In this document: piece after piece, positions 1-64,000 of the stretch
Numbering within the stretch: the first letter of the stretch is position 1
How the letters are laid out: every line of letters begins with the position of its first letter
Assembly (NCBI RefSeq): GCF_045037415.1
Contig: NZ_CP173440.1
DNA length: 64,000 nucleotides
Origin: Escherichia coli
Lineage (GTDB): Bacteria > Pseudomonadota > Gammaproteobacteria > Enterobacterales > Enterobacteriaceae
Reading direction: 5' to 3' (one strand)
The notes under the pieces: model-generated
Told to the model about the DNA's origin: nothing
The model's database searches: none
What the model saw: the letters and a program-made list of their open reading frames with translations, nothing else
Position numbers and translations under genes: made by a program

Positions 1-1
1 A

Positions 2-1873
2 GGCGATGAAGCACCTCCGGAGAAGTTTTCACCCGAACGTGGAGAGGGGCTGAAATACCATCTGAATTTACTGCGACCGCCACGGAAAGTCAGAGAGCCT
101 GCACTGACCTGGACTGAGGCTGTCACACGTTTTGAACAGGCACAGGCGGTGGAGGAAGCCGAGCGTCAGCAACTGGTCGCCAGTTCAGGGCTAACGCATA
201 AAATTGAGTGGCTCGAAGAACAACGAAGAGTGTGGGAAGAAAGGAAGCAAACCGCAACGCTTCAGATTGAGGAATGCCGGAACGCGCTACAGGCGCTCTC
301 TGACAGACTCGCCGCGATGGAAATGACCCTGACCCTGTCCAGTGGAGATCGGGACGAACTCGATCAGCGCATCCACCAGCATGAAAAAAATAAACCCGGC
401 CTTCTGGCTAATCTCTTTTCGCTGGGGAGGATATCGAAGGCATGGTGGGATCGTTATCAACGGCTGACAGACGAATCAGATTCTTTGCGGGCGACGTTGA
501 CTCAGCAACGGCAGGAACTGCAGCTGGCGCAATCAGAAAAACATAATGCAGACAATGAACTCAGGAGCCTTGAGCGTGAGCTCACTCAGGTGATCAGCAA
601 CGGTCAGGCGGTCTGTAAAGAGCAGGAACAGAATAATACCTTGCTGAAGCAGGCTATATCCGATCTGGGAGCCTCCTGGCCGGAGCGGACTGCAACAGAT
701 GAACGAAGGGAGTTGTCAGCACCATGGCTTCATGAGCGCTGGAGAAAGGCGAGGGAAGATGTGTTTATCGCAGCATTAGACGTTCACCGGGCGTTTATTG
801 AAAATAATCCTGTAAAAATGGCCGCTAATATAGGGCTTGCAATGGACTGGTTAAAAGGGCGAAAACTGACCGAAAAACAGGCGGGTCTGGCTCTCGACTC
901 CTTATCTCTGGTCGTCCCGGTTATATCAAGCACCTTTGCGTCCATGCCCCGGATGTTCAGGGATACAGGTCAGGAAGCGATAGGCTGGTTGCTGATTGAT
1001 GAAGCCGGACAGGCACAACCTCAGCATGCGATTGGGGCTATCTGGAGAGCAAAACGCACGGTTCTGGTAGGTGACCCAAAACAACTGGAGCCGGTCAGCG
1101 GTATTCCGTCCACTGTAGAGGGGGCGCTGGGAAAACATTATAAGATCCCGTCCTGCTGGTGGCCCGGAAAAGTCTCAGCACAGATACTGGCAGACCAGAC
1201 GATGAACGTTGGCCCCTATCTGCCCGACCCGGAGTCAGAACAGATTTGGGTGGGCTGTCCGTTACGGGTTCACCGGCGCTGTGATGACCCAATGTTCAGT
1301 ATCAGTAACCATATTGCCTATGACGGGCTCATGGTCCACGGGAAAAAGCCGGGCCTGGTGGATTTCCCTGAAAGCGGATGGCTGGATGTGAAAGGGAGGA
1401 CATGCGAGGGAAACTGGGTAGTGGAGGAAGGGGCGGCAGTGGAAAAGTTACTTTTGGCGTTGCGTCACCAGTATTCACTCACACCTGACGACGTGTTTCT
1501 GATCTCGCCATTCAAGGACTGCGCTAAGCAGCTTAACCGGATCGCAAAGAGGCTGGGATTCAGGATGGACAGAACGGGGACCGTACATAAAACACAGGGC
1601 AAGGAAGCTACTGTGGTTATCCTCGTGCTGGGAGGCAACATAAAAAGTCAGGGGGCGAAAGCCTGGGCGGCGGAAAAACCCAATCTTCTGAACGTCGCGG
1701 TAAGCAGGGCGAAACAACGCATTTATGTCATCGGCGAGCGTGCATTATGGGAGAAGCAACCTTACTTTTCCACGCTGTCCCGGGCACTGGGAAGGCTGGA
1801 TGTGCCGGTGAGCAACAGCAACCCGCGTGCGATGTCATATATGGAAGAGTACTTAACCACTGAATGGCGCTGA
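2..1873 (+). CDS. SF1 (UvrD/Upf1-like) helicase-family protein, C-terminal part; 5' end lies outside the window
   Basis: Reading frame is open from nt 2 to the stop at 1873 (listed ORF 149..1873 is only the first in-window ATG). Motifs LIDEAGQ, VLVGDPKQL, TVHKTQGKE, NVAVSRAKQ match the SF1 helicase C-terminal core; coiled-coil-like region precedes it. Confidence 0.6.
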   Translation, partial: GDEAPPEKFSPERGEGLKYHLNLLRPPRKVREPALTWTEAVTRFEQAQAVEEAERQQLVASSGLTHKIEWLEEQRRVWEERKQTATLQIEECRNALQALSDRLAAMEMTLTLSSGDRDELDQRIHQHEKNKPGLLANLFSLGRISKAWWDRYQRLTDESDSLRATLTQQRQELQLAQSEKHNADNELRSLERELTQVISNGQAVCKEQEQNNTLLKQAISDLGASWPERTATDERRELSAPWLHERWRKAREDVFIAALDVHRAFIENNPVKMAANIGLAMDWLKGRKLTEKQAGLALDSLSLVVPVISSTFASMPRMFRDTGQEAIGWLLIDEAGQAQPQHAIGAIWRAKRTVLVGDPKQLEPVSGIPSTVEGALGKHYKIPSCWWPGKVSAQILADQTMNVGPYLPDPESEQIWVGCPLRVHRRCDDPMFSISNHIAYDGLMVHGKKPGLVDFPESGWLDVKGRTCEGNWVVEEGAAVEKLLLALRHQYSLTPDDVFLISPFKDCAKQLNRIAKRLGFRMDRTGTVHKTQGKEATVVILVLGGNIKSQGAKAWAAEKPNLLNVAVSRAKQRIYVIGERALWEKQPYFSTLSRALGRLDVPVSNSNPRAMSYMEEYLTTEWR

Positions 1874-2140
1874 TAAGCGCCAGGTCTGCCAGCTGTCTAA
1901 TGCGGTATCGACCGCAATACCGGGTGACTATGACATGCCTGAGGGATGATAATCAGTCGGATATCTGCCTCTAATCTTTTCCTGATATTCCCTGCCGGAC
2001 CATCAGCGTATGCAGGTGAGGCAGGGAGGTCTTCCCTCTGGTTTAGCAAGTTACTCATAAACGCTCGCCGACTTGTGAACTGGACACCAAAAGTTGGACC
2101 CTCACCAGGGCAACCAGCGAAGGTGCAGTAAAAGTTACTT

Positions 2141-2755
2141 TTATCTATAGGATTGCCAGGATTGCTGATGAGAGTTGTTAGCGAGCTTACCTGTTACCTC
2201 GGGAGGATTCTGCTTTACACGATCAAGACCGGTCCATGCATTGAGCTGCATCATTTTGCCGTTACGCTGCAGACGCCGGTTATAACGTTCCATAAATTTG
2301 AAAATATAGTTGGCTCTTACGCGAGGCGTTTTACTGTTGTAGTCAGCAATACCTTCAAACACGTTCCCTTTACGGTCAATAATTTTCCGGTGCAGCCACC
2401 ATGTCCCAACCCAAAAAGAAGCACAGGCGTCATAAGCGAGCTCACGCCAGGTAATTGCGGGGAAGTGGGATTTCACCTCAGCCAGATTTGATGAGTTAAT
2501 CTGCATTGGGCCAATATCCCATGTGCCATTGGTGTTAAGGACGAAAGAGCCAATCTTTCCACCTTCGTTATCAAAAAGAGTAAAGACAAGGTCACGGTCA
2601 ATCCCGAAGAAACGCGCGGCGTCAGTTAAACATTCGTTTTTAACCGTTTCGGGTACATTTTGGGGCTTCGGTCGATCCGGTGGGGGATTGAATGCTGCAT
2701 TTGCATTGACGGTTAAAGTGGCGAACAGCACCGCTCCAAAAAATAATCTAGTCAT
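2141..2755 (-). CDS. secreted lytic transglycosylase-like protein (SLT domain)
   Basis: Signal peptide MTRLFFGAVLFATLTVNANA and GPMQIN motif. Start is probably the ATG at 2753-2755, not the upstream TTG used by the ORF track. Confidence 0.55.
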   Translation of the reverse strand: MTRLFFGAVLFATLTVNANAAFNPPPDRPKPQNVPETVKNECLTDAARFFGIDRDLVFTLFDNEGGKIGSFVLNTNGTWDIGPMQINSSNLAEVKSHFPAITWRELAYDACASFWVGTWWLHRKIIDRKGNVFEGIADYNSKTPRVRANYIFKFMERYNRRLQRNGKMMQLNAWTGLDRVKQNPPEVTGKLANNSHQQSWQSYR

Positions 2756-2888
2756 TAACCAGCTCCTCAAAAGTAACTTTTACAGGTTACACGACAACAA
2801 AAAATTTTTTTTCCTATACCGGGGGGAAATGCCTCCTGGTCGGAAAAATATTTTTTTTTGTTTGATACAGTATTTAAGGAGGTAGGAC

Positions 2889-3617
2889 ATGATTAAACCC
2901 ATTGCAGTTGCTCTGATATTGTTAACTCCATCGGCCTATGCTGATGTTGATTTACCTGCAGAATTAAAGGACAAAATTGAAGCCGTTGGTATCAACCCCG
3001 TCTCTGCAGAGAAATCTCCGGTAAGTGGTATTTACTCAGTCTTTTCAAAAGAAGGGACGAGTTACGTCACGTCTGACGGTGAATACATCTTCACCGGAAA
3101 TTTATTCAAAGTGAAAGGGACAGAAGTGGAAAACACCACGGACGAGTTTATCAGTAAAGGGATGCGATCCTATATTGAGAAGCTCGATACTATCACCTAC
3201 AAAGCACCAGATGAGAAATATGTCATCGGTGTTTTTACTGATATCACCTGTGGCTTTTGCCAGAAACTACATAGCGACCTGCAATCCTATCTGGATAAAG
3301 GCATCACTATTAAATTCATCGCATACCCACGTGCCGGGATGAACTCCATGATAGCCCGAAACATGGCATCTGTCTGGTGTGCAGATGACAAACCTGCAGC
3401 TTTAACCAGAGCAATGAAAGGGGATGGTTTGCCTGAAAAGCAACCGACAAAGACCTGCATGGACTCCATTCAGAGCCAATTTAATGCAGGGAACATGTTC
3501 AAACTCTCAGGCACGCCTAGCGGTTTAAGCCTGAAAGGTGAGCCGATGGTATTTGCGGGGTTACGTGACCCTGACCAGATGCTGAACAGCCTGAAAACGG
3601 CCAATCAGAAAAAATAA
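2889..3617 (+). CDS. DsbC-like periplasmic thiol:disulfide isomerase
   Basis: Signal peptide, CGFC thioredoxin-type active site, AAGGAGG ribosome-binding site 7 nt upstream of the ATG. Confidence 0.6.
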   Translation: MIKPIAVALILLTPSAYADVDLPAELKDKIEAVGINPVSAEKSPVSGIYSVFSKEGTSYVTSDGEYIFTGNLFKVKGTEVENTTDEFISKGMRSYIEKLDTITYKAPDEKYVIGVFTDITCGFCQKLHSDLQSYLDKGITIKFIAYPRAGMNSMIARNMASVWCADDKPAALTRAMKGDGLPEKQPTKTCMDSIQSQFNAGNMFKLSGTPSGLSLKGEPMVFAGLRDPDQMLNSLKTANQKK

Positions 3618-3633
3618 CTCTCCGGGAGCAACA

Positions 3634-3945
3634 ATGAAGAAATTAATTGCAGTGGCAGCGGTAGTGGTTGTTTCATTTGCCGCCCAATCCAGCGTTTGCG
3701 GGCCAGTTGCGTGCAAAGTTACTTTCGTCGATGTCGACGGCTCGCAAAAGCCGATCATGCTTCTCGATGACAAAGTTTCAACGCGGAAGAGCTCAATGAA
3801 CCGTGTATTTGATGATGTGTACTCGCACGGCCGTAAGGTCCAGACTGACCTGAAATCAACCACTCCAGCTGCCGGGCATCCTGATAAATCATCACCCGTG
3901 CAAATGAGCAGGGAATTAAGTCCTGTGGTCATCTACAGCGCATAA
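3634..3945 (+). CDS. small secreted protein, unknown function
   Basis: N-terminal signal peptide MKKLIAVAAVVVVSFAAQS; 17-bp gap after the upstream gene. Confidence 0.4.
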   Translation: MKKLIAVAAVVVVSFAAQSSVCGPVACKVTFVDVDGSQKPIMLLDDKVSTRKSSMNRVFDDVYSHGRKVQTDLKSTTPAAGHPDKSSPVQMSRELSPVVIYSA

Positions 3946-3958
3946 AACGGAGTCTCTC

Positions 3959-4300
3959 ATGGGATTAATCAGAACAGTGGTATACGTGGGTATCATTGGA
4001 GGCATCTTTGCCTATACACAAACAAAAGATAGCCTTGAAAATATTTCGGTTCCGGATGCGGAGTTTCCATCGTCAATCTCCAGGAATAACTTTATACAAT
4101 CGACATGGGTGAACGAGCATTACACTTCACTGAAGAATGGCCCGATTGCTGACGGTATATCCAGTATTCTGGATGATGCTCAGGATATCAGGGGGTCTGT
4201 CAATAATGTTGTCATGACGGCCGGTAATGTCGATATCCAGAAGGCTATTCAGGATGCAGTGGATGAACTAGACAGCAATAGCCGTAAATCCAGTAAGTAA
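3959..4300 (+). CDS. hypothetical protein with N-terminal transmembrane helix
   Basis: ORF in an operon-like array with the Dsb genes; hydrophobic N-terminus. Confidence 0.35.
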   Translation: MGLIRTVVYVGIIGGIFAYTQTKDSLENISVPDAEFPSSISRNNFIQSTWVNEHYTSLKNGPIADGISSILDDAQDIRGSVNNVVMTAGNVDIQKAIQDAVDELDSNSRKSSK

Positions 4301-4359
4301 AATGGCTCTCAGAACCATCAGATACGCCTGTTTAAAATAAAATAACTCAGAGATAAATC

Positions 4360-5316
4360 ATGGAAAATAAACAAAGCACTAAAAAACAAACTCTGATTCA
4401 CATCGCCTTGGTAGTAGGTGGTTTTGTTGCTGGTTCGGTAATTTGGGGGAATGGCAGTAATATTATGAACTCAAATGACTCGGCTAATGAGTCTGTCAAA
4501 AAACAGCAAATCGAACTGGCAAATAGATTCAATGCATTAGCTCAAACAGCGAACCAGGTAAATAAGCCAGCCGGTTTAGTCCTGACTGAGCAGGACAAGG
4601 AACTTATTGGAAAAACTGCGGCACAGTATTTGATCGAACATCCAGAGAACCTGGTGGAAGCTGGTAAGCGCCTTGAAGCCAACCGAGATGGTGAAAAAAC
4701 CTCAGACGTTGTGAATACAAAAGACGTATTGCTTGAAACAAAATTCACGCCAAACTACGGCCCAGATAACGCAGATGTAGCTGTTATTGAATTTTTCGAT
4801 TACATGTGTCATTTCTGTCAGCAGTCCAGTCCCGTGCTTGAAAAGGCGATTGCAGAAAATAAAAATGTTCGGACTTTCTTTAAAGACTTCACCATTTTTG
4901 CTGACCGCACACCTATCTCCGGGATGGGGGCAAAAATTGGTCTCTACATCTTTAATAAGTACGGGCAGGAAAAATACTACGAGTTCCATAATAAGCTCAT
5001 GAGTGAAGCGGGTAGGGCAATGAAGGACAGGAAGGACTATACACCTTCTAATCTGGCGGCCCTGGTCAATGGTTTAGGATATAAAGAAATACTGGATCAG
5101 CAAGGTAACTTCTTGCTTACTGTCGAAATGCGCGATCAGCTTCAGAATGTTCTTGATGCAAATATGATGCTGGCGGATAAACTCAATTATAGCGGCACGC
5201 CAGTGTTTATTGTTATGAACATGAAGAACCCGCAAAACAAAACCACAACCATTATGCCCGGTGCGCCTGATTTTTATCGCTTGCAACAGGCAATTGATAA
5301 GGCAAAAGGGAACTAA
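4360..5316 (+). CDS. membrane-anchored thioredoxin-fold thiol-disulfide oxidoreductase (DsbA/DsbG-like)
   Basis: N-terminal TM helix; CHFC (CxxC) motif in the sequence FFDYMCHFCQ. Confidence 0.5.
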   Translation: MENKQSTKKQTLIHIALVVGGFVAGSVIWGNGSNIMNSNDSANESVKKQQIELANRFNALAQTANQVNKPAGLVLTEQDKELIGKTAAQYLIEHPENLVEAGKRLEANRDGEKTSDVVNTKDVLLETKFTPNYGPDNADVAVIEFFDYMCHFCQQSSPVLEKAIAENKNVRTFFKDFTIFADRTPISGMGAKIGLYIFNKYGQEKYYEFHNKLMSEAGRAMKDRKDYTPSNLAALVNGLGYKEILDQQGNFLLTVEMRDQLQNVLDANMMLADKLNYSGTPVFIVMNMKNPQNKTTTIMPGAPDFYRLQQAIDKAKGN

Positions 5317-5413
5317 ACATAGCCCTCCCTTACATAGAAATATAAGCGGAGTGTTTAATTCATTGGCAAAATTCTAGGAGTATGTATGTCGGAGGCTTTC
5401 TTGACAGTTTTCG

Positions 5414-6502
5414 TTGGTGGCGTCGTTTTTGCTGACGTTGTTAGTGTTTAGCGTCATACGAGTACGTAAATGGAAATGCGTCAAAGAAACACTAGCTATA
5501 GTATCTTTTGTATACTTACTTAACTTTATAAAAGGTTACCTGAAAATGAACACCAATGTACATCATGTCCAAGAAAATTTTTATATATCATTGCAGGATT
5601 GTATAAATAAAGAAGAGAAAACAAAAAAAACATGCATTGAGTACTGGCGACGTGAAGCTGAGAGGGCGAAGGAAGAAAGCGCAAGACGTAGAGCACTGTC
5701 TATAAAGATAATTACCGAAAAAAGCATGATTCTTGAAACGTTATTTCTAAATATACAAAAAACAAATGCGCTCAAAGAACAGTATGAAAGAAACCTGATA
5801 GCTAAATGGGGTGGCGTTATTGATGACGATAAGACAAAGGATTATGGTATATTCCTCCCTAGTTTGGAACATTTATCTGCTTATGTATCATGTGCAAAGA
5901 ACGATGAATATAGCAGGGAAGTGCTTTATAACAGACCCGAATTATCAAGGGGTATCAAGTATGACAATAGTTATTACTGCCCGCAGGAAAAAAAATTCAT
6001 CTATATGAGGAATGACAAATTTCGTCCAGATCTTGAACTTCTGACAAATCCTCCTTATCCTGATTTTTGTAAGAATTTACTTTACTTTTATGTCAGGTCA
6101 TTTTCGCTGCATCTCAAAAAAGGAGAGCCTGGGAAACCATTGGAGATAGGTATTCGCAATTCAGTGAGCAAAAACACTTATGAAGACTTGTGTATAGGTC
6201 TGGAAATACTTATGCCATACATGTGCAAAACTGAAAGCGGCAAAGTGATTATTAATGATGAAGGATACTTATCATGTGATAGCTATTATAGAAGCATACT
6301 GGTTAACCCGAAAACAGGGGGGGCTGAGTTAGTTATATACAGAAAGGGGCGCTTTGACCATCGACAGAAACCGAATACACGAGAACCTCGTAAGTGGTTG
6401 AATGAAGATATAATAATTAAAGAATTTCCTAACATACGAATTGTTTTTCTATATATCATATCGTGTCGGTATCAGCAGCACTTCAAAAACAGGGATATAT
6501 AG
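5414..6502 (+). CDS. hypothetical protein
   Basis: Long ORF in low-GC DNA; start uncertain (in-frame ATGs at 5414 and 5546). No recognisable motif. Confidence 0.3.
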   Translation: MVASFLLTLLVFSVIRVRKWKCVKETLAIVSFVYLLNFIKGYLKMNTNVHHVQENFYISLQDCINKEEKTKKTCIEYWRREAERAKEESARRRALSIKIITEKSMILETLFLNIQKTNALKEQYERNLIAKWGGVIDDDKTKDYGIFLPSLEHLSAYVSCAKNDEYSREVLYNRPELSRGIKYDNSYYCPQEKKFIYMRNDKFRPDLELLTNPPYPDFCKNLLYFYVRSFSLHLKKGEPGKPLEIGIRNSVSKNTYEDLCIGLEILMPYMCKTESGKVIINDEGYLSCDSYYRSILVNPKTGGAELVIYRKGRFDHRQKPNTREPRKWLNEDIIIKEFPNIRIVFLYIISCRYQQHFKNRDI

Positions 6503-6607
6503 TAAATGCCTCGTAAAACGTGACCCAGTGGGCATGGAGATAATGAGGTTAATAATAAATGAATTTTACATTTGAACGATGTAAATTTCACTAAACATTA
6601 AATATTT

Positions 6608-7135
6608 ATGGCGGTTTCTATGTTCGAACATAACATTGCTTTTAACGGCATGATGATTGTGATTGTTATCTTATCTTATCTGCTATTTAAAAGTCTTAAG
6701 TCAAAGAAAAGGCTTCAGCATAAGTATGATGAGGTGTTTAAGGCTTTTCATATTGCGAATTCAGAGTACACCGGCGGCCTAAAAGAAGTTTACAAAAACT
6801 TATCTTTAAGCAATGCTCAGTTGCAGTTCCTTGCTGTTTACTTAAATCAAGACACTGTCCAGTTTGATGGCAGAAATATTGTGTGCGAAAAAGAGGATGA
6901 TGTTCAGTATATTCTTTCACTTATATCAGACAGCCATTTTTGGTTGGACAAATCCATGAAAGGAATAAATGAAGTGGTAAATAATACGGACGTAATAAAA
7001 GATATTAAATTATCTCTATCACCGTTCGCTTCGTTGGGTGAGCTGAATGTTATAGATGATGAGTTTAAACTGAAAAATAAAGAGTTTGATGGGTTTGCTA
7101 AACTTAAAGTTAAGTATGATGTAAAAAGGGGGTGA
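6608..7135 (+). CDS. hypothetical membrane-anchored protein
   Basis: ORF with N-terminal hydrophobic segment; stop overlaps the start of the next ORF. Confidence 0.35.
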   Translation: MAVSMFEHNIAFNGMMIVIVILSYLLFKSLKSKKRLQHKYDEVFKAFHIANSEYTGGLKEVYKNLSLSNAQLQFLAVYLNQDTVQFDGRNIVCEKEDDVQYILSLISDSHFWLDKSMKGINEVVNNTDVIKDIKLSLSPFASLGELNVIDDEFKLKNKEFDGFAKLKVKYDVKRG

Positions 7136-7740
7136 AAATGGCAGGGGCATTGTTTTCACTTTCTGCTGGTGGGGTGATGTTTGCAACAGCTGTTGTTATT
7201 ATCATCTTTAGTGCTATGCTATATGACAGTATAGTTAAAAGACGTTCTAAAAATATTAACCCACCAGAGTTTACAGGATCACCTCAACTAGCATCTTGCA
7301 ATTGTTCAGGTGGTACTGTCCTGCTTTATCTTGATTTTGATGGAGTCCTCCATCGAAGGATGAATGAGACATTTGAAAGAATGCCTCTACTGGAAAAAAT
7401 TTTAAAACAATGTCCAGAATTACATATAGTCGTGTCCAGCAGTTGGAGGGAAACAATGACTTTAGAAGGGCTTAAATACCTTTTTCCAGTAGCATTCAGA
7501 CACAGAATAATAGGTGTTACACCTTCACTTCAGGAAGTAAAGGATACCGAATATGTTCGGTACAGAGAGTGCCTTTTACATGCCAGACATATGGGGGTCA
7601 ACAAGTTTATTATCATTGATGATGAATCACACCGTTTTCCACCTGGGTGCGAAAATCTGGTGTCAACGAATTACAGTGAGGGGATGACTGACCAAACAGT
7701 AGCATCTGTCATTATGAAATATTGTCAGTACTTAACATGA
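7132..7740 (+). CDS. membrane-anchored HAD-like hydrolase-family protein
   Basis: ATGA start/stop overlap with the upstream ORF; LYLDFDGVLH resembles HAD motif I (DxDG). Confidence 0.4.
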   Translation: MKMAGALFSLSAGGVMFATAVVIIIFSAMLYDSIVKRRSKNINPPEFTGSPQLASCNCSGGTVLLYLDFDGVLHRRMNETFERMPLLEKILKQCPELHIVVSSSWRETMTLEGLKYLFPVAFRHRIIGVTPSLQEVKDTEYVRYRECLLHARHMGVNKFIIIDDESHRFPPGCENLVSTNYSEGMTDQTVASVIMKYCQYLT

Positions 7741-8013
7741 AGGGATGAATTAAAATGTTAAATATAAGTTTTTTTTGTGGGCGATGAACAGAGAATTAAA
7801 GCCGGTTATTCAGGCAGGGCAGGAACAACCACCATGGATAATCGGCTCCCGGACATGTCCGGGCAAAGAAATCGTAGAACTAGCGCATGACAGTAAGGCG
7901 GGGTAATCGAGGCAATATCTCAACAGTACAAATGAAATAATGCGTTGCTGGGTGGGCACCGGCAGTCAGAGCCAGCGTTCTGCAGCTGCATCAAAGGCTA
8001 AGTGTACCTGCCA

Positions 8014-8670
8014 TTACTCCAGCTCATGAATCAGCATGCCAGCATGTTTAATGTTTAGAGTCGTCATGTTTGCATTAAGGTCTTTCATCATTCTGGTTCC
8101 GCCGCATCGCACATATTCTCTTAATCTTCCATTGTAGGCAGCGCTGGAAGCGATTTTAAGCTGCTTTATCGGACAGGGAAGATAAGCCACTCCTTTAACG
8201 AGATCGTCCTCAACAGCGTTCAGGTAAACGGGAGAGGCCGCAATGATAAAGATATCATGCCGGTACATACTAAACAGTTCCGCAAGGGAAGGGACTTTTC
8301 CAGGCAGTATGGGGTCAGAAGTCAGCATACCCCATATGCTGGCGCTCTTTCTTCCTATCTTTGTAAACGTAGCATCATAAGGGATCGCGGGGTCAGAACT
8401 GTGTCGTAGGCCCAGACCTGCAGAAATAACCCATAAACAGATATGAGAATTAGAGTTTGCAATAGACTTAGCTGTACTCCAGTGAGCACTACAGTATATG
8501 TTTTCCGTTTCCTTAATATCATCATTACATGTAGTGAATCGGGACTGCACAAGACTTTTCCATTGCTGATAGGCAATCTCAGTATCTGTCGTATGGTAGG
8601 GAAACACAGTGTCATGTACAGGTCCTGCTTTCTTTTTCGCGCATGTTGTAATGAGATGAATAGTCGACAT
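8014..8670 (-). CDS. hypothetical protein (gene 4 of a 4-gene minus-strand operon)
   Basis: Co-directional, tightly spaced ORF; no recognisable motif. Confidence 0.35.
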   Translation of the reverse strand: MSTIHLITTCAKKKAGPVHDTVFPYHTTDTEIAYQQWKSLVQSRFTTCNDDIKETENIYCSAHWSTAKSIANSNSHICLWVISAGLGLRHSSDPAIPYDATFTKIGRKSASIWGMLTSDPILPGKVPSLAELFSMYRHDIFIIAASPVYLNAVEDDLVKGVAYLPCPIKQLKIASSAAYNGRLREYVRCGGTRMMKDLNANMTTLNIKHAGMLIHELE

Positions 8671-8699
8671 TATTCAGAGCCTATAAAGAGTATTTATTA

Positions 8700-9140
8700 T
8701 CAATAAGGTAGTGTATTTAAAGATGGGTATACTGGATCATCTTCAGGCACCCAATAACCAGACCCGCACTCCCATTCTTCTCCAATGAATACGAACATTT
8801 GCCTGGCAAGATATCTCCTGAGTTCCTGAGAGATTACGCTCTCAATTTTTAACAGGTAACTCTTGTTCTTACAATGGGCTTTTAAGTGAGAAAGAAGTGT
8901 ACTGAAGCAGCCTTGATTAGTGATAAATACAGAAACTGATGAAACAACCAGAACAGGTTTACCCAGCAAAGATGCATGTTTGCTACGTGCACGTATATAC
9001 ATGTTTTCGAACAAGGCCAAGCCATCAACATGTCTGGATTTTACTGGTATAATACTTTTATTACTTTCATCCATTAGCCTTTCAAATGTATTGATTATAT
9101 TTGTAATATCAGCCTCTAATATTTTTTGATTAATTATCAT
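8700..9140 (-). CDS. hypothetical protein (gene 3 of operon)
   Basis: ORF 8700..9182; start moved to the internal ATG (MIINQK...) to limit overlap with the upstream gene. Confidence 0.3.
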   Translation of the reverse strand: MIINQKILEADITNIINTFERLMDESNKSIIPVKSRHVDGLALFENMYIRARSKHASLLGKPVLVVSSVSVFITNQGCFSTLLSHLKAHCKNKSYLLKIESVISQELRRYLARQMFVFIGEEWECGSGYWVPEDDPVYPSLNTLPY

Positions 9141-9639
9141 TGTACTCTGCAACCCCGGTGTTTGTAACATTCTTAACATCACTGATTAAACTAATATCTA
9201 CAGAATGTGCCAGTGTTGTTAGCTCGGTAAAGTTAATTTTTTCGTAATAACCATCACTGATTAAGTTTAATAAATTAAAGTCCAGGGCAGGTGGTGGGCA
9301 AATGCTTCCAGAAGTGTAAAGATACTCAAGCCCACGCGCATCAAATATGCCGTGAGGGGCACCCTCTGATAGTTTTCCACCTGAATATAACTCAACCCAT
9401 ATCCTGAGTCGGTAATCCAGAGTGAATTCACCTATCTCAATCCAGAAATGTGGATATAACTCAAAATACGTTTTGGGGTTTTTAACTACCCCGCACATTC
9501 GTTGATGAGAAATGCCTGCATGATTTAGAGCACTGCTTATCATTAATGTATGACCATCGCACTCAACGGGTGCATTCTCAATAGCCTGTAAGAGATTGTT
9601 TAACTTCACAAGACAATCGGGCATAAGGATATTGGCCAT
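9130..9639 (-). CDS. hypothetical protein (gene 2 of operon)
   Basis: ORF, 8-bp gap to the upstream gene. Confidence 0.35.
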   Translation of the reverse strand: MANILMPDCLVKLNNLLQAIENAPVECDGHTLMISSALNHAGISHQRMCGVVKNPKTYFELYPHFWIEIGEFTLDYRLRIWVELYSGGKLSEGAPHGIFDARGLEYLYTSGSICPPPALDFNLLNLISDGYYEKINFTELTTLAHSVDISLISDVKNVTNTGVAEYNDN

Positions 9640-9647
9640 ATAAATAC

Positions 9648-10061
9648 CTATTCCGGAATTTCTGAGAGGAATTCATTAAAGAGATTATCATCGTACAGTG
9701 GGTATAATTGCTTCATCATACCAAAACCGGACATAGCTGCACTTCGCAAGTCGGGATAAAAAGTAGGCTTAGTGATAAGATCGCATTCATTCTTCAGCAC
9801 ACCTTCGAAGCAGCCGTAATCTTCCCCAAACTCCTGAACTATCATCCAACGGCCATCCTTGCATTCAACTACCATAATAGCAGACTTGGGGTAGTCGCCA
9901 GCTGGGGTCAACCAATCAAAATGGTAGTGGGTGATAGTTTGATAACTCTTATGGACATTCATAGCATTAACCCTAATGCAAGACTTACAACGTGAGAGGT
10001 TAGTGTCTGATAAAGCACTGTATATATATGGGTCTTCCCTTGTTGTGGTGGCTGAAGGCAT
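9648..10061 (-). CDS. hypothetical protein (gene 1 of operon); 5' end runs into the ISL3 inverted repeat
   Basis: The first ~14 codons (…EDPYIYSAL…) are encoded by the 23-bp terminal inverted repeat of the adjacent ISL3 element, so the native 5' end is probably disrupted or replaced. Confidence 0.3.
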   Translation of the reverse strand: MPSATTTREDPYIYSALSDTNLSRCKSCIRVNAMNVHKSYQTITHYHFDWLTPAGDYPKSAIMVVECKDGRWMIVQEFGEDYGCFEGVLKNECDLITKPTFYPDLRSAAMSGFGMMKQLYPLYDDNLFNEFLSEIPE

Positions 10062-21333: not shown

Positions 21334-22263
21334 TCAGGCAATAGCGCCTTTACCCACTCCCTCAAAGGCATGGACTTCTATTTTCGCTGCGGGTAAACCG
21401 TGCTCAATTGATTGCCTGATAAATAAAGCCAGTGACTCAACCGTGGTATCACACGGCAGAATATCTACTACCTCAGAACAAAGCATGATTTCAAAGTATC
21501 CCTGAGAACTTCGCCAGGAAGAACATGTCAGCCCCTTATGCCAGTATGTAACGGCACGCGGTGAAAGTGTTGTCACTGTAACGACATCTTCCCGGCTTAA
21601 CAGATAAGCGTTATTCCATCGCGTTGCCCACTCCTGTTCCCACATATGGCTTCGCTCACCATCCACAAAAATTCTGATCGCAGAGCGATGCCCATGCGCT
21701 ATTCTCTGGCAATTTCCGCGGTGTTTTTTCAGTCCATGCGAGTAATGATAACTGTCACCACTAATACTTTCCGGCCGTAACGTTATCGTTATGTCTTTTA
21801 CTCCCTGCGGCAAACACGCCAGTAAATGTTTTTCTATTTGGGATTCAAGGCAACGGGAAGTAATATTATCTGCCTGGACCAGCCAGAAACTCTCCTGCGG
21901 CCCGGAAATAAAACACTGGGTCTCCCCATTCTTACGCAGCATGGCGACTTCCGTCGTAGTCCCCGCATGACTAACAATAATATGACTATTTTGTTCCGGC
22001 ACAATCAGGACATGATCGGCCAGTTTATCAATTTCATGTTTGATACTTTTTTTTGCATGTGAGAAATCCATTACCATTGATTCAGCATTCAGATCCCCTT
22101 CAAGAATAATATCAACGATAAGGCTATCGCCAATCAGTCCGGCCTCCGCATCAAGGAAACTAAAATCCATGACCGTCAGATCATTAATAAAAAGTTTCAC
22201 CGCTACCTCTTTAGTAAAACAGAAAAGCCTCCTCCGCAAAAGGATTGATGAGGCAAGTATCAT
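21334..22263 (-). CDS. T-fold protein with PTPS/QueD-like C-x4-HGH motif
   Basis: NCQRIAHGH resembles the 6-pyruvoyl-tetrahydropterin synthase / QueD metal motif. Start uncertain. Confidence 0.35.
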   Translation of the reverse strand: MILASSILLRRRLFCFTKEVAVKLFINDLTVMDFSFLDAEAGLIGDSLIVDIILEGDLNAESMVMDFSHAKKSIKHEIDKLADHVLIVPEQNSHIIVSHAGTTTEVAMLRKNGETQCFISGPQESFWLVQADNITSRCLESQIEKHLLACLPQGVKDITITLRPESISGDSYHYSHGLKKHRGNCQRIAHGHRSAIRIFVDGERSHMWEQEWATRWNNAYLLSREDVVTVTTLSPRAVTYWHKGLTCSSWRSSQGYFEIMLCSEVVDILPCDTTVESLALFIRQSIEHGLPAAKIEVHAFEGVGKGAIA

Positions 22264-22329
22264 TTTGCTACATTAATAACAAATCGTTAATAATACGGTG
22301 TTATGTTAACGACACCAGCCGAGCCATAC

Positions 22330-22890
22330 TCAGAATTCATTTCGCAACAGCTGATAACCTTCCACCAGTTTGACATTAGTGCTGGCGACTTCTTCTGAAA
22401 ATTGTAAAGAAGCGGGATCCACTTTCGAATAACTTTTAAGATCGGAATCTGGCCCCACGCGTTCCGTTGATGGAATATAGGTGTTCTCAGGCAAGGTAAC
22501 GCCATCCACAACTGCATTATAGCGAATAACACAACCCGTCTGAATATGACAGTTAAACAACACACTGTTGAATCCAATAAATACCCGCTCGTCAACCTGA
22601 CAGGGGCCATGCACTATTGCACGGTGGGCAATAGATGTTCCGCTTCCTATCGTCACTGGCGCGCCGCTTTTTGAGTGAATAACCACTCCGTCCTGAATAT
22701 TAGAGTGGGAATGGATAATGATAGGATCCATATCCCCGTCTGCATTTAGCTCGTCAGCACGGATAACCGCATAGGGTCCGACGTAAACATAATCATGAAT
22801 AATGACACGTCCACAAATTACCGCGGTGGGATCGATATAGGCCTTTGTTGACACCACTGGGGTATGACCTGATGGGTTTTTACGTAACAT
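22330..22890 (-). CDS. gamma-carbonic-anhydrase-like hexapeptide-repeat protein
   Basis: Left-handed beta-helix repeat pattern (…AVICGRVIIHDYVYVGPYAVIRAD…). Start set at the internal ATG (MLRKNPSG) to avoid a large overlap with the upstream gene. Confidence 0.6.
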   Translation of the reverse strand: MLRKNPSGHTPVVSTKAYIDPTAVICGRVIIHDYVYVGPYAVIRADELNADGDMDPIIIHSHSNIQDGVVIHSKSGAPVTIGSGTSIAHRAIVHGPCQVDERVFIGFNSVLFNCHIQTGCVIRYNAVVDGVTLPENTYIPSTERVGPDSDLKSYSKVDPASLQFSEEVASTNVKLVEGYQLLRNEF

Positions 22891-23815
22891 TTTTACTTCC
22901 TTTCCAGTGAATACGGGCAACGGCATTATGGGGATGCAGGCTTTCCTGATGTTCAACCCTGATATCAAATGCTTCACAAAAGGGTGCACAACGAAAAACG
23001 TTATTGAGCCGACGGGCAGCATCTTCGCAAAACATCAGATTCTGACCGTTAGCCACCGCAAAAGCCTGTTCGTCGCTCCGCTTGACAACCGTTTGCACGG
23101 CTGTCCCGAGAGCAACTTCAGCATAATCAATCAGTTCAATCACAGGCAGTGATTTTGCTTCAGGATTAAGACGGATACTCACCCATGCCCAGCTTCGCTG
23201 GCTGTGCGGGGTTGCCGGCATTCCTTTCTCAACAAGCCAGTCGGCTATTTCTGCTGCCGGGAGCCTGTCGATCCTGTTACCAAAGTCTTTGCTAAACTGC
23301 AAACCCGCGACGTGGCGGCTAAGTGCAGCGGAAGCCGGGCAGGTGGACGAATAAGGGATACCCACTTTGAGGGTAACCGTAAAAGATTGCCTGAGTTCGG
23401 CGCTCAGAGTCAGAGGATAAGCTTTCCAGCCGGAGTGATTAGAATTTAACGACTTACGCGACAGTAACAAATCCCCTGAAATCTCAATACTGGCTTCATC
23501 ACTACGTCCCTGATGAGATACCAGAAATGCTTTCAACACATGTTGCAATAATGCCGGTGTGATTTCCCCTTGTGTCAGTTCGTCCAGAAGAAGATAAAGA
23601 CGAGACATATGGATCCCCTTTTCAGCTTCAGGTGAACTGAGAAGGTTTATGCCAGCATTGACCTTTGCTGATACCGGCCTGCCTGCGATGTCTATCGGCA
23701 GGTCAATTTGTTCCATGCCAACCCAGGATAATGACTCGCCCTCACCGTCACCCTTAGTGGACTGAATATCCGGTAGCATTCCGGGGCATAAGGTTTGTTT
23801 GGCTGCAATACTCAT
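22880..23815 (-). CDS. folE2: GTP cyclohydrolase FolE2-like (type IB)
   Basis: LPDIQ… and GIHMSRLY motifs resemble the FolE2/MptA family. Confidence 0.5.
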   Translation of the reverse strand: MSIAAKQTLCPGMLPDIQSTKGDGEGESLSWVGMEQIDLPIDIAGRPVSAKVNAGINLLSSPEAEKGIHMSRLYLLLDELTQGEITPALLQHVLKAFLVSHQGRSDEASIEISGDLLLSRKSLNSNHSGWKAYPLTLSAELRQSFTVTLKVGIPYSSTCPASAALSRHVAGLQFSKDFGNRIDRLPAAEIADWLVEKGMPATPHSQRSWAWVSIRLNPEAKSLPVIELIDYAEVALGTAVQTVVKRSDEQAFAVANGQNLMFCEDAARRLNNVFRCAPFCEAFDIRVEHQESLHPHNAVARIHWKGSKNVT

Positions 23816-23878
23816 ATATACCTGCCTGATCTGATATTTACTCTCATCCCTACCCTGCCCCCTGCCTGAGCCACCGCT

Positions 23879-24301
23879 TTATTTCTTTCGGTACTGAATC
23901 TCAACTTTTTCCTCCTTTGTTTTGGCTTCAATACTTAATTCTGCGGTGGGCCTGAGTAGCAGGCGTTGCAGACCGATAGGTTCGCCTGTATCCCGGCAGA
24001 AGCCATATTCTCCTTTTTCAAGCCGCATAAGCGCTGCATCATATTTCGGCAACAGGCGGCTTTCTCTGTCTATCTGTCTGAACAGCAGACGTAACTGCTC
24101 TTCACGAATGGCGATGTCACCTTCGTCACCCGTTTCTGGATTATCCTGCAGTTGTTGCTTCATCTGGTCTATATGATCAAGCACCTCCTGCCTTTCGTGG
24201 CGGATAAGCCGCCGGAAGTAGTCCTGTTGCACAGGATTCATGTAATCTTCTGGCAGCATCGCCAGGATTTTTTCTCGTTCAGCGCGGGTAGGTTTAGTCA
24301 T
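23879..24301 (-). CDS. dksA2: DksA-like protein lacking the Cys4 zinc finger (DksA2-like)
   Basis: DksA/TraR C-terminal region is present, but only one of the four zinc-finger cysteines remains (GFCRDTG…ELSIEAK). Confidence 0.7.
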   Translation of the reverse strand: MTKPTRAEREKILAMLPEDYMNPVQQDYFRRLIRHERQEVLDHIDQMKQQLQDNPETGDEGDIAIREEQLRLLFRQIDRESRLLPKYDAALMRLEKGEYGFCRDTGEPIGLQRLLLRPTAELSIEAKTKEEKVEIQYRKK

Positions 24302-24329
24302 GTCCTGTACCGATAAAATTGCGTAATGA

Positions 24330-24348
24330 AACGTTATAACATAACATT
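24330..24348. promoter_or_regulatory. Zur-box-like operator upstream of the dksA2-like operon
   Basis: AACGTTATAACATAACATT (reverse complement AATGTTATGTTATAACGTT), about 29 bp upstream of the start codon. Confidence 0.55.
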
Positions 24349-24371
24349 AACTGCCGCTGCAAAATAACCTG

Positions 24372-25571
24372 TTAAGCCAGCCGGGCCACTTTCGTGGGCC
24401 AGGGATCGTGGAAAATCCCCCCCTGCTGCCACCAGAGAATTTCCTCTTCAGTGAGTAAACACTGGCGCAATGCGAGGGCAAAATCGTCAATTTCGCCGCT
24501 CTCGCCAATAACAGTCAGGCGGCAGCGCCGGTCACCAAATCTGCCAGGCATTTTTGCCAGTTGCTGACGGATAGCTGCGCGTTCTTCCTTTGTCAATGAA
24601 TTATCAGTGTGAGTCAGGACCCCGGCTTTCCAGTAGCTTATGAATTCGAGATTGATGCTCCCTGCTGCCTGGTTCCACAATAATGCCAGGTCATCCCTTC
24701 CCGGTAGCCAGAAAAACCCCTTGCTGCGGTAAACGCCTGCGCCCATGAAGCGATGGCAGGTATCCCACAGCCGCTGCGGATGAAATGGACGGTCATCCTC
24801 AATGACCCTCCACGAAATATCGTATTTTTTATCGGTTTCATCCGGCAAAACTGCGTCAATGGCATCCTGAAGCTCATCGATAAGTAACGCCACCCGATGA
24901 AAATCGTAATCCGGCATGGAAAGCAATTCATCCAGCTGTAAATTTCCCCAGGGCACGGCCATAATTGCAACCTGGGGATTAAGGGGATGTATGGCTCTGG
25001 CTACCTCAGTAACCACATAGAAGGGTAACCGGTCGTTTTTGGTTAATAAGAGCTTATTACAGAACATAATCTGTTCTGCCAGCAGGCTTTCCACTCCCCG
25101 GGTTCCTTTATTGAGGTGCTCCTGGAAAACCGGAATAAGCTTCTTTCCACCGTCGTAGTCATCATTAAGCATGACCGTATCAACAAGAGACAAAAATGCT
25201 TTGAGACTTACCTGGGTATGTTCTCGCAGATAGCGGACCAGGGGAAGAGGATGGCTGCTACCTGAGGTTTCCAGTAAAATAAAATCCGCAGACCGTTTTT
25301 CGAGCAGGTTTTTCAGCGCGGAATCCAGCTTCTGGATCCCGCTTCTGCTGCTGATACTGTCTGCTGAAATACTCACAAAATTGTTACTGGCTGCATCAAC
25401 GATTTCTGTGTTGGCTATCAGGACGCCATCCACATCAAGTTCACTCATGTCATTAACGATGACGGATACAGTCATTCGCCGTTTGTGTGCCTGTGTAAGA
25501 AGGTTTTTTAGCAGAGTAGTTTTCCCTGCCCCCAGAAAACCATTAAGGATAATGAGCGGTGTTCTTTTCAT
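24372..25571 (-). CDS. COG0523 (CobW/ZigA/YeiR-like) GTPase paralog with SxSA in place of the CxCC motif
   Basis: P-loop [11 protein letters not shown]. Where family members have GCICC this protein has VSISADS. Start set at MKRTPL. Confidence 0.8.
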   Translation of the reverse strand: MKRTPLIILNGFLGAGKTTLLKNLLTQAHKRRMTVSVIVNDMSELDVDGVLIANTEIVDAASNNFVSISADSISSRSGIQKLDSALKNLLEKRSADFILLETSGSSHPLPLVRYLREHTQVSLKAFLSLVDTVMLNDDYDGGKKLIPVFQEHLNKGTRGVESLLAEQIMFCNKLLLTKNDRLPFYVVTEVARAIHPLNPQVAIMAVPWGNLQLDELLSMPDYDFHRVALLIDELQDAIDAVLPDETDKKYDISWRVIEDDRPFHPQRLWDTCHRFMGAGVYRSKGFFWLPGRDDLALLWNQAAGSINLEFISYWKAGVLTHTDNSLTKEERAAIRQQLAKMPGRFGDRRCRLTVIGESGEIDDFALALRQCLLTEEEILWWQQGGIFHDPWPTKVARLA

Positions 25572-25668
25572 AGCATCCAGCCTTATGCCGCTAAACGTTA
25601 ATGCAATCAAGTTGCAATAATACCGGCTTCCTGCCAAAATTCAAATGACATGACTCGGAGGGGGAAAT

Positions 25669-26121
25669 ATGACAACACCAGTAGCCAAAACGTATGACTG
25701 GAAGCAAACGTTGCGCACACATGGTTTGCGGGCAACGCCATCCACCCTTGCTACACTGCAGTGCCTTGAACATGCCAGCCAGGCCATGAGCCATGACGAT
25801 TTAACTCAGCAACTGGGCGAGCAGGCTCCCGATCGTGTGACCCTTTACCGAATACTGGAACGGCTAATGCAGGTCAGTATTGTCCAGCGTTATACCGACT
25901 CGGCAAGAACTCAGCGTTTCGCTCTGACCCAACGGGCTGCCGTAGGACTTTTTGAATGCGATAACTGCCATCATGTTATTCCTATTGAGCAGGATCCAGC
26001 CCTGGAAGCGGCCATTGAATTGGTAAAATCACATCTCACTGGACATGGTATGACCGAACGGGAAATTACCCTTTCCAGTCATGGTATCTGTCCGGACTGT
26101 AATCGTACTATCACCAAATAA
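25669..26121 (+). CDS. zur: Fur-family metalloregulator, probable Zur
   Basis: CDNCHH…CPDC motifs of the Fur family; divergent from a COG0523 gene and co-directional with the CysRS paralog. Confidence 0.7.
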   Translation: MTTPVAKTYDWKQTLRTHGLRATPSTLATLQCLEHASQAMSHDDLTQQLGEQAPDRVTLYRILERLMQVSIVQRYTDSARTQRFALTQRAAVGLFECDNCHHVIPIEQDPALEAAIELVKSHLTGHGMTEREITLSSHGICPDCNRTITK

Positions 26122-26202
26122 TTTTTTTCTTATTCCGGACGACTGTTAATTAGCGCCAGGCGTGTTCGTGTGCTGCTATCTAAAAATAATGAGGTAAACG
26201 TA

Positions 26203-27585
26203 ATGATTAAACTAACAAACACGCTTGGTATGCAAAAGGAGCTATTAGTTCCGGTTAAAGAGAGCAAAATCGGCATGTATGTATGCGGCGTGACGGTTTA
26301 TGACCTTTGCCATCTTGGGCACGCCAGAACCTTTGTAGCTTTTGATATGATTGTCCGCTATCTGCGTTTTCGCGGATACGATGTGACTTTCGTGCGTAAC
26401 ATTACTGATATAGATGATAAAATTATTCAGCGCGCCCGTGATACGGGAGAGGACTGGCGCAGCCTGACAGAGCGGATGGTGCATGAAATGCACATTGATT
26501 TTGCAAAGTTAGGCATCCTGCCGCCAAACATCGAACCTCGTCCCACAGAGCACATCCCACAAATCATCAGTATGATCGAACGACTTCTGCATCGACAATT
26601 TGCTTACATTGCAGAGAATGGTGACGTCATGTTCTCCACTGCATCGGCAAAAGGCTATGGAAAGCTTTCGGGACAGGATATTACCATGCTTCGTGCCGGG
26701 ACCCGCATCGAAGTGAATGAGTATAAACGCGATCCGCTGGATTTTGTTCTCTGGAAGCGGGCAAAACCCGGCGAGCCCGTCTGGCCATCACCCTGGGGTG
26801 AAGGGAGACCTGGCTGGCATATTGAATGTTCCGCAATGAACTGCCATTACCTTGGTACCCATTTCGACATTCATGGCGGTGGTTCTGACCTGATATTTCC
26901 CCATCATGAAAATGAGATTGCCCAATCCACCTCCGCCAATGATGGCCCTTACGTAAATTACTGGCTTCACACCGGCATGGTGACGGTGAATAAAGAGAAG
27001 ATGTCGAAATCGCTGAATAACTTTTTTACCCTGCGCGATATTCTGAATCGGTTCGATGCCCAGAGTGTGCGCTTCTTCCTGCTAAGCGCACATTATCGTA
27101 AGCCGCTGAATTATAGCGAGGAGAATATTCACCTCGCGCGCGCCTCGCTGACACGGCTCTACACCGCATGCCAGTTCGCTGACGGGTCTCGATCTGAACA
27201 GCACGATGCATGGCGGGCCAGATTCTGTGAGGCAATGGATGATGATTTCAATACACCCCAGGCGCTTGCCATTTTATTTGAACTGACAAGAGAGATTAAC
27301 AGGCTTTGCGGAACGAATGATGATGAAGCCGCAGCACTTGCCACCACGCTGAAAGACCTGGGGAATGTGCTGGGTTTGCTTGAACAATCAGCGGATGCCT
27401 TTTTGAAAAACCGCAGTGATCTTCATCCTGCAGAACTGCAACTTATTGAAAAGTTAATTCACCAACGCAGTGAGGCACGACGTATGGGCAAGTGGGACAA
27501 GGCCGATCGTTTAAGAAATGAATTAGCGGAGCAAGGCATTGATCTTGAAGATGTCGGCGAAAATACCTCATGGCGTATCCGATAA
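26203..27585 (+). CDS. cysS: cysteinyl-tRNA synthetase paralog
   Basis: Full-length class I CysRS similarity (GMYVCG…HLGH, KMSKS). Zinc-ligand positions are conserved ([25 protein letters not shown]). Confidence 0.85.
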
Positions 27586-27620
27586 GTTGTCCCTCTGGAT
27601 GTAAAAAATTTCAATATCAA

Positions 27621-27639
27621 TTGTTATGTTATAACGTAA
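27621..27639. promoter_or_regulatory. Zur-box-like operator
   Basis: TTGTTATGTTATAACGTAA, 17 bp upstream of the flavoprotein start codon. Confidence 0.55.
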
Positions 27640-27655
27640 TGCAAAGGGTAATTTT

Positions 27656-28786
27656 ATGAACCAACCACGCGAAGTCGTTATTGTCGGTGCGGGTCCGGCC
27701 GGGGTGGGTATGGCGGCGCTTCTTCGTCGTAGTGCCATACAGGATATCCTGGTCGTTGACAGTCACGAAGTAGGTGCCTCCTTTATGCGCTGGCCGGAAG
27801 AAACCCGTTTTATTACTCCTTCTTTTTTTTCCAATCCGTTTGGACAACCAGACCTGAACTCTGTGACCCCTGACAGTTCATTGGCGCTTTTCTGCGGTGA
27901 AGAACATCCTGGGGGGAAAACTTATGCCAGTTACCTTAAGGCCGTACTGGATGAGTATCAGATACCCGTCATGGCTCCCGCCAGGATTGCAAAGGTTGCG
28001 TTGCTCAGTTCCGGTAATTTTATACTGATAACAGAAGCAGGAGAGAAGCTGGAAACACGCTCTTTAATATGGGCTACAGGCGAATTCCAGTTCCCAGACC
28101 GGCAGATTTTTCCTGGAGCAGATATTTGTTGCCATTACGGTGATGTGACCAGCTGGAAGGATTTCAGGAAAGGTGAATACATTGTTATAGGCGGCTATGA
28201 AAGCGCGGTGGATGCCGCTGTAAACCTGCTGGAAAATGGCTCATCGGTAAAAATGTTAACCCGCTCAGCCCCTTGGTCAACTAACCACATCAGCGATCCC
28301 AGTCTATCGCTTTCCCCTTATACCCGTGAGCGTTTGAACAGAGTGATGAATCACCGTCTTTTCGAAATTTATGAAGATGCGGATGTCTGTGAAGTAATCA
28401 GAATGCCCGGCCCGGGAAGTTCGTACAAAGTCCATACCACAAACGGACGCGCCTGGGCTACTGACGAGGTGCCTGTGCTTGCTACCGGCTTCCAGTGTGG
28501 CGGAGGAGCAAGGCAACTGGCTGCTTTTTTTGAATGGAATGATGATGGCTATCCGGTCTTAACGGACGAAGACTGCTCAACCCTTTTTCCTGGTTTGTAC
28601 CTTGTCGGCCCTCATGTGCGGCATGCCGGTAATATTTATTGCTTTATCTATAAGTTCCGTCAGCGCTTTCCCGTCGTGGCAGAAAGTATCACGCGTCATC
28701 TGGGCCTGTCCTCTGAAGGAGTACGGGACTGGTGGGTTCTGCCTTCAGAGCCTGACTGCTGTGCCGATGAGGACTGTGCGTGCTGA
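27656..28786 (+). CDS. FAD/NAD(P)-binding flavoprotein (flavin-monooxygenase or thioredoxin-reductase-like) with Cys-rich C-terminus
   Basis: VVIVGAGPAGVG FAD-binding fold, second GG…AVDAA dinucleotide motif, LATGFQ motif, C-terminal CCADEDCAC. Confidence 0.6.
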   Translation: MNQPREVVIVGAGPAGVGMAALLRRSAIQDILVVDSHEVGASFMRWPEETRFITPSFFSNPFGQPDLNSVTPDSSLALFCGEEHPGGKTYASYLKAVLDEYQIPVMAPARIAKVALLSSGNFILITEAGEKLETRSLIWATGEFQFPDRQIFPGADICCHYGDVTSWKDFRKGEYIVIGGYESAVDAAVNLLENGSSVKMLTRSAPWSTNHISDPSLSLSPYTRERLNRVMNHRLFEIYEDADVCEVIRMPGPGSSYKVHTTNGRAWATDEVPVLATGFQCGGGARQLAAFFEWNDDGYPVLTDEDCSTLFPGLYLVGPHVRHAGNIYCFIYKFRQRFPVVAESITRHLGLSSEGVRDWWVLPSEPDCCADEDCAC

Positions 28787-30447
28787 GGTCCGTGTTTATG
28801 CAATCATTCGTTTTAATGGGATTAGAAAGTGCAGGAAAATCTACCCTGTTTAATATCCTGACGGAAAGTGCTGCCAGTGATGAGCGTAATTTCAGGGGAT
28901 CGACCGTTGTATGTCGGGAAGGTCTCATTAATGATGCAGGGATCTGCCTGGTTGATACGCCAGGCATACGTTTTCAGAGCGACAGTGAAACCACAAAACT
29001 CGCCCTTGATGCGCTAAATCAGCATGATGGCATTCTGGTGGTTCTGCGGGCCACGCACGCTCAGCAGGAGTGGCAAACGCTCTGTCACCTCATACCGCCA
29101 CAGGCAAAACACGTTGTTATACTCCTGACCTTTGCTGATAAGATCAGAAAGGGCCTTCTGGAAGTGACTGAATACCTGAGTGAAACATCAGGTGCGCCGG
29201 TACTGGCAGTCAATGCCCGGGAAGCTGGCAGCAATGTTCGCCAGGGAATAGTGCAGTTGCTGTTGCAGGATAAACCTGCACCCTCCGCTGTCTCTTTACC
29301 CCGTCAAAAGATACCGGTAATTAATCTGCTGGCTGAATTTCCTCAACAAACGATATTTGAACATCGTTGGTGTGGAAAAGTTGCTGCAATAGTATGCCTT
29401 TTCCTGCTGTTTGCCGTTCCGGTATGGGGGGCATGGCTGCTGTCAGATTTTATTCAGCCTGTCATTGACAGTGCGGTTATTCAGCCGCTTAAGAATATAA
29501 CGACGAGCTGGCCCGACGTTCTGAAGACACTATTTGTCGGCAATTACGGTCTTTTTAGTCTGGGACTTTATTCGTTTGTATGGGCATTTCCTGTGGTGGT
29601 ACTGATAGGGTTGTCTCTTTCGCTGACTGACGACAGTGGACTTAAGGAAAGAATTACAGCGACGCTGGATCCCTGGTTGAGAAAACTCGGCCTCAGCGGT
29701 CAGGACCTTATTCCTGTATTAAGCGGTTTCGGCTGTAATGTCGTGGCGGTTTTTCAGAGCCGTTCGTGTTCGCGATGCACCCGGCATGCTTGTATAAGTA
29801 TGATTAGCTTTGGGTCCGCTTGCAGCTATCAGACGGGGGCGACGCTTTCTCTTTTTAATGCCGCCCATCAACCATGGCTCTTTATCCCCTATCTCAGTCT
29901 GCTGTTTTTCACAGGCGCAATACATACGCGCCTCTGGAACGGGTCGTTGAAGCCTGGCCAAAACCAGCGTCTGACAGAGATCACCTGGCTACAATGGCCA
30001 CGCTGGCGAAATGTGACATGGATGCTGAAAAATATCCTCCGTCAGTTCATTACGCAAGCCATGCCGTTATTCCTGATTATCTGCATTGTTGCGGGGATGC
30101 TTGATTACGCAGGGATCACTCGCTGGCTGAGTGAAACGACGGCACCTTTACTTCATCTTTTTAAACTGCCAGCAGAACTGATGCCCGGGATCATTTTTTC
30201 ACTGCTAAGGAAAGATGGTTTGATGGTGCTCAATCAGGATGGCGGCAGCTTAATACAGTCTCTCAGCACATCTCAGTTACTGCTACTTGTCTGGCTCGCC
30301 TCTACGTTGATGGCCTGCCTTGTCACGGTATTTACCATCGCCCGGGAAATAAACTGGCGGTTTGCAGCAGCAGTGGCGGGAAAACAGGTATTAAGTTCTC
30401 TGGTGGTGGCTCTGGTGATATCCCAGTTATTTATTCATGAGGCATAA
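28780..30447 (+). CDS. FeoB-family transporter with a divergent G-domain
   Basis: G1 GLESAGKSTLFN and G3 DTPG; membrane domain with LSGFGCNVVAV gate-like motif; shorter than canonical FeoB. Confidence 0.6.
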   Translation: MLRSVFMQSFVLMGLESAGKSTLFNILTESAASDERNFRGSTVVCREGLINDAGICLVDTPGIRFQSDSETTKLALDALNQHDGILVVLRATHAQQEWQTLCHLIPPQAKHVVILLTFADKIRKGLLEVTEYLSETSGAPVLAVNAREAGSNVRQGIVQLLLQDKPAPSAVSLPRQKIPVINLLAEFPQQTIFEHRWCGKVAAIVCLFLLFAVPVWGAWLLSDFIQPVIDSAVIQPLKNITTSWPDVLKTLFVGNYGLFSLGLYSFVWAFPVVVLIGLSLSLTDDSGLKERITATLDPWLRKLGLSGQDLIPVLSGFGCNVVAVFQSRSCSRCTRHACISMISFGSACSYQTGATLSLFNAAHQPWLFIPYLSLLFFTGAIHTRLWNGSLKPGQNQRLTEITWLQWPRWRNVTWMLKNILRQFITQAMPLFLIICIVAGMLDYAGITRWLSETTAPLLHLFKLPAELMPGIIFSLLRKDGLMVLNQDGGSLIQSLSTSQLLLLVWLASTLMACLVTVFTIAREINWRFAAAVAGKQVLSSLVVALVISQLFIHEA

Positions 30448-30449
30448 GT

Positions 30450-30656
30450 ATGATCCCCAAGACTTACCAGCAATGGTACCGGTGCATCACAGAAGAATGT
30501 GGAATTCCCTTGACGCAGGCATTTATTGCATCCCGTCTGGCAGTCCTTGAGTCCCAAGATCATCAGGAAACCAGACGTTTTGTCTCGCTATATGGGCAAC
30601 AACATCTGAATAGTGTTGTACAGTGGTTCAAAAAAGCTGGGGAAGAATTGTTGTAA
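30450..30656 (+). CDS. small hypothetical protein, translationally coupled to the FeoB-like gene
   Basis: 68-aa ORF starting 3 nt after the FeoB-like stop. Confidence 0.35.
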   Translation: MIPKTYQQWYRCITEECGIPLTQAFIASRLAVLESQDHQETRRFVSLYGQQHLNSVVQWFKKAGEELL

Positions 30657-30681
30657 ATCTGCCCCCTTTTCGCTTTCATAC

Positions 30682-30710
30682 GAAGGCACCCGACAAATGC
30701 GGGTGCCTTC
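30682..30710. terminator. perfect 11-bp stem hairpin between convergent genes
   Basis: GAAGGCACCCG-acaaatg-CGGGTGCCTTC. A near-identical hairpin recurs at 61555-61585. Confidence 0.4.
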
Positions 30711-30713
30711 GAT

Positions 30714-31937
30714 TCATTCTTCGAACCAGGGCTCAACAGGATCGGAATAATGCCGCCACTTTTGAGGCCCTTCTGCCATTTCTGCATCCGTTAACAGGGC
30801 GGAATCCAGTCTGTTGCGCAGTTCTGATTCATTCATATCCATTCCAATAAAAACGAGTTCCTGACGGGCATCACCAATGCCATCTATCCAGTTAGACATG
30901 ATGAACTTCAGTGACTCAGCATCCTCTGGCCAACGTCCTTTCGGCACACTAGCCCACCACATGCCCCCCAGCCCCTGGCGCGCAATGCCACCTGCCTGCG
31001 ACCATGAACCTGCGAATTCCGGACGGCTGGCCAGCCAGAAGTAACCTTTTGATCTGACGACTCCATCCAGCTCATTTTCCATCACCTGCCAGAAACGGGT
31101 CGGATGAAAAGGCCGGCGGGCGCGAAAGACAAAGCTGGTGATCCCATATTCTTCTGTCTCCGGCGTATGTTCGCCCCGGAGTTCTTTAAGCCAGCCGGGT
31201 GCCTGAGCGGCCTGCTCGAAATCAAACAGCCCGGTATTAAGTATGTTGCCCAGCGGAACCTGTCCAAACTGTGAAACAACGATTCTGGCCCGTGGATTAA
31301 GCGAACGTAAAATCGCCATCAGTTTTTCTTTTTGCGCTTCACTGATAAGGTCAACTTTATTAAGGACCAGCACATCACAGAATTCAATCTGATCGATCAG
31401 CAAGTCAACAACGCTCCTTTCATCACCTTCACCTAACGATTCTCCGCGTGACTGAATGCTGTCTTCCGAACCGTAGTCTTTCAGAAAATTGTACGCATCC
31501 ACCACAGTGACCATGGTGTCAAGGCGGGCCACCGTCGAAAGGCTTTCACCGTCATCGCCCGCAAAGGTAAATGTTTCAGCAACAGGCAGAGGCTCAGATA
31601 TACCGGTGGACTCAATGACAAGCTGATCAAAACGCCCTTCTTTTGCCAGACGATTAACTTCGAGAAGAAGATCTTCGCGCAATGTGCAGCAAATGCAACC
31701 GTTGCTCATTTCTACCAGTTTTTCATCAGTCCGGGAGAGTTCTGCACCACCTTCCCTCACAAGGGCAGCATCAATATTCACCTCAGACATATCATTAACA
31801 ATGACAGCAACACGACGGCCTTCCCGGTTGTTCAGAATATGGTTAAGCAGTGTCGTTTTCCCTGCTCCCAAAAATCCCGAAAGTACGGTAACCGGCAGGC
31901 GTTTATCGCCATGAAAATTTGCACTGACTTCGGACAT
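30714..31937 (-). CDS. COG0523 GTPase with canonical CxCC motif
   Basis: P-loop [11 protein letters not shown] and GCICCTL metal motif, followed by a CobW_C-like C-terminal domain. Confidence 0.8.
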
Positions 31938-31973
31938 TACCTTACATCTCCTCAGATATTCGTTGTGTTCGGA

Positions 31974-32381
31974 TTAACCAGGATCGTTGAGCACGGTTAG
32001 CTCATCGCCTTTAATGGCGTTGTAAAAACAACTCCGCCGACCTGTGTGGCAGGCTCCACCTTTTTGATCCACTAGCAGTAGCACCGCATCTCCGTCACAA
32101 TCCAGACGGATATCATGTACTTGCTGAACGCAGCCGGAGGTCTCACCTTTTCGCCAAAGGCATGATCGGGATCGCGACCAGTAACAGGCTCTGCCAGTCA
32201 ATAAGGTTTCATCAAGAGCCTGTTGATTCATCCAGGCAAGCATCAACACCTCTCCAGTGTCATATTGCTGTGCAATCGCAGCGATCAAACCATGAGAATC
32301 CCAGGGTATTGACGGCAGGATATCCTCAAGCTGAAACACTGCTCCTGCATGGGCTTTTTCCAGTAACAGAAACATTGGCAC
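31974..32381 (-). CDS. hisI: phosphoribosyl-AMP cyclohydrolase paralog (HisI-like)
   Basis: 135 aa with HisI-like core (…WSRSRS…[28 protein letters not shown]); Cys/His ligand positions appear retained. Confidence 0.65.
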
Positions 32382-32393
32382 CCCACCTTTTTG

Positions 32394-32411
32394 ATGTTAC
32401 GTTATAACATA
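32394..32411. promoter_or_regulatory. Zur-box-like operator
   Basis: ATGTTACGTTATAACATA, 13 bp upstream of the hisI-like start, in the divergent region with a Fur-family regulator gene. Confidence 0.55.
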
Positions 32412-32519
32412 TCAAACATAATTGCCAGTTATCACGATTTCACAGGCACTGTACTTCTTGGGTAACATCTGACCGGAAAAAGAAACAAAGCAAATGTGAT
32501 AGAGGCAGCAGGAGGCAAG

Positions 32520-33020
32520 ATGAATAACAAACTACATTCTGAATTGATTAAGAAAGCTATGTTCCCGGATCTAGGCTGTTCAGAATTTAGGGAACTGACT
32601 GCCCGTAAGGCGATGCGAATTACTCCGATGCGGATGATGGTGTATCACTTCATCAGGTGTGCTGAAGACAAAGGTATCAGTGCATACCAAATCCTTGACC
32701 AGTTAAAATCATATAACCCAAATGCAAAACCAACTACTGTTTATCGTACTCTGGATTATCTACAACAGGCTGGAGTCATTGTAAAAATAGAAAGCTGTAG
32801 CAAGTTTGTAAAAAAGAATAGCTTTCCCCATGAAGGATTAACACTTTTTATGATTTGTTCAAACTGCGGTACAATCATTCAGCATACAGACAGCAAAATA
32901 CAATATTACGTTGAGGATAAATCACATGAATATGGGTATATTATGCAAAGAAAGGACATAGAAATCAGTATAATTTGTCCCGGTTGTCAGGCTAATGAAA
33001 AAATGGCGCAATCTGGGTGA
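32520..33020 (+). CDS. second Fur-family regulator (low-GC, divergent from the hisI-COG0523 operon)
   Basis: Winged-helix region and CSNCG…CPGC structural-zinc-type motifs. Start set at MNNKLH. Confidence 0.6.
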   Translation: MNNKLHSELIKKAMFPDLGCSEFRELTARKAMRITPMRMMVYHFIRCAEDKGISAYQILDQLKSYNPNAKPTTVYRTLDYLQQAGVIVKIESCSKFVKKNSFPHEGLTLFMICSNCGTIIQHTDSKIQYYVEDKSHEYGYIMQRKDIEISIICPGCQANEKMAQSG

Positions 33021-33395
33021 ATTGTGCTCAATAAGCATACGATTAGTAACTTCCCATATTATATGTGAAACAGAAAAAATATTATTACGGTCGATAAAAT
33101 TAAGAATAATATAAATTAGCACTCCCACAAATATTGATTGAAATAATGCTGAATTATTTTCAATAAATAATACAAATAATGCAATTTGAAAAATACCTAC
33201 CTATCATGTTTAGCAAAGCATGACTATTTAGGATCATAAAAACAAAAAAGGAAATTTATAATTTATTTATTTTAACCGTTTTATTTGCACTCCATGTAAA
33301 TGCATGCTTAAATTCCCATGCATTTCCTAAACAATATTACTAATGACCTTTATATACAATAATACAGAAATCCTAAATAACTGATCCTAATACCG

Positions 33396-34390
33396 CTACA
33401 GTTTAGCCAACCCATGTTTTCCACCGGGGAATGGGCTGACGGTATTCATAAAGTGACGAACCTTTTTCAACAGTTTCCACATTGAGTGGCACTGATGATT
33501 TCGGGTTATTGTCTCGTGAAGCGCCTGCCACAACCGTTCGACATGATTGACCCGCGGCGAGTAAACCGGCTGATAAATTACCCTGAACTTCGGGTTTGCT
33601 TTCAGCCAACGCAACGTTTCACGGCTTTTGTGGATGATGTGGTTATCGACAATGAGCGTAATCGTTTTTGCCCGCCGGTATGTCGCCTTCAGATGTTTTA
33701 AGTCTGATAAATAAGGAAGAACCTTTACTGTTTCCACTAACGTAGCTGGCTTTTCCTGTATCGCTGTGCAGCGCACCGGCAAGATAGTACTTTTCATTCT
33801 GGCCCAGCGTGACTACGCGCTTTTGCTGCCCGCGCAGATGCCAGTCAGCACCAATTTTGGGATTGAGGTGAATATCCACTTCATCTTCGTAAAATACGGG
33901 GTTTTCCGCACTGCATTCGCCAGTGCTTCATGGATAGCGACCATTTTTTCTTCTTTGTGTGGGGCACGGATACGCAGTGTCGGCGCTGCTCTCCGCCATA
34001 CCAGTCCGGCAGCAGGTAACCATCGCCGGATGGTTGAAGCATGTAGCGGACAACCGATAACATCACGGACTTTTATCGCCAGCAGTTCGGTGCTCCAGCG
34101 GGAACGCTGATAACTGAAATCGCCGGGAGAATGCTTAACAAGCTCAAGCAGCAATGCGCAAATATGTTCGAACGGCCAGCGCCTCCCACGTCCTGACGGC
34201 AATGATTTCAGGCCTTCAGTACCAGACAGCGTGAACCAGTTAATCTAGCGACCAATCGATGAGCGGGCACAGCAGAGCGTTCTGGCAACATGACTGACGG
34301 TGTCACCATGATGCAGCATCAGCATGGCGGTGAGCCGCCGGGCGAGGTTTTTGTCCTTTGTTTTATTGATATTTTTATCCATCAGGCGTC
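33396..34390 (-). pseudogene. IS630-family transposase, broken into three or more frames
   Basis: ORFs 33396..33797 (DDE C-terminus, …YQPVYSPRVNHVERLW…) and 33813..34202 (N-terminal part), plus an HTH piece near 34250-34390. Confidence 0.55.
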
Positions 34391-34478
34391 ACTGGCTCTT
34401 GCCCGCATATCAGCTGCATTATAGTACGGCATCAGGTAATTCCTTGATGGTTGTTATCCGCGATATCAGACCTGACGT

Positions 34479-35460
34479 CTATTTATTGGGCTGAATTTCC
34501 CGGATGCTGCTTAAATCACGGTGACGTGAACTCCAGACGCCGCTTCCGACCGCGGCACCGGTGGATTTTCTGAAGCGCAGGCCGCACTCACTGACCCACT
34601 GGGAACTGGTTTCCCGCAGCCTGACTAAACGGGGTTGGTAGCATTCAGTAACGGTCCCGGTGTGAGTCATCTTCTTCTGCTTTTTCGTTTCATGGACATG
34701 GGTGACCTTATCTGACGAACCATTCACCGCCCGGTCACGGTATTCAGTAGGGATCTCCATAGACAGGCGCAGAGGCAGGGCCCTGCCCTGCCCCGGGACG
34801 GGTAACAGACTGTCCGCCGTGGCTTTCAGCCAGCCATACAGCTTATGACCATTACCCGGAATGCCATCAAGCGTCAGTTTACGCGCGGTGAAGCTCCCGT
34901 CCTGCCTTCGGACCTTCCGCAGGAAGGTACCCAGAGGCTTACCAGACTCAACCGGCTCCGCCACAATCTAGTCATACCCTGGAAACTGATCGAGCATCAG
35001 GTCGATATACTCCCAGTCGAGGACGACAATGACGTGGCCATGAATGTCAGGGCCGTCATTCCACTGTATGGCAATGACATAAGGGAACAGCATGTCGTCG
35101 TGAACTCAGAGATACTGAACTAGGCTCTAGCTGGCCAGTTCACAACTGCCGGCCGGAAATGGCTTCAGCCAGTCACGCCAGAGGGAAGGTACCGGCTCAC
35201 CGGACCGTTCTCCGGCGGCCAGCTCCAGCGCCCGACGGAAGGCCTTCACACGGGCCCAGGTTTCCGCATTCATTTCTTTGCCTTCCCATCAGCACGCGCT
35301 AGGATCAGCAGGCTGAACGCGTCACGAATAACAACTCACTAGATACCATAGCCACCTGACTGCACAGGTAAATCAATGAATTCTGGCGGCCCGGCCAGTA
35401 CCTTTGTCAGATCCAGCGGTAGATGTATGACATTGGTCATTCACCGGCTAGGTTCACAAA
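34479..35460 (-). pseudogene. degraded gene of unknown family with several in-frame TAG stops
   Basis: Consecutive minus-strand coding-like segments are interrupted by stops, several in CTAG context. Confidence 0.3.
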
Positions 35461-35611
35461 GGTGATCTGGTGTGGGAAAGCGGAGCGTTTTACCAGAAAA
35501 TCAAATATAGTTGACAGGCAGGATATTACATATGGTCAACTCATGTGATCTGTATCTTATTATACGAAAAATGGAACTCATCTTAATATGTTGATATAAA
35601 ATCACTTTATA

Positions 35612-36175
35612 TTGAAAACCTCATATTATGGCACACTGCCTGCGGTAGATAGTGCTAACGAAAAGCAGCCACTGATGATTGGCTCCCATATTGACACCGT
35701 TGTAAACGCCGGCGCTTTCGATGGTTGTTACGGTGTCCTGTCCGGCCTGGCTGTCGTCAGGGCTTTCAGAAAAGCCGGGATCAAACCTTCCCGCCCGATT
35801 ACTGTCGGCGCATTCACAAACGAAGAGGGTATCCGTTATCAACCCGATATGATGGGATCGCTCGTCTATGCAGGGGGGATCTCGCTGAAGAAAATCCTGG
35901 ACACTGTCGGCACTGATGGCACACGTCTGGGTGATGAGCTGCAGCGTATTGGCTATGCGGGAAACCTGGAGCCCGGCTCGATCGTCCCTCATGAATACAT
36001 TGAACTGCACATCGAACAGGGACCTGTTCTTGAAGCCGAAGGGATCCAGATCGGTGCTGTCGAAAATCTTCAGGGAATTTCCTGGCAGGAAATCACCATC
36101 AAAGGCACGGCAAACCATGCAGGCACCACGCCGACACGGCTACCCGTTCTTACGATCCGGCAGTCTAGGAAATGC
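35612..36175 (+). pseudogene. fragment of an M20-family amidohydrolase (allantoate/N-carbamoyl-amino-acid amidohydrolase-like)
   Basis: Internal region only (…GSHIDTVVNAGAFDGCYGV…GTANHAGTTP…); N- and C-termini are missing. Confidence 0.5.
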
Positions 36176-36533
36176 TTGAAAAACGGATGCGTGTTATCTG
36201 TAATTCTGTTTGCGCAATGCACGAAGCAGAATGTGAATTCATTTACACACATGAGTTTTCACCTACAGTCGATCATCCGCGGGAAACTGCATATGCAATT
36301 GACGCAGCGGTTCGCGTATTCGGCGAAAAAAATGTGGATTCCACGGTGACGTGTTCATACTCAAATCTCCTGCAATATGGGAGATTTGAGTATGGTTGTA
36401 CCTTGTGAGCGAACAGCGGGAATTCGCAAATGTTTCACATCTGATCAAGGCATTACTTAAAGGATGCTGTGGTAGCCAACGGGGAGCAGGTCAAAGCAAT
36501 TACAAATTGGTTTGAATTGCAACATCATGCAAA

Positions 36534-36553
36534 TAAATGTTATGTTATCACAT
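36534..36553. promoter_or_regulatory. Zur-box-like operator (one mismatch to the window consensus)
   Basis: AAATGTTATGTTATCACATT, about 25 bp upstream of the probable ATPase start. Confidence 0.45.
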
Positions 36554-36577
36554 TACTTAAGTGGCATATACAGTGAC

Positions 36578-37387
36578 ATGAACAACAATCTTCCTTATCC
36601 AATACCTGTGCTTGATGTTAAAAGCGTCAGCATTTCTACGGGCCATTCTGCTCTGGTTAGCGATGTCAGCTTTCGGCTCCAACAAGGCGAGCGGGTCTGT
36701 ATTATCGGCTCATCAGGGTCAGGTAAGTCTCTGACGGCAAAAGCCATTATAGGTACATTGTCTGCCGGGCTGTTATTACAAGGAAGCATTCGTATAAACG
36801 GTGCGGATGTCGTTGGCCTTCATCCCACCCGGCGCCCTCAGCATGCGCTGGTATCCGCCATCTTTCAGGACTCTTCCACCGCGCTGAACCCGCTGATGCC
36901 GGTGGGGCGACAGCTTGCTCTGGCGTTGAAAACAGGTGATAACGCGATGCTGGGCTCTTTGCTGGATGCGCTACAGCTCAGCGATATCCCTCAATTGCTC
37001 TCCCGCTACCCGGCAGAGCTTTCCGGTGGGCAGCGTCAGCGGATTTGCATCGCGCTGGCGTTGCTGGGGAATAATCGCCTGCTGGTTGCTGATGAACCGA
37101 CGACGGCACTGGATGTGATTAGCCAGCAGCAGGTTTTGCAGATATTAGTTCAGGGTTCCACGATGAGAGCTCCGCCTGCGTTGCTCTTCATCACACATGA
37201 TATTGCCGTTGCCACACAGTTGTGCCAGCGAGGTATCGTGGTGGAAAAAGGCAGGATTGTGGAGTCAGGCACAATGGACCAGCTCCTGAACGAGCCGGAG
37301 CATCCTTACACCCGCAAATTGGTACGGGCCGCGCGAGCCGCTGAACAGACGTTGTTAACACACACCCGTGAGGTGCTCGCCGGATGA
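36578..37387 (+). CDS. ABC transporter ATP-binding protein (Nik/Dpp/Opp-type, D-like)
   Basis: Walker A GSSGSGKS, signature LSGGQRQR, Walker B LLVADEPT. Confidence 0.8.
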   Translation: MNNNLPYPIPVLDVKSVSISTGHSALVSDVSFRLQQGERVCIIGSSGSGKSLTAKAIIGTLSAGLLLQGSIRINGADVVGLHPTRRPQHALVSAIFQDSSTALNPLMPVGRQLALALKTGDNAMLGSLLDALQLSDIPQLLSRYPAELSGGQRQRICIALALLGNNRLLVADEPTTALDVISQQQVLQILVQGSTMRAPPALLFITHDIAVATQLCQRGIVVEKGRIVESGTMDQLLNEPEHPYTRKLVRAARAAEQTLLTHTREVLAG

Positions 37388-38217
37388 GTATTCCCCTGCA
37401 GATGGCATCCGACTCCTTCATTCAGGTCGACAGGATTTCCCGCTACCGGAGTCACCCCGGACTCCCTTGGCAGAAGACCCTGCCAGTGAATGCCATTCTT
37501 AAAGATTTTTCGCTCACACTGCGTCAGCATGAGCGTGTTGGCCTGTTAGGATGTTCGGGCTGTGGAAAATCGACGTTACTGAAAGCTATCTTGGCCCTCG
37601 ACCCGGTAGATGACGGTGAGGTGTATTGTGATGGAAAGGTGGTCAGGCCCGGCTCTGCCCGAATATTGCGCTGGTATCGCCGCAGGGTTCAGTACCTTCC
37701 TCAGGAACCCGCCAGTACGTTGCCGCCGTCAATGCGTGTCAGAGAGATTCTCAACGAGCCGCTAAGACATTTAGGCTGCAACCGTGATGCGTCACCTAAT
37801 CTTGCCGCCGCGCTTGAACAGGTCGAACTCAGCGCAAAAGTTCTCGATCAGCGTGCAGGCTCGCTTTCAGGGGGGCAGGCTCAGCGCGTTGCGCTGGCAA
37901 GAGCGCTGATCATACAGCCCGATTTTTTGCTGGCCGATGAGCCGGTCAGCGGGCTGGATCTTCCCCTGCGTGAGCAAATCAAATTGCTACTTTTGCGTAT
38001 AGCAGAAGAAAACCGCATGGGGCTGCTGATTGTCTCTCATGACATTTCTATGCTGGCAGGGTTGTGCGACAGAACGCTGGTCATGGTGGCTGGAAAAATC
38101 ATTGAAGATCGCCCGACGTTTGAAATGTTGCATTTACCTCATCATCCGCATACGCGTCAGCTTCTGGACGCGGTACCGGCTCTTGTAACTCATGCCCCGT
38201 CGCTGGCACGTGGCTGA
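37384..38217 (+). CDS. ABC transporter ATP-binding protein (F-like)
   Basis: GCSGCGKST, LSGGQAQR, LLADEP; ATGA overlap with the upstream gene. Confidence 0.8.
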   Translation: MSIPLQMASDSFIQVDRISRYRSHPGLPWQKTLPVNAILKDFSLTLRQHERVGLLGCSGCGKSTLLKAILALDPVDDGEVYCDGKVVRPGSARILRWYRRRVQYLPQEPASTLPPSMRVREILNEPLRHLGCNRDASPNLAAALEQVELSAKVLDQRAGSLSGGQAQRVALARALIIQPDFLLADEPVSGLDLPLREQIKLLLLRIAEENRMGLLIVSHDISMLAGLCDRTLVMVAGKIIEDRPTFEMLHLPHHPHTRQLLDAVPALVTHAPSLARG

Positions 38218-38243
38218 ATACACTTTTAACGAATAATCTCATT

Positions 38244-39488
38244 ATGACTGAATTGATTTCAGGGAAGAAAGCGAACACCTCCCCTTCATTGCTGCTTGTC
38301 AGCCAGTTTATTTTTAATACCGGTTTTTATGCGGTAGTGCCTTTTCTCGCTATTTTTCTGCGCGATGACATGCTGTTGTCCGGTGCCGCGATTGGCCTGG
38401 TGCTCGGTCTCAGGACCTTCTCGCAGCAGGGTATGTTTCTGGTTGGAGGGGCACTGACTGACAGGTTTGGCGGACGTGCCATCATTCTGTGCGGCTGCGT
38501 GGTCCGAATCAGTGGCTACCTGCTGCTCGCCATCAGCGCCTCGTTATGGGGCGTTATTCTGGGAGCCTGCCTGACAGGGATTGGCGGTGCGCTCTTCTCG
38601 CCTGCAATCGAGTCGCTGATGGCTCAGGCGGGGACGCAAAGTGAAAGGGAAGGCAAGCGCAGCCGTTCAGAATGGTTCGCGTTGTTCTCTGTTTGTGGTG
38701 AGCTGGGTTCAGTCATCGGTCCTTTGCTGGGAGCATTGCTGACAGGGTACAGCTTTCAGAGTGTGGCCCTTGGCGGGGCAGGCGTCTTCTTGTTTGCGCT
38801 GATTATGCTCTATTTCATGCTACCGACAGGCACCAGCCATCATGGCACGCTTAAAATTTCCCCTTGGTGGACGGCATTTCACCAGCGCCGCTTTGTTGCC
38901 TTTATCGTTGCTTACAGCGCGTATTTATTCAGCTATAACCAGCTCTATCTGGCGTTACCCGTTGAACTACGCCGCTCCGGGGGAAGTGAGGCCGAGCTCG
39001 GCCCGCTGTTTATGCTGGCCTCAGTCATGATCATTTTCCTGCAATTGCCTCTGGCACGGTTTGCCCGAAAACGCGGCGCATCACAGATTTTGCCTGTGGG
39101 ATTTTTGCTGCTGGCACTGTCATTCTTTAGCGTCGCTCTGTTCGCCGGTACCACAGCGCCAGACACTCTGTGGCGGCTGCTTCCCGCGGTTTCACTAGTC
39201 ACGCTGCTGACGCTTGGCCAGATGCTTATTGTGCCTGTGGGCATGGACATGATCCCTGTTTTTGCCCGGGATAAAAATCTTGGGGCGCACTACGGAGCAC
39301 TCTCCTCCATGGGCGGCGCCACCGTGCTGGCCGGCAATTTTGCCCTCGGCGGGCTGCTGGATCGCGCACTCATCCCTTCTTCGCAGGCTTTTGTGCCATG
39401 GCTACTTATGGGCTGCATTCCGTTATGCAGCGCGGTTGCCATGCTGTTTATTTTACGATCGTTTAAAACGACCTCTGGAAATCAATAA
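38244..39488 (+). CDS. MFS transporter embedded in the ABC operon
   Basis: About 12 predicted TM helices; MFS-like signature GGALTDRFGGR. Confidence 0.65.
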   Translation: MTELISGKKANTSPSLLLVSQFIFNTGFYAVVPFLAIFLRDDMLLSGAAIGLVLGLRTFSQQGMFLVGGALTDRFGGRAIILCGCVVRISGYLLLAISASLWGVILGACLTGIGGALFSPAIESLMAQAGTQSEREGKRSRSEWFALFSVCGELGSVIGPLLGALLTGYSFQSVALGGAGVFLFALIMLYFMLPTGTSHHGTLKISPWWTAFHQRRFVAFIVAYSAYLFSYNQLYLALPVELRRSGGSEAELGPLFMLASVMIIFLQLPLARFARKRGASQILPVGFLLLALSFFSVALFAGTTAPDTLWRLLPAVSLVTLLTLGQMLIVPVGMDMIPVFARDKNLGAHYGALSSMGGATVLAGNFALGGLLDRALIPSSQAFVPWLLMGCIPLCSAVAMLFILRSFKTTSGNQ

Positions 39489-39498
39489 GGACAGATAA

Positions 39499-41025
39499 AT
39501 GAATACGGGTAAATCATTATGGCCTGTTTATGGGCTCTTGTCAGCCACCTTATTACTGACTGGCTGCTTTAATGAACCGCAGGACGAATCGGTCAGCGCC
39601 AGCGAGGGCAGAATTAAAGTGGCGCACCTTCTTCCACCGCGTTCCGGCCTGACGCCGCTCAGTGATGATGCATTTAAATTATCGCGCTGGAGCACGGCTG
39701 AAACCCTGGTCGTACTCAACAGCGCCAGTGATGCACAGCCTGCGCTGGCAACCAGCTGGGAGCAAATCAATGACACAACCTGGCGTTTTGAATTGCGCCC
39801 GAACGTCAAGTTTCATGACAATACCGATCTAACCGCGCAGTCGGTGGTTAACGCGCTGAGCGTTGCCGCTAGCGCCAAACCAAAGCCCCGTATTCTGGAT
39901 GGCATAACGCTCACAGCCAAAGTAGACGGCGATAATGCCGTACTGATCACGACTGAAAAACGCGATCCTCTTCTGCCTCAGCGTCTTTCCAGCCCTCAGC
40001 TGGCCATTTTGTCGCTGAATGCTTACAAAGAAAATGGCGTGGTGAACCCAGTTAATGCAGGAACCGGGCCATTCATTCTGCGCAGCGTGAATGGCACCAG
40101 CAGTGCCGCGCTCGATCGCTTTGATGGCTACTGGGGCGAGAAGGCGAAAGCTAGCGGTATTGACGCAAGCTTTGTTCCGGACGGGGCCGCGCGCGCAGCC
40201 GCATTACGTACTGGCACGGCGGATATCATTGAGGCAATTCCTGTGTCTCAGGCCCCGCTTCTGGATCAATCACTGGTTCATGAAGTCCCGATGCCGAGAA
40301 CCAATACGCTTTATCTCAATACGGCGCAGGGCGTGATGAAAGATCCAGCTATGCGAGCCGCAGTCCGTGACGTGATTAATCGTCAGCAGATTGTTGATAA
40401 TGTCTATGAGAAACGTGCCGACGTCGCGCAGGGGCTTCTGGGGCCAGCCTTGCCATGGGCCGCACCACTGCGCAAACCGGTGACCAACCCCGTTGCAGCG
40501 GGAAAACCAGACGGGGCCACAATCACTCTGGCAACGTTCAGCGATCGTGCGGAATTGCCTGAAGTCGCGGTCTATCTTGCACAGCAGCTCATTGCCGCCG
40601 GGTTTACCGTGAAACAAGTGGTCCGCGAGTATTCGCAGATTGAAGCTGATGCGCTGGCCGGAAAGTTTGATGCCTTTATTCTGTCGCGTGCAACCGTGCT
40701 GGATTCCGGTGACCCGGTTGCCTACATGTACAGCGATTTCGCCTGCGAAGGGTCGTTCAATATATCCCAGCTGTGCCGCCCGGAAATTGATGCAGCGCTG
40801 AAAAAAGCCCGTGAAACGCCAGCGGGTGAAACCCGACGTCAGGCCATTATGGACGCTGAAAACATGATCCTTGCCAGTGATGCTGCGATCCCAATACTAC
40901 ATGAGCGCGTCATTCAGGGAGAAAGTGCGGTAGTGAAAAATGCGCTCCGTGACCCTCGCGAGCGCACGCTCATCGACAGCCAGACCCAATTAGTCGCTGG
41001 CGAACATACTACTGCTGCGCAGTAA
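39499..41025 (+). CDS. family-5 (NikA/OppA/CntA-like) substrate-binding lipoprotein
   Basis: Lipoprotein signal (LLLTGC); size and composition of family-5 solute-binding proteins. Confidence 0.7.
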   Translation: MNTGKSLWPVYGLLSATLLLTGCFNEPQDESVSASEGRIKVAHLLPPRSGLTPLSDDAFKLSRWSTAETLVVLNSASDAQPALATSWEQINDTTWRFELRPNVKFHDNTDLTAQSVVNALSVAASAKPKPRILDGITLTAKVDGDNAVLITTEKRDPLLPQRLSSPQLAILSLNAYKENGVVNPVNAGTGPFILRSVNGTSSAALDRFDGYWGEKAKASGIDASFVPDGAARAAALRTGTADIIEAIPVSQAPLLDQSLVHEVPMPRTNTLYLNTAQGVMKDPAMRAAVRDVINRQQIVDNVYEKRADVAQGLLGPALPWAAPLRKPVTNPVAAGKPDGATITLATFSDRAELPEVAVYLAQQLIAAGFTVKQVVREYSQIEADALAGKFDAFILSRATVLDSGDPVAYMYSDFACEGSFNISQLCRPEIDAALKKARETPAGETRRQAIMDAENMILASDAAIPILHERVIQGESAVVKNALRDPRERTLIDSQTQLVAGEHTTAAQ

Positions 41026-41043
41026 AACAGGGGTTATTGATCA

Positions 41044-42819
41044 ATGAGCGAATCGCTGTACTGCCGGACCTGCGCCAGGATCCATCGGGCAGGTAACCTG
41101 CCAAAAGGCTTAGTGGCAACGTTGCTGTCGCGGATAATTACGCTGACCGGTATTGTCGTGCTGATCGGGATGCTGCCTTGGGTATCGGGCCAGGATCCCG
41201 CCATGGCGCTGCTGAGAGCGCGTTCTGCCGAACAGGAAGCAACCCCGGAAGCATTAGCAGCGATTCGCCAGTCGCTGGGGTTCGATCAGGGCCCTGTGCA
41301 ACTCCTGCTGCACTGGCTCAGCGGCCTCTTGCAGGGGGATGCAGGTAACTCTTGGATATCAGGGCGCCCGGTGCTGCCTGACATGATCCAGGCAGCCCAG
41401 GTGTCACTGACGCTGATGCTGATGTCCGCCGTGGTGGCACTGCTGCTGGCGGCGATGATTTGCCTGCCGACATTCCGACGAGGCCTGCAGGGGCGGTCGT
41501 TTCGTTCGACGGGCTTTTTCGCGTCAGTATTCACCGCATTACCTGAATTTCTTCTGGCGTCATTCTTACTGGTCGTTGGGGCCGTCTGGCTGGAGTGGTT
41601 TCCTCCTTACGGCTGGAACGGCCTGCACTATGCGGTGCTGCCCGCGCTGGCAATGGGGATCCCGGCAGGTGGCTATCTGGGGCGGATATTCTCGGATGCT
41701 TTAGCGGCAACCTTTAGTGAAAACTGGATAATCACCTGGACCGTCTCCGGGATATCGCGTTGGCACATTACCTGCGCGGTACTTAAGCGAACGCTCTCCA
41801 CCGTTATGCCGTTAATTGGCCTGGTTTTGGTGTCATTGACGGGCAGTGCAGTGGCCGTGGAAAAGGTCTTCGCCATTCCGGGGCTCGGCAGGGCAACGCT
41901 CGGTGCCGTAGTTGCACAGGATCTTCCGGCGCTGCAAATGGGCGTGCTCTTCCTGCTCATCATTGCATTTATGTTCGGAATGCTGTGTGCGGGGATCAGA
42001 TACCTCATTCTGGGGCGGGCGTTACGCACGTCCTCTCTGCCGGTCACCAATGAACCTGACGGAAAAAGCGGGAAATTGTCGCTGTTGCTTCCGTTCGCCT
42101 GTGGCGTTGCGTTGGTCGTGCTTCTGCTTATTGGTCTGCCCCGTGATCCTTACTCGTCTGAGTTTATGCGACTGGCTCATCCTTCCTTTTCGCTGCCCTT
42201 TGGGGCCGATGCCATGGGGCGTGATTTGCTGGCCAGAGTGGCCTACGGCACAGTGCATACCTGCATGCTGGCGCTGATGGTGTCGCTTATTTGTCTGCTA
42301 CTGGGGCTGGTTATTGGTCTTTTCCCCAGGGTATTTGTGGGACCGACAGAGATGGCAAATGCGCTGCCTCCGGTGATTGCGGGCTTACTGGTGGTTTCCA
42401 TCAGTGGCCCCGGCAGTTTAGGTGCGGCCATTGCGATTGCAGCAGTAGGCTGGGCGCCTCTTGCCACACATACCGCGGCGCTGGCGACAGAAATTCGCGC
42501 CAGACCTTATATCAACATGCTTCCTGTTCTGGGGGTTGGCTGGCTACGTCAGAATCTGTTTTACATTTTTCCGGCACTAATTGGCCCTCTCTTTCGTCAT
42601 GCTATGCTGCGCTTACCGGGGATCGCCCTAGCTTTGGCTTCACTGGGTTTTCTCGGGCTGGGCGCATCACCGCCGGAGCCGGAATGGGGAAGGGTACTTG
42701 CGGAAGGAATGCCTTATCTGGAGCGCGCCTATTGGGTCGTTCTGGCACCTGCAGTCGCCCTTGCCGTTTTGTCGGTGATGGGCGTGAGTCTGGCCGGTCT
42801 GACGGGTCAAAAAAAGTAA
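41044..42819 (+). CDS. fused ABC permease (NikB/NikC-like double transmembrane domain)
   Basis: 591 aa with two permease-like halves. Confidence 0.65.
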   Translation: MSESLYCRTCARIHRAGNLPKGLVATLLSRIITLTGIVVLIGMLPWVSGQDPAMALLRARSAEQEATPEALAAIRQSLGFDQGPVQLLLHWLSGLLQGDAGNSWISGRPVLPDMIQAAQVSLTLMLMSAVVALLLAAMICLPTFRRGLQGRSFRSTGFFASVFTALPEFLLASFLLVVGAVWLEWFPPYGWNGLHYAVLPALAMGIPAGGYLGRIFSDALAATFSENWIITWTVSGISRWHITCAVLKRTLSTVMPLIGLVLVSLTGSAVAVEKVFAIPGLGRATLGAVVAQDLPALQMGVLFLLIIAFMFGMLCAGIRYLILGRALRTSSLPVTNEPDGKSGKLSLLLPFACGVALVVLLLIGLPRDPYSSEFMRLAHPSFSLPFGADAMGRDLLARVAYGTVHTCMLALMVSLICLLLGLVIGLFPRVFVGPTEMANALPPVIAGLLVVSISGPGSLGAAIAIAAVGWAPLATHTAALATEIRARPYINMLPVLGVGWLRQNLFYIFPALIGPLFRHAMLRLPGIALALASLGFLGLGASPPEPEWGRVLAEGMPYLERAYWVVLAPAVALAVLSVMGVSLAGLTGQKK

Positions 42820-43004
42820 AAGCGTTCCATACGTTGCTATCACTATGACTGCAATGTCGAACACCTTTAAACACGTGATTCTGTTACCAGGATTAAGTCG
42901 AGATTATTTTGAAATAACTCTGCACACTTTTTCACCGAAATTATGCTGGTGCCCATCGTCGGGCGAAGTTAGACTGAAATGTTGAGTTAAACAAGGGGGC
43001 AAAA

Positions 43005-43235
43005 ATGAAAGTGTTAAGTATTGTCGGGGCAACGCTGTTGGTCACGTCATTCCATGCTGCCGCATTTGTTTCTGTATCGCCGGTGCCTGCGGGGCAAAAT
43101 GCGAACGTCAGTCCTGCTGCAAACAACGGACACGCTATTCCTTCTGAAGCGGTCAATGCTGACATAACAAAGATCATTCCGATCGCTGGCTGTCACTGCG
43201 CTTTCTGCAACTCGTTGCGCGCCGCTAACCTTTGA
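43005..43235 (+). CDS. small secreted protein with C-terminal CHCAFC motif
   Basis: AAGGGGG ribosome-binding site; signal peptide MKVLSIVGATLLVTSFHAAAF; His/Cys cluster near the C-terminus. Confidence 0.4.
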   Translation: MKVLSIVGATLLVTSFHAAAFVSVSPVPAGQNANVSPAANNGHAIPSEAVNADITKIIPIAGCHCAFCNSLRAANL

Positions 43236-43819
43236 CCCCTTCTTCAGGCCTGGGTTTATCAACATTCAGGCCCTGAGTCCGCTCCTGACGTGCCGTAGGC
43301 CATGAGTATGATGGCCTGCTCCTGCCTTTCACCTGTACCCCACCTTACCGCCCAGTCGTTTATTTCACCCTTTACGGGCTGACTTGCCGCGAAAAAGCTT
43401 CCCGTACATTCCATTAACACATCCCACGCAGCGTAGATTCAAAGAGAACTCTGTAGGAGATGTTAACAATGCCATATAAGAAAGCCTCTGTATTTGAAGA
43501 TCCCCGTTTACCTGTCCCCGCTCTCTGATTTCACCCAGTCGGCGGATAAAGACTGCACGCGCAAGGGCATTGCGGGCCTCACCTTTATTCAACCCTGCCT
43601 GTACGCGTCGACGCAGGGAAGGCTCCCGGAACCAGTAATGGCCGTGAAGCGACTGTGCAATGCGCTGTTTGGCAGAACGGGCAGCCAGTGGCTGATTGTG
43701 GAAGTTTTTGGGGAGAAAGGGCGACAGCACCGCAGTACGGACAGTAACCCGGAGGCCGTTGAAAAGATGGTCAGGCATGTGATAAACCCAGTAACACCTG
43801 ATAATCTGGAGGATACAGG

Positions 43820-44299
43820 ATGAAAAAATATAAAGTTGTCACTGCAGGACTTCTCCTGGCAGGCCTTATTGCTACCGGTATCACCTGGGCAGCAGGCCAG
43901 TCCAACGGAGAGAAGAATGCGCAATGGCGAAAACCCCTGAACGAGAGCATCACGCTTCGGTTCGGTGAAAAAGCCTATAGCGTGGATTTGTATGATAATC
44001 CCACGACTCACGACCTGCTAAAAAAGCTGCCCCTTAACGTTCAGGCCACGGATTACCCGGGGTATGACGAGAAAGTGTTGCGCTTAGCAACACCATTATC
44101 GATGGAAAATGCGCCGCGGGGTGATGAACCAGAAATTCCTGAAGTGGGCTACTATGCTCCCGGGCAGTGGATTGCTGTTTACTTCGGTCCTATTGGTTAC
44201 TGGTCTGGTAAGGTGCCGCTTGGCCGTATTCATGCTTCAGTCGATGAAATCAGTGCCATTCCGGAGAATACGCCAGTCACCATTGAGAAAGCGAAATGA
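43820..44299 (+). CDS. secreted hypothetical protein (possibly cyclophilin-like fold)
   Basis: Signal peptide; stop overlaps the start of the downstream reductase gene. Fold assignment is tentative. Confidence 0.35.
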
Positions 44300-45135
44300 C
44301 CACTGACAGCATACTGCTTAACGACGGCTATTATATGCCCCGGCCAGGTTGTGGCCTCTGGCTGATTGACAACAGGGACGTTGACTCTCTGATCCGACAG
44401 GCATTGAAAGCAGGCTTCCGGCACTTTGACACGGCCCAGGCATATTTTAATGAAGATGGGGTAGGCCGTGCGTTACGGTATACCGAAGTACCGCGTGAGC
44501 AGTTGTTTATTACTTCTAAAATTCGCGGCAGGGATATGGGCTATGCACGTACGCTTGTCTCCTTTAACGAAACACTGGAGCGTCTGGGCGTCGAATACCT
44601 TGAGCTTTTTCTCATTCACTGGCCGATACCCGCAAAAAATTTGTATGTGGAAACCTGGGAAGCATCAATCGAGCTGGAGGCCAGCGGTCTGATTCGTTCC
44701 ATTGGTGTGTCCAATTTCACCTGCCAGCATATAGAGCGGCTTATAGAGGATACTGGTGTGGTGCCGGCTGTGAATCAGCTTGAACTGCATCCGCATTTTC
44801 AACAGTGTGATGTCCGTGATTATCATCATGAAGCCGGAATAGCCATTCAGAGTTACAGCCCTTTTGGTAGTAATGGTGCAGCAGTTTTACGCAATGCGGT
44901 GGTAATGGTTTTGGCAAGACGACATGACCATTCACCGGCTCAGATTGTACTTCGCTGGCATCTTCAACAAGGACTCACGCCTCTGCCCAGAACAACCAAT
45001 GGTGCACGATTTAGTGAAAACGTTGATGTCTGGGATTTTGAACTTTCAGAGGAAGAAATGAAACTTCTGGCGAGCCTCAACACACGAACCGGTAATACTC
45101 AACCCCTGCCCGATGCTATGAATATGTCGTTCTGA
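44296..45135 (+). CDS. aldo/keto reductase
   Basis: AKR hallmarks (…FDTAQAY…, LIHWP). Confidence 0.8.
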   Translation: MTTDSILLNDGYYMPRPGCGLWLIDNRDVDSLIRQALKAGFRHFDTAQAYFNEDGVGRALRYTEVPREQLFITSKIRGRDMGYARTLVSFNETLERLGVEYLELFLIHWPIPAKNLYVETWEASIELEASGLIRSIGVSNFTCQHIERLIEDTGVVPAVNQLELHPHFQQCDVRDYHHEAGIAIQSYSPFGSNGAAVLRNAVVMVLARRHDHSPAQIVLRWHLQQGLTPLPRTTNGARFSENVDVWDFELSEEEMKLLASLNTRTGNTQPLPDAMNMSF

Positions 45136-45328
45136 TGCTGAATGTATTACCACCGCTGAAGTAGTTTGTAGAGGGGCGCTAATGTCATTGGCATTACGTC
45201 CGCTCTTCGTTCACAGCGGACCGTCATGCCAGCTCAAAAAACAGGCTTAACGTAGGATATTTAATGAGATGGTCACTCCCTCCTTCCCGGTACTATGCTG
45301 AGGACAGGCTTTCATTCGGAGAACTATC

Positions 45329-46333
45329 ATGGAAAACATTGCGCTCATTGGTATCGATCTGGGTAAAAACTCTTTCCATATTCATTGCCAGGATCGTCGC
45401 GGGAAGGCTGTTTACCGTAAAAAATTTACCCGGCCAAAGTTGATCGAATTTTTGGCGACATGCCCCGCTACAACCATCGCAATGGAAGCCTGTGGCGGTT
45501 CTCACTTTATGGCACGCAAGTTGGAAGAGTTGGGGCATTCCCCAAAGCTGATATCACCACAATTTGTCCGCCCGTTCGTTAAAAGCAATAAAAACGACTT
45601 TGTCGACGCCGAAGCTATTTGTGAAGCTGCATCGCGTCCGTCTATGCGTTTTGTGCAGCCCAGAACGGAATCTCAGCAGGCAATGCGGGCTCTGCATCGT
45701 GTCCGTGAATCCCTGGTTCAGGATAAGGTAAAAACAACCAATCAAATGCATGCTTTTCTGCTGGAATTTGGCATTAGCGTTCCCCGAGGAGCTGCCGTTA
45801 TTAGCCGACTGAGTACCATTCTTGAGGATAATAGTTTGCCTCTTTACCTCAGCCAGTTATTGCTGAAATTACAACAGCATTATCACTATCTTGTTGAGCA
45901 GATTAAAGATTTGGAATCCCAGTTGAAACGAAAGTTGGACGAAGATGAGGTTGGACAGCGCTTGCTGAGCATTCCCTGCGTCGGAACACTGACAGCGAGT
46001 ACTATTTCAACTGAGATTGGCGACGGGAAGCAGTACGCCAGCAGCCGTGACTTTGCGGCGGCAACAGGGCTTGTACCTCGGCAGTACAGCACGGGAGGTA
46101 GGACGACATTGCTGGGAATTAGTAAGCGAGGTAATAAAAAGATCCGAACTTTGTTGGTTCAATGTGCCAGGGTATTCATACAAAAACTGGAACACCAGTC
46201 TGGCAAATTGGCCGATTGGGTCAGGGATTTACTGTGCCGGAAAAGCAACTTTGTCGTCACTTGTGCTCTGGCAAACAAGCTGGCCAGAATAGCCTGGGCC
46301 CTAACGGCACGACAGCAAACTTATGTAGCATAA
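45329..46333 (+). CDS. IS110-family transposase
   Basis: N-terminal IGIDLGKNSFH (DEDD-type) and C-terminal region typical of IS110 family. Confidence 0.75.
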   Translation: MENIALIGIDLGKNSFHIHCQDRRGKAVYRKKFTRPKLIEFLATCPATTIAMEACGGSHFMARKLEELGHSPKLISPQFVRPFVKSNKNDFVDAEAICEAASRPSMRFVQPRTESQQAMRALHRVRESLVQDKVKTTNQMHAFLLEFGISVPRGAAVISRLSTILEDNSLPLYLSQLLLKLQQHYHYLVEQIKDLESQLKRKLDEDEVGQRLLSIPCVGTLTASTISTEIGDGKQYASSRDFAAATGLVPRQYSTGGRTTLLGISKRGNKKIRTLLVQCARVFIQKLEHQSGKLADWVRDLLCRKSNFVVTCALANKLARIAWALTARQQTYVA

Positions 46334-46728
46334 CGGCAGAAATACACCGGTTTAAAGAATTACTGATCTGGTTTTGCGAATACTGATATTGATGATACTA
46401 ACGGCCCACCGGCCTGTTGAGGAACCTGTAAAACGGAAAGGCTCATTGAAGCCGTATATTTTCTGGAGGTTCATCAGGCGCGGAACTCATCAAGGCGCGG
46501 GAATAAAATCCCATTCAGACGCCGGATAGATTCAAGCAAGCCAACTTGTCGTCAAAATCGGTGTTGCAAAAACGGGAGTGACCATAGATTCCGTTTTCCA
46601 AGCGGACCCCTTACTATAAATTTTAAGCGATCACCTGACCTTCCCTGCTGCGGACTAAGTTCTAAGTGAAGAAATCCTTGTGATCTTTTTATCTACTGTC
46701 AGACGAACCACGATAATGCGTGTCGATG

Positions 46729-46755
46729 AGAAAAAAAAACACCTTATAAAGGTGG
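46729..46755 (-). terminator. rho-independent terminator of the H-NS-like gene
   Basis: Hairpin CACCTT-TATA-AAGGTG followed by T9 on the minus strand. Confidence 0.5.
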
Positions 46756-46779
46756 TTTTATATAGCTACGGAAAATTGT

Positions 46780-47178
46780 TTAGATCAGGAAATCTTCGAG
46801 AGTTTTTCCTGAATCCAACTGAGCTTTAATTGGTGCCGGGGTACGACCCTGACCTGTCCAAGTTTTTTGCTCACCAGCTTCGTCTATATAAGCATATTTC
46901 GCCGGACGAGGTTCACGCTTTTTTCGTACTTTAATGTTAACGGCCGCGTCCATCAGTTCATTCGGATCTATACCATCAGCGATTATCATTTCCCGGTACT
47001 GAGAGAGTTTTTCTAAACGCTCTCGATTAGCTGCTTCGGCCGCCTTTTCTTCTTCACTGCGTTCAGTGACTACAACAGTGAACTTTTCTAATACTTCTTC
47101 GAGCACTTCTAATGGCAGCTCTCGTGCCTGAGCGCGAAGTGTACGGATGTTATTGAGAACCTGTAATGTCTCGCTCAT
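46780..47178 (-). CDS. H-NS-family nucleoid-associated protein
   Basis: [20 protein letters not shown]…[16 protein letters not shown]…TWTGQGRTP matches H-NS/StpA along its length. Confidence 0.85.
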
Positions 47179-47514
47179 AGTTACCTCTTTAAGCACATTG
47201 TTATGCAGTTACATAACAACATTAAATTAATTAAAAATTTTCAGCAAGTGGCTTCGCAAGTTAAATTATTTCAATCGAAAAACATCTTAAAAAGGAATAG
47301 CTCTCATGCTGATTCTATCTTCCTTAGACAGGATACTTCCCAGTTTGTAAATTCACAATCTTGAAAAAAACACCTCAAAAAATCTGTCTCTTTGGTTATG
47401 AATTAATCGTTGAATTCAATGTAAAGAGGTGTTGTAATTGTAAAAGTCACCAGGCAAATAATCAATACAATTTAGTTCGATATAGTGAAGATCTAAATGT
47501 CATTCCTTATGTAT

Positions 47515-47994
47515 TTATTTATTCGCTTTGCGCCATTGACGTGGTTCAATCGAGTTCGGGTCCGACCACAGACCTTTACCTGCATTGCGAGCGTTCTGCT
47601 CAAGAGTCCCATATTCAGGTACAGTTAATCGACCCTGATAGCGATATGCCCAGGCCATGCCTTCTGCAACCATGATGGAATTAATATCCTGGCTTTTAAG
47701 ATAGATTGTACCAAGCATACGTCCATAGGCGTCCTGCCCATGGTCCTGAATATTTACAATCTGGTTTGCGACCAACTGGATCATTGTCTGCTTAGCCTTC
47801 TGCCCGAAGGCTTGCTTACTTTCAGGGGCATCAATTCCATAGAGCCGTATTCTTGTATTTATTGCACCGTCATAAGCCTGTACAGTATCACCATCAATTA
47901 CTCTGACAACTTTTGCCGAGAAAGTTTTGGCAATTGAAGTCAGCGGTGTTGTTAAAAGAAAAACAGCCAGCGGGAAAATGGCTAACTTGGTCAT
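47515..47994 (-). CDS. secreted thermonuclease (staphylococcal-nuclease-like) family protein
   Basis: Signal peptide and SNase-like motifs (VIDGDT…RLYGIDAPE…). Confidence 0.7.
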   Translation of the reverse strand: MTKLAIFPLAVFLLTTPLTSIAKTFSAKVVRVIDGDTVQAYDGAINTRIRLYGIDAPESKQAFGQKAKQTMIQLVANQIVNIQDHGQDAYGRMLGTIYLKSQDINSIMVAEGMAWAYRYQGRLTVPEYGTLEQNARNAGKGLWSDPNSIEPRQWRKANK

Positions 47995-48177
47995 CCGGAT
48001 GTTTATCATTGGTTGTCTCTGGGTGATAATCATAAAATGTGAGTTGAGGGTGAAATCACAACGATTTTGAAAATTTACTTTCAAAGTATTTGTTACTTTA
48101 TTAACTACATGCTATTGTGTCAATGTATATGAAAATTATTGCCAGAGGTGAATGACAACGCATCTCAGCTCAGTAAA

Positions 48178-48186
48178 GGGGGGGGG
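48178..48186. repeat. G9 homopolymer immediately 5' of an ATG
   Basis: GGGGGGGGG directly precedes the ATG at 48187. Confidence 0.9.
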
Positions 48187-49136
48187 ATGTCGACTGTTAA
48201 TGATGTGATTATATCTTTTGGGGATGACAGTAAAAGGTACTCAAGAGACTTCCAGACAAAAGACGAATTTAAAAAGAGCTGGTACGCAGTTTTGTCCCGG
48301 GCGCATGCTTCTGTAGAAGCTAAGGTTAGCTGCTCGTGTAAAGGCAAAGGACAGAAATCACTTTCCGTAAAATATAACTCTGGCGGTGATACTTATTTCT
48401 TGGCACGGTACCCAAATACGGGTAGTCAACATTCTCCCGACTCATGTATTTAATTGTAGGTGCATACCCTTCAACACCTCAGGTGATGAAAAATATAAAA
48501 ATGACATCAGATGCTCTGAAGAAAAAGGAGAGTTTGATTTGTCTCAATGTTCTATCGAAATACAACCCTGAAAAACATTCGAATACATCAAAACGACTTC
48601 CTGTCAAGTTCTTTTCTGGTGTTCTGATCGTGCTGATGAATACTGATAACTGGGCATCACTGGAGAAGAGATTCAGCTCTGAAATAGCAAATTGGCGTTC
48701 AGGAGGCAACGTCATCTGTATTGCTATAGGCGAGCTAGGTAAATTTAAGGGGAATGATATATACTATCTTAAAACACTTCAGATTGCTTTGATGAATGTT
48801 GATGATAACTAGATCCCGGCAGACTCGAGCTATGAACTGACCATGCTAAATTATCTTCATAAGCATGAGCGATCATTTATAAAACCTCTGAGATATGATG
48901 CTTCTAATAATGATGTATTCCCGGATTTCTGCCTGACGGATATAGGGAGTACTGAACTTTTTCCTATTGAGGTATTTGGTATGGATACTGCTTCATATTT
49001 GGCACGTAAGGTGATCAAAGAAAGTTACTATAATGAACGATATGGAAAGGATGGTTGGGCTTCATGGGAAGCACCGGCTGGCCCCCTCCCCATCTGCCCG
49101 ATAAGGCCAGCAGTTAACTACCAAATGCTTCTGTAA
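48187..49136 (+). pseudogene. possible single gene broken by one frameshift and one in-frame stop
   Basis: ORF 48139..48453 is in frame 1; ORFs 48444..48812 and 48843..49136 are both in frame 3, separated by a TAG at 48813. Confidence 0.25.
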
Positions 49137-49673
49137 GGGCTTCGGCCCTATTAAAAATATCAGCCATTTTTTAACACATAGTAATAGAATCCGATTCAAA
49201 GTGATTCTCACATGGTCTCAGAAAGTAACTTTTTTAGGTTAATCTTTGTTATAGAGCTATTAAACCATAACTTCTGAAAATATCTTTTATTCTTATCTTT
49301 CAGTTATCATAATGACTTTTTAGATTAAGCCCCTAGTTTGAATGTGTTTGTTTGAAAAAATATTTTATAAAACATATTATGGTTAATTATTTGGTTGATG
49401 TTTTATTTCAAACATATCTACTTTACTCCTGCATGGATAGGTCTGCACATCTTGCCGCAAGATCATAAAATAAAAGTACAATTATGCGTTCTATTGAAAA
49501 CAGGACCTGATATCATGGACGATTCCACTCCCCTGCTCGTTCCCCCAACCAAAAGATAAAAGTAACTTTTGAGGCTTAAAGGGTTTCATCCCTGATGTTC
49601 TTCATCCAGCGATTTTAATACTGCCCCATTAACCGGACAGAAATCATCCGAATATTTTCTTTTACATTGCCGC

Positions 49674-49732
49674 GCGCTACGTGAAATCTGACGTACTCAC
49701 CCCTCCGATTTTCTTCAGATTTCGCGTAGCGC
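49674..49732. repeat. 18-bp inverted repeat (one mismatch) with 23-nt spacer in an AT-rich non-coding region
   Basis: GCGCTACGTGAAATCTGA … TCAGATTTCGCGTAGCGC. Confidence 0.8.
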
Positions 49733-50521
49733 AACCTGGGCGGAAACCACTCGAAAAGTAACTTTTGGACAGATTTAGAAGCCGGTTACCCCCACTATTG
49801 TTATTAACATAATATTAACACAAGGAATAATCGTTATTATTCGAACTGTAACTAGGATGTTGCATACCTCTTGAAGCGATGAAAATATGAGCATATTTCT
49901 CATTATTCCTGAATCCATACATTTTTATTGTTTTTATAGCGACATATTGAAACTCTGTTTTATTTAATAAGTATCAATTTTATAATCAATTTCTGTTATT
50001 TTATCGCTATTGACATTTACTATTGTGACTATATCCAATGATATTAGATCACTTACATCTGAAAGTGACAGTGTCACGGATTGTGCACCCAGAGAGACCC
50101 TTTTCGTGAAAAAAGTAGTTCACTCCCATAACGAAACGTGGGCTTCTTTTTTGCAGATCGTATGTGGATGTCTTCAGGTAGCAGGAAGGAAAGTGATGCA
50201 GGCATGAAAGGATGACAAACCGGCAAAGGGGCTGCTACTGCTCCATATTCAACAAACCACCCCTGGTTAGTTGAATCCTTTGCCGGTTTTCCTGACAATA
50301 CCAGACAGGTAAACTTTTTCCATCAGATTTTCTCGTCAACATGTTGCATTCATAGTTTTTCCATAATTGGATGCTTTTGCAGGACAACTACGGTTTTTAT
50401 CCTTTCGTGCCCGGTAAAAAAAATAGTTAAATAGCGATTTCACCCTTTTAAAGGAAAAATTGTCCTCAGGCTCACAGTACTATAAAAGTATCAATAATCA
50501 GGAGCCGGTAATGACTCCAAC

Positions 50522-51025
50522 TTATTGATAGTGTTTTATGTTCAGATAATGCCCGATGACTTTGTCATGCAGCTCCACCGATTTTGAGAACGACAGCGAC
50601 TTCCGTCCCAGCCGTGCCAGGTGCTGCCTCAGATTCAGGTTAAGCCGCTCAATTCGCTGCGTATATCGCTTGCTGATTACGTGCAGCTTTCCCTTCAGGC
50701 GGGATTCATACAGCGGCCAGCCATCCGTCATCCATATCACCACGTCAAAGGGTGACAGCAGGCTCATAAGACGCCCCAGCGTCGCCATAGTGCGTTCACC
50801 GAATACGTGCGCAACAACCGTCTTCCGGAGCCTGTCATACGCGTAAAACAGCCAGCGCTGGCGCGATTTAGCCCCGACATAGCCCCACTGTTCGTCCATT
50901 TCCGCGCAGACGATGACGTCACTGCCCGGCTGTATGCGCGAGGTTACCGACTGCGGCCTGAGTTTTTTAAGTGACGTAAAATCGTGTTGAGGCCAACGCC
51001 CATAATGCGGGCGGTTGCCCGACAT
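50522..51025 (-). CDS. insB: IS1 InsB
   Basis: 167-aa product matches IS1 InsB. Confidence 0.9.
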
Positions 51026-51219
51026 CCAACGCCATTCATGGCCATATCAATGATTTTCTGGTGCGTACCGGGCTGAGAAGCGGTGTAAGTGAACTGCAGT
51101 TGCCATGTTTTACGGCAGTGAGAGCAGAGATAGCGCTGATGTCCGGCAGTGCTTTTGCCGTTACGCACCACCCCGTCAGTAGCTGAACAGGAGGGACAGC
51201 TGATAGAAACAGAAGCCAC
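50944..51219 (-). CDS. insA: IS1 InsA
   Basis: 91-aa product matches IS1 InsA (…[32 protein letters not shown]…). Confidence 0.9.
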
Positions 51220-51252
51220 TGGAGCACCTCAAAAACACCATCATACACTAAA

Positions 51253-51843
51253 TCAGTAAGTTGGCAGCATCACCAACCTTATGTACCTTTTGCAGCCAAA
51301 TTTTCTTGTTATTTTGCTTTGGTAGCATGATAGCATTTTTTCTTCAATTTTTAGTTGACTTTTTATTTCATTAATGCCCCCATTTTTCAGTAGGCATTGC
51401 AGCACTGCTTGTTCCTTTTTTGTTAGCCGTGGATAATGGTTTACAATTCGGCTAACATTTTTCTTTAAGAATGCAAAATATAGTTTTTCAATATTATTTT
51501 TTACATTTCCTTGCATGTTAACATAGATGTCATAATCACACCCTTTAGGATAAAACCGCCCCCCCCCCGAAACGTCAAGCCACATCCATTGGCTTATCAT
51601 ATTTAATGATCCCCTTAACATTTTGTACCCTCCCCATTTCCCTGAATAAAAAATCCTGCTGTCAACCAATACTCTTATGTTTCTTTTGTGCTTAATTGCT
51701 ATTGATTTATTAACTACTCCTTCATATGTAATATGAAACAGAGGTAGTCCAGTTAACTGCTTTAGGCCATAATAAAAAAAATAATCATCAGTCAACACTA
51801 TGTTTACATCCTTGTTACATATAAAGTAAATATATTTTTCCAT
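51253..51843 (-). CDS. LuxR-type HTH regulator, 3' end fused to the IS1 terminus, with internal G10 tract
   Basis: C-terminal LuxR-like HTH (LTKKEQAVLQCLLKNG…KITRKFG). The last ~7 codons come from IS1. The C10 run at 51559-51568 encodes GGG within the ORF. Confidence 0.45.
   Translation of the reverse strand: MEKYIYFICNKDVNIVLTDDYFFYYGLKQLTGLPLFHITYEGVVNKSIAIKHKRNIRVLVDSRIFYSGKWGGYKMLRGSLNMISQWMWLDVSGGGRFYPKGCDYDIYVNMQGNVKNNIEKLYFAFLKKNVSRIVNHYPRLTKKEQAVLQCLLKNGGINEIKSQLKIEEKMLSCYQSKITRKFGCKRYIRLVMLPTY
51559..51568. repeat. C10 homopolymer (G10 on the coding strand) inside the LuxR-type ORF
   Basis: Ten consecutive C at 51559-51568. Confidence 0.9.
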
Positions 51844-52376
51844 AGAAACAGTAACTTTGATCCATCAATATTCATCCAAAAATATTTTATAAGCATTAAA
51901 AAAAAAAACAACAGAGAATCATTTCTCTTGAAAGTCGTTGGTTACAATTTTTAATGAATAAAAATTCAATCAATCACGGTAAATAGTCATTTTTTTTGTC
52001 TTTGCGTGTTTGCAATTAATTGATCTTTTTTTTTAACCCGCCCCCCTTTATTTTGTCAGTTTGCTTAATAATTCACGATTAAAGATGTGTGGGGAGGGGC
52101 GAGTTTAGGACTTATTTTAAAATCCTTATCAAATAAATACTTTCGCAAAAAACAATTCGCTTAGTAATACTGTCTGTTTCTATAATAACCATGGTAATTA
52201 GATTTCTGAAAAATATGTTCAGATTACCACTAGTGTAACAGTTGGTGCTTGGGAGTTATTTGGCGATTGATCCGACCACATGATCCAGGCTAAATACCCT
52301 CAAAGTAAATTAATATATTGTTCTCCTTGATATCCGGCCCATTTTTTGATTTAATTTCAAATGATAACTGTATAAG

Positions 52377-53039
52377 GTGCAATCAATGAGTAATACTGAT
52401 AACGGGACGAAGATCTACACTCCATTAACTCTGAAACTATATGACTGGTGGGTGCTTTGCATTTCGAATAGTTACGCATGGAATTGTTCAACAAAGGATA
52501 TTTTAATTCCTTATTTTTTACAAAACTTAAGTCCTAACCACCTAGATATTGGCGTTGGTACTGGTTATTATCTCACTAAAATCCCTGCTCACTATAATAT
52601 ATCCCTCATGGATCTTAACCCTGCCAGCTTGAAAGCTGCATCGGCAAGAGTAGGGGAAGATAGAATACACTATAAAGTTAGGCATGATGTATTTGAATCT
52701 TACCCAGAGGAACTTCATGGAAAATTTGATTCCATATCAATGTATTACCTCATCCATTGTCTACCAGGAACAATGGAAGATAAAAGAATTGTCATAAAAA
52801 ACGCGAAGGCCGCCTTAACTAAAGGTGGAATACTTTACGGAGCAACCATACTTGGTGATAAGGTAAGGCATAATAGTTTTGCGTTAAAACTGTTGCAAAT
52901 TTATAACAAAAAAGGTATTTTTTCTAATTTTAGTGATTCAGAAGAAGAACTAAAAAAAATGCTTTCTCATTATTTTAAAAATATTGATGTCATTGTGAAA
53001 GGTGCTGTCGCAATGTTCTCTGCGCATGGAAAAAAATAG
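52377..53039 (+). CDS. class I SAM-dependent methyltransferase
   Basis: DIGVGTGYY (motif I). Paralog of the ORF at 61472..62179. Confidence 0.55.
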   Translation: MQSMSNTDNGTKIYTPLTLKLYDWWVLCISNSYAWNCSTKDILIPYFLQNLSPNHLDIGVGTGYYLTKIPAHYNISLMDLNPASLKAASARVGEDRIHYKVRHDVFESYPEELHGKFDSISMYYLIHCLPGTMEDKRIVIKNAKAALTKGGILYGATILGDKVRHNSFALKLLQIYNKKGIFSNFSDSEEELKKMLSHYFKNIDVIVKGAVAMFSAHGKK

Positions 53040-53399
53040 CTATTTATCATTTTTTCCTGGATTTATCTTTTTTAAAAACACCTTGTGAACTGATCCCATA
53101 GTTTATATTAAGCGACTAACAGGGCTTGGGTTCGGTCCTCTACCGGACTCAGGCCTTTTTGTTTTATTCTTTCATGGTTGTAATAGTGGATGTACTCATC
53201 TATAGCCATGCGCAACTAGCTGATATTCTTATGTTCCTTCAGGTAAAAACATTCAATCTTTAGCGTACCGAAGAAGCTTTCCATTACTGCATTGTCGTGA
53301 CATTTTCTCTTTCTTGACATGCTCTGTTTCAGGCCGCTGCCCTTAAGTCGCTTCTGATAATACGCCATCTGGTAGTGCATCTAATTAGTAGAACATGTA

Positions 53400-54110
53400 T
53401 TTTTCAATGAAGGCCCCGATGACTTTTTCATGCAGCTCAACAGAGCGTGAGAAACAGACGGTCGGCGAGCCAGGCGTTTGATTCGGGTTCTCAGCGTCAG
53501 ATTGTTTCGCTCAATGCGCTGAGTAGAGATTTTGCCGGTCAGATGCTTATCCTTCGGCACCTCTCTGGCGTAACTTCCCAGTCATCGCTGGTTATTATGC
53601 TGATATTAAACGGTGTGAGCAGAGCCAGCAGCGCACTGCAGGTTGCATCGGTCCGTGGCCCAAAAGTATAGGCCAGCACACCACCTGTTTTCGTGTTGTA
53701 CGCGTACCAGAGCCAGTGCTACCGGGCTTTGCTGCCGACCTCCATTGCTCGTGGAGTTCGCAGATGAGCGCCACATCGGCATGAGCAACCGGAGATGTGG
53801 TTACTCGTCGTGGCGCGAGTTTTTTAAAGTGCGAATAACGGTGTTAATGCCGATTTTGAGTGTCCTTGCGGTATCACAGACGCCGGCTCCGTTGAATGCC
53901 ATTTCGGTAATTTTCTCTTTGACGCCGTGCTTGCGTGCTTCATAAGTATAAGTGAGCAGAAACACGCGGTAGCAATCGCGGCAGCGAAACCGGTCACGGC
54001 CTTTAGGGCTCTGCCTGTGGCGGAAAACTTGGTCAGACTGACAACGGGGGCAATGAACGGTAACGCTGGTCATGAACAAACCTCAAAAGCACGCATCATA
54101 CATCAATTCA
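53400..54110 (-). mobile_element. degraded IS1-family element (divergent isoform) next to an IS3-family fragment
   Basis: InsA-like ORF 53801..54079 (…CPRCQSDQVFRHRQSPKGRDRFRCRDC…); InsB-like region 53430-53800 is frameshifted; IS3-type OrfB piece at 53200-53400. Confidence 0.55.
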
Positions 54111-54221
54111 ATTAATTAGAGGCATTGATCTCCTCCCTGAAAACAGTGCCGTCTCCTCGCCTCGTGAGCTCACACCAACAGAAGCACCGGCAGAAATAAG
54201 AATCCCTGGTTTCTCCTGATA

Positions 54222-55651
54222 CTATTTAATAATTTCTGACAGGGCCTGACCTGCTTTCTGAATATAAACTGGTTGCGAGACCTCACCCAGCTGATTGGCA
54301 ACCATCCGGGTTTCATAATGACTGGCAGTTAATACCAGAGCTGGCCCGTGAATACAGGACAGTTGTTCAACTACTGCCTTTAACCATTGACCTGAAAATA
54401 TCTGTTCTTTCGGGTCATCGAACACCTTTGGAAAATCAGCACCGGCGATGGTCAGCTTCATTGAGCCATAGACGTCTGGGGAGAATATTTTCCTGATTGA
54501 AATCGTATCGCTGGTTAACCCCAGAGCTTTACATAACCACTCCATTCCGGTCTCTGGGGTACTGGTAATAGAGAGGGTAGCCGACGTCAGTAACGCACTA
54601 CGCCACTGAGTGCAGTATCTGCCCACATTCATCCCGATAAACGGGTTTACAGCGATCAGGGCTGGTTCACGACGTTTATTGGAAACGCCTACGCCCTTTT
54701 GCCCCCGGACAATCCGAGCATATCCCTGCTGTAGATACAGTCAAAGAAAGCTTTCCGGGCCGCTTCATTTTTTATTTTCCGCCCTACCTTTGATAAGGCG
54801 TTAAAGCTATTGTCAAACAAGGCAACCGCTGCAGGCGTACTACAAAAATGCAGATCGCCCGCTATCGAAGTCACGTCGTTCATTAACTGGTCGATGACAT
54901 GCACGCCATTACGTGGAATATGTTCATTGAACGCACTAGTCAACTCTCTGAGGTTGAAGCGCCGCTGTTTCCAGACCTCAAGCATATCTACAAAAATGTC
55001 TGCCTCATCAATAATGAGGTACATATTTTCTTTGTCACCGAGGATGCGGTGATTACACATACAGTCGACCATTACCATCGCATGGGTCGTAACAATAAAG
55101 TTAGCACTGAGAGCATTCAGGCGAATATCATCAATGTCCTGTATATCATCCCAGATGGAGTAGGTGACCATCTCTGGCGTGATCTGCGCTGGCAGTTCAC
55201 CATACTCTTCTTCAAACTCAACCAGAGGTTTTGACCAGTTAGCGAGTTTTTCAAGGACCTTAACCGTATCCAGATCGGTAAATTCGTCCATGAGTAACAG
55301 TCCACGTACTTTCTCCAGGGATACGTAATTTACTTTCCCCATAAGCCGGGAAAAAGTAACTTTTATGCCGCATTGTTCAGCTATCTGTTCAAGGAGAGGA
55401 CGATCGCTTCTGAATATCTGGTGCATCAGTGCATGAGAATTCGTGGCAATCACAAATTTTGCCTCAGGGTTTTTCAGCAGAATCAGAAGCGCCGGTACCA
55501 GATAGCCCAGCGTTTTTCCTACACCTGTTTCAGCACTAATCAGTGCAACTTTATGATCCTGAGTCAGTGCACCAGCTGCAGCCTCGATATAATCCTGTTG
55601 GACCTTACGTAACGACAATCCGGCAGACTCAAATACCGCTGATGTATTCAT
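54222..55651 (-). pseudogene. DinG/Rad3-like SF2 helicase, frameshifted and C-terminally truncated
   Basis: Walker A ETGVGKT and LIIDEAD in ORF 54689..55684; LLTSATLS in ORF 54222..54632 in a different frame. The gene ends against IS-derived DNA. Confidence 0.5.
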
Positions 55652-55653
55652 GA

Positions 55654-56220
55654 CTACTGCCCCGCCAGATGCATGAAACCGCAACCAAATACGCGTTTAG
55701 GGCCTACGCCATAAACGATTCCCACTTCAGCTTCCTGTTGATTGCTGATTATGGCGGTACCCTGTACCGTGAATACGGGTAGCGTAAAACCACGTCCAGC
55801 ATTTCCTTTGTCGATATGGACGAATTTCGGGCCACTGACGACGATTTGACCGGGTTTAAACCCAGCCTTCGCTAATTTGGTGAGGGCCAACTGATAACTA
55901 GCCTCTTCAGATGGAGCAAACTGGCGTCGGCCACGGCCTTCTGACTTTGTTCCTTTATGAAAGATGGCCATTAACGTAATGAACTTGATTTCATGGCCCT
56001 CAGAGAGAATAAGCTCTCTTTTTTTCTCCCCAGGCAACTCCAGAGCTGTAGCTGTGCGGACCAGGAGTAACGAATCATCCCCGGTACCGGGAAAAATTTT
56101 AAAAGAGTACGGCAGCTTCTCTCCCTTACGTTCCTGCATGAAAAAATCCAGGTGCTGGTGGATCTGGTAAACACTTGTGTGACGGATACGCAACCGAAAC
56201 GCATTATCGTAGTAAATCAT
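55654..56220 (-). CDS. hypothetical protein, translationally coupled upstream of the helicase gene
   Basis: 188-aa ORF; stop overlaps the probable helicase start (ATGA). Confidence 0.35.
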   Translation of the reverse strand: MIYYDNAFRLRIRHTSVYQIHQHLDFFMQERKGEKLPYSFKIFPGTGDDSLLLVRTATALELPGEKKRELILSEGHEIKFITLMAIFHKGTKSEGRGRRQFAPSEEASYQLALTKLAKAGFKPGQIVVSGPKFVHIDKGNAGRGFTLPVFTVQGTAIISNQQEAEVGIVYGVGPKRVFGCGFMHLAGQ

Positions 56221-56276
56221 GGTTATACCTTTTTCAAGAGGTGCAAAATGCTCAGGCGTTGATGGGGATCAGTCGG

Positions 56277-57332
56277 GGCTTTGTTGAATAAATAAGATTT
56301 CGTGCGAACGACCCTGTAGCTGGCTGGATTTTCAGGCAATACGCACGCTTTCTGGCATCCCAGCCTTTGTCATCCTGTTCAACGCACGCACCATGGCCAT
56401 AGCTTCCGCTACCTGACCATCGTAGTCACGCAGCGTCAGTGAATCTCCCAACAACTGCTTCATTCTGTACATTGCCGTTTCCGCTATCGAGCGACGGTTA
56501 TATTCCGTTGTCCATTTCCACCGTGCATTGCTTCCGCTCAGCCGCTGATTAGCAACGGCACGGTTGCGGTCTGCGTACTCACCGGGCCAGTAACCTGCTC
56601 CTTTTCGGGGAGGAATAAGCGCGCTGATTTTTTTGCGGCGCATTTCATCGTGACAAAGCCGTGTATCGTAAGCCCCGTCTGCCGCGGCTGCCCTGATTTT
56701 TCTGTGAGTCTGCCGGATAAGGCCCGGGAAGGCTTCTGAGTCCGTGACGTTATTCAGCGACAGGTCTGCACAGACAACTTCATGTGTGTTGCTGTCAACA
56801 GCAAGATGCAACTTTCGCCAGATACGACGGCGCTCTTTGCCGTGCTTTCTGACTTTCCATTCGCCTTCACCAAAGACCTTCAGCCCGGTGGAATCAATCA
56901 CCAGGTGTGCGATTTCACCCCGGGTGGACGTTTTGAAACTGACATTAACCGACTTTGCCCGCTTACTGACACTGGTGTAATCCGGGCAGCGCAACGGAAC
57001 GTTCATCAGGGCAAAAATGGAATCAATAAAACCCTGCGCAGCCCGCAGGGTCAGCCGGAATACGCGTTTAATCACCAGAACGGTGGTGATGGCGAGATCA
57101 GAATAGCGCTGGGGCCTTCCTCGTGATGAAGGCGTTGCCGACTCATACCAGGCCTGAATCGCCTCATCATCCAGCCAGAAAGTGAGGGAGCCACGGTTGA
57201 TGAGAGCTTTGTTGTAAGTGGACCAGTTGGTGATTCTGAACTTTTGCTTTGCCACGGAATGGTCTGAGTTGTCGGGAGGATGCGTGATCTGATCCTTCAA
57301 CTCAGCAAAAGTTCGATTTATTCAACAAAGCC
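56277..57332 (-). mobile_element. IS903 (IS5 family), 1056 bp, no target-site duplication
   Basis: Terminal inverted repeats GGCTTTGTTGAATAAAT at both ends; flanking 9-mers differ. Confidence 0.95.
56332..57300 (-). CDS. IS903 transposase
   Basis: Near-identical to IS903/IS102 transposase (…KFRITNWSTYNKALINRGSLTFWLDDEAIQAWY…). Confidence 0.95.
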   Translation of the reverse strand: MKDQITHPPDNSDHSVAKQKFRITNWSTYNKALINRGSLTFWLDDEAIQAWYESATPSSRGRPQRYSDLAITTVLVIKRVFRLTLRAAQGFIDSIFALMNVPLRCPDYTSVSKRAKSVNVSFKTSTRGEIAHLVIDSTGLKVFGEGEWKVRKHGKERRRIWRKLHLAVDSNTHEVVCADLSLNNVTDSEAFPGLIRQTHRKIRAAAADGAYDTRLCHDEMRRKKISALIPPRKGAGYWPGEYADRNRAVANQRLSGSNARWKWTTEYNRRSIAETAMYRMKQLLGDSLTLRDYDGQVAEAMAMVRALNRMTKAGMPESVRIA

Positions 57333-57543
57333 CTTTGACATGCACAATTATTGTCTGCCCAATAGTCCGATAGTTAGCCTGTTTACAAAAACTGTTGCTG
57401 GTCATACTGGTGCTTTATTCCCGGTTAAGCGGGCTAGTTAACCCAGAGTGATGAACCATCCTGGAGTGGCAGATAAAGCAGAAAGAATGGATTTGTTGCC
57501 CTGATTTTTTCCGAATCTAAATAAAGATTAGCTTAATCACTCG

Positions 57544-57561
57544 TTGTTATGTTATAACATT
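57544..57561. promoter_or_regulatory. Zur-box-like operator
   Basis: TTGTTATGTTATAACATT, the best match to the window consensus. Confidence 0.55.
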
Positions 57562-57565
57562 AAAT

Positions 57566-57817
57566 TAGCAATATTCTCAGCCAGCAGCACGGCCTGTGGG
57601 GGGCGGTTATTGAGAACGAATTCGGTGAAATCTGTATAGATGATGCATTGGTTATCAATGCAGATGAAGAAGTCTTCGAGATGAATAATGGCTGCATCTG
57701 CTGCACGGTGCGAGGAGATTTGATTCATATCCTGAGTCGTCTGATGTACCGCCGCGATAAATTTGACCGTATTCTGATCGAATTCCACCGGGATGGCCAA
57801 TCTACTGAGTGAAGCAA
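57566..57817 (+). pseudogene. COG0523 GTPase fragment (CxCC region only)
   Basis: Unannotated plus-strand frame reads …VIENEFGEICIDDALV…EEVFEMNNGCICCTVRGDL… The P-loop N-terminus and the C-terminal domain are absent. Confidence 0.5.
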
Positions 57818-57999
57818 ATGAAGAGAGAGCCGCTAACGATCCTGAATGGTTTTCTTAGTCCTAGTAAAAACATGCGGTTAAAAATTTGTTAATGCAGACA
57901 CCTCAACCACAATTTCGATGTGCGTCATCGTGAACGATTTGAGCGGACAGGATGTCGGCGGCGTCCTGATTGCCAGTATAGAAATCAAGAAGGAACACC

Positions 58000-58827
58000 A
58001 TGAAGCGCAATACCGTAAGTAATCTGACAGAAAAAGATGATTTTGATACGCTGGAAAGTATTCTCAGCGTTAATATTCATTCTCTGTTGCGGCCAGACGG
58101 CGGGACGTTGCTTTCTGACGTCCATTTTGCGGTCAAAGCAGGAGAATGTCTGGCCATTATCGGGCCTAACGGCAGCGGTAAAACTTCCCTCGTGAGAGCG
58201 ATTAGTCAGGAACTGACCCATCTAAAGGGGGACATTCTTCTGCGGGGCCGTTCTATGTCTGCTTTATCCCGTCAACAGCGAGCCCGGCTGGTTGCTGTTT
58301 TGGCCCAGAATGATACACCTGATACGAGATTATCCCTTGAGGATTATGTAGCGCTGGGGCGTATCCCTCATGCCGGGGATGTACCGCGTAATGTACATGA
58401 CGCGATTGTAGCAAATGCCATTAAAGAAACCGGATTACAACGGCTACGCAGGCGGTCACTTTTATCGCTTTCCGGCGGCGAAAGACAACGAGCGGCGCTG
58501 GCACGGGTACTGGCACAGACGCCCGACCTGGTATTGCTTGATGAACCCACCAATCATCTCGATCCTCCCGGGCGCGAGGAACTGCTTTCCCTTGTAAAAA
58601 ACAAGGGGATTGCCGTCGTGGCGGTGTTGCACGATCTGACACTGACAGAATCATTTGCTGACCGTGTTCTCCTCTTGTCGCAGGGGCAATCAGTGATCTG
58701 TGACACACCGGAGAAGGTATTGGTATCAGAATACCTTTATCCCGTTTTTGGCTTGACCAGTTTTACCGTACCGCATCCCCATACAGGAAAGGCGTTGCGT
58801 ATTTTTGAAGTTCCGCATTATGTATAA
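58000..58827 (+). CDS. ABC transporter ATP-binding protein (FecE/FhuC/BtuD-like)
   Basis: GPNGSGKTS, LSGGERQR, LLDEPT. Confidence 0.8.
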   Translation: MKRNTVSNLTEKDDFDTLESILSVNIHSLLRPDGGTLLSDVHFAVKAGECLAIIGPNGSGKTSLVRAISQELTHLKGDILLRGRSMSALSRQQRARLVAVLAQNDTPDTRLSLEDYVALGRIPHAGDVPRNVHDAIVANAIKETGLQRLRRRSLLSLSGGERQRAALARVLAQTPDLVLLDEPTNHLDPPGREELLSLVKNKGIAVVAVLHDLTLTESFADRVLLLSQGQSVICDTPEKVLVSEYLYPVFGLTSFTVPHPHTGKALRIFEVPHYV

Positions 58828-58845
58828 ATTACTTTCCGAGAGTCA

Positions 58846-59805
58846 GTGATGAAAAAATTGTTTATATCCCTGCTGTCGGTACTGTCTGCTTCAGTAGCCA
58901 GTGCTGCCGATTTTCCTGTTACTATTGAAAGTTGTGGGACTCCTGTAACATTCTCCGGCCCGCCGAAAAGGGCTGTGATCAACGACCTTAATATGGCAGA
59001 GATGGCGTTTGCACTGGATTTGCAGGATCGTATTGTTGGGCTGACCGGTATTAGTGGCTGGTACAAAATGACGCCGGAATTTAAAAAGGCGATGGGCTCG
59101 ATCCCTGAACTGGCACCCAAATATCCCACCCTGGAAACATTGCTGGCAGCCGAGCCTGATTTCTTTTTCGCTGGCTGGAACTATGGAATGAAAGTAGGCG
59201 GCGAAGTGACGCCGGATACGTTAAGCAAATATGGCATCAAGACTTTCGTTCTGAGTGAAAGCTGTGTGTTCACCACTGCGCACAAAAATAAAGCCACGAT
59301 GGATCTGCTGTATAACGATATCCTCACGCTGGGTAAGATTTTTGGCAAGCGCAATGACGCACTGTCCCTAGTCAGCGGCTGGCAAAAGAGGCTGAGTGAA
59401 CTGCCGAAGCCAGCGGCAGGTACCCGTCCTTTAAAGGTGTTCGTCTACGACTCAGGTGAGGATAAACCGTTTACCAGTGGTAAATATGCGATGCCTACGG
59501 CCATGATTGAGGCGGCTGGTGGTAAAAATGCAATGGAGGCGCTGGATACCAGTTGGGGAACGACGTCTTGGGAAAGCGTGGCCGCTACTGAGCCGGACTT
59601 CATTATTTTGTTAGATTACCAGACGGGCAGCGGTGCGGATACACTGCGTCATTTTCTTGAGAATCATCCGTTAATGAAACTGACTCCGGCTGTTCAGCAT
59701 CATCGATACCTGAAATTACAATATGCTGAACTGACGCCGGGACCAGCTAATGTTGGTGCGGTGGAAAAACTCGCGTGGGCAATGTACCCGACAGAAGCGA
59801 AGTGA
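58846..59805 (+). CDS. class III periplasmic binding protein (FecB/FhuD/BtuF-like)
   Basis: Signal peptide; size and pattern of chelate/cobalamin-type binding proteins. Confidence 0.65.
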   Translation: MMKKLFISLLSVLSASVASAADFPVTIESCGTPVTFSGPPKRAVINDLNMAEMAFALDLQDRIVGLTGISGWYKMTPEFKKAMGSIPELAPKYPTLETLLAAEPDFFFAGWNYGMKVGGEVTPDTLSKYGIKTFVLSESCVFTTAHKNKATMDLLYNDILTLGKIFGKRNDALSLVSGWQKRLSELPKPAAGTRPLKVFVYDSGEDKPFTSGKYAMPTAMIEAAGGKNAMEALDTSWGTTSWESVAATEPDFIILLDYQTGSGADTLRHFLENHPLMKLTPAVQHHRYLKLQYAELTPGPANVGAVEKLAWAMYPTEAK

Positions 59806-60809
59806 TGCTCATGTCGTACCGTTATCACTGGGTGATGTGGGGATCGATGGTCGTGCTGATTGGGTTAATGTTATTCAGCATAACCAGAGGGACAGTCTCA
59901 CTGTCGCTAATGCAGGTGCTGGGTGCACTGAAGATTGTGGATGAGCCGGTATCTGCCATGGTCAGCAGAATTGTGACGGATTTACGCGTACCGAGGATGT
60001 TGCTCTCTGTGCTGACAGGGGCGGGACTGGCAATGGTAGGGGCATTGTTACAAACTACCACCCGTAACGATCTGGCTGATCCTTTTTTATTCGGGTTATC
60101 CTCCGGTGCGTCAGCAGGAGCGGTGCTGGTGATCACCCGTTTTGGTGATCGACTAGGAGTATTAACGCTCCCCGTATCGGCGTTTGTTGGTGGTGTGTGT
60201 TCCGCCATAGCAGTAATGCTGTTATTTCATTTTAAAAAGCAACGCGGAGCTGAGCATCTAATTCTCTGCGGTCTTGCCATCTCTTTTTTGTTCGGGGCGC
60301 TGACTAGTTATTTTATTTTTTCGGGCGATCAGCGAGCCGCCAGCTCAGTGCTTTTCTGGTCACTGGGTGGCCTGGGATTAGCCACCTGGAATAATTTGCC
60401 TTTTGCAGTGTTCAGCCTGGTATTGCTGTTTGCCTTTGTCCTGTTGCGGTGGCGCTCTCTGGATGGTGTGCTGGCAGGAGAACAAACAGCGTTGTCGCTG
60501 GGGATTAACGTGAGTCGTCTGCGCATCGAGATTTTTCTTTGTTGTGCACTGGCAACATCGTTGATGGTGGCATTAACCGGCGTGATTGGATTTGTTGGCT
60601 TAATGGTGCCTCATCTGTGTCGGCATTTTGCAGGAGTTAAGCATCTGTTGTTGTTACCTCTGTGTGGCGTCTGGGGTGCAATATTACTGTGTGTCGGCGA
60701 TATAGTCAGCCGGACGATACTGGCACCACAGGAACTACCAATTGGCATTATTACGGCGGGCATTGGAGGGTTGTTTATTATCATGTTACTCGCGCGAAAC
60801 TCGCCCTAG
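59805..60809 (+). CDS. FecCD-family ABC permease
   Basis: Multi-TM protein with FecCD-like motifs; TGATG stop/start overlap with the binding-protein gene. Confidence 0.7.
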   Translation: MLMSYRYHWVMWGSMVVLIGLMLFSITRGTVSLSLMQVLGALKIVDEPVSAMVSRIVTDLRVPRMLLSVLTGAGLAMVGALLQTTTRNDLADPFLFGLSSGASAGAVLVITRFGDRLGVLTLPVSAFVGGVCSAIAVMLLFHFKKQRGAEHLILCGLAISFLFGALTSYFIFSGDQRAASSVLFWSLGGLGLATWNNLPFAVFSLVLLFAFVLLRWRSLDGVLAGEQTALSLGINVSRLRIEIFLCCALATSLMVALTGVIGFVGLMVPHLCRHFAGVKHLLLLPLCGVWGAILLCVGDIVSRTILAPQELPIGIITAGIGGLFIIMLLARNSP

Positions 60810-61129
60810 AGAATATGGGCGATTACTCGCCGGGCCTCCTGTAATTTTCAAGCGATGTTATGAAACGATGGTAATCTAACTGATGGTTTGAGCGTGCCAT
60901 GTAAGTAAAGAAGAACTGGCAAACCTTAATGTTGCATTATATCATAACAAATGATAAGTGAGGCCCAATGTTTCTCTTACTGGTCGTGCTCCCAAGCATG
61001 CCTTTGGCGAAAAGGTTAGACCTCAGGCTGCGTTCAGCAACTACATGATATCTGTCTGGATTGTGACGGAGATGCGGTACTACTGCTTGTGGTTCAAAAA
61101 GGTGAAGCCTGCCACACAAGTCGGCGGAG

Positions 61130-61552
61130 TTGTTTTTACAACGCTACCGCCGGCCTTTTCATCCGACCCGTTTCTGGCAGGTGATGGAAAATGAGCTGGA
61201 TGAAGTCGTCAGATCAAAAGGTTACTTCTGGCTGGCCAGCCGTCCGGAATTCGCAGGTTCATGGTCACAGGCTGGTGGCATTGCGCGCCAGGCGCTGGGG
61301 GGCATGTGGTGGGCGAGTGTGCCGAAAGAACGTTGGCTAGAGGATGCTGAGTCACTGAAGTTCATCATGTCTAACTGGATAGATGGCATTGGTGATGCCC
61401 GTCAGGAACTCGTTTTTATTGGAATGGATATGAATGAATCAAAACTGCGCAACAGACTGGATTCCGCCCTGTTAACGGATGCAGAAATGGCTGAAGGGCC
61501 TCAAAATTGGCGGCATTATCCCGATCCTGTTGAGCCTTGGTTCGAAGAATGA
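61130..61552 (+). pseudogene. C-terminal fragment of a COG0523 gene (about 95% identical to the C-terminus of the 30714..31937 product)
   Basis: …[18 protein letters not shown]…PVEPWFEE aligns to the C-terminus of the 30714..31937 protein; no N-terminal GTPase domain. Confidence 0.6.
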
Positions 61553-62179
61553 ATCGAAGGCACCCGTATTTGTCGGGTGCCTTCGTATGAGGGCGAAAAA
61601 GGGGCCATTTTTTAGCCCTTCTTCAGAATCACTCATATTAGAAAAAATACCTTTGTGATTATAAATCCTCATTAGTTTTGATGTGAAACTATTATGCATT
61701 ACCCCATCGCCAAGTATGGTTGCCCCGTAAAGTATTCCGTCCTTAGTTAAAGCAGCTTTCACGTTTTTTATGACAACACCTTTATCCACCATCGCCCCAG
61801 GAAGACAATGTAAGAGATAATACATTGATATAGAATCGAATTTACCATGTAGTTCCTCTGGATAAGATTCAAATACATTATGCTGAACTTCATACCGTAT
61901 TCTGGCTTTCCCTATCCTTGCTGATGCCGTTTTCAAACTAGCCTTATTGAGATCCATAAGTGAGATATTGTAATTTGCAGGAGCTTTGGCAAGATAATAC
62001 CCAGTTCCAACGCCAATATCTAAATGGTTAGGTCTTAAATTTTGTAAAAAATAAGGGAGCAAAATCTCTTTTGTCGGACAATGCCAAGCGTAACTGTTGG
62101 AAATGCTCAGCACCCACCAGTCATAAAGCTTCAAAGTGAATGGTGTGTAGATCTTCGTTCCTTCATCAACATTACTCAT
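61472..62179 (-). CDS. class I SAM-dependent methyltransferase paralog; 3' end altered by a junction with the COG0523 fragment
   Basis: Matches the 52377..53039 product for about 190 aa (…DIGVGTGYY…) and then diverges into sequence antisense to the COG0523 fragment. Confidence 0.45.
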   Translation of the reverse strand: MSNVDEGTKIYTPFTLKLYDWWVLSISNSYAWHCPTKEILLPYFLQNLRPNHLDIGVGTGYYLAKAPANYNISLMDLNKASLKTASARIGKARIRYEVQHNVFESYPEELHGKFDSISMYYLLHCLPGAMVDKGVVIKNVKAALTKDGILYGATILGDGVMHNSFTSKLMRIYNHKGIFSNMSDSEEGLKNGPFFALIRRHPTNTGAFDSFFEPRLNRIGIMPPILRPFSHFCIR

Positions 62180-62404
62180 TAGTTATACCTTGCAACAGTC
62201 AATGTGGATAAGCAGAGCATATAGCAATATGCTCAATATCTCCTTTCTATTTTATCACGATTTTTTCCACTACTTACCAAGATTTACAACAAACAACATA
62301 TTATTGCAATGCATTGCCATTTTGTTCACATACTTGGCAATTTATAAGTATATTGCATAAATATAAAGTTGACTTTTAGAGTTCTTTTTTGTAGATAAAC
62401 TCTC

Positions 62405-62540
62405 ATGGAAATATGGAAATATGGAAATATGGAAATATGGAAATATGGAAATATGGAAATATGGAAATATGGAAATATGGAAATATGGAAATATGGAAAT
62501 ATGGAAATATGGAAATATGGAAATATGGAAATATGGAAAT
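62405..62540. repeat. 17 perfect tandem copies of the 8-bp unit ATGGAAAT
   Basis: 136 bp of uninterrupted ATGGAAAT repeats in the intergenic region. Confidence 0.95.
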
Positions 62541-62665
62541 GAGGTAAGAAACAGAAGACTATAAAATTTGAAGTCAAAAATGGTAACTGAGCTCCTCCTC
62601 GTTTGGGTGCTTAGGAGATATAACTAGTGGAGAATGAAATATAACTATTACTGCAAAATAACCTG

Positions 62666-63865
62666 TTAAGCCAGCCGGGCCACTTTCGTGGGCCAGGGAT
62701 CGTGGAAAATCCCCCCCTGCTGCCACCAGAGAATTTCCTCTTCAGTGAGTAAACACTGGCGCAATGCGAGGGCAAAATCGTCAATTTCGCCGCTCTCGCC
62801 AATAACAGTCAGGCGGCAGCGCCGGTCACCAAATCTGCCCGGCATTTTTGCCAGTTGCTGACGGATAGCTGCGCGTTCTTCCTTTGTCAATGAATTATCA
62901 GTGTGAGTCAGGACCCCGGCTTTCCAGTAGCTTATGAATTCGAGATTGATGCTCCCTGCTGCCTGGTTCCACAATAATGCCAGGTCATCCCTTCCCGGTA
63001 GCCAGAAAAAACCCTTGCTGCGGTAAACGCCTGCGCCCATGAAGCGATGGCAGGTATCCCACAGCCGCTGCGGATGAAATGGGCGGTCATCCTCAATGAC
63101 CCGCCACGAAATATCATATTTTTTGTCGGGTTCATCCGACAAAACTGCATCAATTGCATCCTGAAGCTCATCGATAAGTAACGCCACCCGATGAAAATCG
63201 TAATCCGGCATGGAAAGCAATTCATCCAGCTGTAAATTTCCCCAGGGCACGGCCATAATTGCAACCTGCGGATTAAGGGGATGTATGGCTCTGGCTACCT
63301 CAGTAACAACATAGAAGGGTAATCTGTCGTTTTTGGTTAACAAGAGCTTATTACAGAACATAATCTGTTCTGCCAGCAGGCTTTCCACTCCCCGGGTCCC
63401 TCTGTTGAGGTGCTCCTGGAAAACCGGAATAAGTTTCTTTCCACCGTCGTAGTCATCATTAAGCATGACCGTATCTACAAGCGACAAAAATGCTTTAAGA
63501 CTTACCTGGGGGTGTTCTCGCAGATAGCGGACCAGGGGAAGAGGATGGCTGCTGCCTGACGTTTCCAGTAAAATAAAATCCGGAGACCGTTTTTCGAGCA
63601 GGTTTTTCAGCGCGGAATCCAGCTTCTGGATCCCACTTCTGCTGCTGATACTGTCTGCTGAAATACTCACAAAATTGTTACTGGCTGCATCAACGATTTC
63701 TGTGTTGGCTATCAGGACGCCATCCACATCAAGTTCACTCATGTCATTAACGATGACGGATACAGCCATTCGCCGTTTGTGTGCCTGTGTAAGAAGGTTT
63801 TTTAGCAGAGTAGTTTTTCCTGCTCCCAGAAAACCATTAAGGATAATGAGCGGTGTTCTTTTCAT
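62666..63865 (-). CDS. second copy of the SxSA-type COG0523 GTPase paralog
   Basis: Protein differs from the 24372..25571 product at only a handful of positions; DNA identity begins right after the stop codon (24357 / 62652). Confidence 0.8.
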   Translation of the reverse strand: MKRTPLIILNGFLGAGKTTLLKNLLTQAHKRRMAVSVIVNDMSELDVDGVLIANTEIVDAASNNFVSISADSISSRSGIQKLDSALKNLLEKRSPDFILLETSGSSHPLPLVRYLREHPQVSLKAFLSLVDTVMLNDDYDGGKKLIPVFQEHLNRGTRGVESLLAEQIMFCNKLLLTKNDRLPFYVVTEVARAIHPLNPQVAIMAVPWGNLQLDELLSMPDYDFHRVALLIDELQDAIDAVLSDEPDKKYDISWRVIEDDRPFHPQRLWDTCHRFMGAGVYRSKGFFWLPGRDDLALLWNQAAGSINLEFISYWKAGVLTHTDNSLTKEERAAIRQQLAKMPGRFGDRRCRLTVIGESGEIDDFALALRQCLLTEEEILWWQQGGIFHDPWPTKVARLA

Positions 63866-63961
63866 AGCATCCAGCCTTATGCCGCTAAACGTTAATGCAA
63901 TCAAGTTGCAATAATACCGGCTTCCTGCCAGAATTCAAATGACATGACTCGGAGGGGGAAA

Positions 63962-64000
63962 TATGGCAACACCAGTAGCCAAAACGTATGACTGGAAGCA
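63962..64000 (+). CDS. zur: second copy of the Zur-like regulator gene, 5' end only (runs off the window)
   Basis: ATGGCAACACCAGTAGCCAAAACGTATGACTGGAAGCA matches the start of the 25669 gene with one substitution. Confidence 0.55.

Follow-up and report, generated by a model that had tools for sequence, protein, structure and literature searches.

A dispersed 13-bp palindrome marks IncHI-type plasmid backbones and is a predicted plasmid-wide operator

The 64-kb stretch of plasmid DNA analysed here (the window) carries a short palindrome at widely separated places, which raises the question of what the site is for and which protein would recognise it. A sequence-only reading had described the palindrome as perfect and present eight times. 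Six copies are perfect (exact AAAAGTNACTTTT), whereas the other two have imperfect outer bases and retain the 11-bp core, AAAGTNACTTT, giving eight cores in the window (Table 1). The expectation that such a 13-mer would occur by chance well under once was borne out, with 0.01 copies expected by shuffling and six found; none of 100 dinucleotide-preserving shuffles reached six. The coordinates first given for the six exact copies were right. Of the imperfect copies, the one placed at 49222-49234 was one base off, and the one given as 3715-3726 is a 12-base span whose core is 3715-3725 and whose 13-mer frame is 3714-3726.

Table 1. Palindrome sites in the window and genes discussed in the text. 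Positions are those of the window unless the record is named.
Feature	Position	Strand	Core start	Context
Exact site, AAAAGTTACTTTT	1443..1455		1444	In 3' part of DEAD/DEAH helicase gene (149-1873, +); reads EKLLLA in frame
Exact site, AAAAGTTACTTTT	2130..2142		2131	Overlaps stop codon of lytic transglycosylase gene
Lytic transglycosylase gene	2141..2755	-		Annotation of NZ_CP072809.1; a site at either end
Exact site	2769..2781		2770	Divergent promoter region of the lytic transglycosylase and thioredoxin-fold (DsbC-like) genes
Thioredoxin-fold (DsbC-like) gene	2889..3617	+		First gene of its operon
Weak site, CAAAGTTACTTTC	3714..3726		3715	Two mismatches, core intact; in 103-codon hypothetical gene (3634-3945, +)
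One-mismatch site, GAAAGTAACTTTT	49221..49233		49222	AT-rich block without annotated gene, 3' of DUF1173 gene fragments
Exact site, AAAAGTAACTTTT, then GAGG	49558..49570		49559	Same block as 49221..49233
Exact site	49754..49766		49755	22 bp past a conserved inverted repeat with an 18-bp stem
Exact site	55352..55364		55353	In dinG (csf4) fragment of a type IV-A3 CRISPR-Cas remnant (54689-55684, -)
Orphan ParB/KorB-fold protein gene	23462-24703 of NZ_CP072809.1			Outside the window
Orphan ParB/KorB-fold protein gene	342088-343266 of NZ_CP072809.1			Outside the window

The window is part of a 388-kb Klebsiella pneumoniae IncHI1B/IncFIB hybrid hypervirulence plasmid (NZ_CP072809.1), which was used for whole-plasmid counts. 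When the count was widened in this way, the core was found 92 times on the plasmid and not once in a 200-kb sample of the K. pneumoniae chromosome. The 188-kb IncHI1B backbone holds 84 of the cores, compared to the 0.4-1.0 expected from Markov models of order 1-4. The 200 kb of accessory DNA holds eight, which sit in backbone relics (the four copies at window 49-55 kb) or belong to the tellurium resistance (ter) cluster and its surroundings; no core was found outside backbone relics in ~150 kb of enterobacterial-type accessory DNA on the same plasmid. Sites occur once per 2.2 kb in IncHI1B and once per 4.3 kb in IncHI1A, with an intergenic density of ~1 per kb. Copies with A or T at the centre make up 86% and those with C or G 14%, with RAAAGTNACTTTY as the consensus; the invariance of the arms follows from the way the core is defined. 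Base frequencies fall back to background beyond position +/-8. No sequence is shared beyond the core and the flanks of the copies are unrelated; the motif is therefore not a mobile repeat, and a dispersed repeat element (REP, MITE or IS fragment) was rejected, as was the possibility raised earlier that the copies are fragments of a known repeat family. Other multi-copy palindromes were absent from the backbone except for the Par repeats and a likely CRISPR array.

In pKP20-558-1 (a divergent Klebsiella plasmid), in IncHI2 and in IncHI1A (R27-like; 46 cores in 198 kb), this motif again ranks first among palindromes. It also ranks first in contigs L015, L016, L018 and L020, three uncatalogued IncHI-like contigs among them, and some motif-bearing contigs are without nucleotide similarity to any catalogued enterobacterial plasmid. 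The IncC locus lacks the motif. Across the lineages that carry it the motif is identical, although shared plasmid proteins are only 25-65% identical. Alignment of seven sites with pKP20-558-1 gave identities of 95% for the arms, 80% for the flanks and 71% for the centre, and the central base changes between orthologous sites while the arms stay. Judged from these alignments, the constraint acts on the DNA. The eight window copies are members of a ~90-copy family marking IncHI-type plasmid backbones, not an island-local set, and the motif can serve as a simple sequence tag by which DNA from IncHI backbones is recognised, even where it persists in mosaic plasmids as decayed relics. The palindrome is most likely a hitherto undescribed site bound by a global DNA-binding protein that the plasmid encodes, possibly one of the KorB/ParB kind; searchable publications yielded no account of the motif.

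Within the window, two copies do lie inside helicase-like genes, a DEAD/DEAH helicase gene and a dinG fragment, as had been noted. The site in the former is kept at the orthologous position in pKP20-558-1 (L010 position 19261), as is site 2130 (L010 position 19978). Site 2769 has one mismatch there (L010 position 20596), and the counterpart of site 3714 is CAAAGTTACTTTT (L010 position 21541). Two copies were said to bracket the lytic transglycosylase gene in inverted orientation. The bracketing is correct, with one copy overlapping the stop codon and the other 14 bp upstream of the start, but the orientation is meaningless because the motif is palindromic; only the central base (T versus A) differs. 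On the minus strand, site 2769 is directly followed by GAGGAG-N7-ATG of the transglycosylase gene, and the start of the thioredoxin-fold gene (2889) is 114 bp downstream of the centre of the same site. The transglycosylase gene is probably under the control of a palindrome site, and the thioredoxin-fold gene is probably under the control of site 2769.

The clustering of three further copies in a non-coding block at 49.2-49.8 kb was also correctly seen, as the block has no annotated gene. Its part around 49221-49233 has no homologue in the diverged relatives examined. Of three diverged relatives, one keeps site 49558 intact and two have it in decayed form. Site 49754 is intact in two of three relatives (82-88% identical), in one of which the centre has switched from A to T, and has one mismatch in the third; 37 bp after it lies a conserved promoter-like TTAACA-N16-AATAAT (49804-49831). 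Site 55352 shares its sequence context with the copy at record position 30481, where the IncHI1B backbone carries an intact dinG. All four sites between 49 and 55 kb are what remains of a decayed IncHI-like backbone within a virulence-plasmid segment.

The position of the sites relative to genes points to promoters. Of the 84 backbone cores, 47 are intergenic, compared to a non-coding fraction of 21.8% (p=1e-11), and the site centre lies 100-125 bp upstream of the start codon in 10 cases versus 2.4 expected (p=1e-4). Predicted -35 boxes are slightly over-represented (9 versus 4.7 expected) at 28-35 bp downstream of the site centre, and three promoters have a -35 box 22-25 bp past the end of the site. 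Many sites are located ~65 bp upstream of predicted transcription starts or adjoin ribosome-binding sites. Clusters of sites are found in the promoter regions of the trhA operon and of a ParB-like gene and in the mobI/trhR intergenic region; trhR or trhY has sites 80-88 bp upstream in three lineages, and the H and AC operons have sites nearby at variable distances. The other 44% of sites are inside genes, many at gene ends, and many sites lie just past stop codons; intragenic copies occur in all three reading frames, and four copies near gene starts encode a signal-peptide-like K-K-L-L-L. A simple promoter operator leaves many intragenic and post-stop-codon sites unexplained.

At the F-operon (traF/trhF) promoter, no site was found within three mismatches in IncHI1B; the IncHI2 locus has no 13-mer within one mismatch and IncHI1A has no exact core. 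The R27-like plasmid has no site at several transfer-operon promoters (Z, AN and F). A TrhR/TrhY-dependent promoter element was rejected, since the F promoter of IncHI1B and the F and Z promoter regions of the R27-like plasmid are without the site.

The best candidates for the binding protein are encoded by the two orphan ParB/KorB-fold genes; their R27 orthologues are WP_000108723.1 and WP_001281654.1. The family profile of the 23462-24703 protein matched ParB/Spo0J/Noc with E=1e-17 (Noc and ParB, 1e-15 to 1e-17) and KorB with E=2e-8, HTH_ParB was present in 61 of 80 family members, and GxxR residues G101 and R104 are invariant. Its AlphaFold2 model has a pLDDT of 94.5, and the best Foldseek hits were RK2 KorB (8qa8/8qa9). 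The promoter of this gene bears six exact sites in IncHI1B, and in a three-way promoter alignment (IncHI1B, IncHI1A and IncHI2) AAAAAAAGTWACTTTTT is the sole well-conserved island. All lineages examined (IncHI1B, IncHI1A, IncHI2, L015 and L016) have conserved sites in this promoter, and homologues at 37-38% identity have a site upstream as well. With an intergenic density of ~1 per kb, a site upstream of any one gene is therefore weak evidence alone.

Neither ParB-like gene neighbours a parA. The canonical ParAB pair of the plasmid is encoded elsewhere, and its operon is flanked by its own array (record 347.8-350.7 kb and 353.8-354.1 kb), in which a 66-bp unit with an AACAAC-N3-GTTGTT core is repeated in tandem ~40 times. 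The palindrome was rejected as the parS centromere of this ParAB, since the repeat array is there and only one weak palindrome lies near parAB; because the canonical pair has its own repeats, the palindrome is left for the orphan proteins. In the HTH region of the ParB-like proteins, no residue separates homologues of motif-bearing elements from those of motif-free elements, the recognition helix varies among motif-bearing members, and the IncC homologue (31% identity) comes without any such palindrome. The pairing of the orphan proteins with the site is a putative one.

From the observed enrichment, backbone specificity, positional bias, conservation and candidate fold, we infer binding, a regulatory role and a binder. 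In the explanation that we favour, and which we hold to be somewhat probable, the palindromes are an operator spread across IncHI-type backbones and bound by a plasmid-encoded dimer, probably one or both orphan ParB/KorB-like proteins. A symmetric dimer would recognise both AAAGT arms and leave the central base free, and one or both of the orphan proteins would be the most likely binder. The bound protein would co-ordinate transfer, leading-region, replication-proximal and surface-protein genes, resulting in a global plasmid regulon in the manner of KorB-OB of IncP plasmids. The operator of a dimeric DNA-binding protein had already been proposed for the window copies; enrichment, position, arm conservation and the shared motif all fit this proposal, which stands as a prediction.

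The closest likeness is to KorB. OB of IncP-1 RK2 is a perfect 13-bp palindrome with 6-1-6 symmetry, TTTAGCSGCTAAA, and RK2 carries 12 OB sites. Both systems have a 13-bp 6-1-6 palindrome spread over the backbone, at promoters and far away from them. KorB is a ParB-family global regulator that controls its own gene, and the structure closest to the candidate is that of RK2 KorB; by profile and model, the plasmid likewise encodes a ParB-family member that combines an N-terminal CTPase-type domain with a DNA-binding helix-turn-helix domain. However, there are ~45-90 sites here versus 12 OB sites on RK2, the site sequences are unrelated, and the typical site is at ~-65 and not directly beside the -35 box. 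No KorA-like partner operator was found among the multi-copy palindromes here. KorB also doubles as a partition protein beside the ParA protein IncC, whereas the ParB-like genes here are orphans and ParAB is separate. KorB is a CTP-dependent sliding clamp capable of long-range silencing (PMC11790492). BisD of ICEclc is a ParB-like CTP clamp that loads at the palindromic, parS-like bisS and controls transfer-gene promoters at a distance with BisC (PMC12409273). It resembles the present case in combining a ParB-like protein (here a candidate) on a conjugative element with palindromic sites. In contrast, bisS is a 23-bp palindrome that occurs only twice on ICEclc, compared to dozens of 13-bp sites here, and BisD has an extra activator domain and a second DNA-binding protein, BisC, with no partner established here. 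Noc and chromosomal ParB bind as dimers to 14-16-bp palindromes, with ~70 dispersed chromosomal sites for Noc in B. subtilis. They share the ParB fold and a family profile match with the candidate, but their sites are chromosomal and of other sequences, with roles in division-site selection or segregation and not in gene control.

The TrhR/TrhY-HtdA circuit, like the predicted operator, is plasmid-wide. It is conserved in IncHI plasmids and controls transfer genes and most others, with no DNA site described (PMC7366339). Mutation of htdA derepresses most R27 genes, again with no cis element for the effect described in the publications consulted. The two differ in that the TrhR/TrhY-activated F-operon promoter is without the palindrome. 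A component of this circuit, or a small winged-helix or ribbon-helix-helix IncHI core protein, might nevertheless bind the site and have the ParB-like genes as targets, which we consider rather unlikely. The sites upstream of trhR or trhY, the lack of a signature specific to motif-bearing elements in the HTH region of the ParB-like proteins and the many uncharacterised backbone proteins speak for such a regulator. One 75-residue protein (12999-13226), 48% identical between IncHI1B and IncHI1A, has a winged-helix look by eye. Against a TrhR/TrhY component, the F-operon promoter is the standard reporter of TrhR/TrhY activation and is without the site in IncHI1B, IncHI2 and IncHI1A. HtdA opposes TrhR/TrhY at the protein level (PMC7366339). 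The TrhR-like, TrhY-like and HtdA-like proteins had no NCBIfam match, the first two had no match to a Pfam DNA-binding family, and none of the alternative candidates bears conserved sites in the promoter of its own gene.

A conserved chromosomal protein of Enterobacterales exploited by IncHI plasmids would account for an invariant motif among plasmids whose shared proteins have diverged to 25-65% identity. This is improbable, as the chromosome sample and the ~150 kb of accessory DNA outside relics have no core and the motif also occurs in contigs unlike any catalogued enterobacterial plasmid at the nucleotide level; we know of no E. coli transcription factor or nucleoid protein with this consensus. 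We give a similarly small probability to a role in the physical organisation of the plasmid (condensing, tethering or marking, as for Noc sites, matS or SlmA), possibly through the same orphan ParB-like proteins. The spread of ~90 sites over the whole backbone, with 44% within genes and many at gene ends, and the ParB/Noc/KorB fold with conserved GxxR residues would suit it, but the intergenic enrichment, the 100-125 bp peak upstream of starts and the promoter clusters (trhA operon, mobI/trhR region and ParB-like gene) indicate promoters. The target of a site-specific enzyme (restriction, nicking or methylation), the other proposal of the sequence-only reading, found no support, and neither it nor a by-product of coding or base composition is at all likely. 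The plasmid does encode several methyltransferases, HNH endonucleases and a type II restriction enzyme. However, an element that encodes a restriction enzyme usually avoids the target of that enzyme and this motif is enriched ~100-fold, 13 bp far exceeds a typical methyltransferase target, and the conserved N6/N4 methyltransferase is also found in the motif-free IncC locus. A coding by-product could be seen in the four K-K-L-L-L copies, but all three frames are used, most copies are non-coding and Markov models to order 4 give at most one copy.

IncHI plasmids (R27/pHCM1, the mcr-1 and IncHI2 lineages, IncHI1B pNDM-MAR-type plasmids and hypervirulence hybrids) are major vehicles for multidrug resistance and, within Klebsiella, also for hypervirulence; their regulation is only partly understood. 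A 13-bp operator at ~45-90 places offers a directly testable handle that predicts a global regulator and nominates two orphan ParB/KorB-like proteins, with the likely regulon definable from sequence alone. If the preferred operator reading is true, KorB-style global plasmid control would gain a second example on a much larger scale, and the operator might serve as a target for blocking transfer of IncHI plasmids or destabilising them. A bolder version, which we put forward tentatively and regard as doubtful, is that the ~45-90 identical sites load an orphan CTP-dependent ParB/KorB-like clamp that silences or, like BisD, licenses nearly the entire plasmid, with its genes for transfer, the leading region and Ig-like surface proteins. 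Such a clamp would form a chromatin-like, plasmid-wide control layer apart from H-NS/Hha and TrhR/TrhY-HtdA and would explain the so far puzzling co-regulation of most genes of R27. Its control would also reach the relic sites in the virulence segment of hybrid hypervirulence plasmids.

The pattern AAAAGTNACTTTT had six exact matches in the window, compared to 0.01 copies predicted by dinucleotide-preserving shuffles, and none of 100 shuffled sequences contained six. Two further copies carry one or two mismatches, and the 11-bp core, AAAGTNACTTT, is intact in all eight. The sequence-only reading had described a perfect palindrome present eight times in exact or near-exact copies, an exact 13-mer being expected well under once by chance. 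The chance expectation is borne out and eight copies do retain the core, but only six are perfect 13-mers; the span that it assigned to the 3.7-kb copy (3715-3726) includes the intact core, its 13-mer frame is one base off at 49.2 kb. In other respects the observation holds. The window was 99.99-100% identical to NZ_CP072809.1, a K. pneumoniae IncFIB/IncHI1B/IncR hybrid plasmid combining hypervirulence with NDM-1, and begins at record position 72070. The first ~10 kb of the window is IncHI1B conjugative backbone, with DEAD/DEAH helicase, lytic transglycosylase, DsbC-like and DsbA-like genes. The make-up of the window segments holding the copies therefore places all eight in IncHI-backbone-derived DNA.

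Positions of the palindrome copies and associated features ("record" refers to NZ_CP072809.1)
Feature	Position	Sequence or accession	Remark
13-mer palindrome		AAAAGTAACTTTT	arm-mutated form, AAAACTAAGTTTT
Six exact copies	window 1443, 2130, 2769, 49558, 49754, 55352		
Seventh copy	window 49221	GAAAGTAACTTTT	one mismatch
Eighth copy	window 3714	CAAAGTTACTTTC	two outer mismatches
Lytic transglycosylase/thioredoxin-fold promoter	window 2756-2888		
Two paralogous orphan genes	record 23462-24703 (first), 342088-343266 (second)		ParB-type N-terminal domain and helix-turn-helix domain
Orphan ParB-like proteins, IncHI1B		WP_004197197.1, WP_004196657.1	
Orphan ParB-like proteins, R27		WP_000108723.1, WP_001281654.1	
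66-bp repeats	record 347800-350700, 353770-354110 (7800-10700, 13770-14110 of retrieved locus L009)	core GAAAACAACCCCGTTGTTCGCAGTC	~40 in tandem upstream of parA, three downstream of parB; no annotated gene

For a whole-plasmid count, the sequence of NZ_CP072809.1 was joined from nine pieces. It contained 45 exact 13-mers, 88 copies at ≤1 mismatch and 92 cores, 84 of them in the 188-kb IncHI1B backbone (record 1-82 kb and 282-388 kb), compared to 0.4-1.0 expected there under Markov models of order 1-4. Of the eight cores in the 200 kb of virulence/resistance cargo, four belong to backbone relics (window 49-55 kb); the tellurium resistance (ter) cluster or its vicinity accounts for the other four. 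No core was found in four 50-kb samples of a K. pneumoniae chromosome. Mismatches gathered at the outermost positions (position -6: A 67%, G 28%), and the centre was A or T in 86% of copies. Taken with base frequencies at background past position +/-8, this gives the consensus RAAAGTNACTTTY and shows that the copies are not pieces of some longer repeat. The two outcomes that the sequence-only reading had named as counting against it, a background frequency genome-wide and membership of a known repeat family, are thus at odds with the 84 backbone cores and with the background flanks, respectively. The backbone also carries 17 copies of CCCCCG-N4-CGGGGG, which we take to be probably the type IV-A3 CRISPR array repeats beside the cas genes, at ~34-35 kb.

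The enrichment in related plasmids that the same reading had proposed to look for was found: the core was the commonest palindrome in every IncHI-type sequence examined. These were pKP20-558-1 (~84% DNA identity), with 15 cores in 41 kb and 16 sites at ≤1 mismatch of the 13-mer, several of them at orthologous positions; the R27-like IncHI1A plasmid pLR-50, with 46 cores in 198 kb; two IncHI2 loci; and four metagenomic or draft contigs encoding IncHI-like transfer genes and/or Ig-like (DUF4165) proteins, two of which had no nucleotide-level match to the plasmid collection beyond ~100 bp. The motif is the same in IncHI1B and IncHI1A. Proteins common to both are 25-79% identical; the best conserved are transfer or structural proteins, and no highly conserved DNA-binding protein stands out in this comparison. 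An IncC locus and two unrelated contigs, all encoding homologues of the candidate binder considered below, had no cores. When 100,044 species genomes were scanned for pairs of cores separated by 15-45 bp, the matches listed were mostly tandem repeats in unrelated phyla, with no ParB-like homologue at any of the loci; this has no bearing on the distribution of the motif. In a Tolypothrix campylonemoides scaffold (JXCB02000056.1, locus L071, 225-12469), TGAAAGTSACTTTCA is present in eight dispersed copies over 14 kb. The copies have the same core as the IncHI motif, with G or C at the centre and flanks that differ yet are conserved, and the locus encodes no ParB-like homologue; they are probably an unrelated operator or iterated palindrome.

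Sites were concentrated between genes: 47 of the 84 backbone cores were intergenic, against a non-coding share of just 21.8% for the backbone (binomial p=1e-11). Ten sites had their centre 100-125 bp from the following start codon, compared to 2.4 expected (p=1e-4). Three of these promoters have a recognisable -35/-10 pair (TTGATG-N16-TATCCT or similar) with the end of the site 22-25 bp upstream of it, so that the site is centred near -65; across sites generally, -35 boxes 28-35 bp downstream of the centre were only weakly in excess in a position-weight-matrix scan (9 versus 4.7). Some sites directly abut the Shine-Dalgarno sequence (the lytic transglycosylase gene; record 6182), and others are found in the opening 40 nt of a gene or no more than ~30 bp past a stop codon. 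Close to gene starts, four copies fall on codons of signal peptides. Genic copies use all three reading frames, encoding KVTF, KLLL or KSxF, and the constraint therefore acts at the DNA level. Leading-region promoters at record 5093, 14873, 18743, 23368 and others share a module, AAATAGGGGCTTGA-N17-TATCCTGG, which occurs with or without an upstream palindrome and looks like a repeated promoter cassette.

Conservation was centred on the arms of the palindrome. In seven sites aligned with pKP20-558-1, the twelve arm positions were 95% identical, compared to 80% for the flanks and 71% for the central base. A three-way alignment of the ParB-like gene promoter from IncHI1B, IncHI1A and IncHI2 revealed AAAAAAAGTWACTTTTT as the sole well-conserved island. 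Within a block lacking annotated genes, the site at window 49754 was compared with three relatives of 82-88% overall identity and was intact in two (one with a central A->T change), with one mismatch in the third; the site at 49558 had decayed in two of the three. A symmetric dimeric DNA-binding protein would be expected to leave this pattern of symmetric arms around an unconstrained centre. Upstream of site 49754 lies an 18-bp inverted repeat (window 49674-49732; 94% complementary, 23-nt loop) that is kept in three plasmids with surroundings just 82-88% identical. The site itself is followed by a conserved promoter-like sequence, TTAACA-N16-AATAAT (49804-49831). None of the records annotates a gene in the inverted-repeat region, nor does any Rfam family match it.

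Several other identities for the motif were weighed. It is not the canonical parS centromere of ParAB, because parAB is flanked by its own ~40 tandem 66-bp repeats with core AACAAC-N3-GTTGTT, an array that is probably the centromere of the IncHI1B ParAB system. A TrhR/TrhY activation element was rejected on the grounds that no site occurs in IncHI1B, IncHI2 or IncHI1A at the F-operon promoter, which R27 studies use as their standard reporter (PMC7366339); in the R27-like plasmid, the Z and AN promoters are site-free as well. TrhR-like, TrhY-like and HtdA-like proteins matched no family in the NCBIfam scan, and neither TrhR-like nor TrhY-like matched one in Pfam; a likeness of the TrhY CxxC...CxxC arrangement to FlhC is therefore unsupported. 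An RNA element was rejected, as there is no Rfam match anywhere in the window and a hairpin with a 1-nt loop on a 6-bp A/U-rich stem cannot form. The sequence-only reading had also offered the target of a site-specific enzyme, and restriction or methylation is implausible for a 13-bp sequence enriched 100-fold. It is very probable that a dimeric protein specified by the plasmid binds the motif and has a regulatory or organisational role.

The candidate binder is a pair of orphan ParB-like proteins, 31% identical to each other. A profile was built from 80 homologues taken from a full HMMER search, which was needed for the distant ones since a word-index search gave close homologues only. Structures of ParB/Spo0J and Noc matched it at E=1e-15 to 1e-17, KorB at E=2e-8. 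Pfam HTH_ParB was detected in 61 of the 80 members, and the GxxR residues are invariant across the family. RK2 KorB was the best Foldseek hit of the AlphaFold2 model (pLDDT 94.5), with ParB and Noc next. Dimers of known members of this fold recognise palindromes of 13-16 bp. For BisD, loading at palindromic sites is described (PMC12409273). Six exact sites lie within 870 bp upstream of the first gene in IncHI1B, two, at about -97 and -219, upstream of each of its IncHI1A and IncHI2 orthologues, and a site or near-site upstream of homologues of 37-38% identity. For the second paralogue, a site lies at -112 in IncHI1B and another abuts the start codon in retrieved contig L018. A single upstream site is weak evidence alone, because intergenic site density is high. 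The backbone has no other multi-copy palindrome that these proteins might bind instead. On the other side, the recognition helix varies among motif-bearing members, a comparison of the HTH region between ParB-like proteins of motif-bearing and motif-free elements revealed no discriminating position, and the IncC homologue has no such palindrome alongside. KorB specificity is reported to stem from residues outside the recognition helix, so the first two of these points argue only moderately against the pairing. That an orphan ParB-like protein binds the motif is possible but rather less likely than not.

Under the proposed mechanism, each palindrome would be bound by one dimer, and sites near -65 or beside the ribosome-binding site would modulate transcription initiation. 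Should the binder resemble KorB, the many sites could also serve to load CTP-dependent clamps with long-range effects, as outlined for a KorB-type clamp (PMC11790492), and this would explain why some sites fall within genes or at their ends. Since the candidate gene has sites in its own promoter and is located in the presumed leading region, arrival in a new cell might bring a burst of expression and then plasmid-wide shut-down. We found no description of the motif in searchable full text, which includes work on R27 regulation, IncHI comparative genomics and R27 incC; subscription journals are mostly outside it, and the R27 and R478 genome papers may mention the motif. A global plasmid operator is a known kind of system from KorB/OB. 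The IncHI motif differs from it in site number, in having an orphan candidate with a separate partition system alongside, and in belonging to a different plasmid family.

The window has further features of its own. Site 55352 was said to lie in a helicase-like gene; this is correct in kind, and the gene is a dinG (csf4) fragment. It belongs to an inverted duplicate at 54156-56276 (ORFs 54689-55684 and 55654-56220, minus strand), 96.7% identical to cas6 and the 5' part of dinG in the type IV-A3 CRISPR-Cas locus of the plasmid and truncated beside an IS5 element. An island at ~15800-34500, with none of the palindromes, carries paralogues, of a typically zinc-independent kind, of housekeeping genes (hemB, dihydroorotase, threonyl-tRNA-ligase-like, folE2, dksA, zigA-type GTPases, cysS and hisI) together with two Fur/Zur-type repressors, and is presumably where the Zur-box motif noted earlier belongs. 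The window differs from NZ_CP072809.1 (388,104 bp) by one 2481-bp deletion beside an IS1 copy, in the stretch 50507-51843; the deletion removed peg-344, rmpD and the last 61 nt of rmpA and thus leaves rmpA 3'-truncated in this plasmid.

Follow-up and report, generated by a model that had tools for sequence, protein, structure and literature searches.

A conserved transglycosylase-Dsb module and a solitary Upf1-like helicase at the distal end of the Tra1 region of an IncHI1B plasmid in Escherichia coli

Positions 2-7740 of a 64,000-nucleotide stretch of E. coli DNA (the window) very probably belong to an IncHI1B conjugative plasmid of the pNDM-MAR type, fused to a virulence plasmid of the pLVPK type, and close its Tra1 region at the distal end. 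With the same high confidence we assign 2141-5316 and 6620-7740 to the assembly-support backbone of its H-type (MPF_F) type IV secretion system, and 2-1873 to a separate, solitary helicase. The gene identities proposed earlier in a sequence-only reading (the C-terminal part of a helicase, a lytic transglycosylase and two Dsb-type proteins) were correct; the genes are genuine and lie where that reading had put them. The features of the block are as follows.

2-1873, plus strand: Upf1-like SF1B helicase, C-terminal 624 amino acids (residues 490-1113 of 1113), an open frame of 624 codons
2141-2755, minus strand: lytic transglycosylase of the secretion-system type, orthologue of R27 R0130 ('bfpH/trbN-like')
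2756-2888, no strand: divergent intergenic region of 133 bp, flanked by the transglycosylase gene and the dsbC-like operon
2889-3617, plus strand: periplasmic DsbC-type disulfide isomerase, orthologue of R27 R0131 (dsbC)
3634-3945, plus strand: 103-aa exported protein, weak positional homologue of R27 R0132
3959-4300, plus strand: 113-aa protein with an N-terminal membrane anchor, in the position of R27 R0133
4360-5316, plus strand: DsbA-family thiol oxidoreductase with a membrane anchor, BcfH/ScsC type; orthologue of R27 R0135 ('dsbA')
5546-6502, plus strand: 318-aa cytoplasmic ORF with low G+C (36%) and nine cysteines
6620-7135, plus strand: 171-aa protein anchored in the membrane by its N-terminus, translationally adjacent to the HAD gene
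7138-7740, plus strand: membrane-anchored HAD-superfamily phosphatase (HAD_SAK_2), orthologue of R27 R0129

The block closes a plasmid transfer region

A 7.8 kb segment that includes the block is 100% identical to phvKpST395_NDM1_1657 and to many other plasmids, a comparison of 27.8 kb with a matching plasmid gave a single mismatch, and the window, which also contains virulence-plasmid DNA, is collinear with a circular plasmid record of 388 kb. Altogether 913 plasmid records match the block, of which 593 are typed as conjugative; the matching K. pneumoniae plasmids are IncHI1B/IncFIB hybrids typed as MOBH, MPF_F and conjugative. Up to 20 kb upstream are the genes for the TraD coupling protein, the MobH relaxase, MobI, TraF, TraH and TraG. 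The earlier view that the block is part of a conjugative element continuing past the window edge therefore holds: tra genes rather than ordinary chromosomal genes lie directly upstream, and the helicase gene, cut by the edge as had been proposed, starts 1468 nt before the window. The host plasmid is a large, well-known Klebsiella conjugative plasmid that has been sequenced and annotated hundreds of times already; the block itself is ordinary and already known, its module having been known since R27.

A separately acquired helicase lies between traG and the module

The full-length helicase gene (L001:18532-21873) has its start, N-terminal domain and Walker A motif (residue 353) upstream of the window, whereas motifs II (DEAGQ, 823), III (GDPKQ, 847), V (TVHKTQG, 1017) and VI (VAVSR, 1055) lie inside it, as does a coiled-coil hairpin of ~190 residues (~527-715; window ~113-679). 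Pfam detects AAA_11 (6.7e-18) and AAA_12 (7.4e-9). An AF2 model of the complete protein (pLDDT 85.6) contains long helices at 554-619 and 633-715, and its best Foldseek matches are SETX/Sen1, Dna2, Upf1, Aquarius and IGHMBP2 (E 1e-15 to 1e-10); for the N-terminal ~320 residues, no match to a solved fold was found.

The sequence-only reading had counted the helicase into a typical accessory set with the transglycosylase and Dsb genes. We separate it from them because its slot is variable, its G+C content higher and its divergence greater than those of its neighbours, and it was acquired independently of the module. R27 has nothing in the slot between traG and the module, and IncHI2 has an HNH endonuclease there; the helicase gene has a G+C content of 52.4% versus 42-50% for the genes from traF through the DsbA-like gene; and its product is only 59% identical to the version in pRAO166a (one of two plasmids, with pKP20-558-1, taken as IncHI5-type), where the neighbours reach 82-94%. 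Its dN of 0.34 compares with 0.03-0.11 in those neighbours, and its dN/dS of 0.13 indicates purifying selection.

PADLOC matched the helicase to MkoC of Mokosh type II (PDLC03924, 3.2e-70), aligning residues 319-1078 with profile positions 241-952 of 1136, so that the helicase core including the long insertion is covered in one stretch. Both proteins are Upf1-like/COG1112-type SF1B helicases encoded by single genes, often in islands. Mokosh is defined by a helicase together with a PLD nuclease (10.1101/2022.12.12.520048), but neither a PLD domain nor an HxK(x4)D motif is present in the plasmid helicase, no PLD gene is nearby, the protein showed neither a nuclease nor any other effector domain, and its N-terminal 320 residues are a different domain from that of MkoC. 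Full-length homologues with 40-55% identity are single genes in chromosomal islands and other mobile elements, one beside a Lamassu-type gene (L013) and another beside a P2-like prophage and ThiF/JAB genes (L006). We tentatively consider the helicase a conflict-type gene of mobile elements, which we favour over a core transfer function. As such it might be a Mokosh-like sensor or motor whose helicase and coiled-coil arm engage invading or competing nucleic acid, the N-terminal domain being a putative effector or recognition domain.

Alternatively, the helicase could be the dedicated DNA-processing helicase of MOBH transfer, an SF1B motor that unwinds or translocates the strand being transferred, and the whole of 2-7740 would then make up a single transfer unit; we regard this as unlikely. 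MobH relaxases lack a fused helicase, a gap that a separate motor could fill, and the gene does sit within the Tra1 region with traG on one side and the support module on the other; yet the same MOBH/MPF_F system occurs without it in R27 and IncHI2. A MobH relaxase is beside a homologue in three of eight sampled contexts, which would also fit a role in DNA transfer, and in elements of Delftia and Acidovorax that have a DsbC gene, homologues (42-43% identity) lie two genes from a TraI_2/MobH relaxase and an activator of the FlhC type. These three relaxase-linked cases, however, are one group of closely similar Comamonadaceae elements and not independent, and other homologues are single genes in chromosomes with transfer genes absent within 10 kb. 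Purifying selection on the helicase would suit a transfer motor, although the base composition and divergence that set the gene apart from its neighbours would not.

The module is conserved with the secretion system

The module of transglycosylase, Dsb and HAD genes had been read as cargo. Its position after traG, purifying selection like that on traF and traH, and co-regulation with tra in R27 argue instead that it is backbone of the H-type secretion system. It directly follows trhG/traG in five of five plasmids (pRAO166a, pKP20-558-1, the IncHI2 plasmids pST95-32-1 and pSH111_227, and the IncHI1 plasmid R27), and the IncHI plasmids with this arrangement include some without virulence genes. 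Against a diverged relative, the dN/dS of the transglycosylase (0.05) and of DsbC (0.07) was close to that of TraF (0.05) and TraH (0.03), and all comparable block genes (thus leaving out the 318-aa and 171-aa ORFs) fell between 0.05 and 0.26, indicating purifying selection; for the DsbA-like gene the ratio is undefined because dS is saturated, the amino-acid identity being 82%.

The correspondence with R27 R0129-R0135 extends from the position right after trhG/traG to the gene order, with a divergent transglycosylase/dsbC-like pair followed by two small ORFs and a DsbA-family gene, and to the sequences (67% identity for the transglycosylase, 50% for DsbC and 41% for both DsbA and HAD, with catalytic residues invariant). 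In an R27 htdA mutant at 25 C, microarrays showed R0129, R0130 and R0131 derepressed 19.5, 20.6 and 13.0 fold, R0132, R0133 and R0135 8.1, 10.3 and 6.0 fold, and trhG 7.7 fold, versus 1.5 fold for the neighbouring mucB; at the transfer-permissive temperature, R0129, R0130 and R0135 were induced 3.1-3.8 fold (PMC7366339). The two plasmids also differ: the lipoprotein R0134 is missing from the IncHI1B plasmid, the DsbA-like protein is ~36 residues longer past its membrane anchor, the 318-aa ORF and the 1113-aa helicase are added, and umuDC is located elsewhere on the plasmid, whereas in R27 mucAB immediately follows dsbA.

We think it improbable that the transglycosylase and Dsb genes serve the host envelope as adaptive cargo, whether by helping fimbriae or virulence factors to fold or in tolerance of copper and oxidative stress, and not conjugation. 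Among solved structures, the DsbA-like protein is indeed closest to proteins of a fimbrial operon (BcfH) and of copper tolerance (ScsC), and virulence-plasmid DNA shares the window, but the block is fixed right after traG in all IncHI subgroups examined, virulence genes or not, and in R27 the module is co-regulated with tra while the adjacent mucAB is not, and deleting dsbC affects conjugation. Of the 913 matching plasmids, 308 are typed as non-mobilizable yet retain the block in whole or in part, and certain transconjugant virulence plasmids keep just 3182-5333 or 3182-7800; the partial copies in the non-mobilizable plasmids look like decayed remnants of a transfer region. A chromosomal ICE or genomic island is refuted for practical purposes (the sequence-only reading had named ICEs and islands alongside large plasmids): MobH, MobI and MPF_F genes are a hallmark of SXT/R391-type ICEs as well, and helicase homologues are found in integrated elements, but all 913 matching records are plasmids with IncHI1B/IncFIB replicons, 22 of 22 places found in 5,426 complete E. 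coli genomes are non-chromosomal (no chromosomal copy), and the window is collinear with a circular plasmid.

The transglycosylase and the two Dsb enzymes

The transglycosylase matches NCBIfam TrbN (1.2e-21) and IagB (2.9e-12), and since its scores (77.7 and 46.4) are below the respective equivalog cut-offs of 246 and 208, we place it in a distinct IncHI subfamily; Pfam SLT gives 20.1 bits, slightly under its cut-off of 21.3. The PDB search returned EtgA (8URN, 3.3e-8), whose N-E and D-I-G-x-M-Q-I-N motifs line up with those of the plasmid enzyme. Identity to the R27 and IncHI2 orthologues is 67%, the catalytic-type residues Glu64 (E64) and Asp80 (D80) and two cysteines are invariant, and export is predicted from a hydrophobic, signal-peptide-like N-terminus ending ANA/AF. 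The enzyme thus shares with the EtgA/IagB/TrbN/VirB1 group its small, exported SLT-type design, the catalytic Glu in N-E, the D-I-G-x-M-Q-I-N segment and a gene beside a secretion machine, and differs from it in those sub-threshold scores and in a C-terminal tail of ~40 residues. The intergenic region next to it holds a strong Shine-Dalgarno sequence (AGGAGG) ahead of dsbC and an inverted repeat, GTAAC-N8-GTTAC, conserved in the alignment only in IncHI1B and IncHI5-type plasmids; no convincing sigma-70 consensus was found there.

The DsbC homologue has a signal peptide, an N-terminal dimerisation domain, the active-site motif C121-G-F-C124, the C164/C190 pair and T209-P210; its four cysteines are all invariant in comparison with the R27 (50% identity) and IncHI2 (46%) proteins. 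Pfam detects DsbC_N (6.9e-12) and Thioredoxin_2 (2e-13), the NCBIfam DsbC model matches at 6.2e-54 (its 182.7 bits fall short of the 215 set for an equivalog), and DsbC structures from Salmonella and E. coli match at 1e-41 to 1e-38 (PDB 4I5Q, 1.6e-41). F TrbB lacks the N-terminal dimerisation domain of DsbC, whereas the IncHI1B protein is a full DsbC homologue that includes it.

The DsbA-family protein, 41-42% identical to its R27 and IncHI2 counterparts, carries the active site C150-H-F-C153 and T280-P281, and matches Pfam DSBA (1.9e-12), Thioredoxin_4 (7e-9) and ScsC_N (3.9e-3). Its best PDB match is Salmonella BcfH (7JVE, 6.3e-33), in an alignment that starts at residue 75, and like BcfH and trimeric ScsC it combines a helical extension with a DsbA-type thioredoxin domain and a Thr-Pro loop. 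BcfH forms a trimer and acts both as an oxidase and as an isomerase (PMC11653150; PMC11634996). The N-terminal extension aligns with the BcfH trimerisation region; the plasmid enzyme is probably oligomeric. It differs in keeping a membrane anchor that looks uncleaved and a linker of ~40 residues, and its gene accompanies a secretion system and not a fimbrial (BcfH) or copper-tolerance (ScsC) operon. That its nearest solved relatives serve those functions and not conjugation counts against the role proposed below.

A proposed role in conjugation

Plasmid- and ICE-encoded thioredoxin-fold isomerases and SLT-type transglycosylases accompany MPF_F systems and aid their assembly (PMC10838148; PMC12624023), and in this the module resembles F TrbB and Orf169/P19, Rts1 Orf206 and Orf248, and SXT s054. 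The exported transglycosylase would open a local gap in the murein through which the envelope-spanning machine and pilus could be inserted, while the DsbC-type isomerase and the membrane-tethered BcfH/ScsC-type enzyme would form and reshuffle disulfides in cysteine-bearing periplasmic Tra proteins. Candidate substrates are TraH (six cysteines), TraF (C180-x-x-C183), the transglycosylase with its two invariant cysteines and the 103-aa ORF (two), along with TraN and TraU, which are encoded elsewhere on the plasmid. With Dsb enzymes of its own, transfer might depend less on the Dsb system of the current host; the HAD phosphatase with its membrane anchor and the two small exported ORFs would travel along with the module.

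Functional data on the module come from R27, Rts1, F and SXT, and the requirement varies among them: Rts1 transfer needs both Orf206 (thioredoxin fold) and Orf248 (SLT domain), in SXT s054 is essential and the transglycosylase dispensable, and in F and R27 phenotypes emerge only if the host is dsbC-null, a background in which deletion of R27 dsbC lowers transfer 10,000-fold (PMC10838148). By analogy with R27 we infer co-regulation and a transfer role for the IncHI1B module. Since the R27 dsbC phenotype appears only when host DsbC is missing, much of what the module does may be redundant in Klebsiella.

Small ORFs and the HAD phosphatase

The genes at 3634-3945, 3959-4300, 5546-6502, 6620-7135 and 7138-7740 had gone unnamed in the sequence-only reading. 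The 103-aa ORF has C22 and C27 directly behind its signal peptide, is 27% identical to its R27 neighbour R0132 (E 0.001) and has a dN/dS of 0.16; it had no matches in Pfam, NCBIfam, PADLOC or PHROG. The 113-aa ORF (dN/dS 0.20 versus pRAO166a) is unlike its positional counterpart R27 R0133, with undetectable sequence similarity, which counts against the proposed role, as does the displacement of the HAD gene: in R27 and IncHI2 this gene adjoins that of the transglycosylase, and here it has moved behind the DsbA-like gene and the 171-aa ORF. The 171-aa ORF has no family match in Pfam, NCBIfam or PHROG, and IncHI5-type relatives carry a hypothetical ORF at the same position, directly before the HAD gene. 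The 318-aa ORF, with no matches in Pfam, NCBIfam, PADLOC or PHROG, is outside the conserved module, and IS5 or Tn5403 occupies its position in two IncHI5-type relatives. The phosphatase is 41% identical to R27 R0129, matches PF18143 (3.8e-23, 82.8 bits) and phrog_1818 (2.9e-15), and retains an intact motif I, D66-F-D68-G-V.

The left-edge block lies in the transfer region of a hybrid plasmid

Window positions 1-7800 are matched by 913 plasmid records, 860 of them from Klebsiella, and many of the 913 show 100% identity across the full length of that stretch. One such 100%-identical example, phvKpST395_NDM1_1657 (NZ_CP072809.1), is a circular 388-kb plasmid that types as IncFIB/IncHI1B/IncR, MOBH, MPF_F and conjugative, and the window differs from it by a single base across the first 27.8 kb. 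A search of 5,426 complete E. coli genomes places the block (2-7740) at 22 sites, 22 of them on plasmids and 0 chromosomal. Given these plasmid matches, the one-base difference and the lack of chromosomal copies, the window is a pNDM-MAR-type IncHI1B backbone fused with pLVPK-type virulence-plasmid DNA, and the block marks it as a hybrid plasmid of the pNDM-MAR/pLVPK type that belongs to high-risk K. pneumoniae clones. The sequence itself is nothing new: it is identical to hundreds of deposited plasmids and is not a discovery, and since there is no new sequence here, the block as posed was already known.

The sequence-only reading had proposed a conjugative element that continues past the window edge, and the upstream DNA agrees with this. 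Genes for the TraD coupling protein, MobH relaxase, MobI, TraF, TraH and the TraG-N protein all lie within 20 kb upstream of the window, so that transfer functions are found there rather than ordinary chromosomal genes. The TraG-N gene is followed by five small ORFs and then by the helicase gene; still further upstream are DUF4400 (TraJ-like), S49 peptidase and NERD genes, and their order matches that of the IncHI1 plasmid R27. The traF-traH-traG genes end ~6.5 kb upstream of the transglycosylase gene, and the variable slot that holds the small ORFs and the helicase gene is all that lies between. The same reading had also allowed for an island, and an integrative conjugative element or genomic island can be set aside: every match is a plasmid, with no chromosomal place in the complete E. 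coli genomes, and the reference is circular with IncHI1B/IncFIB replicons.

Genes of the block

The genes named from sequence alone, a helicase C-terminal region, a secreted lytic transglycosylase and two Dsb-type oxidoreductases, are all present at their window coordinates, as judged by reading frames and by family and structure matches. Left unnamed at that stage were two small ORFs, a 318-aa ORF, a 171-aa ORF and a HAD_SAK_2 phosphatase.

Genes of the left-edge block (window coordinates, strand, description)
2-1873, +, helicase C-terminal part; unbroken 624-codon frame, gene start 1468 nt before the window
2141-2755, -, predicted exported lytic transglycosylase; TrbN 1.2e-21, IagB 2.9e-12, EtgA structure 3.3e-8
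2889-3617, +, DsbC homologue; dimerisation domain, CGFC, second Cys pair, Thr-Pro loop
3634-3945, +, small exported ORF, 103 aa
3959-4300, +, small membrane-anchored ORF, 113 aa
4360-5316, +, DsbA-family protein; CHFC, best solved relative BcfH (6.3e-33)
5546-6502, +, 318-aa ORF
6620-7135, +, 171-aa membrane-anchored ORF
7138-7740, +, membrane-anchored HAD_SAK_2 phosphatase; intact DxDG motif

The ORFs at 3634-3945, 3959-4300, 5546-6502 and 6620-7135 gave no family match in Pfam, NCBIfam, PADLOC or PHROGs. The transglycosylase matches Pfam SLT (PF01464) at 20.1 bits, marginally under the cut-off of 21.3; its E64, which we take to be the catalytic acid, falls opposite the Glu in the W-N-E-S motif of EtgA and is invariant among five IncHI orthologues. 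Its N-terminus, MTRLFFGAVLFATLTVNANA/AF, combines a hydrophobic core with an A-x-A site, and by this signal, judged by eye, the protein is probably exported to the periplasm. The HAD protein scores 82.8 bits against HAD_SAK_2 (PF18143; cut-off 27.5), and its motif I (D66-F-D68-G-V) is kept in R0129 of R27.

The DsbC homologue matches Pfam DsbC_N (6.9e-12) and Thioredoxin_2 (2e-13), with C121-G-F-C124 aligned with the CGYC of DsbC. Its C164, C190 and T209-P210 are likewise invariant and aligned with the DsbC residues of the structural disulfide and the Thr-cisPro loop. Because its score against NCBIfam PRK10877 (182.7 bits) falls beneath the equivalog cut-off of 215, the protein is classed, by sequence, as a plasmid paralogue of chromosomal DsbC, distinct from the housekeeping enzyme. 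It is not of the IncA/C DsbP type, to which the match is 6.5e-10. A second, 283-aa DsbC has been reported for the related plasmids pNDM-MAR and pSIM-1-BJ01 (PMC6657655).

The DsbA-like protein has the DsbA-type thioredoxin domain with its helical insertion; it matches DSBA (1.9e-12) and Thioredoxin_4 (7e-9) in Pfam, and its C150-H-F-C153 is invariant in position. Residues 75-317 align to BcfH, a trimeric oxidase/isomerase (PMC11653150, PMC11634996), with residues 75-107 aligning to the BcfH N-terminal region; ScsC_N is matched at 17.3 bits, below its cut-off of 25.8.

Promoter-like sites in window 1-8200 number 22 (15.0 +/- 3.6 expected), none of them in the transglycosylase-dsbC intergenic region, and a terminator scan of the same stretch found none at any obvious operon end. 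We also note an inverted repeat, GTAAC-N8-GTTAC (2776-2793), within the divergent intergenic region (2756-2888) between the transglycosylase and dsbC-like genes. IncHI1B and IncHI5-type plasmids conserve this repeat, R27 and IncHI2 do not, and it may be an operator.

The transglycosylase/Dsb/HAD unit is IncHI backbone

We traced the gene neighbourhood through relatives of increasing distance: pKP20-558-1, pRAO166a, IncHI2 plasmids and R27. The first two are taken to be IncHI5-type, with database typing giving the replicon IncU. In both, the order is traF-traH-traG, a small ORF, helicase, transglycosylase (-), DsbC-like, two small ORFs, DsbA-like, (an insertion sequence), a small ORF and HAD. 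In R27 and IncHI2, trhG (the traG gene) is directly followed by HAD (-), transglycosylase (-), DsbC-like (+), two small ORFs and DsbA-like (+). The transglycosylase shares 67% full-length identity with its R27 counterpart, DsbC 50%, and the DsbA-like and HAD proteins 41% each. Invariant across the orthologues are E64 and D80 in the transglycosylase, all four Cys plus Thr-Pro in DsbC, and CxxC plus Thr-Pro in the DsbA-like protein. Relative to pRAO166a, the transglycosylase has a dN/dS of 0.05 and DsbC one of 0.07, in the same range as TraF (0.05) and TraH (0.03). Gene identity, motifs, conserved position and selection are thus all observed in this plasmid itself.

The block had been described as cargo, a term that does not fit: the transglycosylase/Dsb/HAD unit (2141-5316 and 6620-7740), placed after traG, is conserved backbone and core to all IncHI subgroups examined. 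It is an instance of the IncHI support module, whose first annotation came from R27; there the transglycosylase/DsbC/DsbA genes were named more than 20 years ago, and array and mutant data exist for them. The two versions differ in several respects. R27 has a lipoprotein, R0134, that is absent here; its HAD gene lies next to the transglycosylase gene, whereas here HAD has moved; and the present module has a longer linker in the DsbA-like protein and an added 318-aa ORF. Because it is core to all IncHI subgroups examined, the support module could be a target for Dsb inhibitors directed against plasmid spread.

Among plasmid hits H40-H46 and H80, several virulence plasmids and transconjugants retain just window 3182-5333 or 3182-7800, a stretch from the 3' portion of dsbC to dsbA or HAD, and in one plasmid a helicase remnant is joined to traH. 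These partial copies in non-conjugative relatives look like decayed remnants of the transfer region.

Published data from R27 and a possible role for the module

In the R27 array the orthologues are listed as R0129 (unnamed), R0130 (bfpH/trbN-like), R0131 (dsbC), R0132-R0134 and R0135 (dsbA) (PMC7366339). In the derepressed htdA mutant at 25 C, R0129, R0130 and R0131 were up 19.5-, 20.6- and 13.0-fold and R0132, R0133 and R0135 8.1-, 10.3- and 6.0-fold; trhG rose 7.7-fold, but the adjacent mucB only 1.5-fold (PMC7366339). Expression of R0129, R0130 and R0135 likewise rose 3.1-3.8 fold at the temperature that permits transfer (PMC7366339). As summarised in PMC10838148, deletion of R27 dsbC lowered transfer ~10,000-fold, only when the host was dsbC-null, and in SXT s054 was needed whereas the transglycosylase was dispensable. 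Transfer of Rts1 requires both the thioredoxin-fold Orf206 and the SLT-domain Orf248 (PMC10838148). Reviews describe VirB1-type enzymes that open murein, and system-encoded enzymes that form disulfides, in T4SS assembly (PMC12624023). Co-regulation with the tra genes and a conjugation phenotype, both known from R27 and related systems, would extend to the present module by analogy, and it may work like both the F TrbB/Orf169 pair and the Rts1 Orf206/Orf248 pair.

In the mechanism we propose, the transglycosylase would open murein locally for the H-type secretion machine, and the DsbC-type isomerase, together with the membrane-tethered BcfH/ScsC-type enzyme, would form and correct disulfides in exported Tra proteins. 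Candidate substrates encoded nearby may include TraH (6 Cys), TraF (a CxxC), the transglycosylase (2 invariant Cys) and the 103-aa ORF (2 Cys). The Cys-rich TraN and TraU of F-type systems are known substrates in principle, and the Tra proteins of this plasmid are, by extension, putative Dsb substrates.

The helicase is a separate gene in a variable slot

The helicase had been counted with the accessory set and is better treated as one gene apart from the support module. Its identity is 79% in pKP20-558-1 and 58-59% in pRAO166a; against the latter its neighbours are 82-94% identical and the helicase 59%, with dN of 0.03-0.11 versus 0.34. G+C is 52.4% for the helicase, 42-50% for traF through the DsbA-like gene and 34-39% for the three ORFs beyond. 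In R27, trhG and the HAD gene have nothing between them, and IncHI2 plasmids have an HNH endonuclease in that position; the helicase thus lies outside the conserved support unit. In the IncHI2 plasmid pSH111_227 (L011:6763-8052) and in the IncHI2 locus L010, the slot is occupied by a 429-aa HNH_2 endonuclease, and this exchange suggests that the site between trhG and the module is a hotspot where genes that target nucleic acids can be exchanged.

The full-length protein (1113 residues, of which 490-1113 are encoded in the window) has helicase motifs at residues 353 (Walker A), 823 (motif II), 847, 1017 and 1055 and matches AAA_11 and AAA_12 in Pfam. In a full-length AF2 model (pLDDT 85.6, pTM 0.79), two helices of ~65 and ~80 residues (554-619 and 633-715) lie between Walker A and motif II and are read as a predicted antiparallel coiled-coil hairpin. 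Foldseek searches with the core returned SETX/Sen1, Dna2, Upf1, Aquarius, IGHMBP2 and ZNFX1 (E 1e-15 to 1e-9), and the protein, with a two-RecA fold, is a member of the Upf1-like SF1B helicases. A profile search with its N-terminal domain against 1.84 billion representatives yielded 1,538 matching cluster representatives, among which no alternative architecture was found: the full-length matches are ~1,000-1,300 aa, carry the domain N-terminally and share one layout, and the short ones look like fragments.

The PADLOC model for MkoC of Mokosh type II matches residues 319-1078 (760 residues) at 3.2e-70, so that the two share a COG1112/Upf1-type helicase core. Mokosh is defined by a helicase and a PLD nuclease (10.1101/2022.12.12.520048), which type II has within the one protein and type I in a partner. 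Membership is rejected: the nuclease is missing from the protein, from its neighbours and from its longest relatives. The helicase has no PLD Pfam match and no HxK(x4)D motif, its N-domain alignment has no invariant His or Lys, and only 35 residues lie beyond the core; no PLD gene is found among its plasmid neighbours, nor in any of the 7 longest N-domain relatives, all of the same helicase layout. Automated defence finders may nonetheless call the gene "Mokosh type II" although it is without the defining nuclease. Our literature search found nothing on Mokosh together with Klebsiella plasmids.

Besides IncHI plasmids, full-length homologues of 40-55% identity were sampled in about seven or eight places. 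Three come from Delftia and Acidovorax elements that closely resemble one another and carry a DsbC gene as well; in these the homologue is two genes away from an FlhC-type activator and a MobH relaxase. One, in an island of Chromobacterium, has ResIII, DprA-like and Lamassu-type genes as neighbours; one is beside a P2-like prophage and ThiF/JAB genes; and three are solitary chromosomal genes. No partner gene is common to the eight contexts examined. The family, with ~1,500 cluster representatives and a fixed architecture in all sampled members, is scattered through mobile elements and defence islands.

We tentatively favour a mobile single-gene conflict function, which fits this context pattern somewhat better than a core transfer helicase does, on account of the variable slot, fast divergence, island contexts and MkoC-like core. 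The relaxase-linked contexts keep alive the reading as a core transfer helicase, which we consider improbable. Stated more specifically, the conflict function might, as a rather speculative possibility, be an unrecognised single-gene conflict system that counters phages or rival plasmids or guards the incoming plasmid strand. Such a system would be a Mokosh-like Upf1-type motor without the PLD nuclease, located in a transfer region, and would use its conserved ~320-residue N-terminal domain (with no solved-fold relative) and ~190-residue coiled-coil arm. If so, globally spreading Klebsiella resistance-virulence plasmids would carry this conflict system.

Other features of the window

A 218-aa ORF at 8014-8670 (-) matches DpdC, part of the Dpd defence system based on 7-deazaguanine DNA modification (PADLOC 1.4e-42 across positions 1-234 of the 319-position profile; Pfam DUF6884 2.8e-5). 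Neither dpdA nor dpdB adjoins it and RefSeq annotates a 315-nt piece only; it appears to be a DpdC-like gene that is either an orphan or truncated. About 2.4 kb past the block, ISCfr12 (ISL3 family) and ISKpn21 (ISNCY family) lie back to back (10097-12896) and mark the junction between IncHI1B backbone and virulence-plasmid DNA. ISKpn21 is likewise near the end of the corresponding backbone stretch in pKP20-558-1.

Zinc-dependent housekeeping enzymes are encoded a second time at ~15789-31937, in a cluster of hemB, dihydroorotase, thrS-like, carbonate dehydratase, folE2, dksA, COG0523 GTPase, zigA, cysS and hisI genes that is accompanied by two Fur-family repressors. From its annotation, this looks like the pLVPK zinc-sparing (Zur-type) paralogue set.

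The window is collinear with NZ_CP072809.1, which has ~2.4 kb of additional DNA at window ~47-49 kb, where IS1A is annotated, and whose coordinates are offset by ~2.48 kb past roughly 48 kb. Because of this additional DNA, the reference annotation beyond ~47 kb does not map one-to-one, and coordinates there were re-derived from window ORFs. The rmpA-like mucoid-regulator ORF at 51214-51843 (-) has a stop after 196 codons (the reference gene is 630 nt) and may be a frameshifted or truncated rmpA allele. Finally, a type I-E Cas6/CasE gene and a truncated DEAD/DEAH helicase gene (54689-56220, -) lie beside IS5 (56332-57300), and a second CasE and a longer copy of the DEAD/DEAH helicase are found at 29.6-32 kb of NZ_CP072809.1.

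Follow-up and report, generated by a model that had tools for sequence, protein, structure and literature searches.

The minus-strand locus at positions 8014-10061 of the window, the 64,000-nucleotide stretch of Escherichia coli DNA analysed here (contig NZ_CP173440.1), consists of four accessory genes that lie close together, are intact and are maintained by selection; they are referred to below as g1 to g4 in their order along the operon. The four genes form a mosaic of separable parts and not a fixed four-gene system. On the basis of their predicted folds and genomic contexts, we tentatively favour the interpretation that this is a mosaic of mobile-element accessory enzymes that may well serve in plasmid establishment or counter-defence.

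Gene boundaries and the ISCfr12 insertion

As the sequence-only reading had noted, four co-oriented ORFs are tightly packed on the minus strand. Their sizes differ from the range of 137-218 aa given there, the products being 104 aa (g1, 9648-9962; WP_004196316.1), 169 aa (g2, 9130-9639), 146 aa (g3, 8700-9140) and 218 aa (g4, 8014-8670). A gap of 8 nt separates g1 from g2 and one of 29 nt separates g3 from g4, while the start of g3 overlaps the stop of g2 by 11 nt; this start, at 9140, is backed by the N-termini of homologues. Judged by their spacing, the four genes are probably co-transcribed. When compared with diverged alleles, all four ORFs gave dN/dS ratios of 0.09-0.32 (0.09-0.25 for g1 and 0.17 for g4), indicating purifying selection and that they are more than chance ORFs. 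The GC content of the four-gene region is 40.8%, compared with 47.4% for the window. Allele divergence shifts along the operon (78%, 87%, 96.6% and 98.6% at the amino-acid level), which points to recombination inside it.

The longest possible reading of g1, an ORF of 137 aa starting at 10061, was rejected as a longest-ORF artefact for four reasons. In IS-free plasmids a TAA closes the upstream frame of g1, leaving the ATG at 9962 as the first available start. The identical 104-aa protein is called by PGAP in plasmids with and without the IS. The pLVPK-type allele of g1 has its start codon (GTG) at the same position, preceded by an AGGAGA ribosome-binding site, and no Shine-Dalgarno sequence was found ahead of the ATG at 10061. 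Comparison of the IS-free allele with the IS boundaries resolves the spurious 33-codon N-terminal extension (9963-10061, minus strand) into native 5' leader including the target duplication (9963-10029) and the left end of ISCfr12 (10030-10061). The share of the long ORF that lies inside the IS is 32 nt, or 10 2/3 codons, rather than the 14 codons first attributed to the ISL3 inverted repeat, and the 22 codons after these are 5' untranslated sequence native to the locus. Given that g1 starts at the ATG at 9962, ISCfr12 lies 67 bp upstream of this start and truncates nothing. The IS had been thought either to truncate g1 or to provide its start, and the identity of the protein encoded by IS-free alleles speaks against both.

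ISCfr12 itself (10030-11345, plus strand; 1,316 bp) was delimited by its inverted repeats and boundaries, carries this name in PGAP and encodes a transposase at 10097-11317 on the plus strand. The element ends in imperfect inverted repeats (GGGTCTTCCC.../...GGGAAGACCC) and is flanked by an 8-bp target-site duplication, ATATATAT, at 10022-10029 and 11346-11353; the sequence is present as a single copy in the IS-free allele. The transposase, the terminal inverted repeats, the 8-bp duplication and the empty site in IS-free plasmids place it in the ISL3 family. The operon is carried by 587 PLSDB plasmids and the exact junction by 76; the insertion is a derived event in one sub-lineage that changed no coding sequence. 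Beyond it lies ISKpn21 (ISNCY family), whose left end and transposase (11493-12896) occupy 11363-12896 on the plus strand according to PGAP annotation and allele comparison, with a left boundary inferred from the point where two operon lineages turn identical. ISKpn21 occupied this position upstream of g1 before ISCfr12 inserted.

A weak outward candidate promoter, TTGAGC-18-CATAAT, is found in the ISKpn21 end (11408-11379, minus strand); it is a consensus match only, of a kind that arises at about the chance rate, and ISCfr12 moves it 1,324 bp further from g1. The proposal that ISCfr12 now supplies the promoter of g1 gained no support from a consensus scan, which found no promoter-like site in the IS end or the 67-bp spacer, although such a scan performs at chance level and cannot show promoter absence. 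The counts from promoter and terminator scans equalled the expectation from shuffled sequence and are therefore uninformative. Like the ISL3-family elements that activate or disrupt neighbouring genes, ISCfr12 is complete, with terminal repeats and an 8-bp AT-rich duplication, and lies directly upstream of the operon. It differs from them in that the insertion is intergenic, with no fusion or truncation and no outward promoter detected. Since the IS separates the genes from any upstream promoter, their expression in the window plasmid may be lowered.

Predicted folds and relatives of the four proteins

By sequence comparison, g4 is a short, stand-alone DpdC homologue. It matches eight PADLOC models, seven for DpdC and one for the defence candidate PDC-M57A, including DpdC PDLC02818 at E 1.4e-42 over profile positions 1-234 of 319, and a genuine DpdC query recovers it by tblastn (33% identity, E 7e-29). 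In the Dpd system of Salmonella Montevideo, DpdC hydrolyses preQ0 (7-cyano-7-deazaguanine) in DNA to the 7-amido form (dPreQ0 to dADG), and it is reported to be active on preQ0-modified DNA independently of DpdA/B (PMC10164549). The g4 protein is 33-36% identical to genuine DpdC proteins, the alignment extending over their entire catalytic region, and it has in common with one DpdC encoded beside dpdA/dpdB the invariant Cys10/Lys14, H63-W64, S83-A84-G85-x-G87, H90, D93 and further columns. In contrast to these proteins of 318-327 aa, g4 has only 218 aa; a 14-aa insert is missing from it, as are about 95 aa of C-terminal tail, so that it does not show the full-length DpdC architecture (about 320 aa with a C-terminal extension). 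Their genomic contexts differ as well. The reference DpdC P0069 (one context checked) adjoins TGT/DpdA and DndB/DpdB, whereas g4 has no dpdA, dpdB or dpdD-K neighbours: neither a TGT-like DpdA nor a DndB/ParB-like DpdB homologue turned up when the window and about 100 kb of the matching plasmid were searched, and no nuclease, helicase or ATPase partner was found near g4. Instead, g4 falls in a clade of short forms (215-245 aa) that are encoded on plasmids beside varying neighbours, and a search of phage genomes returned no homologues.

In sequence, the same protein resembles the family with the DUF6884/YaaA 'cantaloupe' fold, exemplified by B. subtilis YfjM. DUF6884 carries the signature motifs CxxxK and LSAxxG, and its DUF6884/YaaA relatives have been linked to DNA-damage and lesion recognition (PMC11701544). 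Both motifs are present in g4, as C10AKKK14 and I82SAGLG87, and place it in the family, while the Pfam DUF6884 profile (PF21818) covers residues 53-175 with a weak score (E 8e-5). YfjM differs from DpdC in being linked to the binding of abasic sites and RNA-base lesions, not to 7-deazaguanine (PMC11701544). The g4 family was first defined in a defence system, Dpd, and to that extent an earlier guess at phage defence gains some support. A literature search on the protein accessions and on 'tgtA5 cluster protein' found no papers.

The predicted structure of g2 has a transglutaminase/papain-like fold with a putative Cys27-His64-Asp75 triad (ECDG...HxW...D), and these Cys, His and Asp residues are invariant across the g2 family. 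It shares the papain-like core of transglutaminase-like cysteine proteases and deamidases of bacteria (LapG, protein-glutaminase, SseI and Ceg10), with the residues in the order Cys (at a helix N-terminus), His and Asp. Direct sequence searches of PADLOC, NCBIfam, PDB and PHROGs returned nothing significant for g2, and Pfam gave no significant profile match (Transglut_core3 at E 0.39 only). For g3, the predicted structure is a minimal GNAT alpha/beta fold, making it a putative N-acyltransferase; among the solved folds closest to it in structure comparison is AcrVA5, an anti-CRISPR GNAT. The window copy of g3 differs from minimal GNAT acetyltransferases such as AcrVA5 in its degenerate acetyl-CoA pyrophosphate-binding loop. 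Its motif A loop (Q/R-x-x-G-x-G/A) reads TNQGCFS and that of distant homologues PGKGFFR or PGTGIFR, with the central Gly alone invariant. No match to acetyltransferases was obtained in Pfam, NCBIfam, PADLOC or PDB, either by alignment or for any single member, and the one significant hit in PDB, Pfam, NCBIfam and PHROGs was phrog_30866, a group of no known function. A weak match of g3 to Vsr endonuclease (E 0.05-0.36; PADLOC E 0.046) was rejected because the predicted model is GNAT-like and not Vsr-like.

The g1 family is small, with 41 representatives among 1.8 billion proteins; its members stand alone, are about 105 aa long and carry an N-terminal HxH(L/F)D motif together with DGRW. Searches of Pfam, PDB, PADLOC, NCBIfam and PHROG gave no match for g1. 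The original description of the ORFs as free of recognisable motifs gives way to DpdC/DUF6884 for g4, a transglutaminase-like fold for g2 and a GNAT-like fold for g3. Relatives of g1 lie in runs of small genes of one orientation, in one case two genes ahead of psiA, and a gene resembling g1 accompanies one for a serine protease in IncHI2.

Plasmid setting and distribution

The host replicon has a Klebsiella IncHI1B/IncFIB-type megaplasmid backbone with a MobH relaxase and MobI. The operon lies between transfer genes and a block encoding H-NS, a thermonuclease and PsiA; mobI/mobH, and presumably oriT, are about 22 kb away. Plasmid leading-region anti-defence islands occupy the first-transferred kilobases by oriT and are associated with the T-strand and ssDNA promoters (Samuel et al. 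2024, PMC11541004). Toxin-antitoxin systems (hok, RES-Xre and stbDE) are found near the operon, and umuDC and other repair genes are carried on the same plasmids. In IncC plasmids, 4-5 kb separate a g2 homologue from mobI/repA.

The complete set of four was confined to Klebsiella plasmids of the IncHI1B/FIB type that are closely related to one another (about 590 PLSDB records). Each family taken alone is wider, with relatives in 1,309 (g1), 2,262 (g2), 1,698 (g3) and 3,114 (g4) PLSDB plasmids, mostly conjugative, and those of g3 also occur in 35 jumbo phages. At 35-50% protein identity the four genes have different neighbours. The plasmids with g4 relatives include pOXA-48 and IncHI2, where the partners are others: homologues of 37-51% identity have an HTH gene and one for a 300-400-aa protein beside them in pOXA-48, Enterobacter and Phytobacter plasmids. 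No four-gene synteny was found around g4 homologues of 39-51% identity, and the proteins of 89-406 aa encoded alongside g4 relatives had no match in PADLOC or NCBIfam. In pKP18-31-IMP the syntenic slot is occupied by a g2-like and a g4-like gene but by neither g1 nor g3. A g3-like gene adjoins a g2-like one in pTEM-2262, their order being reversed. The neighbours of g3 differ among IncHI2, pTEM-2262 and jumbo phages, and searches with local HMMs found no g2-like partner beside the g3 homologues of jumbo phages and IncHI2. In the pLVPK-type derivative examined, which is non-mobilizable, g4 is deleted, and four further plasmids gave the same partial match. The sequence-only reading was to be refuted if the ORFs of orthologous operons were not conserved together, and this is largely the case, for the four genes stay together only among near-identical backbones.

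Possible roles and significance

Under the interpretation we favour, the products would each act alone, or no more than two of them together (g2 with g3), as establishment or counter-defence enzymes. We envisage that g4 would bind DNA, flip a base into its CxxxK/SAGxG pocket and chemically alter a modified or damaged base, for which DpdA and DpdB would not be needed. g3 may acylate a host protein or small molecule, and g2 may cleave, deamidate or transacylate one. The mobile-element bias of all four families, the presence of g3 relatives in jumbo phages, the likeness of g3 to the fold of AcrVA5, the place of the operon beside the transfer genes and the deletion of g4 in the non-mobilizable derivative speak for counter-defence, a role argued from context and fold analogy. 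Against it, the position relative to oriT may be unfavourable, given the distance from mobI/mobH, DpdC chemistry needs preQ0-modified DNA and nothing at the locus makes this modification, and PADLOC groups the g4 family with defence and not anti-defence proteins. The link of DUF6884/YaaA to DNA-damage handling would likewise suit a housekeeping role (PMC11701544).

That last point leads to an account we consider unlikely, in which functionally unrelated neighbours drifted together on the backbone and have no role in conflict, g4 being a YaaA/YfjM-like protein of DNA damage or oxidative stress, and g2 and g3 generic fitness enzymes. The dissociation of the four genes at moderate evolutionary distance, the recombination inside the operon seen in the allele divergence, the association of DUF6884/YaaA with lesion recognition (PMC11701544) and the repair genes on the same plasmids would all fit. 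However, the tight spacing and the g2-g3 overlap suggest co-expression, g2 and g3 are paired again in another, diverged plasmid (pTEM-2262), and a strong bias towards conjugative plasmids and jumbo phages over chromosomes fits conflict or establishment. Plasmid-borne defence against phages or rival plasmids, possibly of a reduced Dpd-like kind in which g4 would mark or sense DNA and g2 and g3 would be effectors, appears improbable to us. The PADLOC matches of g4, the AT-rich composition of the region beside IS elements, as is often seen in defence islands, and the known carriage of defence systems by plasmids are consistent with it. Nevertheless, PADLOC gives no match for g1 or g2 and only the weak Vsr match for g3, so that g4 alone matches significantly and no complete catalogued anti-phage system is present. 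The missing DpdA, DpdB, nuclease, helicase and ATPase partners, the missing C-terminal tail of g4 and the varying partners of its relatives also count against defence, and carriage of g3 relatives by lytic jumbo phages would be unusual for a defence gene.

The suggestion of a toxin-immunity or phage-defence module fared poorly overall, in that PADLOC, NCBIfam and Pfam revealed no toxin-antitoxin or complete defence-system signature. A toxin module, with g3 as a TacT/AtaT-like GNAT toxin or g2 as a papain-like toxin and g1 as the neutralising partner, is in our view highly improbable. Small overlapping genes on a plasmid rich in toxin-antitoxin systems would accord with it, but no RHH or HTH antitoxin lies upstream of or adjacent to g3, as a type II system would have, NCBIfam and Pfam gave no toxin-antitoxin matches, and g1 was not found travelling with g3 or g2 elsewhere. 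Moreover, the g3 relatives of jumbo phages and IncHI2 have different neighbours, and the fold likeness of g3 is GNAT-wide, not toxin-specific. We are also very doubtful that in the window plasmid the genes are silenced cargo, intact but heading to decay after ISCfr12 severed their promoter, a reading compatible with any of the functional ones. The position of the IS 67 bp upstream of g1, the lack of a promoter-like site in the spacer or IS end, the displacement of the weak ISKpn21-end candidate and the loss of g4 in other lineages would agree with silencing. Yet none of the four ORFs is disrupted and each matches its IS-free allele exactly or almost exactly, the insertion persists in 76 sequenced plasmids, and scans at chance level cannot show that a promoter is absent.

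These results correct a plausible but false annotation of an IS-truncated gene and show an apparent four-gene system to be a mosaic. The locus is carried by Klebsiella pneumoniae megaplasmids that combine virulence and resistance, and its genes have relatives on pOXA-48, IncHI2 and IncC plasmids. These plasmids and the Klebsiella megaplasmids are the main carriers of carbapenem and colistin resistance. A more speculative idea, to which we assign a low probability, is that the short orphan DpdC-like proteins, found on more than 3,000 sequenced plasmids of Enterobacterales (pOXA-48, IncHI2 and IncHI1B/pLVPK-type), provide mobile elements with a new, autonomous DNA-base-editing activity, with g2 and g3 as hitherto unrecognised counter-defence effectors shared between plasmids and jumbo phages. 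Such an activity might, for instance, rewrite preQ0 or a different modified base in the DNA of the plasmid, its host or a phage, and thereby evade or subvert modification-dependent immunity. The minimal GNAT shared with jumbo phages (g3) and the papain-like enzyme (g2) could be screened for anti-defence activity at little cost. The current Dpd model does not account for a DpdC-like enzyme that occurs alone, with no DpdA/B, on thousands of plasmids, and the orphan g4 offers a direct test case for 7-deazaguanine or related base-flipping chemistry in plasmid biology.

Four minus-strand genes and the ISCfr12 junction

Four ORFs in the same orientation lie on the minus strand: g1 at 9648-10061 in its longest form, g2 at 9130-9639, g3 at 8700-9182 in its longest form, and g4 at 8014-8670. 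A g3 start at 9140 is supported by homologue N-termini and gives an 11-nt overlap with g2; gaps of 8 nt and 29 nt separate g1 from g2 and g3 from g4. Codon alignment against diverged alleles gave dN/dS values of 0.09-0.25 for g1, 0.21-0.32 for g2, 0.26 for g3 and 0.17 for g4, and all four ORFs have therefore been kept as coding sequence. Together with the spacing, these data bear out the sequence-only reading of four real, compact genes beside an ISL3 element: the accessory genes are intact, closely packed and under selection, and sit on the backbone of a conjugative plasmid. The operon has a GC content of 40.8% against 47.4% for the window. Three more uncharacterised, backbone-conserved genes on the opposite strand, convergent with g4, occupy 5414-7740 after DsbA/thioredoxin transfer-associated genes (longest ORFs of 362 and 175 aa, plus a 202-aa HAD-domain protein).

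Alignment with the IS-free plasmid pYS1718-1 and a repeat search placed the ISL3-family element ISCfr12 at 10030-11345. Its terminal inverted repeats are imperfect (GGGTCTTCCC.../...GGGAAGACCC), and the 8-bp target duplication ATATATAT (10022-10029 and 11346-11353) is present once in the empty site of pYS1718-1, making this an ordinary family member with a textbook empty site. The ATG at 10061, which opens the 137-aa form of g1, lies 32 nt within ISCfr12, and the frame then spans 67 nt of native leader up to an ATG at 9962. The IS-free allele has a TAA that closes this frame and no start ahead of 9962, and PGAP calls the identical 104-aa protein WP_004196316.1 in IS-bearing and IS-free plasmids. 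A diverged allele of the pLVPK type uses the same start position, there a GTG preceded by AGGAGA, and no Shine-Dalgarno sequence was found ahead of the ATG at 10061. On these grounds we rejected the 137-aa ORF as an artefact. ISCfr12 therefore neither truncates g1 nor gives its start, the two alternatives that had been proposed. In PLSDB the operon is found in 587 plasmids and this exact junction in 76, so the insertion is a secondary event within a sub-lineage.

Before ISCfr12, the ISNCY-family element ISKpn21 stood 76 nt upstream of the g1 start in the pNDM-MAR type, and stands only 19 nt upstream in the pLVPK type. Consensus promoter scans gave matches at chance level only; the sole candidate, TTGAGC-18-CATAAT, lies within the ISKpn21 end and has been moved 1.3 kb further away from g1. 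ISKpn21 and its companion DUF6904 gene occupy 11363-13569, with a counterpart at 12285 in the second Klebsiella lineage (L003), and in IncHI2 plasmids (L014 5859-7205) the operon with the g1-like gene abuts ISLad2, also of the ISNCY family. The repeated presence of such elements beside g1 could be coincidence, target preference or an outward promoter.

Families and predicted folds of the products

The 218-aa g4 product matches the PADLOC DpdC model PDLC02818 (E 1.4e-42, profile positions 1-234 of 319), six further DpdC models, the PADLOC defence candidate PDC-M57A and Pfam DUF6884 (E 8e-5). Both signature motifs of DUF6884, CxxxK and LSAxxG (PMC11701544), are present, as C10-K14 and I82-SAGLG. 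A genuine DpdC, P0069 (327 aa), whose gene directly adjoins TGT/DpdA, DndB/DpdB and SNF2/helicase genes, is 33-36% identical to g4 with 36 invariant columns in common, but has a 14-aa insert and a ~95-aa C-terminal tail, both missing from g4 and from all of its clade. The window and ~100 kb of the plasmid contain no DpdA or DpdB homologue. Set against Dpd systems, g4 thus departs in two defining features, full architecture and dpdA/B context, and is therefore not a component of such a system. Its sequence places g4 in the DpdC/DUF6884 lineage as a short orphan form which, by descent, would have a DpdC-like action. In the second Klebsiella lineage (L003 10316-10975), PGAP marks only a 104-aa C-terminal piece of the intact 218-aa ORF ("tgtA5 cluster protein 2"), and an NCBIfam scan with full g4 gave no match; full-length g4 is therefore under-annotated, and "hypothetical" in most records.

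Elsewhere in the window (~22321-33011) lies an island of zinc-sparing/Zur-regulon-type paralogues (folE2, zigA, a second cysS, dksA, hisI, a carbonate dehydratase and two Fur-family regulators), several of them frameshifted in the matching RefSeq record. Its folE2 represents the first step towards preQ0; no link to g4 was found.

In g2 (169 aa), the residues E26-C27-D28-G29, H64-x-W66 and D75 do not vary even in homologues at 28% identity, and modelling assigns it a papain-like fold and triad without a significant profile match. For g3 (146 aa) no profile matched except phrog_30866; its model, searched with Foldseek against AFDB50, matched proteins annotated as N-acetyltransferases (best E 1.9e-11, TM 0.90, 29% identity), and the family alignment holds a stretch resembling GNAT motif A, V..PGxGxF..LL...IENV...FR.YL.R.GF. 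The window copy has a degenerate CoA loop, and g3 is predicted to have a GNAT fold without sequence-level membership and with an uncertain cofactor loop; AcrVA5 is a close structural analogue. The g1 family (104 aa; 41 representatives among 1.8 billion proteins) conserves HxH(L/F)D and DGRW, with no match in Pfam or the PDB. Three of the products thus have recognisable enzyme folds, which would act on DNA bases (g4) or on proteins and small molecules (g2 and g3); the earlier statement that the ORFs have no recognisable motifs was wrong for g4, g3 and g2.

Plasmid setting and gene associations

The window is collinear with the IncHI1B/FIB-type hybrid virulence plasmid NZ_CP173548 (99.94% over 49.7 kb), and several K. 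pneumoniae megaplasmids match its far end exactly. The operon is placed between transfer genes and an H-NS/thermonuclease/psiA block. Outside the collinear part, since the window matches NZ_CP173548.1 only up to position 49756, that plasmid carries at 32587-34118 (L017 6888-8419) an orphan type I-E CasE (Cas6e) gene followed by a DEAD/DEAH helicase fragment, with IS5 and IS1 flanks, which looks like a remnant CRISPR-Cas fragment.

Relatives of each gene occur in 1,309 to 3,114 PLSDB records, mostly conjugative. All four are together only in closely related Klebsiella plasmid backbones (at least 92% nucleotide identity) and part at moderate distance, so that the idea of a conserved unit largely falls. 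The syntenic slot of pKP18-31-IMP has just g2-like and g4-like genes, on IncHI2 plasmids the relatives of g1, g3 and g4 lie apart, at three sites, and in IncC plasmids a g2-like domain is found 4-5 kb away from mobI/repA. Relatives of g1 stand among runs of small genes that share one orientation, in one case two genes upstream of psiA. On pTEM-2262 a g3-like gene precedes a g2-like gene (47% and 35% identity, order reversed), the one sign of functional pairing. Relatives of g3 also occur, at 30-33% identity and without a g2-like neighbour, in 35 jumbo phages of Erwinia, Dickeya and Yersinia (genomes ~250-266 kb). Each, as in the Yersinia and Erwinia phage loci L025 2998-3441 and L026 2998-3435, is translationally coupled to a different uncharacterised ~148-aa protein.

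None of g1-g3 was found near g4 relatives of 37-51% identity; many of these are instead preceded by an HTH gene and a gene for 300-400 aa (pOXA-48, Enterobacter and Phytobacter plasmids), and others are solitary. The pOXA-48 homologue (L023 7514-9672; 43.5% identity) stands at the end of an apparent operon, preceded by a 90-aa HTH regulator and a 395-aa protein annotated as a RelB/DinJ-family antitoxin; the Enterobacter and Phytobacter plasmids likewise have a small gene and a 300-400-aa gene ahead of the DUF6884 gene. Partners on these three kinds of plasmid gave no PADLOC or NCBIfam match.

In the non-mobilizable pLVPK-type pWSCRKP-1 (L027 3299-3724), a classic hypervirulence plasmid, most of g4 is deleted, and four more plasmids show the same partial match. 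The deletion runs from just after the DsbA gene into g4, removing the HAD-domain gene and two uncharacterised genes; roughly the first 64 codons of g4 are left and g1-g3 are intact. Protein identity between the two Klebsiella lineages (window 8014-9962, L003 10316-12265) climbs along the operon from 78% for g1 through 87% and 96.6% to 98.6% for g4, which indicates recombination breakpoints within the cluster.

Candidate roles

We favour a reading in which g1-g4 would be mobile-element accessory enzymes in establishment or host-defence conflict, each product working on its own or, at most, g2 together with g3. Taken whole, it has a little under an even chance: we are highly confident of its anatomy, and its functional part is tentative. 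That part draws on the plasmid and jumbo-phage distribution, the rows of small genes around g1 relatives (once near psiA), the operon position and the likeness of g3 to AcrVA5. Unlikely, if credible, is that the genes are unrelated neighbours, with g4 a YaaA/YfjM-type handler of DNA lesions.

The sequence-only reading had suggested a toxin-immunity or phage-defence module, and no recognisable system of either kind is present at the locus. PADLOC does class DpdC as a defence protein, but none of its partners is present, and a defence module is distinctly unlikely; a toxin-antitoxin or toxin-immunity module, for which no antitoxin-like partner was found and whose neighbours vary, is scarcely probable. 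That the genes are IS-silenced cargo in this plasmid is compatible with any other reading and seems very unlikely. Of the four genes, the short orphan relative of DpdC is of most interest: its clade, without a described function, is carried on thousands of clinically important plasmids.

Follow-up and report, generated by a model that had tools for sequence, protein, structure and literature searches.

The window analyzed here, a stretch of DNA of 64,000 nucleotides, represents a pLVPK-type virulence plasmid of Klebsiella pneumoniae. It is 100% identical to large hybrid virulence/resistance plasmids, such as phvKpST395_NDM1_1657 (IncFIB/IncHI1B), and rmpA, peg-344, and iucA are found nearby. 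The window contains a zinc starvation island, in which hemB2, pyrC2, an M14 peptidase gene, thrS2, a DUF1460 gene, a QueD-like gene, the gamma-carbonic anhydrase gene cam, folE2, and dksA2 are followed by the gene for a variant COG0523 GTPase, a Fur-family gene, cysS2, genes for a flavin oxidoreductase and a FeoB-like protein, zigA, hisI2, and a Zur-like gene (32496..33020). The link of this island to Zur has been known since 2009, when Haas et al. flagged the pLVPK cluster, with hisI2-yciC and dksA2-folE2-cam as the only predicted targets of Zur boxes (Additional file 5 of that work). DksA2, encoded immediately downstream of the variant (23879..24301, minus strand), retains only one of the four zinc finger cysteines. 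The hisI2-zigA operon encodes a canonical ZigA (30714..31937, minus strand) with both the GCICC and the PETEEY motifs, which scores 702 bits against NF038288 (cutoff, 600 bits).

The variant GTPase is encoded on the minus strand at 24372..25571 and again at 62666..63865, each time as an intact open reading frame of 399 amino acids. The two products differ at 6 amino acid positions, and the genes lie in a DNA repeat (24357-25706 and 62651-64000, 97.6% identity) that extends to the end of the window. Altogether, 30 codons differ between the copies, 24 of them synonymously and 6 nonsynonymously, which corresponds to a dS of 0.098, a dN of 0.0065, and a dN/dS ratio of 0.067. The preliminary description of this locus had reported two near-identical copies of the gene, a retained P-loop, a neighbor with the GCICC motif, and adjacent Zur-like regulators (the Fur-family genes at 25669..26121 and 32496..33020), all of which are borne out. 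Copy 2 lies among gene remnants, namely, an inverted C-terminal zigA fragment (61130..61552, plus strand) that comes from a second copy of this gene and shows 96.5% DNA identity to the intact one, an adjoining hisI fragment (60974..61144), and a damaged regulator gene.

The variant protein consists of a cobW domain (Pfam family PF02492; E value, 1e-25) followed by a CobW_C domain (PF07683; E value, 2.8e-16). Its AlphaFold2 model, built from 77 homologs, has a pLDDT of 90.3 and a pTM of 0.88, and its top match among solved structures, in both sequence and fold, is YjiA. The G1/Walker P-loop, GFLGAGKTT (25515..25541, minus strand, as are all the motifs given here), is conserved in the Cys-less and the canonical groups. 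The G3/Walker B motif carries a signature of the Cys-less clade, E101-T-S-G-S-S-H107 (25251..25271), where canonical proteins have ESTGISE, and the G4 motif reads TKND (25032..25043), where they have NKxD. The RSKG sequence at 24717..24728 represents the RxKG "arginine finger" motif of the C-terminal domain, which has been described as essential in ZigA and MigC (preprint 10.64898/2026.03.03.709369); R282-S-K-G285 is invariant across 77 sequences. The variant therefore has the two Pfam domains of the COG0523/CobW family together with the motifs G1 GxxGxGK(S/T), G3 ExxG, G4 (N/T)KxD, and RxKG, but lacks the CxCC motif expected between switch I and Walker B, where S72-I-S-S75 is found. Cys171, Cys272, Cys350, and Cys371 are the only cysteines in either copy; there are none within residues 1 to 170 and thus none between switch I and Walker B. 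The PETEEY motif is absent as well: the linker (residues 236 to 255; 24807..24866) is unconserved, reads PDETDKKY, shows no majority residue in the subfamily consensus, and is modeled with low confidence (pLDDT of 56 for the block 241-250).

The replacement of CxCC had been described as SxSA. The cysteines are truly gone, but the replacing motif is SxSS (25347..25358; 63641..63652 in copy 2), as seen in an alignment of 78 sequences, in the loop of the model, and in a check of the translation; the "SISA" stretch (residues 67 to 70; 25362..25373) lies five residues upstream and is part of the preceding β-strand. In the 78-sequence alignment, which includes the intermediates NNGSISG, SGGSVGG, AGSISG, and GGSIHS, the canonical N-G-C-I-C-C stands opposite A-D-S72-I-S-S75. 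In the model, residues 65 to 69 form a strand, residues 70 to 75 a loop, and residues 76 to 92 a helix, so that SISS occupies the intervening loop; the CxCC motif in the YjiA structure is presumably located at the equivalent strand-to-helix junction. Together, the alignment and the predicted secondary structure indicate that CxCC became SxSS, not SxSA. Realignment thus moved the register to SISS. The registers obtained from MAFFT with 4 sequences, from MAFFT with 21 sequences, and from a phmmer comparison with YjiA are mutually discordant, and the 78-sequence alignment combined with the model was preferred to all three. All three motif serines are encoded by AGY codons, which are one transversion away from the TGY codons for Cys.

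The absence of the motif cysteines is shared by all 117 readable sequences among the 120 best database homologs, the other 3 being truncated or unreadable at the motif. This set reaches down to 53% identity and comes from Klebsiella, Pectobacterium, Kosakonia, Pantoea, Erwinia, Brenneria, Rouxiella, Obesumbacterium, Vibrio, Shewanella, and Celerinatantimonas, with the consensus NF(V/I)(S/T)(I/L)(S/A)ADSISS at the motif. In a scan of 1.84 billion representative proteins, every readable full-length sequence with an E value between 1e-156 and ~1e-45 is Cys-less; canonical CICC proteins start at ~1e-43, and a few more Cys-less ones are found below. Cys-less sequences group into one clade in a neighbor-joining tree, next to that of the ZigA-like proteins. 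The phylogenetic spread of the variant motif had been raised in the preliminary description; the Cys-less clade has members in Enterobacterales, Vibrio, and Shewanella, as well as in Planctomycetota, Bacteroidota, and Verrucomicrobiota. Its deep members belong to Bacteroidota, Chthoniobacterales, and metagenome-assembled genomes of other Pseudomonadota, and a member from Akkermansiaceae is also found. A marine branch, approximately 50% identical and carrying SI(Y/H)SCVLSS, comprises proteins from Pirellulaceae, Planctomycetaceae, Phycisphaerae, and Crocinitomicaceae. A scan of a genome collection with GFLG[AS]GKTT yields 5 Cys-less proteins among the 80 loci listed, but this pattern matches COG0523 proteins in general and carries little information on the spread of close relatives. 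The exact variant protein represents 1,921 database sequences. In plasmid records, the gene occurs 1,209 times in a total of 691 entries, which indicates that there are usually two copies per plasmid. Judged from these sequences, the loss of the cysteines is an old, selected trait of the whole clade and not a local accident.

The near relatives, the deep members, and the canonical proteins have in common G11-T19, N40, D41, D48, E101, G104, K178, D180, R282, K284, and G285. As far as residue conservation can tell, every known GTPase element, RxKG included, is retained in the variant, which agrees with the earlier proposal of a GTPase that lacks the metal-binding cysteines. The changes specific to the clade are the replacement of the three motif cysteines by Ser or Gly, ESTGISE to ETSGSSH, NKxD to TKxD, Gln to Cys at position 350, and the loss of the linker motif. 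Among near relatives, Ser75 is found in 16 of 16 sequences and Ser74 in 14 of 16. Position 107 is His in all 16 near relatives and in 7 of the 13 deep members, compared with Glu or Asp in 43 of 43 canonical proteins; the change of Gln to Cys350 shows the same counts (16/16 near and 7/13 deep). His107 is located three residues past the Walker B glycine, where HypB has its switch-II metal ligand, and, with Cys350, may provide another metal site. The earlier reading of the protein as a metal-independent partner or regulator is supported only in part. In deep-clade sequences, positions 71 to 75 show SVGG, SLGG, or AAGD and are not conserved as ligands.

The genomic surroundings of the gene vary in the extent to which the island is preserved. 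The entire island is found on the chromosome in Kosakonia radicincitans and at locus L093, and only the variant and dksA2 remain in Brenneria izadpanahii, where a canonical Zur box is found upstream of the variant. In Obesumbacterium proteus, the variant is part of a folE2-cam-variant-x-pyrC2 operon (x being an additional gene), which is likewise preceded by a canonical Zur box. The adjacency of the variant and dksA2 recurs in three contexts (L002, L093, and L094). A soil-type contig (L090) encodes four cobW genes, one of them Cys-less, along with two copies of znuA, znuBC, hisI, folE2, and a FUR gene. A ZigA ortholog is encoded adjacent to the Cys-less gene or within a few kilobases of it in three different phyla (L004, L011, and L013), and another COG0523 gene is found within 10 kb in 8 of the 15 contexts examined. 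No zinc-related neighbors were found in four or five contexts (L003, L009, L089, and L092; in L007, the gene adjoins a Cus/Czc efflux pump).

Canonical Zur boxes are located in the window at 24327..24348, between the variant stop codon and dksA2, at 27622..27641, and at 32395..32414, between hisI2-zigA and the Zur-like gene. The boxes at 32395-32414 and 24327-24348 are those predicted by Haas et al. in 2009. The dksA2 box lies within the 70 bp that separate the variant stop codon from dksA2, and shortly beyond it, position 24357 marks the start of the duplicated segment. A canonical Zur box was not found in the variant's own upstream region (25572..25668), so that in the window, regulation of the variant by zinc can be inferred only indirectly. 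The divergent promoter region contains a 23-bp palindrome, TTAATGCAAT-caa-GTTGCAATAA, at 25598..25620 (63892..63914 for copy 2), which represents a candidate operator. Two tandem copies of this palindrome are located upstream of thrS2-M14-pyrC2-hemB2 (20091..20144), and these four sites are the only ones in the window (8 strand matches versus 0.06 expected). The palindrome is kept at the orthologous variant and thrS sites in the Kosakonia chromosome (L002) and in L093, the protein identities being 76% and 68%, respectively. A putative sigma-70-like promoter of copy 1, TTGAAT-16-TATTAT (25617..25644, minus strand), recognized by consensus match only, has its -10 element overlapping the palindrome. 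The divergent gene (25669..26121, plus strand), the first of a run with cysS2, encodes a Fur-family regulator of 150 amino acids with both CxxC pairs kept and only weak matches to the Fur, PerR, and Zur models. This protein presumably binds the palindrome; the same arrangement of the variant and the divergent Fur-family gene is found in L002 and L093.

Among characterized proteins, the variant is most similar to ZigA/ZagA (YciC; COG0523 "cluster 1," NF038288), with which it shares the cobW and CobW_C fold, the G1, G3, and G4 motifs, RxKG, and a Zur regulon-type setting beside folE2, dksA2, and hisI2, and which forms its sister clade in the tree. However, the two are only ~30% identical and differ in the CxCC (SxSS in the variant), ESTGISE (ETSGSSH), and NKxD (TKxD) motifs, as well as in the absence of PETEEY from the variant. 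NF038288 is the best NCBIfam match of the variant, at 203.4 bits against the cutoff of 600, and no curated cutoff is reached. In the COG0523 literature, CxCC is called "family-defining and invariant." Its three Cys thiolates form an S3(N/O) zinc site in ZigA and MigC, zinc bound there activates GTP hydrolysis, and Glu258 of PETEEY gates this activation. The only solved COG0523 structures are those of E. coli YjiA (PDB entries 1NIJ, 4IXM, and 4IXN), which has the same fold as the variant but is only 18% identical to it, with a CICC motif and a shorter C-terminal domain. The 4IXN entry represents the engineered mutant E37A/C66A/C67A, so that a loss of the site that is man-made there is natural in the variant.

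Other comparisons concern function more than sequence. MigC of Acinetobacter baumannii is a COG0523 paralog that acts by protein contact, inhibiting MurD, and not by proven metal delivery, and thus provides a precedent for a nonchaperone role; in contrast to the variant, it keeps CxCC, has a zinc-activated GTPase, is confined to Acinetobacter, and is not Zur regulated. Mycobacterial Mrf/Rv0106 is a COG0523 relative with a nonchaperone job in zinc starvation; Rv0106 has a degenerate CxCC motif (Haas et al., 2009), but it has also lost the GTPase motifs, which the variant keeps in full. The variant scores 71.8 bits against the Mrf model NF047431 (cutoff, 375), compared with 207 bits for the neighboring ZigA. 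C-minus paralogs such as DksA2 and L31B/L36B follow the same logic, having the Cys ligands replaced in a paralog that belongs to the zinc starvation regulon; they are paralogs of zinc-using proteins, whereas the variant is a paralog of a presumed zinc chaperone. In Pseudomonas, the zigA Zur cluster likewise includes a second, Zur-regulated COG0523 gene ("subfamily 11" of Haas et al., PA5532-like). Its P. entomophila example has 324 amino acids and a GGCLCC motif, which places it in a lineage different from that of the variant. Identification of the Cys-less clade with subfamily 11 or with PA5535 was rejected because of this GGCLCC motif in the second gene of P. entomophila and because PA5535 is ZigA.

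The variant gene itself is known under the annotations "cobW" and "GTP-binding protein" and serves as a marker of hypervirulent K. pneumoniae (hvKp) plasmids, where it has been described as a cobalamin gene. Against the model of CobW proper (TIGR02475), the variant scores 73.7 bits, with a cutoff of 332, and no cob genes were found near it in the window. The cobalamin label "cobW" used for the hvKp plasmids is thus a misnomer. Phrase searches of the literature found no description of a conserved Cys-less COG0523 clade, which may nonetheless be mentioned in the sequence similarity network (SSN) review of Edmonds (2021).

These features suggest, with slightly better than even confidence, that the variant is a zinc starvation GTPase of an old Cys-less clade and a zinc-independent counterpart of the ZigA-type chaperone GTPase. 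It probably functions during zinc starvation, with no zinc held at the usual site. With serine or glycine in place of the three thiolate ligands of CxCC and with the PETEEY linker also lost, the variant is predicted to be unable to hold zinc in the way ZigA does. As all nucleotide-binding and hydrolysis elements are kept, the GTP cycle should run without zinc activation of the ZigA/MigC type, and the best reading of this combination is a GTPase that cycles independently of zinc at the canonical site. The protein would be made as part of the zinc limitation program, as suggested by relatives encoded behind canonical Zur boxes; in the plasmid and Kosakonia-type islands, it would be expressed from its own promoter, overlapped by the different palindrome to which the divergent Fur-family protein presumably binds. 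It might then serve as a nucleotide switch for a client or partner at zinc levels too low for a CxCC site to be loaded, in parallel with DksA2 and the other neighboring cysteine-free paralogs.

A different possibility, which appears rather doubtful, is that the variant is still a metallochaperone, with another metal or a relocated site formed by His107, Asp71, and Cys350 (with Cys371 of the C-terminal domain). From such a site, Fe(II), Mn(II), or Co(II) would be delivered to the alternative-metal paralogs of the island (FolE2, gamma-carbonic anhydrase, PyrC2, and the QueD2-like protein). This would be consistent with the distribution of His107 and Cys350 described above, with the position of the Obesumbacterium variant inside an operon with folE2, cam, and pyrC2, and with the His and Cys residues found just before the motif in the marine subbranch (SIHSCVLSS). 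However, transition metals are poorly coordinated by Ser and Gly, positions 71 to 75 are not kept as ligands in the deep clade, and neither His107 nor Cys350 is universal in the clade. It seems unlikely, although conceivable, that the protein has a nonchaperone role in protein-protein contacts or in association with the ribosome, comparable to Mrf recruiting a hibernation factor or MigC inhibiting MurD, or that it regulates ZigA as its partner, with only one member of the pair binding zinc. The presence, in four phyla, of a ZigA ortholog or another COG0523 gene next to the variant gene or at most 10 kb away would fit such roles, as would the recurrent proximity to dksA2, the degenerate CxCC of Rv0106, and the binding of MigC to MurD. 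The match to NF047431, annotated as "ribosome hibernation factor-recruiting GTPase MRF," points in the same direction, but, at 72 bits against 375, it is far under the cutoff and weaker than that of ZigA itself, and the variant gene stands alone in several genomes.

The remnants around copy 2 might suggest that the variant is a decaying, nonfunctional duplicate of zigA, and the preliminary description had allowed for a sequencing or assembly artifact. Both readings are excluded: the dN/dS ratio is low, both open reading frames are intact, the identity to ZigA is only 30%, and the same motif recurs across many genera and in the 691 plasmid records, with conservation of the replacement motif itself as well as of the GTPase residues. 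The reading of the variant as a zinc-independent counterpart of ZigA can be extended, quite tentatively, to a two-tier response, in which the clade would represent a zinc-independent replacement of the chaperone GTPase that retains the GTP-driven handling of clients, with either no metal site or a new interdomain site at His107 and Cys350, and a second Fur-family sensor would have a 23-bp operator of its own. If this is true, the two tiers would be Zur for zigA, dksA2, and folE2 and the second regulator for the Cys-less GTPase, cysS2, thrS2, pyrC2, and hemB2.

Models of the COG0523 mechanism start from zinc on the CxCC motif, which they treat as invariant and family defining. A natural, widespread, and selected clade that has the full GTPase and no motif cysteines is a separation-of-function case for this family, which allows the role of the COG0523 GTPase apart from the holding of zinc to be tested directly. 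The variant gene is present, usually in two copies, on plasmids of hypervirulent K. pneumoniae, where its description as a cobalamin gene is unsupported and where its setting in a large island of genes for zinc-independent enzymes is relevant to the response of these strains to the withholding of zinc by the host.

A 23-bp palindrome, TTAAYGCAAY-N3-GTTGCAWTAA, which is not the same as the Zur box, is found at two kinds of promoters: those of the pair formed by the Cys-less GTPase and the Fur-family gene, and that of the thrS2-M14-pyrC2-hemB2 cluster. In the window, it occurs at 25598-25620, 63892-63914, and 20091-20144. Two chromosomal islands also keep it, the Kosakonia island L002 (at 7951-7973 and 12364-12386) and the second island, L093 (at 7943-7965 and 11314-11336). 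This distribution suggests that the zinc island holds a second Fur-family regulon, marked by the palindrome.

The Fur-family gene adjoining copy 2 of the GTPase lies just past the window end (14474-14860 in L006, the locus that extends beyond it) and is damaged, with an in-frame loss of 32 amino acids within the DNA-binding region and a scrambled C terminus without the second CXXC motif. The adjoining GTPase gene is intact; with its own regulator damaged, copy 2 would rely on the copy-1 regulator in trans. The nearby DNA at 60974-61552 contains a piece of hisI (92% identical) and a piece from the 3' end of zigA (96.5% identical), both inverted, which appear to be relics of a second, broken hisI2-zigA operon. 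Between a methyltransferase gene and copy 2 lies a tandem array of 17 perfect copies of the 8-bp unit ATGGAAAT (62405-62540), which gives rise to a spurious ORF with a repeated FPYFHISI sequence. At the island edge, an IS630-like transposase (33396-34202) is broken into two ORFs.

The plasmid thrS2 (19062-20099) encodes a product of ~333 to 345 residues, compared with 650 to 682 residues in Kosakonia and L093. An internal deletion seems to have fused its TGS domain with the C-terminal half, and the encoded ThrRS paralog may therefore not function as a synthetase.

Additional canonical Zur-box matches at 36538-36552 and 57545-57559 precede ORFs at 36512.. and an ABC transporter (58000-60809); the transporter, which carries an iron ABC permease annotation, may be zinc regulated. 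Another Zur box stands in front of a gene pair (27656-30447), also kept in Kosakonia and L093, that encodes a YpdA/ArsO-like flavin oxidoreductase with a C-terminal CCADEDCAC tail and an FeoB-like GTPase-permease.

A marine branch of the Cys-less clade (L004, 8001-10981, and loci L009 to L012) has the motif SI(H/Y)SCVLSS, with a His/Cys pair directly upstream of the former CXCC site, and a Cys residue at the Walker B +2 position (ETSGSCHP). This branch is common to Planctomycetota, Bacteroidota, and a gammaproteobacterial-type contig, and its members' ~50% identity across these groups suggests that it has spread by horizontal transfer.

Follow-up and report, generated by a model that had tools for sequence, protein, structure and literature searches.

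The results obtained from the window, a stretch of 64,000 nucleotides, tentatively suggest that a Zur-repressed operon induced by zinc starvation codes for a module that translocates a thiophilic divalent metal across the membrane, the likeliest being Zn2+. We place the probability of this reading at about 0.4. A first-pass annotation of the same DNA had proposed a new uptake route for zinc or another divalent metal, which is also the function that we infer. The analysis revealed the anatomy of the module, the conservation of its gene pairing, its setting among zinc genes and its conserved operators, and every element described earlier was found in the sequence.

The window represents a pLVPK-type virulence plasmid of K. 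pneumoniae bearing a zinc-starvation island. The operon comprises three genes. The first codes for a Pyr_redox_3 flavoprotein, the second for a FeoB-like GTPase-permease of 549 aa and the third for a helical protein of 68 aa; a strong terminator closes the operon (Table 1). The surrounding island is rich in alternative-metal paralogues (FolE2, PyrC2, HisI2, Cam and QueD2) and also codes for an M14 metallocarboxypeptidase and a DUF1460 protein. The convergent ZigA neighbour is a probable functional partner of the operon, and the gene of the second, Zur-like repressor and hisI2-zigA point away from each other, a Zur box being present at 32395-32409. On the same hypervirulence plasmid of K. pneumoniae, rmpA and peg-344 lie beside the module.

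Table 1. Coordinates of the operon, its operator and the neighbouring genes within the window.
Feature	Coordinates	Strand	Remarks
Fur-family repressor of the island, first of two	25669..26121	+	weak Fur, Zur and PerR model matches; annotated 'transcriptional repressor'
cysS2 (CysRS paralogue)	26170..27585	+	directly upstream of the flavoprotein gene; TIGR00435 568 bits; NCBI start 26203
Zur operator, gammaproteobacterial type	27622..27636	.	TGTTATGTTATAACG, 2 mismatches to TGTTATAWTATAACA
FAD/NAD(P)H flavoprotein, cytoplasmic, 376 aa	27656..28786	+	Pfam Pyr_redox_3 E 1.7e-93; 'CzcO'/COG2072-type
FeoB-like GTPase-permease, 549 aa	28798..30447	+	Pfam FeoB_N 3e-13 and two Gate domains (PF07670)
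Four-helix accessory protein, cytoplasmic, 68 aa, without known family (predicted)	30450..30656	+	
Intrinsic terminator	30681..30711	.	12-bp stem with 9 GC pairs, then a T-rich tail; common to the operon and the convergent zigA
ZigA-type COG0523 zinc metallochaperone GTPase	30714..31937	-	NF038288 702 bits, cut-off 600
Zur-like repressor of the island, second of two	32496..33020	+	NF008646 Zur 84.5 bits, below the cut-off of 167

The operator overlaps a TATAAC hexamer resembling a -10 element. A box upstream of the flavoprotein gene had been noted before and is present; the spacing of 17 bp given for it depends on which end of the box is chosen, the distance from the 15-mer core to the ATG at 27656 being 19 nt. 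Matches to the Zur box occur 10 times in the window, where 1.78 are expected, and none of 100 shuffled sequences reached 10. A box was observed at the same position in all seven gammaproteobacterial loci compared, namely the six from Enterobacterales (Klebsiella, Superficieibacter, Shimwellia, Pluralibacter, Tatumella and Erwinia) and that of Stutzerimonas. In Pluralibacter, the box is perfect and precedes an otherwise isolated three-gene operon, and the Halomonas operon has a box with one mismatch in front. Among 41 Bacillales loci, a Firmicute-type box (at most 2 mismatches, within 250 nt upstream) was found in 27, against an expected 3.3%, and in most of the others the box precedes a co-directional COG0523 gene upstream. 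S. aureus carries a perfect box 51 nt upstream of the module. Because the pair has boxes of lineage-specific type in front of it in Enterobacterales, Bacillales and S. aureus, the predicted control of the operon by Zur, as the first-pass annotation had it, is well supported. No Fur box was detected at 3 or fewer mismatches anywhere in the window.

The second gene had been described as a short FeoB-like transporter with a divergent G-domain, and its sequence agrees with this description. The start of the mechanical open reading frame, GTG 28780, is probably wrong. We place the start at ATG 28798, since homologues are 547-550 aa long and begin MxxFVLMGLESAGKS; the NCBI start at 28816 would cut off the first β-strand. 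As in FeoB (FeoABC; TIGR00437, PF02421 and PF07670), an N-terminal small GTPase (residues 1-156) is fused, here through a linker, to a polytopic membrane portion that contains two Gate repeats. The alignments showed GxxxxGKS, T36, DTPG and TFxD to be invariant, and all G1 to G5 elements of a G domain were identified. However, the P-loop (GLESAGKS) has an invariant Glu and lacks the K+-site Asn, and the G4 motif is TFADK. The membrane half is 25% identical to that of E. coli FeoB; GFGC313N aligns with the conserved GFGCNV, and C507 with the Cys of the second repeat, so that C313 and C507 are the two cysteines common to both proteins. The other invariant cysteines are C324, C327, C332, C342 and C429, and they include a CSxC-x4-C motif that is added in this family and followed by a further Cys.

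The AF2 model (pLDDT 82.8) gave TM scores of 0.8-0.9 with family members in AFDB50, against about 0.7 with canonical FeoB. No helical S/GDI domain was seen in this model, where only a low-confidence linker of ~30 residues (160-190) separates the G domain from TM1, and the protein is shorter than FeoB (about 770 aa; 773 aa in E. coli). It scored 118.6 bits against the feoB equivalog cut-off of 315.65 (TIGR00437) and 51 against 683 for PRK09554. In a representative search, family members scored 280-818 bits and canonical FeoBs at most 185, which delimits a discrete clade. A tblastn search with E. coli FeoA and FeoC queries, whose sensitivity to distant FeoA is limited, found neither in 85 loci, and the FeoA Pfam family did not appear among the precomputed neighbour lists. 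The protein is not a true FeoB, because its score lies below the cut-off, the helical domain, FeoA and a Fur box are missing, and the extra CSxC-x4-C motif is present. The earlier view that this is no classical FeoB under Fur or FNR therefore holds: the module has a Zur box in place of a Fur/FNR site, and a flavoprotein as its obligate partner.

The flavoprotein had been singled out for its Cys-rich tail, and indeed ends in PDCCADEDCAC (CC-x4-C-x-C). Residues C329, C369, C374 and C376 were invariant in 72 aligned homologues, and the tail was found in 117 of 120 homologue clusters. The protein belongs to a Cys-tailed 'CzcO-like' subfamily, which we define by an invariant C329 (CFIYKFRQRF) and a C-terminal (C)C-x3/4-C-x-C. 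The structure PDB 3D1C, the S. aureus flavoprotein of the module, matches it at 1e-63 and has the same tail. The two dinucleotide motifs are GAGPAG and GGYESAVDAA, the second being thioredoxin-reductase-like. The previous label 'FMO-like' applies at the level of the Pfam family only; a regular-expression search for the FMO signature FxGxxxHxxx[YF] gave no match in the protein, and with its NAD(P)H motif of the thioredoxin reductase kind, class B FMO identity was rejected. The protein shares the two-Rossmann FAD/NAD(P)H fold and the GGxxSAxDAA NADPH motif with YpdA/Bdr and the low-Mr thioredoxin reductases, but carries C329 and the Cys tail in place of their cysteines. Its best NCBIfam match, the YpdA model TIGR04018, reached 71.8 bits against a cut-off of 339.9, and GAGPAG lacks the active-site Cys that YpdA has in GxGxxG. 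Likewise, the sequence contains no CxxC, the mark of low-Mr thioredoxin reductases, and scored 40 bits with TIGR01292 (cut-off 343). Both identities were rejected.

The 68-aa reading frame starts 2 nt past the TAA of the permease gene, with GAGG 8 nt upstream, and in orthologues its start overlaps the permease stop, in line with the translational coupling suggested for it. Residues W9, I13, C17, R29, T41, G49 and W59 are invariant, and comparison with FeoC showed no relation.

The distribution of the module was assessed using FeoB-like loci from 80 species in at least 8 phyla. The flavoprotein gene adjoins the FeoB-like gene in 71 of the 80 loci, and a zinc marker (Zur, ZnuABC, L33, HisI2 or CysRS2) is near the latter in 63. 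A COG0523 zinc-chaperone gene lies within 3 kb of the FeoB-like gene in 53 loci; in 34, one of the ZigA type is no more than 1.5 kb from the pair, and in 31 of these it shares the strand of the pair. In Chloroflexi, the two genes are separated by an S14 paralogue. Comparison across genomes strongly supports the pairing and its setting among zinc-homeostasis genes. Automatic annotation labels many members of the family 'ferrous iron transporter B'. Those labels would speak for an ordinary iron-regulated FeoB behind a fortuitous box, that is, a normal ferrous-iron transporter next to an unrelated oxidoreductase. We consider this extremely improbable given the score below the feoB equivalog cut-off, the discrete clade (at least 280 bits, against at most 185 for canonical FeoB), the operators of two lineage types conserved upstream, the zinc context and the window free of Fur boxes.

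In S. aureus, the genes of the flavoprotein and the FeoB-like permease share an operon with a COG0523 gene, and the permease has no functional G domain. Zur islands of Burkholderia, Halomonas and Methylophaga pair the same flavoprotein with an unrelated ACR3-like permease; this version is present in B. pseudomallei, where the cluster includes a PIG-L deacetylase. The alternative permease has a conserved Cys in SPCTDW and matches the ACR3 model weakly (70 bits, cut-off 283). The gene for a SufE-like sulfur carrier comes first in the Methylophaga operon, and cysS2 is directly 5' of the flavoprotein gene in Erwinia and Halomonas and two genes 5' of it in B. pseudomallei.

That the flavoprotein is constant while the permease is interchangeable would also fit a role in thiol or sulfur handling. 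The permease, be it FeoB-like or ACR3-like, would then move a low-molecular-weight thiol, disulfide, persulfide or metal-thiolate, and the flavoprotein would reduce disulfides or persulfides for it with NAD(P)H, in support of cysteine and of thiol-dependent zinc buffering while zinc is scarce. The thioredoxin-reductase-like NAD(P)H motif, the best NCBIfam match being a bacillithiol-disulfide reductase, cysS2 directly or closely upstream in four lineages and the SufE-like carrier are in line with such a role. However, the YpdA cysteine is missing and the score is far under the cut-off, no conserved thiol-biosynthesis genes are nearby, and FeoB-type cores are known as cation transporters only; the SufE and cysS2 links may merely mirror the make-up of the islands. 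We regard this explanation as quite unlikely.

For the zinc module, we infer which substrate is moved and in which direction, as well as the thiol relay and the role as a reductase, along the following route. The metal would pass the inner membrane through the FeoB-type core, coordinated by C313 (GFGCN) and C507 (LMAC) at the breaks of two discontinuous helices, and would next reach the family-specific cluster C324-S-x-C327-x4-C332/C342. On the cytoplasmic side, ligand exchange could move it onto the flexible CC-x3/4-C-x-C tail of the flavoprotein, from there to the CxCC site of the adjacent COG0523 GTPases (ZigA), and on to client enzymes. COG0523 proteins have a CxCC metal site, and GCICC was seen in the COG0523 protein of the locus. 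NAD(P)H and FAD, probably via C329 beside the flavin, would keep the thiols of the tail and the permease reduced, and the flavoprotein may cycle its thiols between a metal-binding form and a disulfide form that releases the metal. The G domain would gate the permease as in FeoB and may be dispensable in some lineages, whose only GTPase gene at the locus is that of a COG0523 protein. The 68-aa protein is presumably a lineage-restricted accessory subunit.

Besides the operators and the zinc-gene context, the zinc module is favoured by a FeoB fold that keeps its two core cysteines and has gained further invariant ones, by a tail invariant across phyla and by the conserved Cys that the alternative ACR3-like partner has too; the MerT/MerA thiol relay, with its C-terminal Cys pair, and the CzcD-CzcO pairing are precedents. 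Several points weaken it. Zn2+ is redox-inert and cannot be reduced, so that a flavoprotein makes sense only if thiol maintenance is assumed. An ACR3/BASS-type permease can stand in for the FeoB-like partner, and known relatives of that type carry metalloid oxyanions or organic anions, not Zn2+. The known substrates of FeoB are Fe2+ and Mn2+, and the module has no dedicated extracytoplasmic binding protein. Uptake of zinc is further complicated by the S. aureus member without a functional GTPase. According to part of a published account, loss of AdcABC and Cnt alone already severely impairs zinc acquisition in S. aureus (PMC5666155); on that account, the module is not a sufficient high-affinity importer there, which again weakens the zinc reading. 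In the literature, we found no functional study of the module or of any of its members. A bolder form of the proposal, distinctly doubtful in our view, is a redox-driven zinc acquisition machine in which the flavoprotein cycles its Cys4 tail and the permease CxxC between two states, the thiolate taking Zn2+ very tightly from the permease and the disulfide releasing it to COG0523. Reducing power, not ATP or an ion gradient, would pay for the capture of zinc, and the flavoprotein would be the engine that couples to unrelated FeoB-like or ACR3-like permeases.

The kept FeoB fold and core cysteines are also in favour of a Zur-wired FeoB variant with FeoB-like chemistry, bringing in Fe2+, Mn2+ or Co2+ under zinc starvation for the metal-promiscuous paralogues nearby. 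Such paralogues fill the island, and C. metallidurans reportedly floods its cell with cobalt in zinc starvation to serve paralogues of this kind, a precedent taken from part of one report (PMC11340326). The Adc and Cnt findings from S. aureus are compatible with such import. It is nevertheless unlikely: FeoA, a Fur box and an iron-gene context are missing, the Cys3-4 cluster gained by the permease and the Cys4 tail point to Zn or Cd rather than Fe or Mn, zinc better suits the close association with ZigA-type chaperones, and the ACR3-like permease that can replace the FeoB-like one is not known to carry Fe, Mn or Co.

The same S. aureus findings are also compatible with zinc moving outward, and no data constrain the direction of transport. 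Here, COG0523 would hand scarce cytoplasmic Zn to the flavoprotein tail, and the permease would export it to zinc enzymes that are essential outside the cytoplasm, for instance the cell-wall hydrolases and carboxypeptidases of the islands; the M14 metallocarboxypeptidase, the DUF1460 protein and the PIG-L deacetylase of the B. pseudomallei cluster are in line with this. Yet a cell starved of Zn would hardly be expected to export it, the FeoB proteins that are studied best are importers, and no envelope enzyme stands beside the pair in most of the 80 loci, which makes this arrangement very unlikely.

Among known systems, MerT/MerP-MerA joins a membrane carrier lined with cysteines to an NAD(P)H flavoprotein whose flexible C-terminal tail has vicinal cysteines. 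By analogy only, a carrier with a Cys-tailed flavoprotein would permit ligand exchange of a soft metal between thiols in our module as well. Unlike the mer system, the FeoB-like permease has no sequence relation to MerT, the flavoprotein lacks the redox-active CxxxxC pair and the NmerA domain of MerA, Zn2+ is irreducible, and regulation is by Zur, not MerR. CzcD-CzcO is a zinc transporter paired with a flavoprotein, and a 48%-identical homologue of ours is named 'CzcD-associated flavoprotein CzcO' by JGI. Like CzcO (B. subtilis, COG2072), our protein is of the Pyr_redox_3 type, and its gene is linked to that of a zinc-family transporter; the partner, however, is a FeoB-like or ACR3-like permease and not a CDF exporter, and the predicted inducer is zinc starvation, not zinc excess. 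The ArsO/ACR3 pairs of ars operons, with a flavoprotein of the same broad family beside an ACR3-type permease, resemble the Burkholderia, Halomonas and Methylophaga version, but the ArsO model match is weak (46.5 bits, cut-off 425) and the context is Zur and zinc, not ArsR and arsenic.

Co-localisation of COG0523, 'TrxB' and 'FeoB' is recorded in a supplement of Haas et al. (2009), where 'subgroup 14' includes S. aureus SAOUHSC_02901 with ZnuA; this context is the same module as the S. aureus operon of flavoprotein, permease and COG0523, and the co-localisation is all that they recorded of it. For pLVPK, they give Zur sites for hisI2-yciC and dksA2-folE2-cam only, and not for the flavoprotein/FeoB-like operon; the site 32395-32409 is given there for LV196 of pLVPK.

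Zinc starvation is a main weapon of host nutritional immunity, which bacteria are known to counter with ABC importers, ZIP and TonB systems, metallophores, COG0523 chaperones and zinc-free paralogues. The module would add to these a conserved Zur-controlled membrane component with a redox partner, one that is also widespread in environmental phyla. It is a candidate for the still-missing step that feeds COG0523 chaperones, and it would give a functional context to the orphan crystal structure PDB 3D1C. It would also correct hundreds of database entries named 'ferrous iron transporter B' or 'thioredoxin reductase', and may offer an entry point to why zinc transporters such as CzcD-CzcO recruit flavoproteins.

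We regard the flavoprotein/FeoB-like pair as a permease of the FeoB superfamily that has been rewired to the zinc regulon and has a Cys-tailed flavoprotein as its obligate partner. The two genes and a 68-aa ORF form a tight series on one strand, as the ORF listing and the sequence of the window show. This confirms the three-gene operon behind a Zur box that was described in the first-pass annotation, except that the start codon of the FeoB-like gene and the distance of the box needed slight correction. An ATG at 28798, with GAGG 8 nt 5′ of it, was preferred to the mechanical GTG because the homologues are 547–550 aa long. The start in the NCBI/RefSeq annotation, 28816 (MGLESAGKS...), probably cuts off the first β-strand of the G domain. 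An Rfam search of 24000-33500 at gathering thresholds gave no RNA element.

Coordinates of the operon and of related features in the window and in other loci
Feature	Position	Source or strand	Remarks
Flavoprotein gene	27656-28786	Window; same strand as the two next genes	376 aa; ORF listing
FeoB-like gene	28780-30447	Window; same strand	Mechanical start GTG 28780; ORF listing
68-aa ORF	30450-30656	Window; same strand	Begins 2 nt past the preceding stop
Terminator	30681-30711	Window	Common to the operon and convergent zigA; 12-bp stem, 9 GC, strong
Further Zur box	36538-36552	Window	~26 nt upstream of operon 36578-42819
S. aureus module	7930-11425	Locus L099, S. aureus metagenome contig	
Flavoprotein/ACR3-like locus	7001-9168	Locus L088, B. 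pseudomallei	
Flavoprotein/ACR3-like locus	7001-9126	Locus L089, Halomonas	
Flavoprotein/ACR3-like locus	6552-9117	Locus L090, Methylophaga	
S14 paralogue	about 9514-9971	Loci L015, L019, L024, L040	

Zur control of the pair, as predicted from sequence, is the best-supported conclusion of our analysis because two independent operator dialects precede the same gene pair. The box TGTTATGTTATAACG at 27622-27636, within the 70-nt gap 5′ of the flavoprotein gene, has two mismatches to the gammaproteobacterial Zur core used for matching, TGTTATAWTATAACA. Ten matches to this core were found in the window against 1.78 expected, a number reached by 0 of 100 shuffles, and no Fur box with up to three mismatches was found in the whole window. 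A box of the gamma type was located directly 5′ of the flavoprotein gene in 6/6 Enterobacterales loci and in Stutzerimonas; in Pluralibacter, a perfect box precedes the three-gene operon, which is isolated among unrelated genes. Of the 41 Bacillales loci, 27 have the Firmicute box TCGTAATNATTACGA (≤2 mismatches) no further than 250 nt upstream, compared with 3.3% expected from the locus-wide box density, and in most of the others it precedes a co-directional upstream COG0523 gene. The conservation of both types of box upstream of orthologues thus supports the Zur control that had been proposed for the operon.

Further Zur-type signals were observed in the window. The operon at 36578-42819 is a possible metallophore or peptide-metal importer under Zur control; its products are two ABC ATPases, a fused permease, an MFS transporter and an Opp/Nik-type substrate-binding protein. 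Overlapping matches at 57545-57564 and 60930-60949 flank an ABC transporter (ORFs 58000-60809; ATPase, substrate-binding protein and FecCD-type permease) that is annotated as an iron transporter and may be regulated by zinc rather than iron. Two different Fur-family repressors, at 25669-26121 (150 aa) and 32496-33020 (~166-174 aa, Zur-like), belong to the island itself and come on top of the chromosomal Zur of the host; both score under the NCBIfam cut-offs. No canonical Zur box was identified in the intergenic stretch 25572-25668.

The comparative genomics of the arrangement, which the first-pass annotation had put forward as a check, showed that the pair recurs amid zinc genes. One genome per species was scanned, which yielded 80 loci spanning Pseudomonadota, Bacillota, Verrucomicrobiota, Chloroflexota, Planctomycetota, Kiritimatiellota, Acidobacteriota, Binatota and one cyanobacterial MAG, and AFDB extended the range to Myxococcota, Actinomycetota and haloarchaea. 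When the neighbourhoods were scored by tblastn, the flavoprotein gene adjoined the FeoB-like gene in 71/80 loci, with the flavoprotein first in 62 and the order reversed in 9, mostly in Verrucomicrobiota. The association with COG0523 zinc chaperones is persistent: 53/80 loci have a COG0523 gene no more than 3 kb away, 34 have a ZigA-type member (≥45% identity) no more than 1.5 kb away, which is on the same strand in 31, and 63/80 have some zinc marker. Between the two genes, the Chloroflexi and Planctomycetota loci L015, L019, L024 and L040 have an S14 paralogue of 89 aa that seems to be of the zinc-independent type. In L015 and L019, it is accompanied by a conserved 62-aa ORF; L040 has a related ORF of the same length there.

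Large K. pneumoniae plasmids carry the region with 100% identity; it matches 696 PLSDB records, and a chromosomal copy was found in K. pneumoniae ATCC 13883 (locus L006). In the annotated record, the island runs from hemB2, pyrC2, an M14 carboxypeptidase, a ThrRS fragment and DUF1460 through carbonic anhydrase, folE2, dksA2 and COG0523 to the Fur-like repressor and cysS2, followed by the flavoprotein, FeoB-like and 68-aa genes, zigA, hisI2 and the Zur-like repressor. The ABC/MFS transporter cluster comes after it, with rmpA, rmpD and peg-344 further along; the presence of these three genes identifies the source as a pLVPK-type hypervirulence plasmid. They lie at ~52000-54700, as placed by identity to NZ_CP072809.1 123862-126393; the zinc island travels together with these classical hvKp virulence loci, which share its plasmid segment. 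Near them are a fragment of a DEAD-box helicase gene and a stray Cas6/CasE gene. With only ~334-345 aa, the island "threonine-tRNA ligase" (19062-20099, minus strand) is not a full ThrRS paralogue but a fragment or a stand-alone domain; the copies in the B. pseudomallei and Methylophaga islands are full-length (~670-680 aa). A reading as a defence system was rejected, the PADLOC matches being only marginal and to a dynamin-like G-domain.

The flavoprotein matched Pfam Pyr_redox_3 (E 1.7e-93), and its top NCBIfam matches, YpdA, ArsO and TrxR, were all far under their cut-offs. It differs from YpdA (71.8 bits against a cut-off of 339.9) by the lack of a Cys in the first glycine motif, GAGPAG, and from TrxR by the lack of CxxC, although a TrxR-like GGYESAVDAA motif is present; the FMO signature is absent. 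The protein is defined by its terminal Cys cluster, usually ...DLSCCGEDCQC-COOH, which 117 of the 120 closest clusters of homologues have. Across 72 homologues, C329 (CFIYKFRQRF), C369, C374 and C376 are invariant and C368 is kept in 83%. The nearest solved structure is PDB 3D1C (1e-63), a structural genomics "putative monooxygenase" from S. aureus that ends in ...DDYSCCEVSCTC and that, to our knowledge, has never been tied to zinc.

The FeoB-like protein combines Pfam FeoB_N (3e-13) with two Gate domains and reached 118.6 bits with TIGR00437, the cut-off of which is 315.65. The residues of the G1–G4 motifs are invariant in 54 sequences, but the P-loop is GxESxGKS. The membrane domain shares two Cys with E. 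coli FeoB, in GFGC313N and at C507, and this FeoB-type core carries extra invariant thiols (C324, C332, C342 and C429); C327 and H376 are kept in at least 90%. In the AF2 model (pLDDT 82.8, pTM 0.79), a G domain (1-156) precedes a helical membrane domain in which C313 and C507 mark the points where discontinuous helices are broken, and the helical domain of FeoB is replaced by a short low-confidence linker. The PDB search gave no solved full-length FeoB for comparison, only NFeoB domains. In AFDB50, family members superposed at TM 0.8-0.9, whereas canonical FeoBs reached TM ~0.7 at 20-23% identity; a profile run against 1.84 billion representatives set the full-length members, at 280-818 bits, apart from canonical FeoBs, at ≤185 bits. 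Membrane-only versions (protein P0282 and other matches of ~370 aa) retain all conserved Cys and have no G domain, which makes the GTPase an optional accessory of the permease family. One candidate fusion, P0301 (923 aa), was rejected as a sign of physical coupling, its extension being of low complexity and probably mistranslated.

The third gene product has no relatives in Pfam, NCBIfam or PDB, is unrelated to FeoC and is confined to Enterobacterales and Stutzerimonas, apart from more distant versions in two Akkermansiaceae. Its predicted fold is a confident four-helix one (pLDDT 96), with which a structural-neighbour search gave nothing informative.

The module is also present in S. aureus, where the gene for 3D1C overlaps that of a 448-aa FeoB-like permease, followed by a 296-aa COG0523 gene, with a perfect Zur box, AAATCGTAATTATTACGATTTA, 51 nt upstream. 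The full Cys set of this permease is kept and only a remnant of the G domain is left. The flavoprotein is the constant part of the module. A Cys-tailed homologue, 47-49% identical, was found in Zur-type islands (cobW, folE2, cysS2, queD2, thrS2, pyrC2, hisI2, FUR) of B. pseudomallei, Halomonas and Methylophaga, overlapping a ~335-aa SBF/ACR3-like permease in place of the FeoB-like one. This permease has a conserved SPCTDW motif and scores 70 bits with the acr3 model, compared with a cut-off of 283. A Zur box with one mismatch precedes the Halomonas operon, and a SufE-like gene is added in first position in Methylophaga.

We propose that a soft metal, most likely Zn2+ moving inward, would be handed by a thiol relay from the permease Cys to the flavoprotein tail and on to the CxCC site of COG0523, with NAD(P)H and FAD keeping the thiols reduced or cycling them. 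The MerT-MerA relay and the CzcD-CzcO pairing are the closest working analogies, as analogies rather than claims of membership. Zinc has no redox chemistry, which counts against such a relay, as do the ACR3-like partner that the flavoprotein can take and the dispensability of the GTPase in staphylococci. Furthermore, PMC5666155 describes zinc acquisition as already severely impaired in S. aureus without AdcABC and Cnt. Three alternatives were retained on account of this counter-evidence: import of a replacement metal is unlikely, transport and reduction of a thiol or sulfur compound somewhat more so, and outward allocation of zinc is very doubtful. Inward relay of zinc is the reading that we prefer.

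Database labels for the pair range from "ferrous iron transporter B" and "nucleoside recognition domain-containing protein" to "thioredoxin reductase" and "NAD(P)/FAD-dependent oxidoreductase", and a cluster look-up of further members returned generic names only. A full-text literature search found no functional study of the pair; a Synechococcus hit proved irrelevant, and a proteomics paper on zinc limitation in K. pneumoniae leaves the genes of the pair unmentioned in its main text. The sole prior notice that we found is a co-localisation remark and a Zur-site table in the supplements of Haas et al. (2009). A "Zur-regulated gene cluster on pLVPK" had been reported in that work; its table lists hisI2-yciC and dksA2-folE2-cam only, the flavoprotein operator being absent, and its "subgroup 14" context (ZnuA, TrxB, FeoB), given without further comment, is the S. 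aureus module. The module matters because it is present in major pathogens and has an orphan crystal structure among its members. As a putative zinc relay, it is a candidate for the membrane step that is missing upstream of the COG0523 chaperones.
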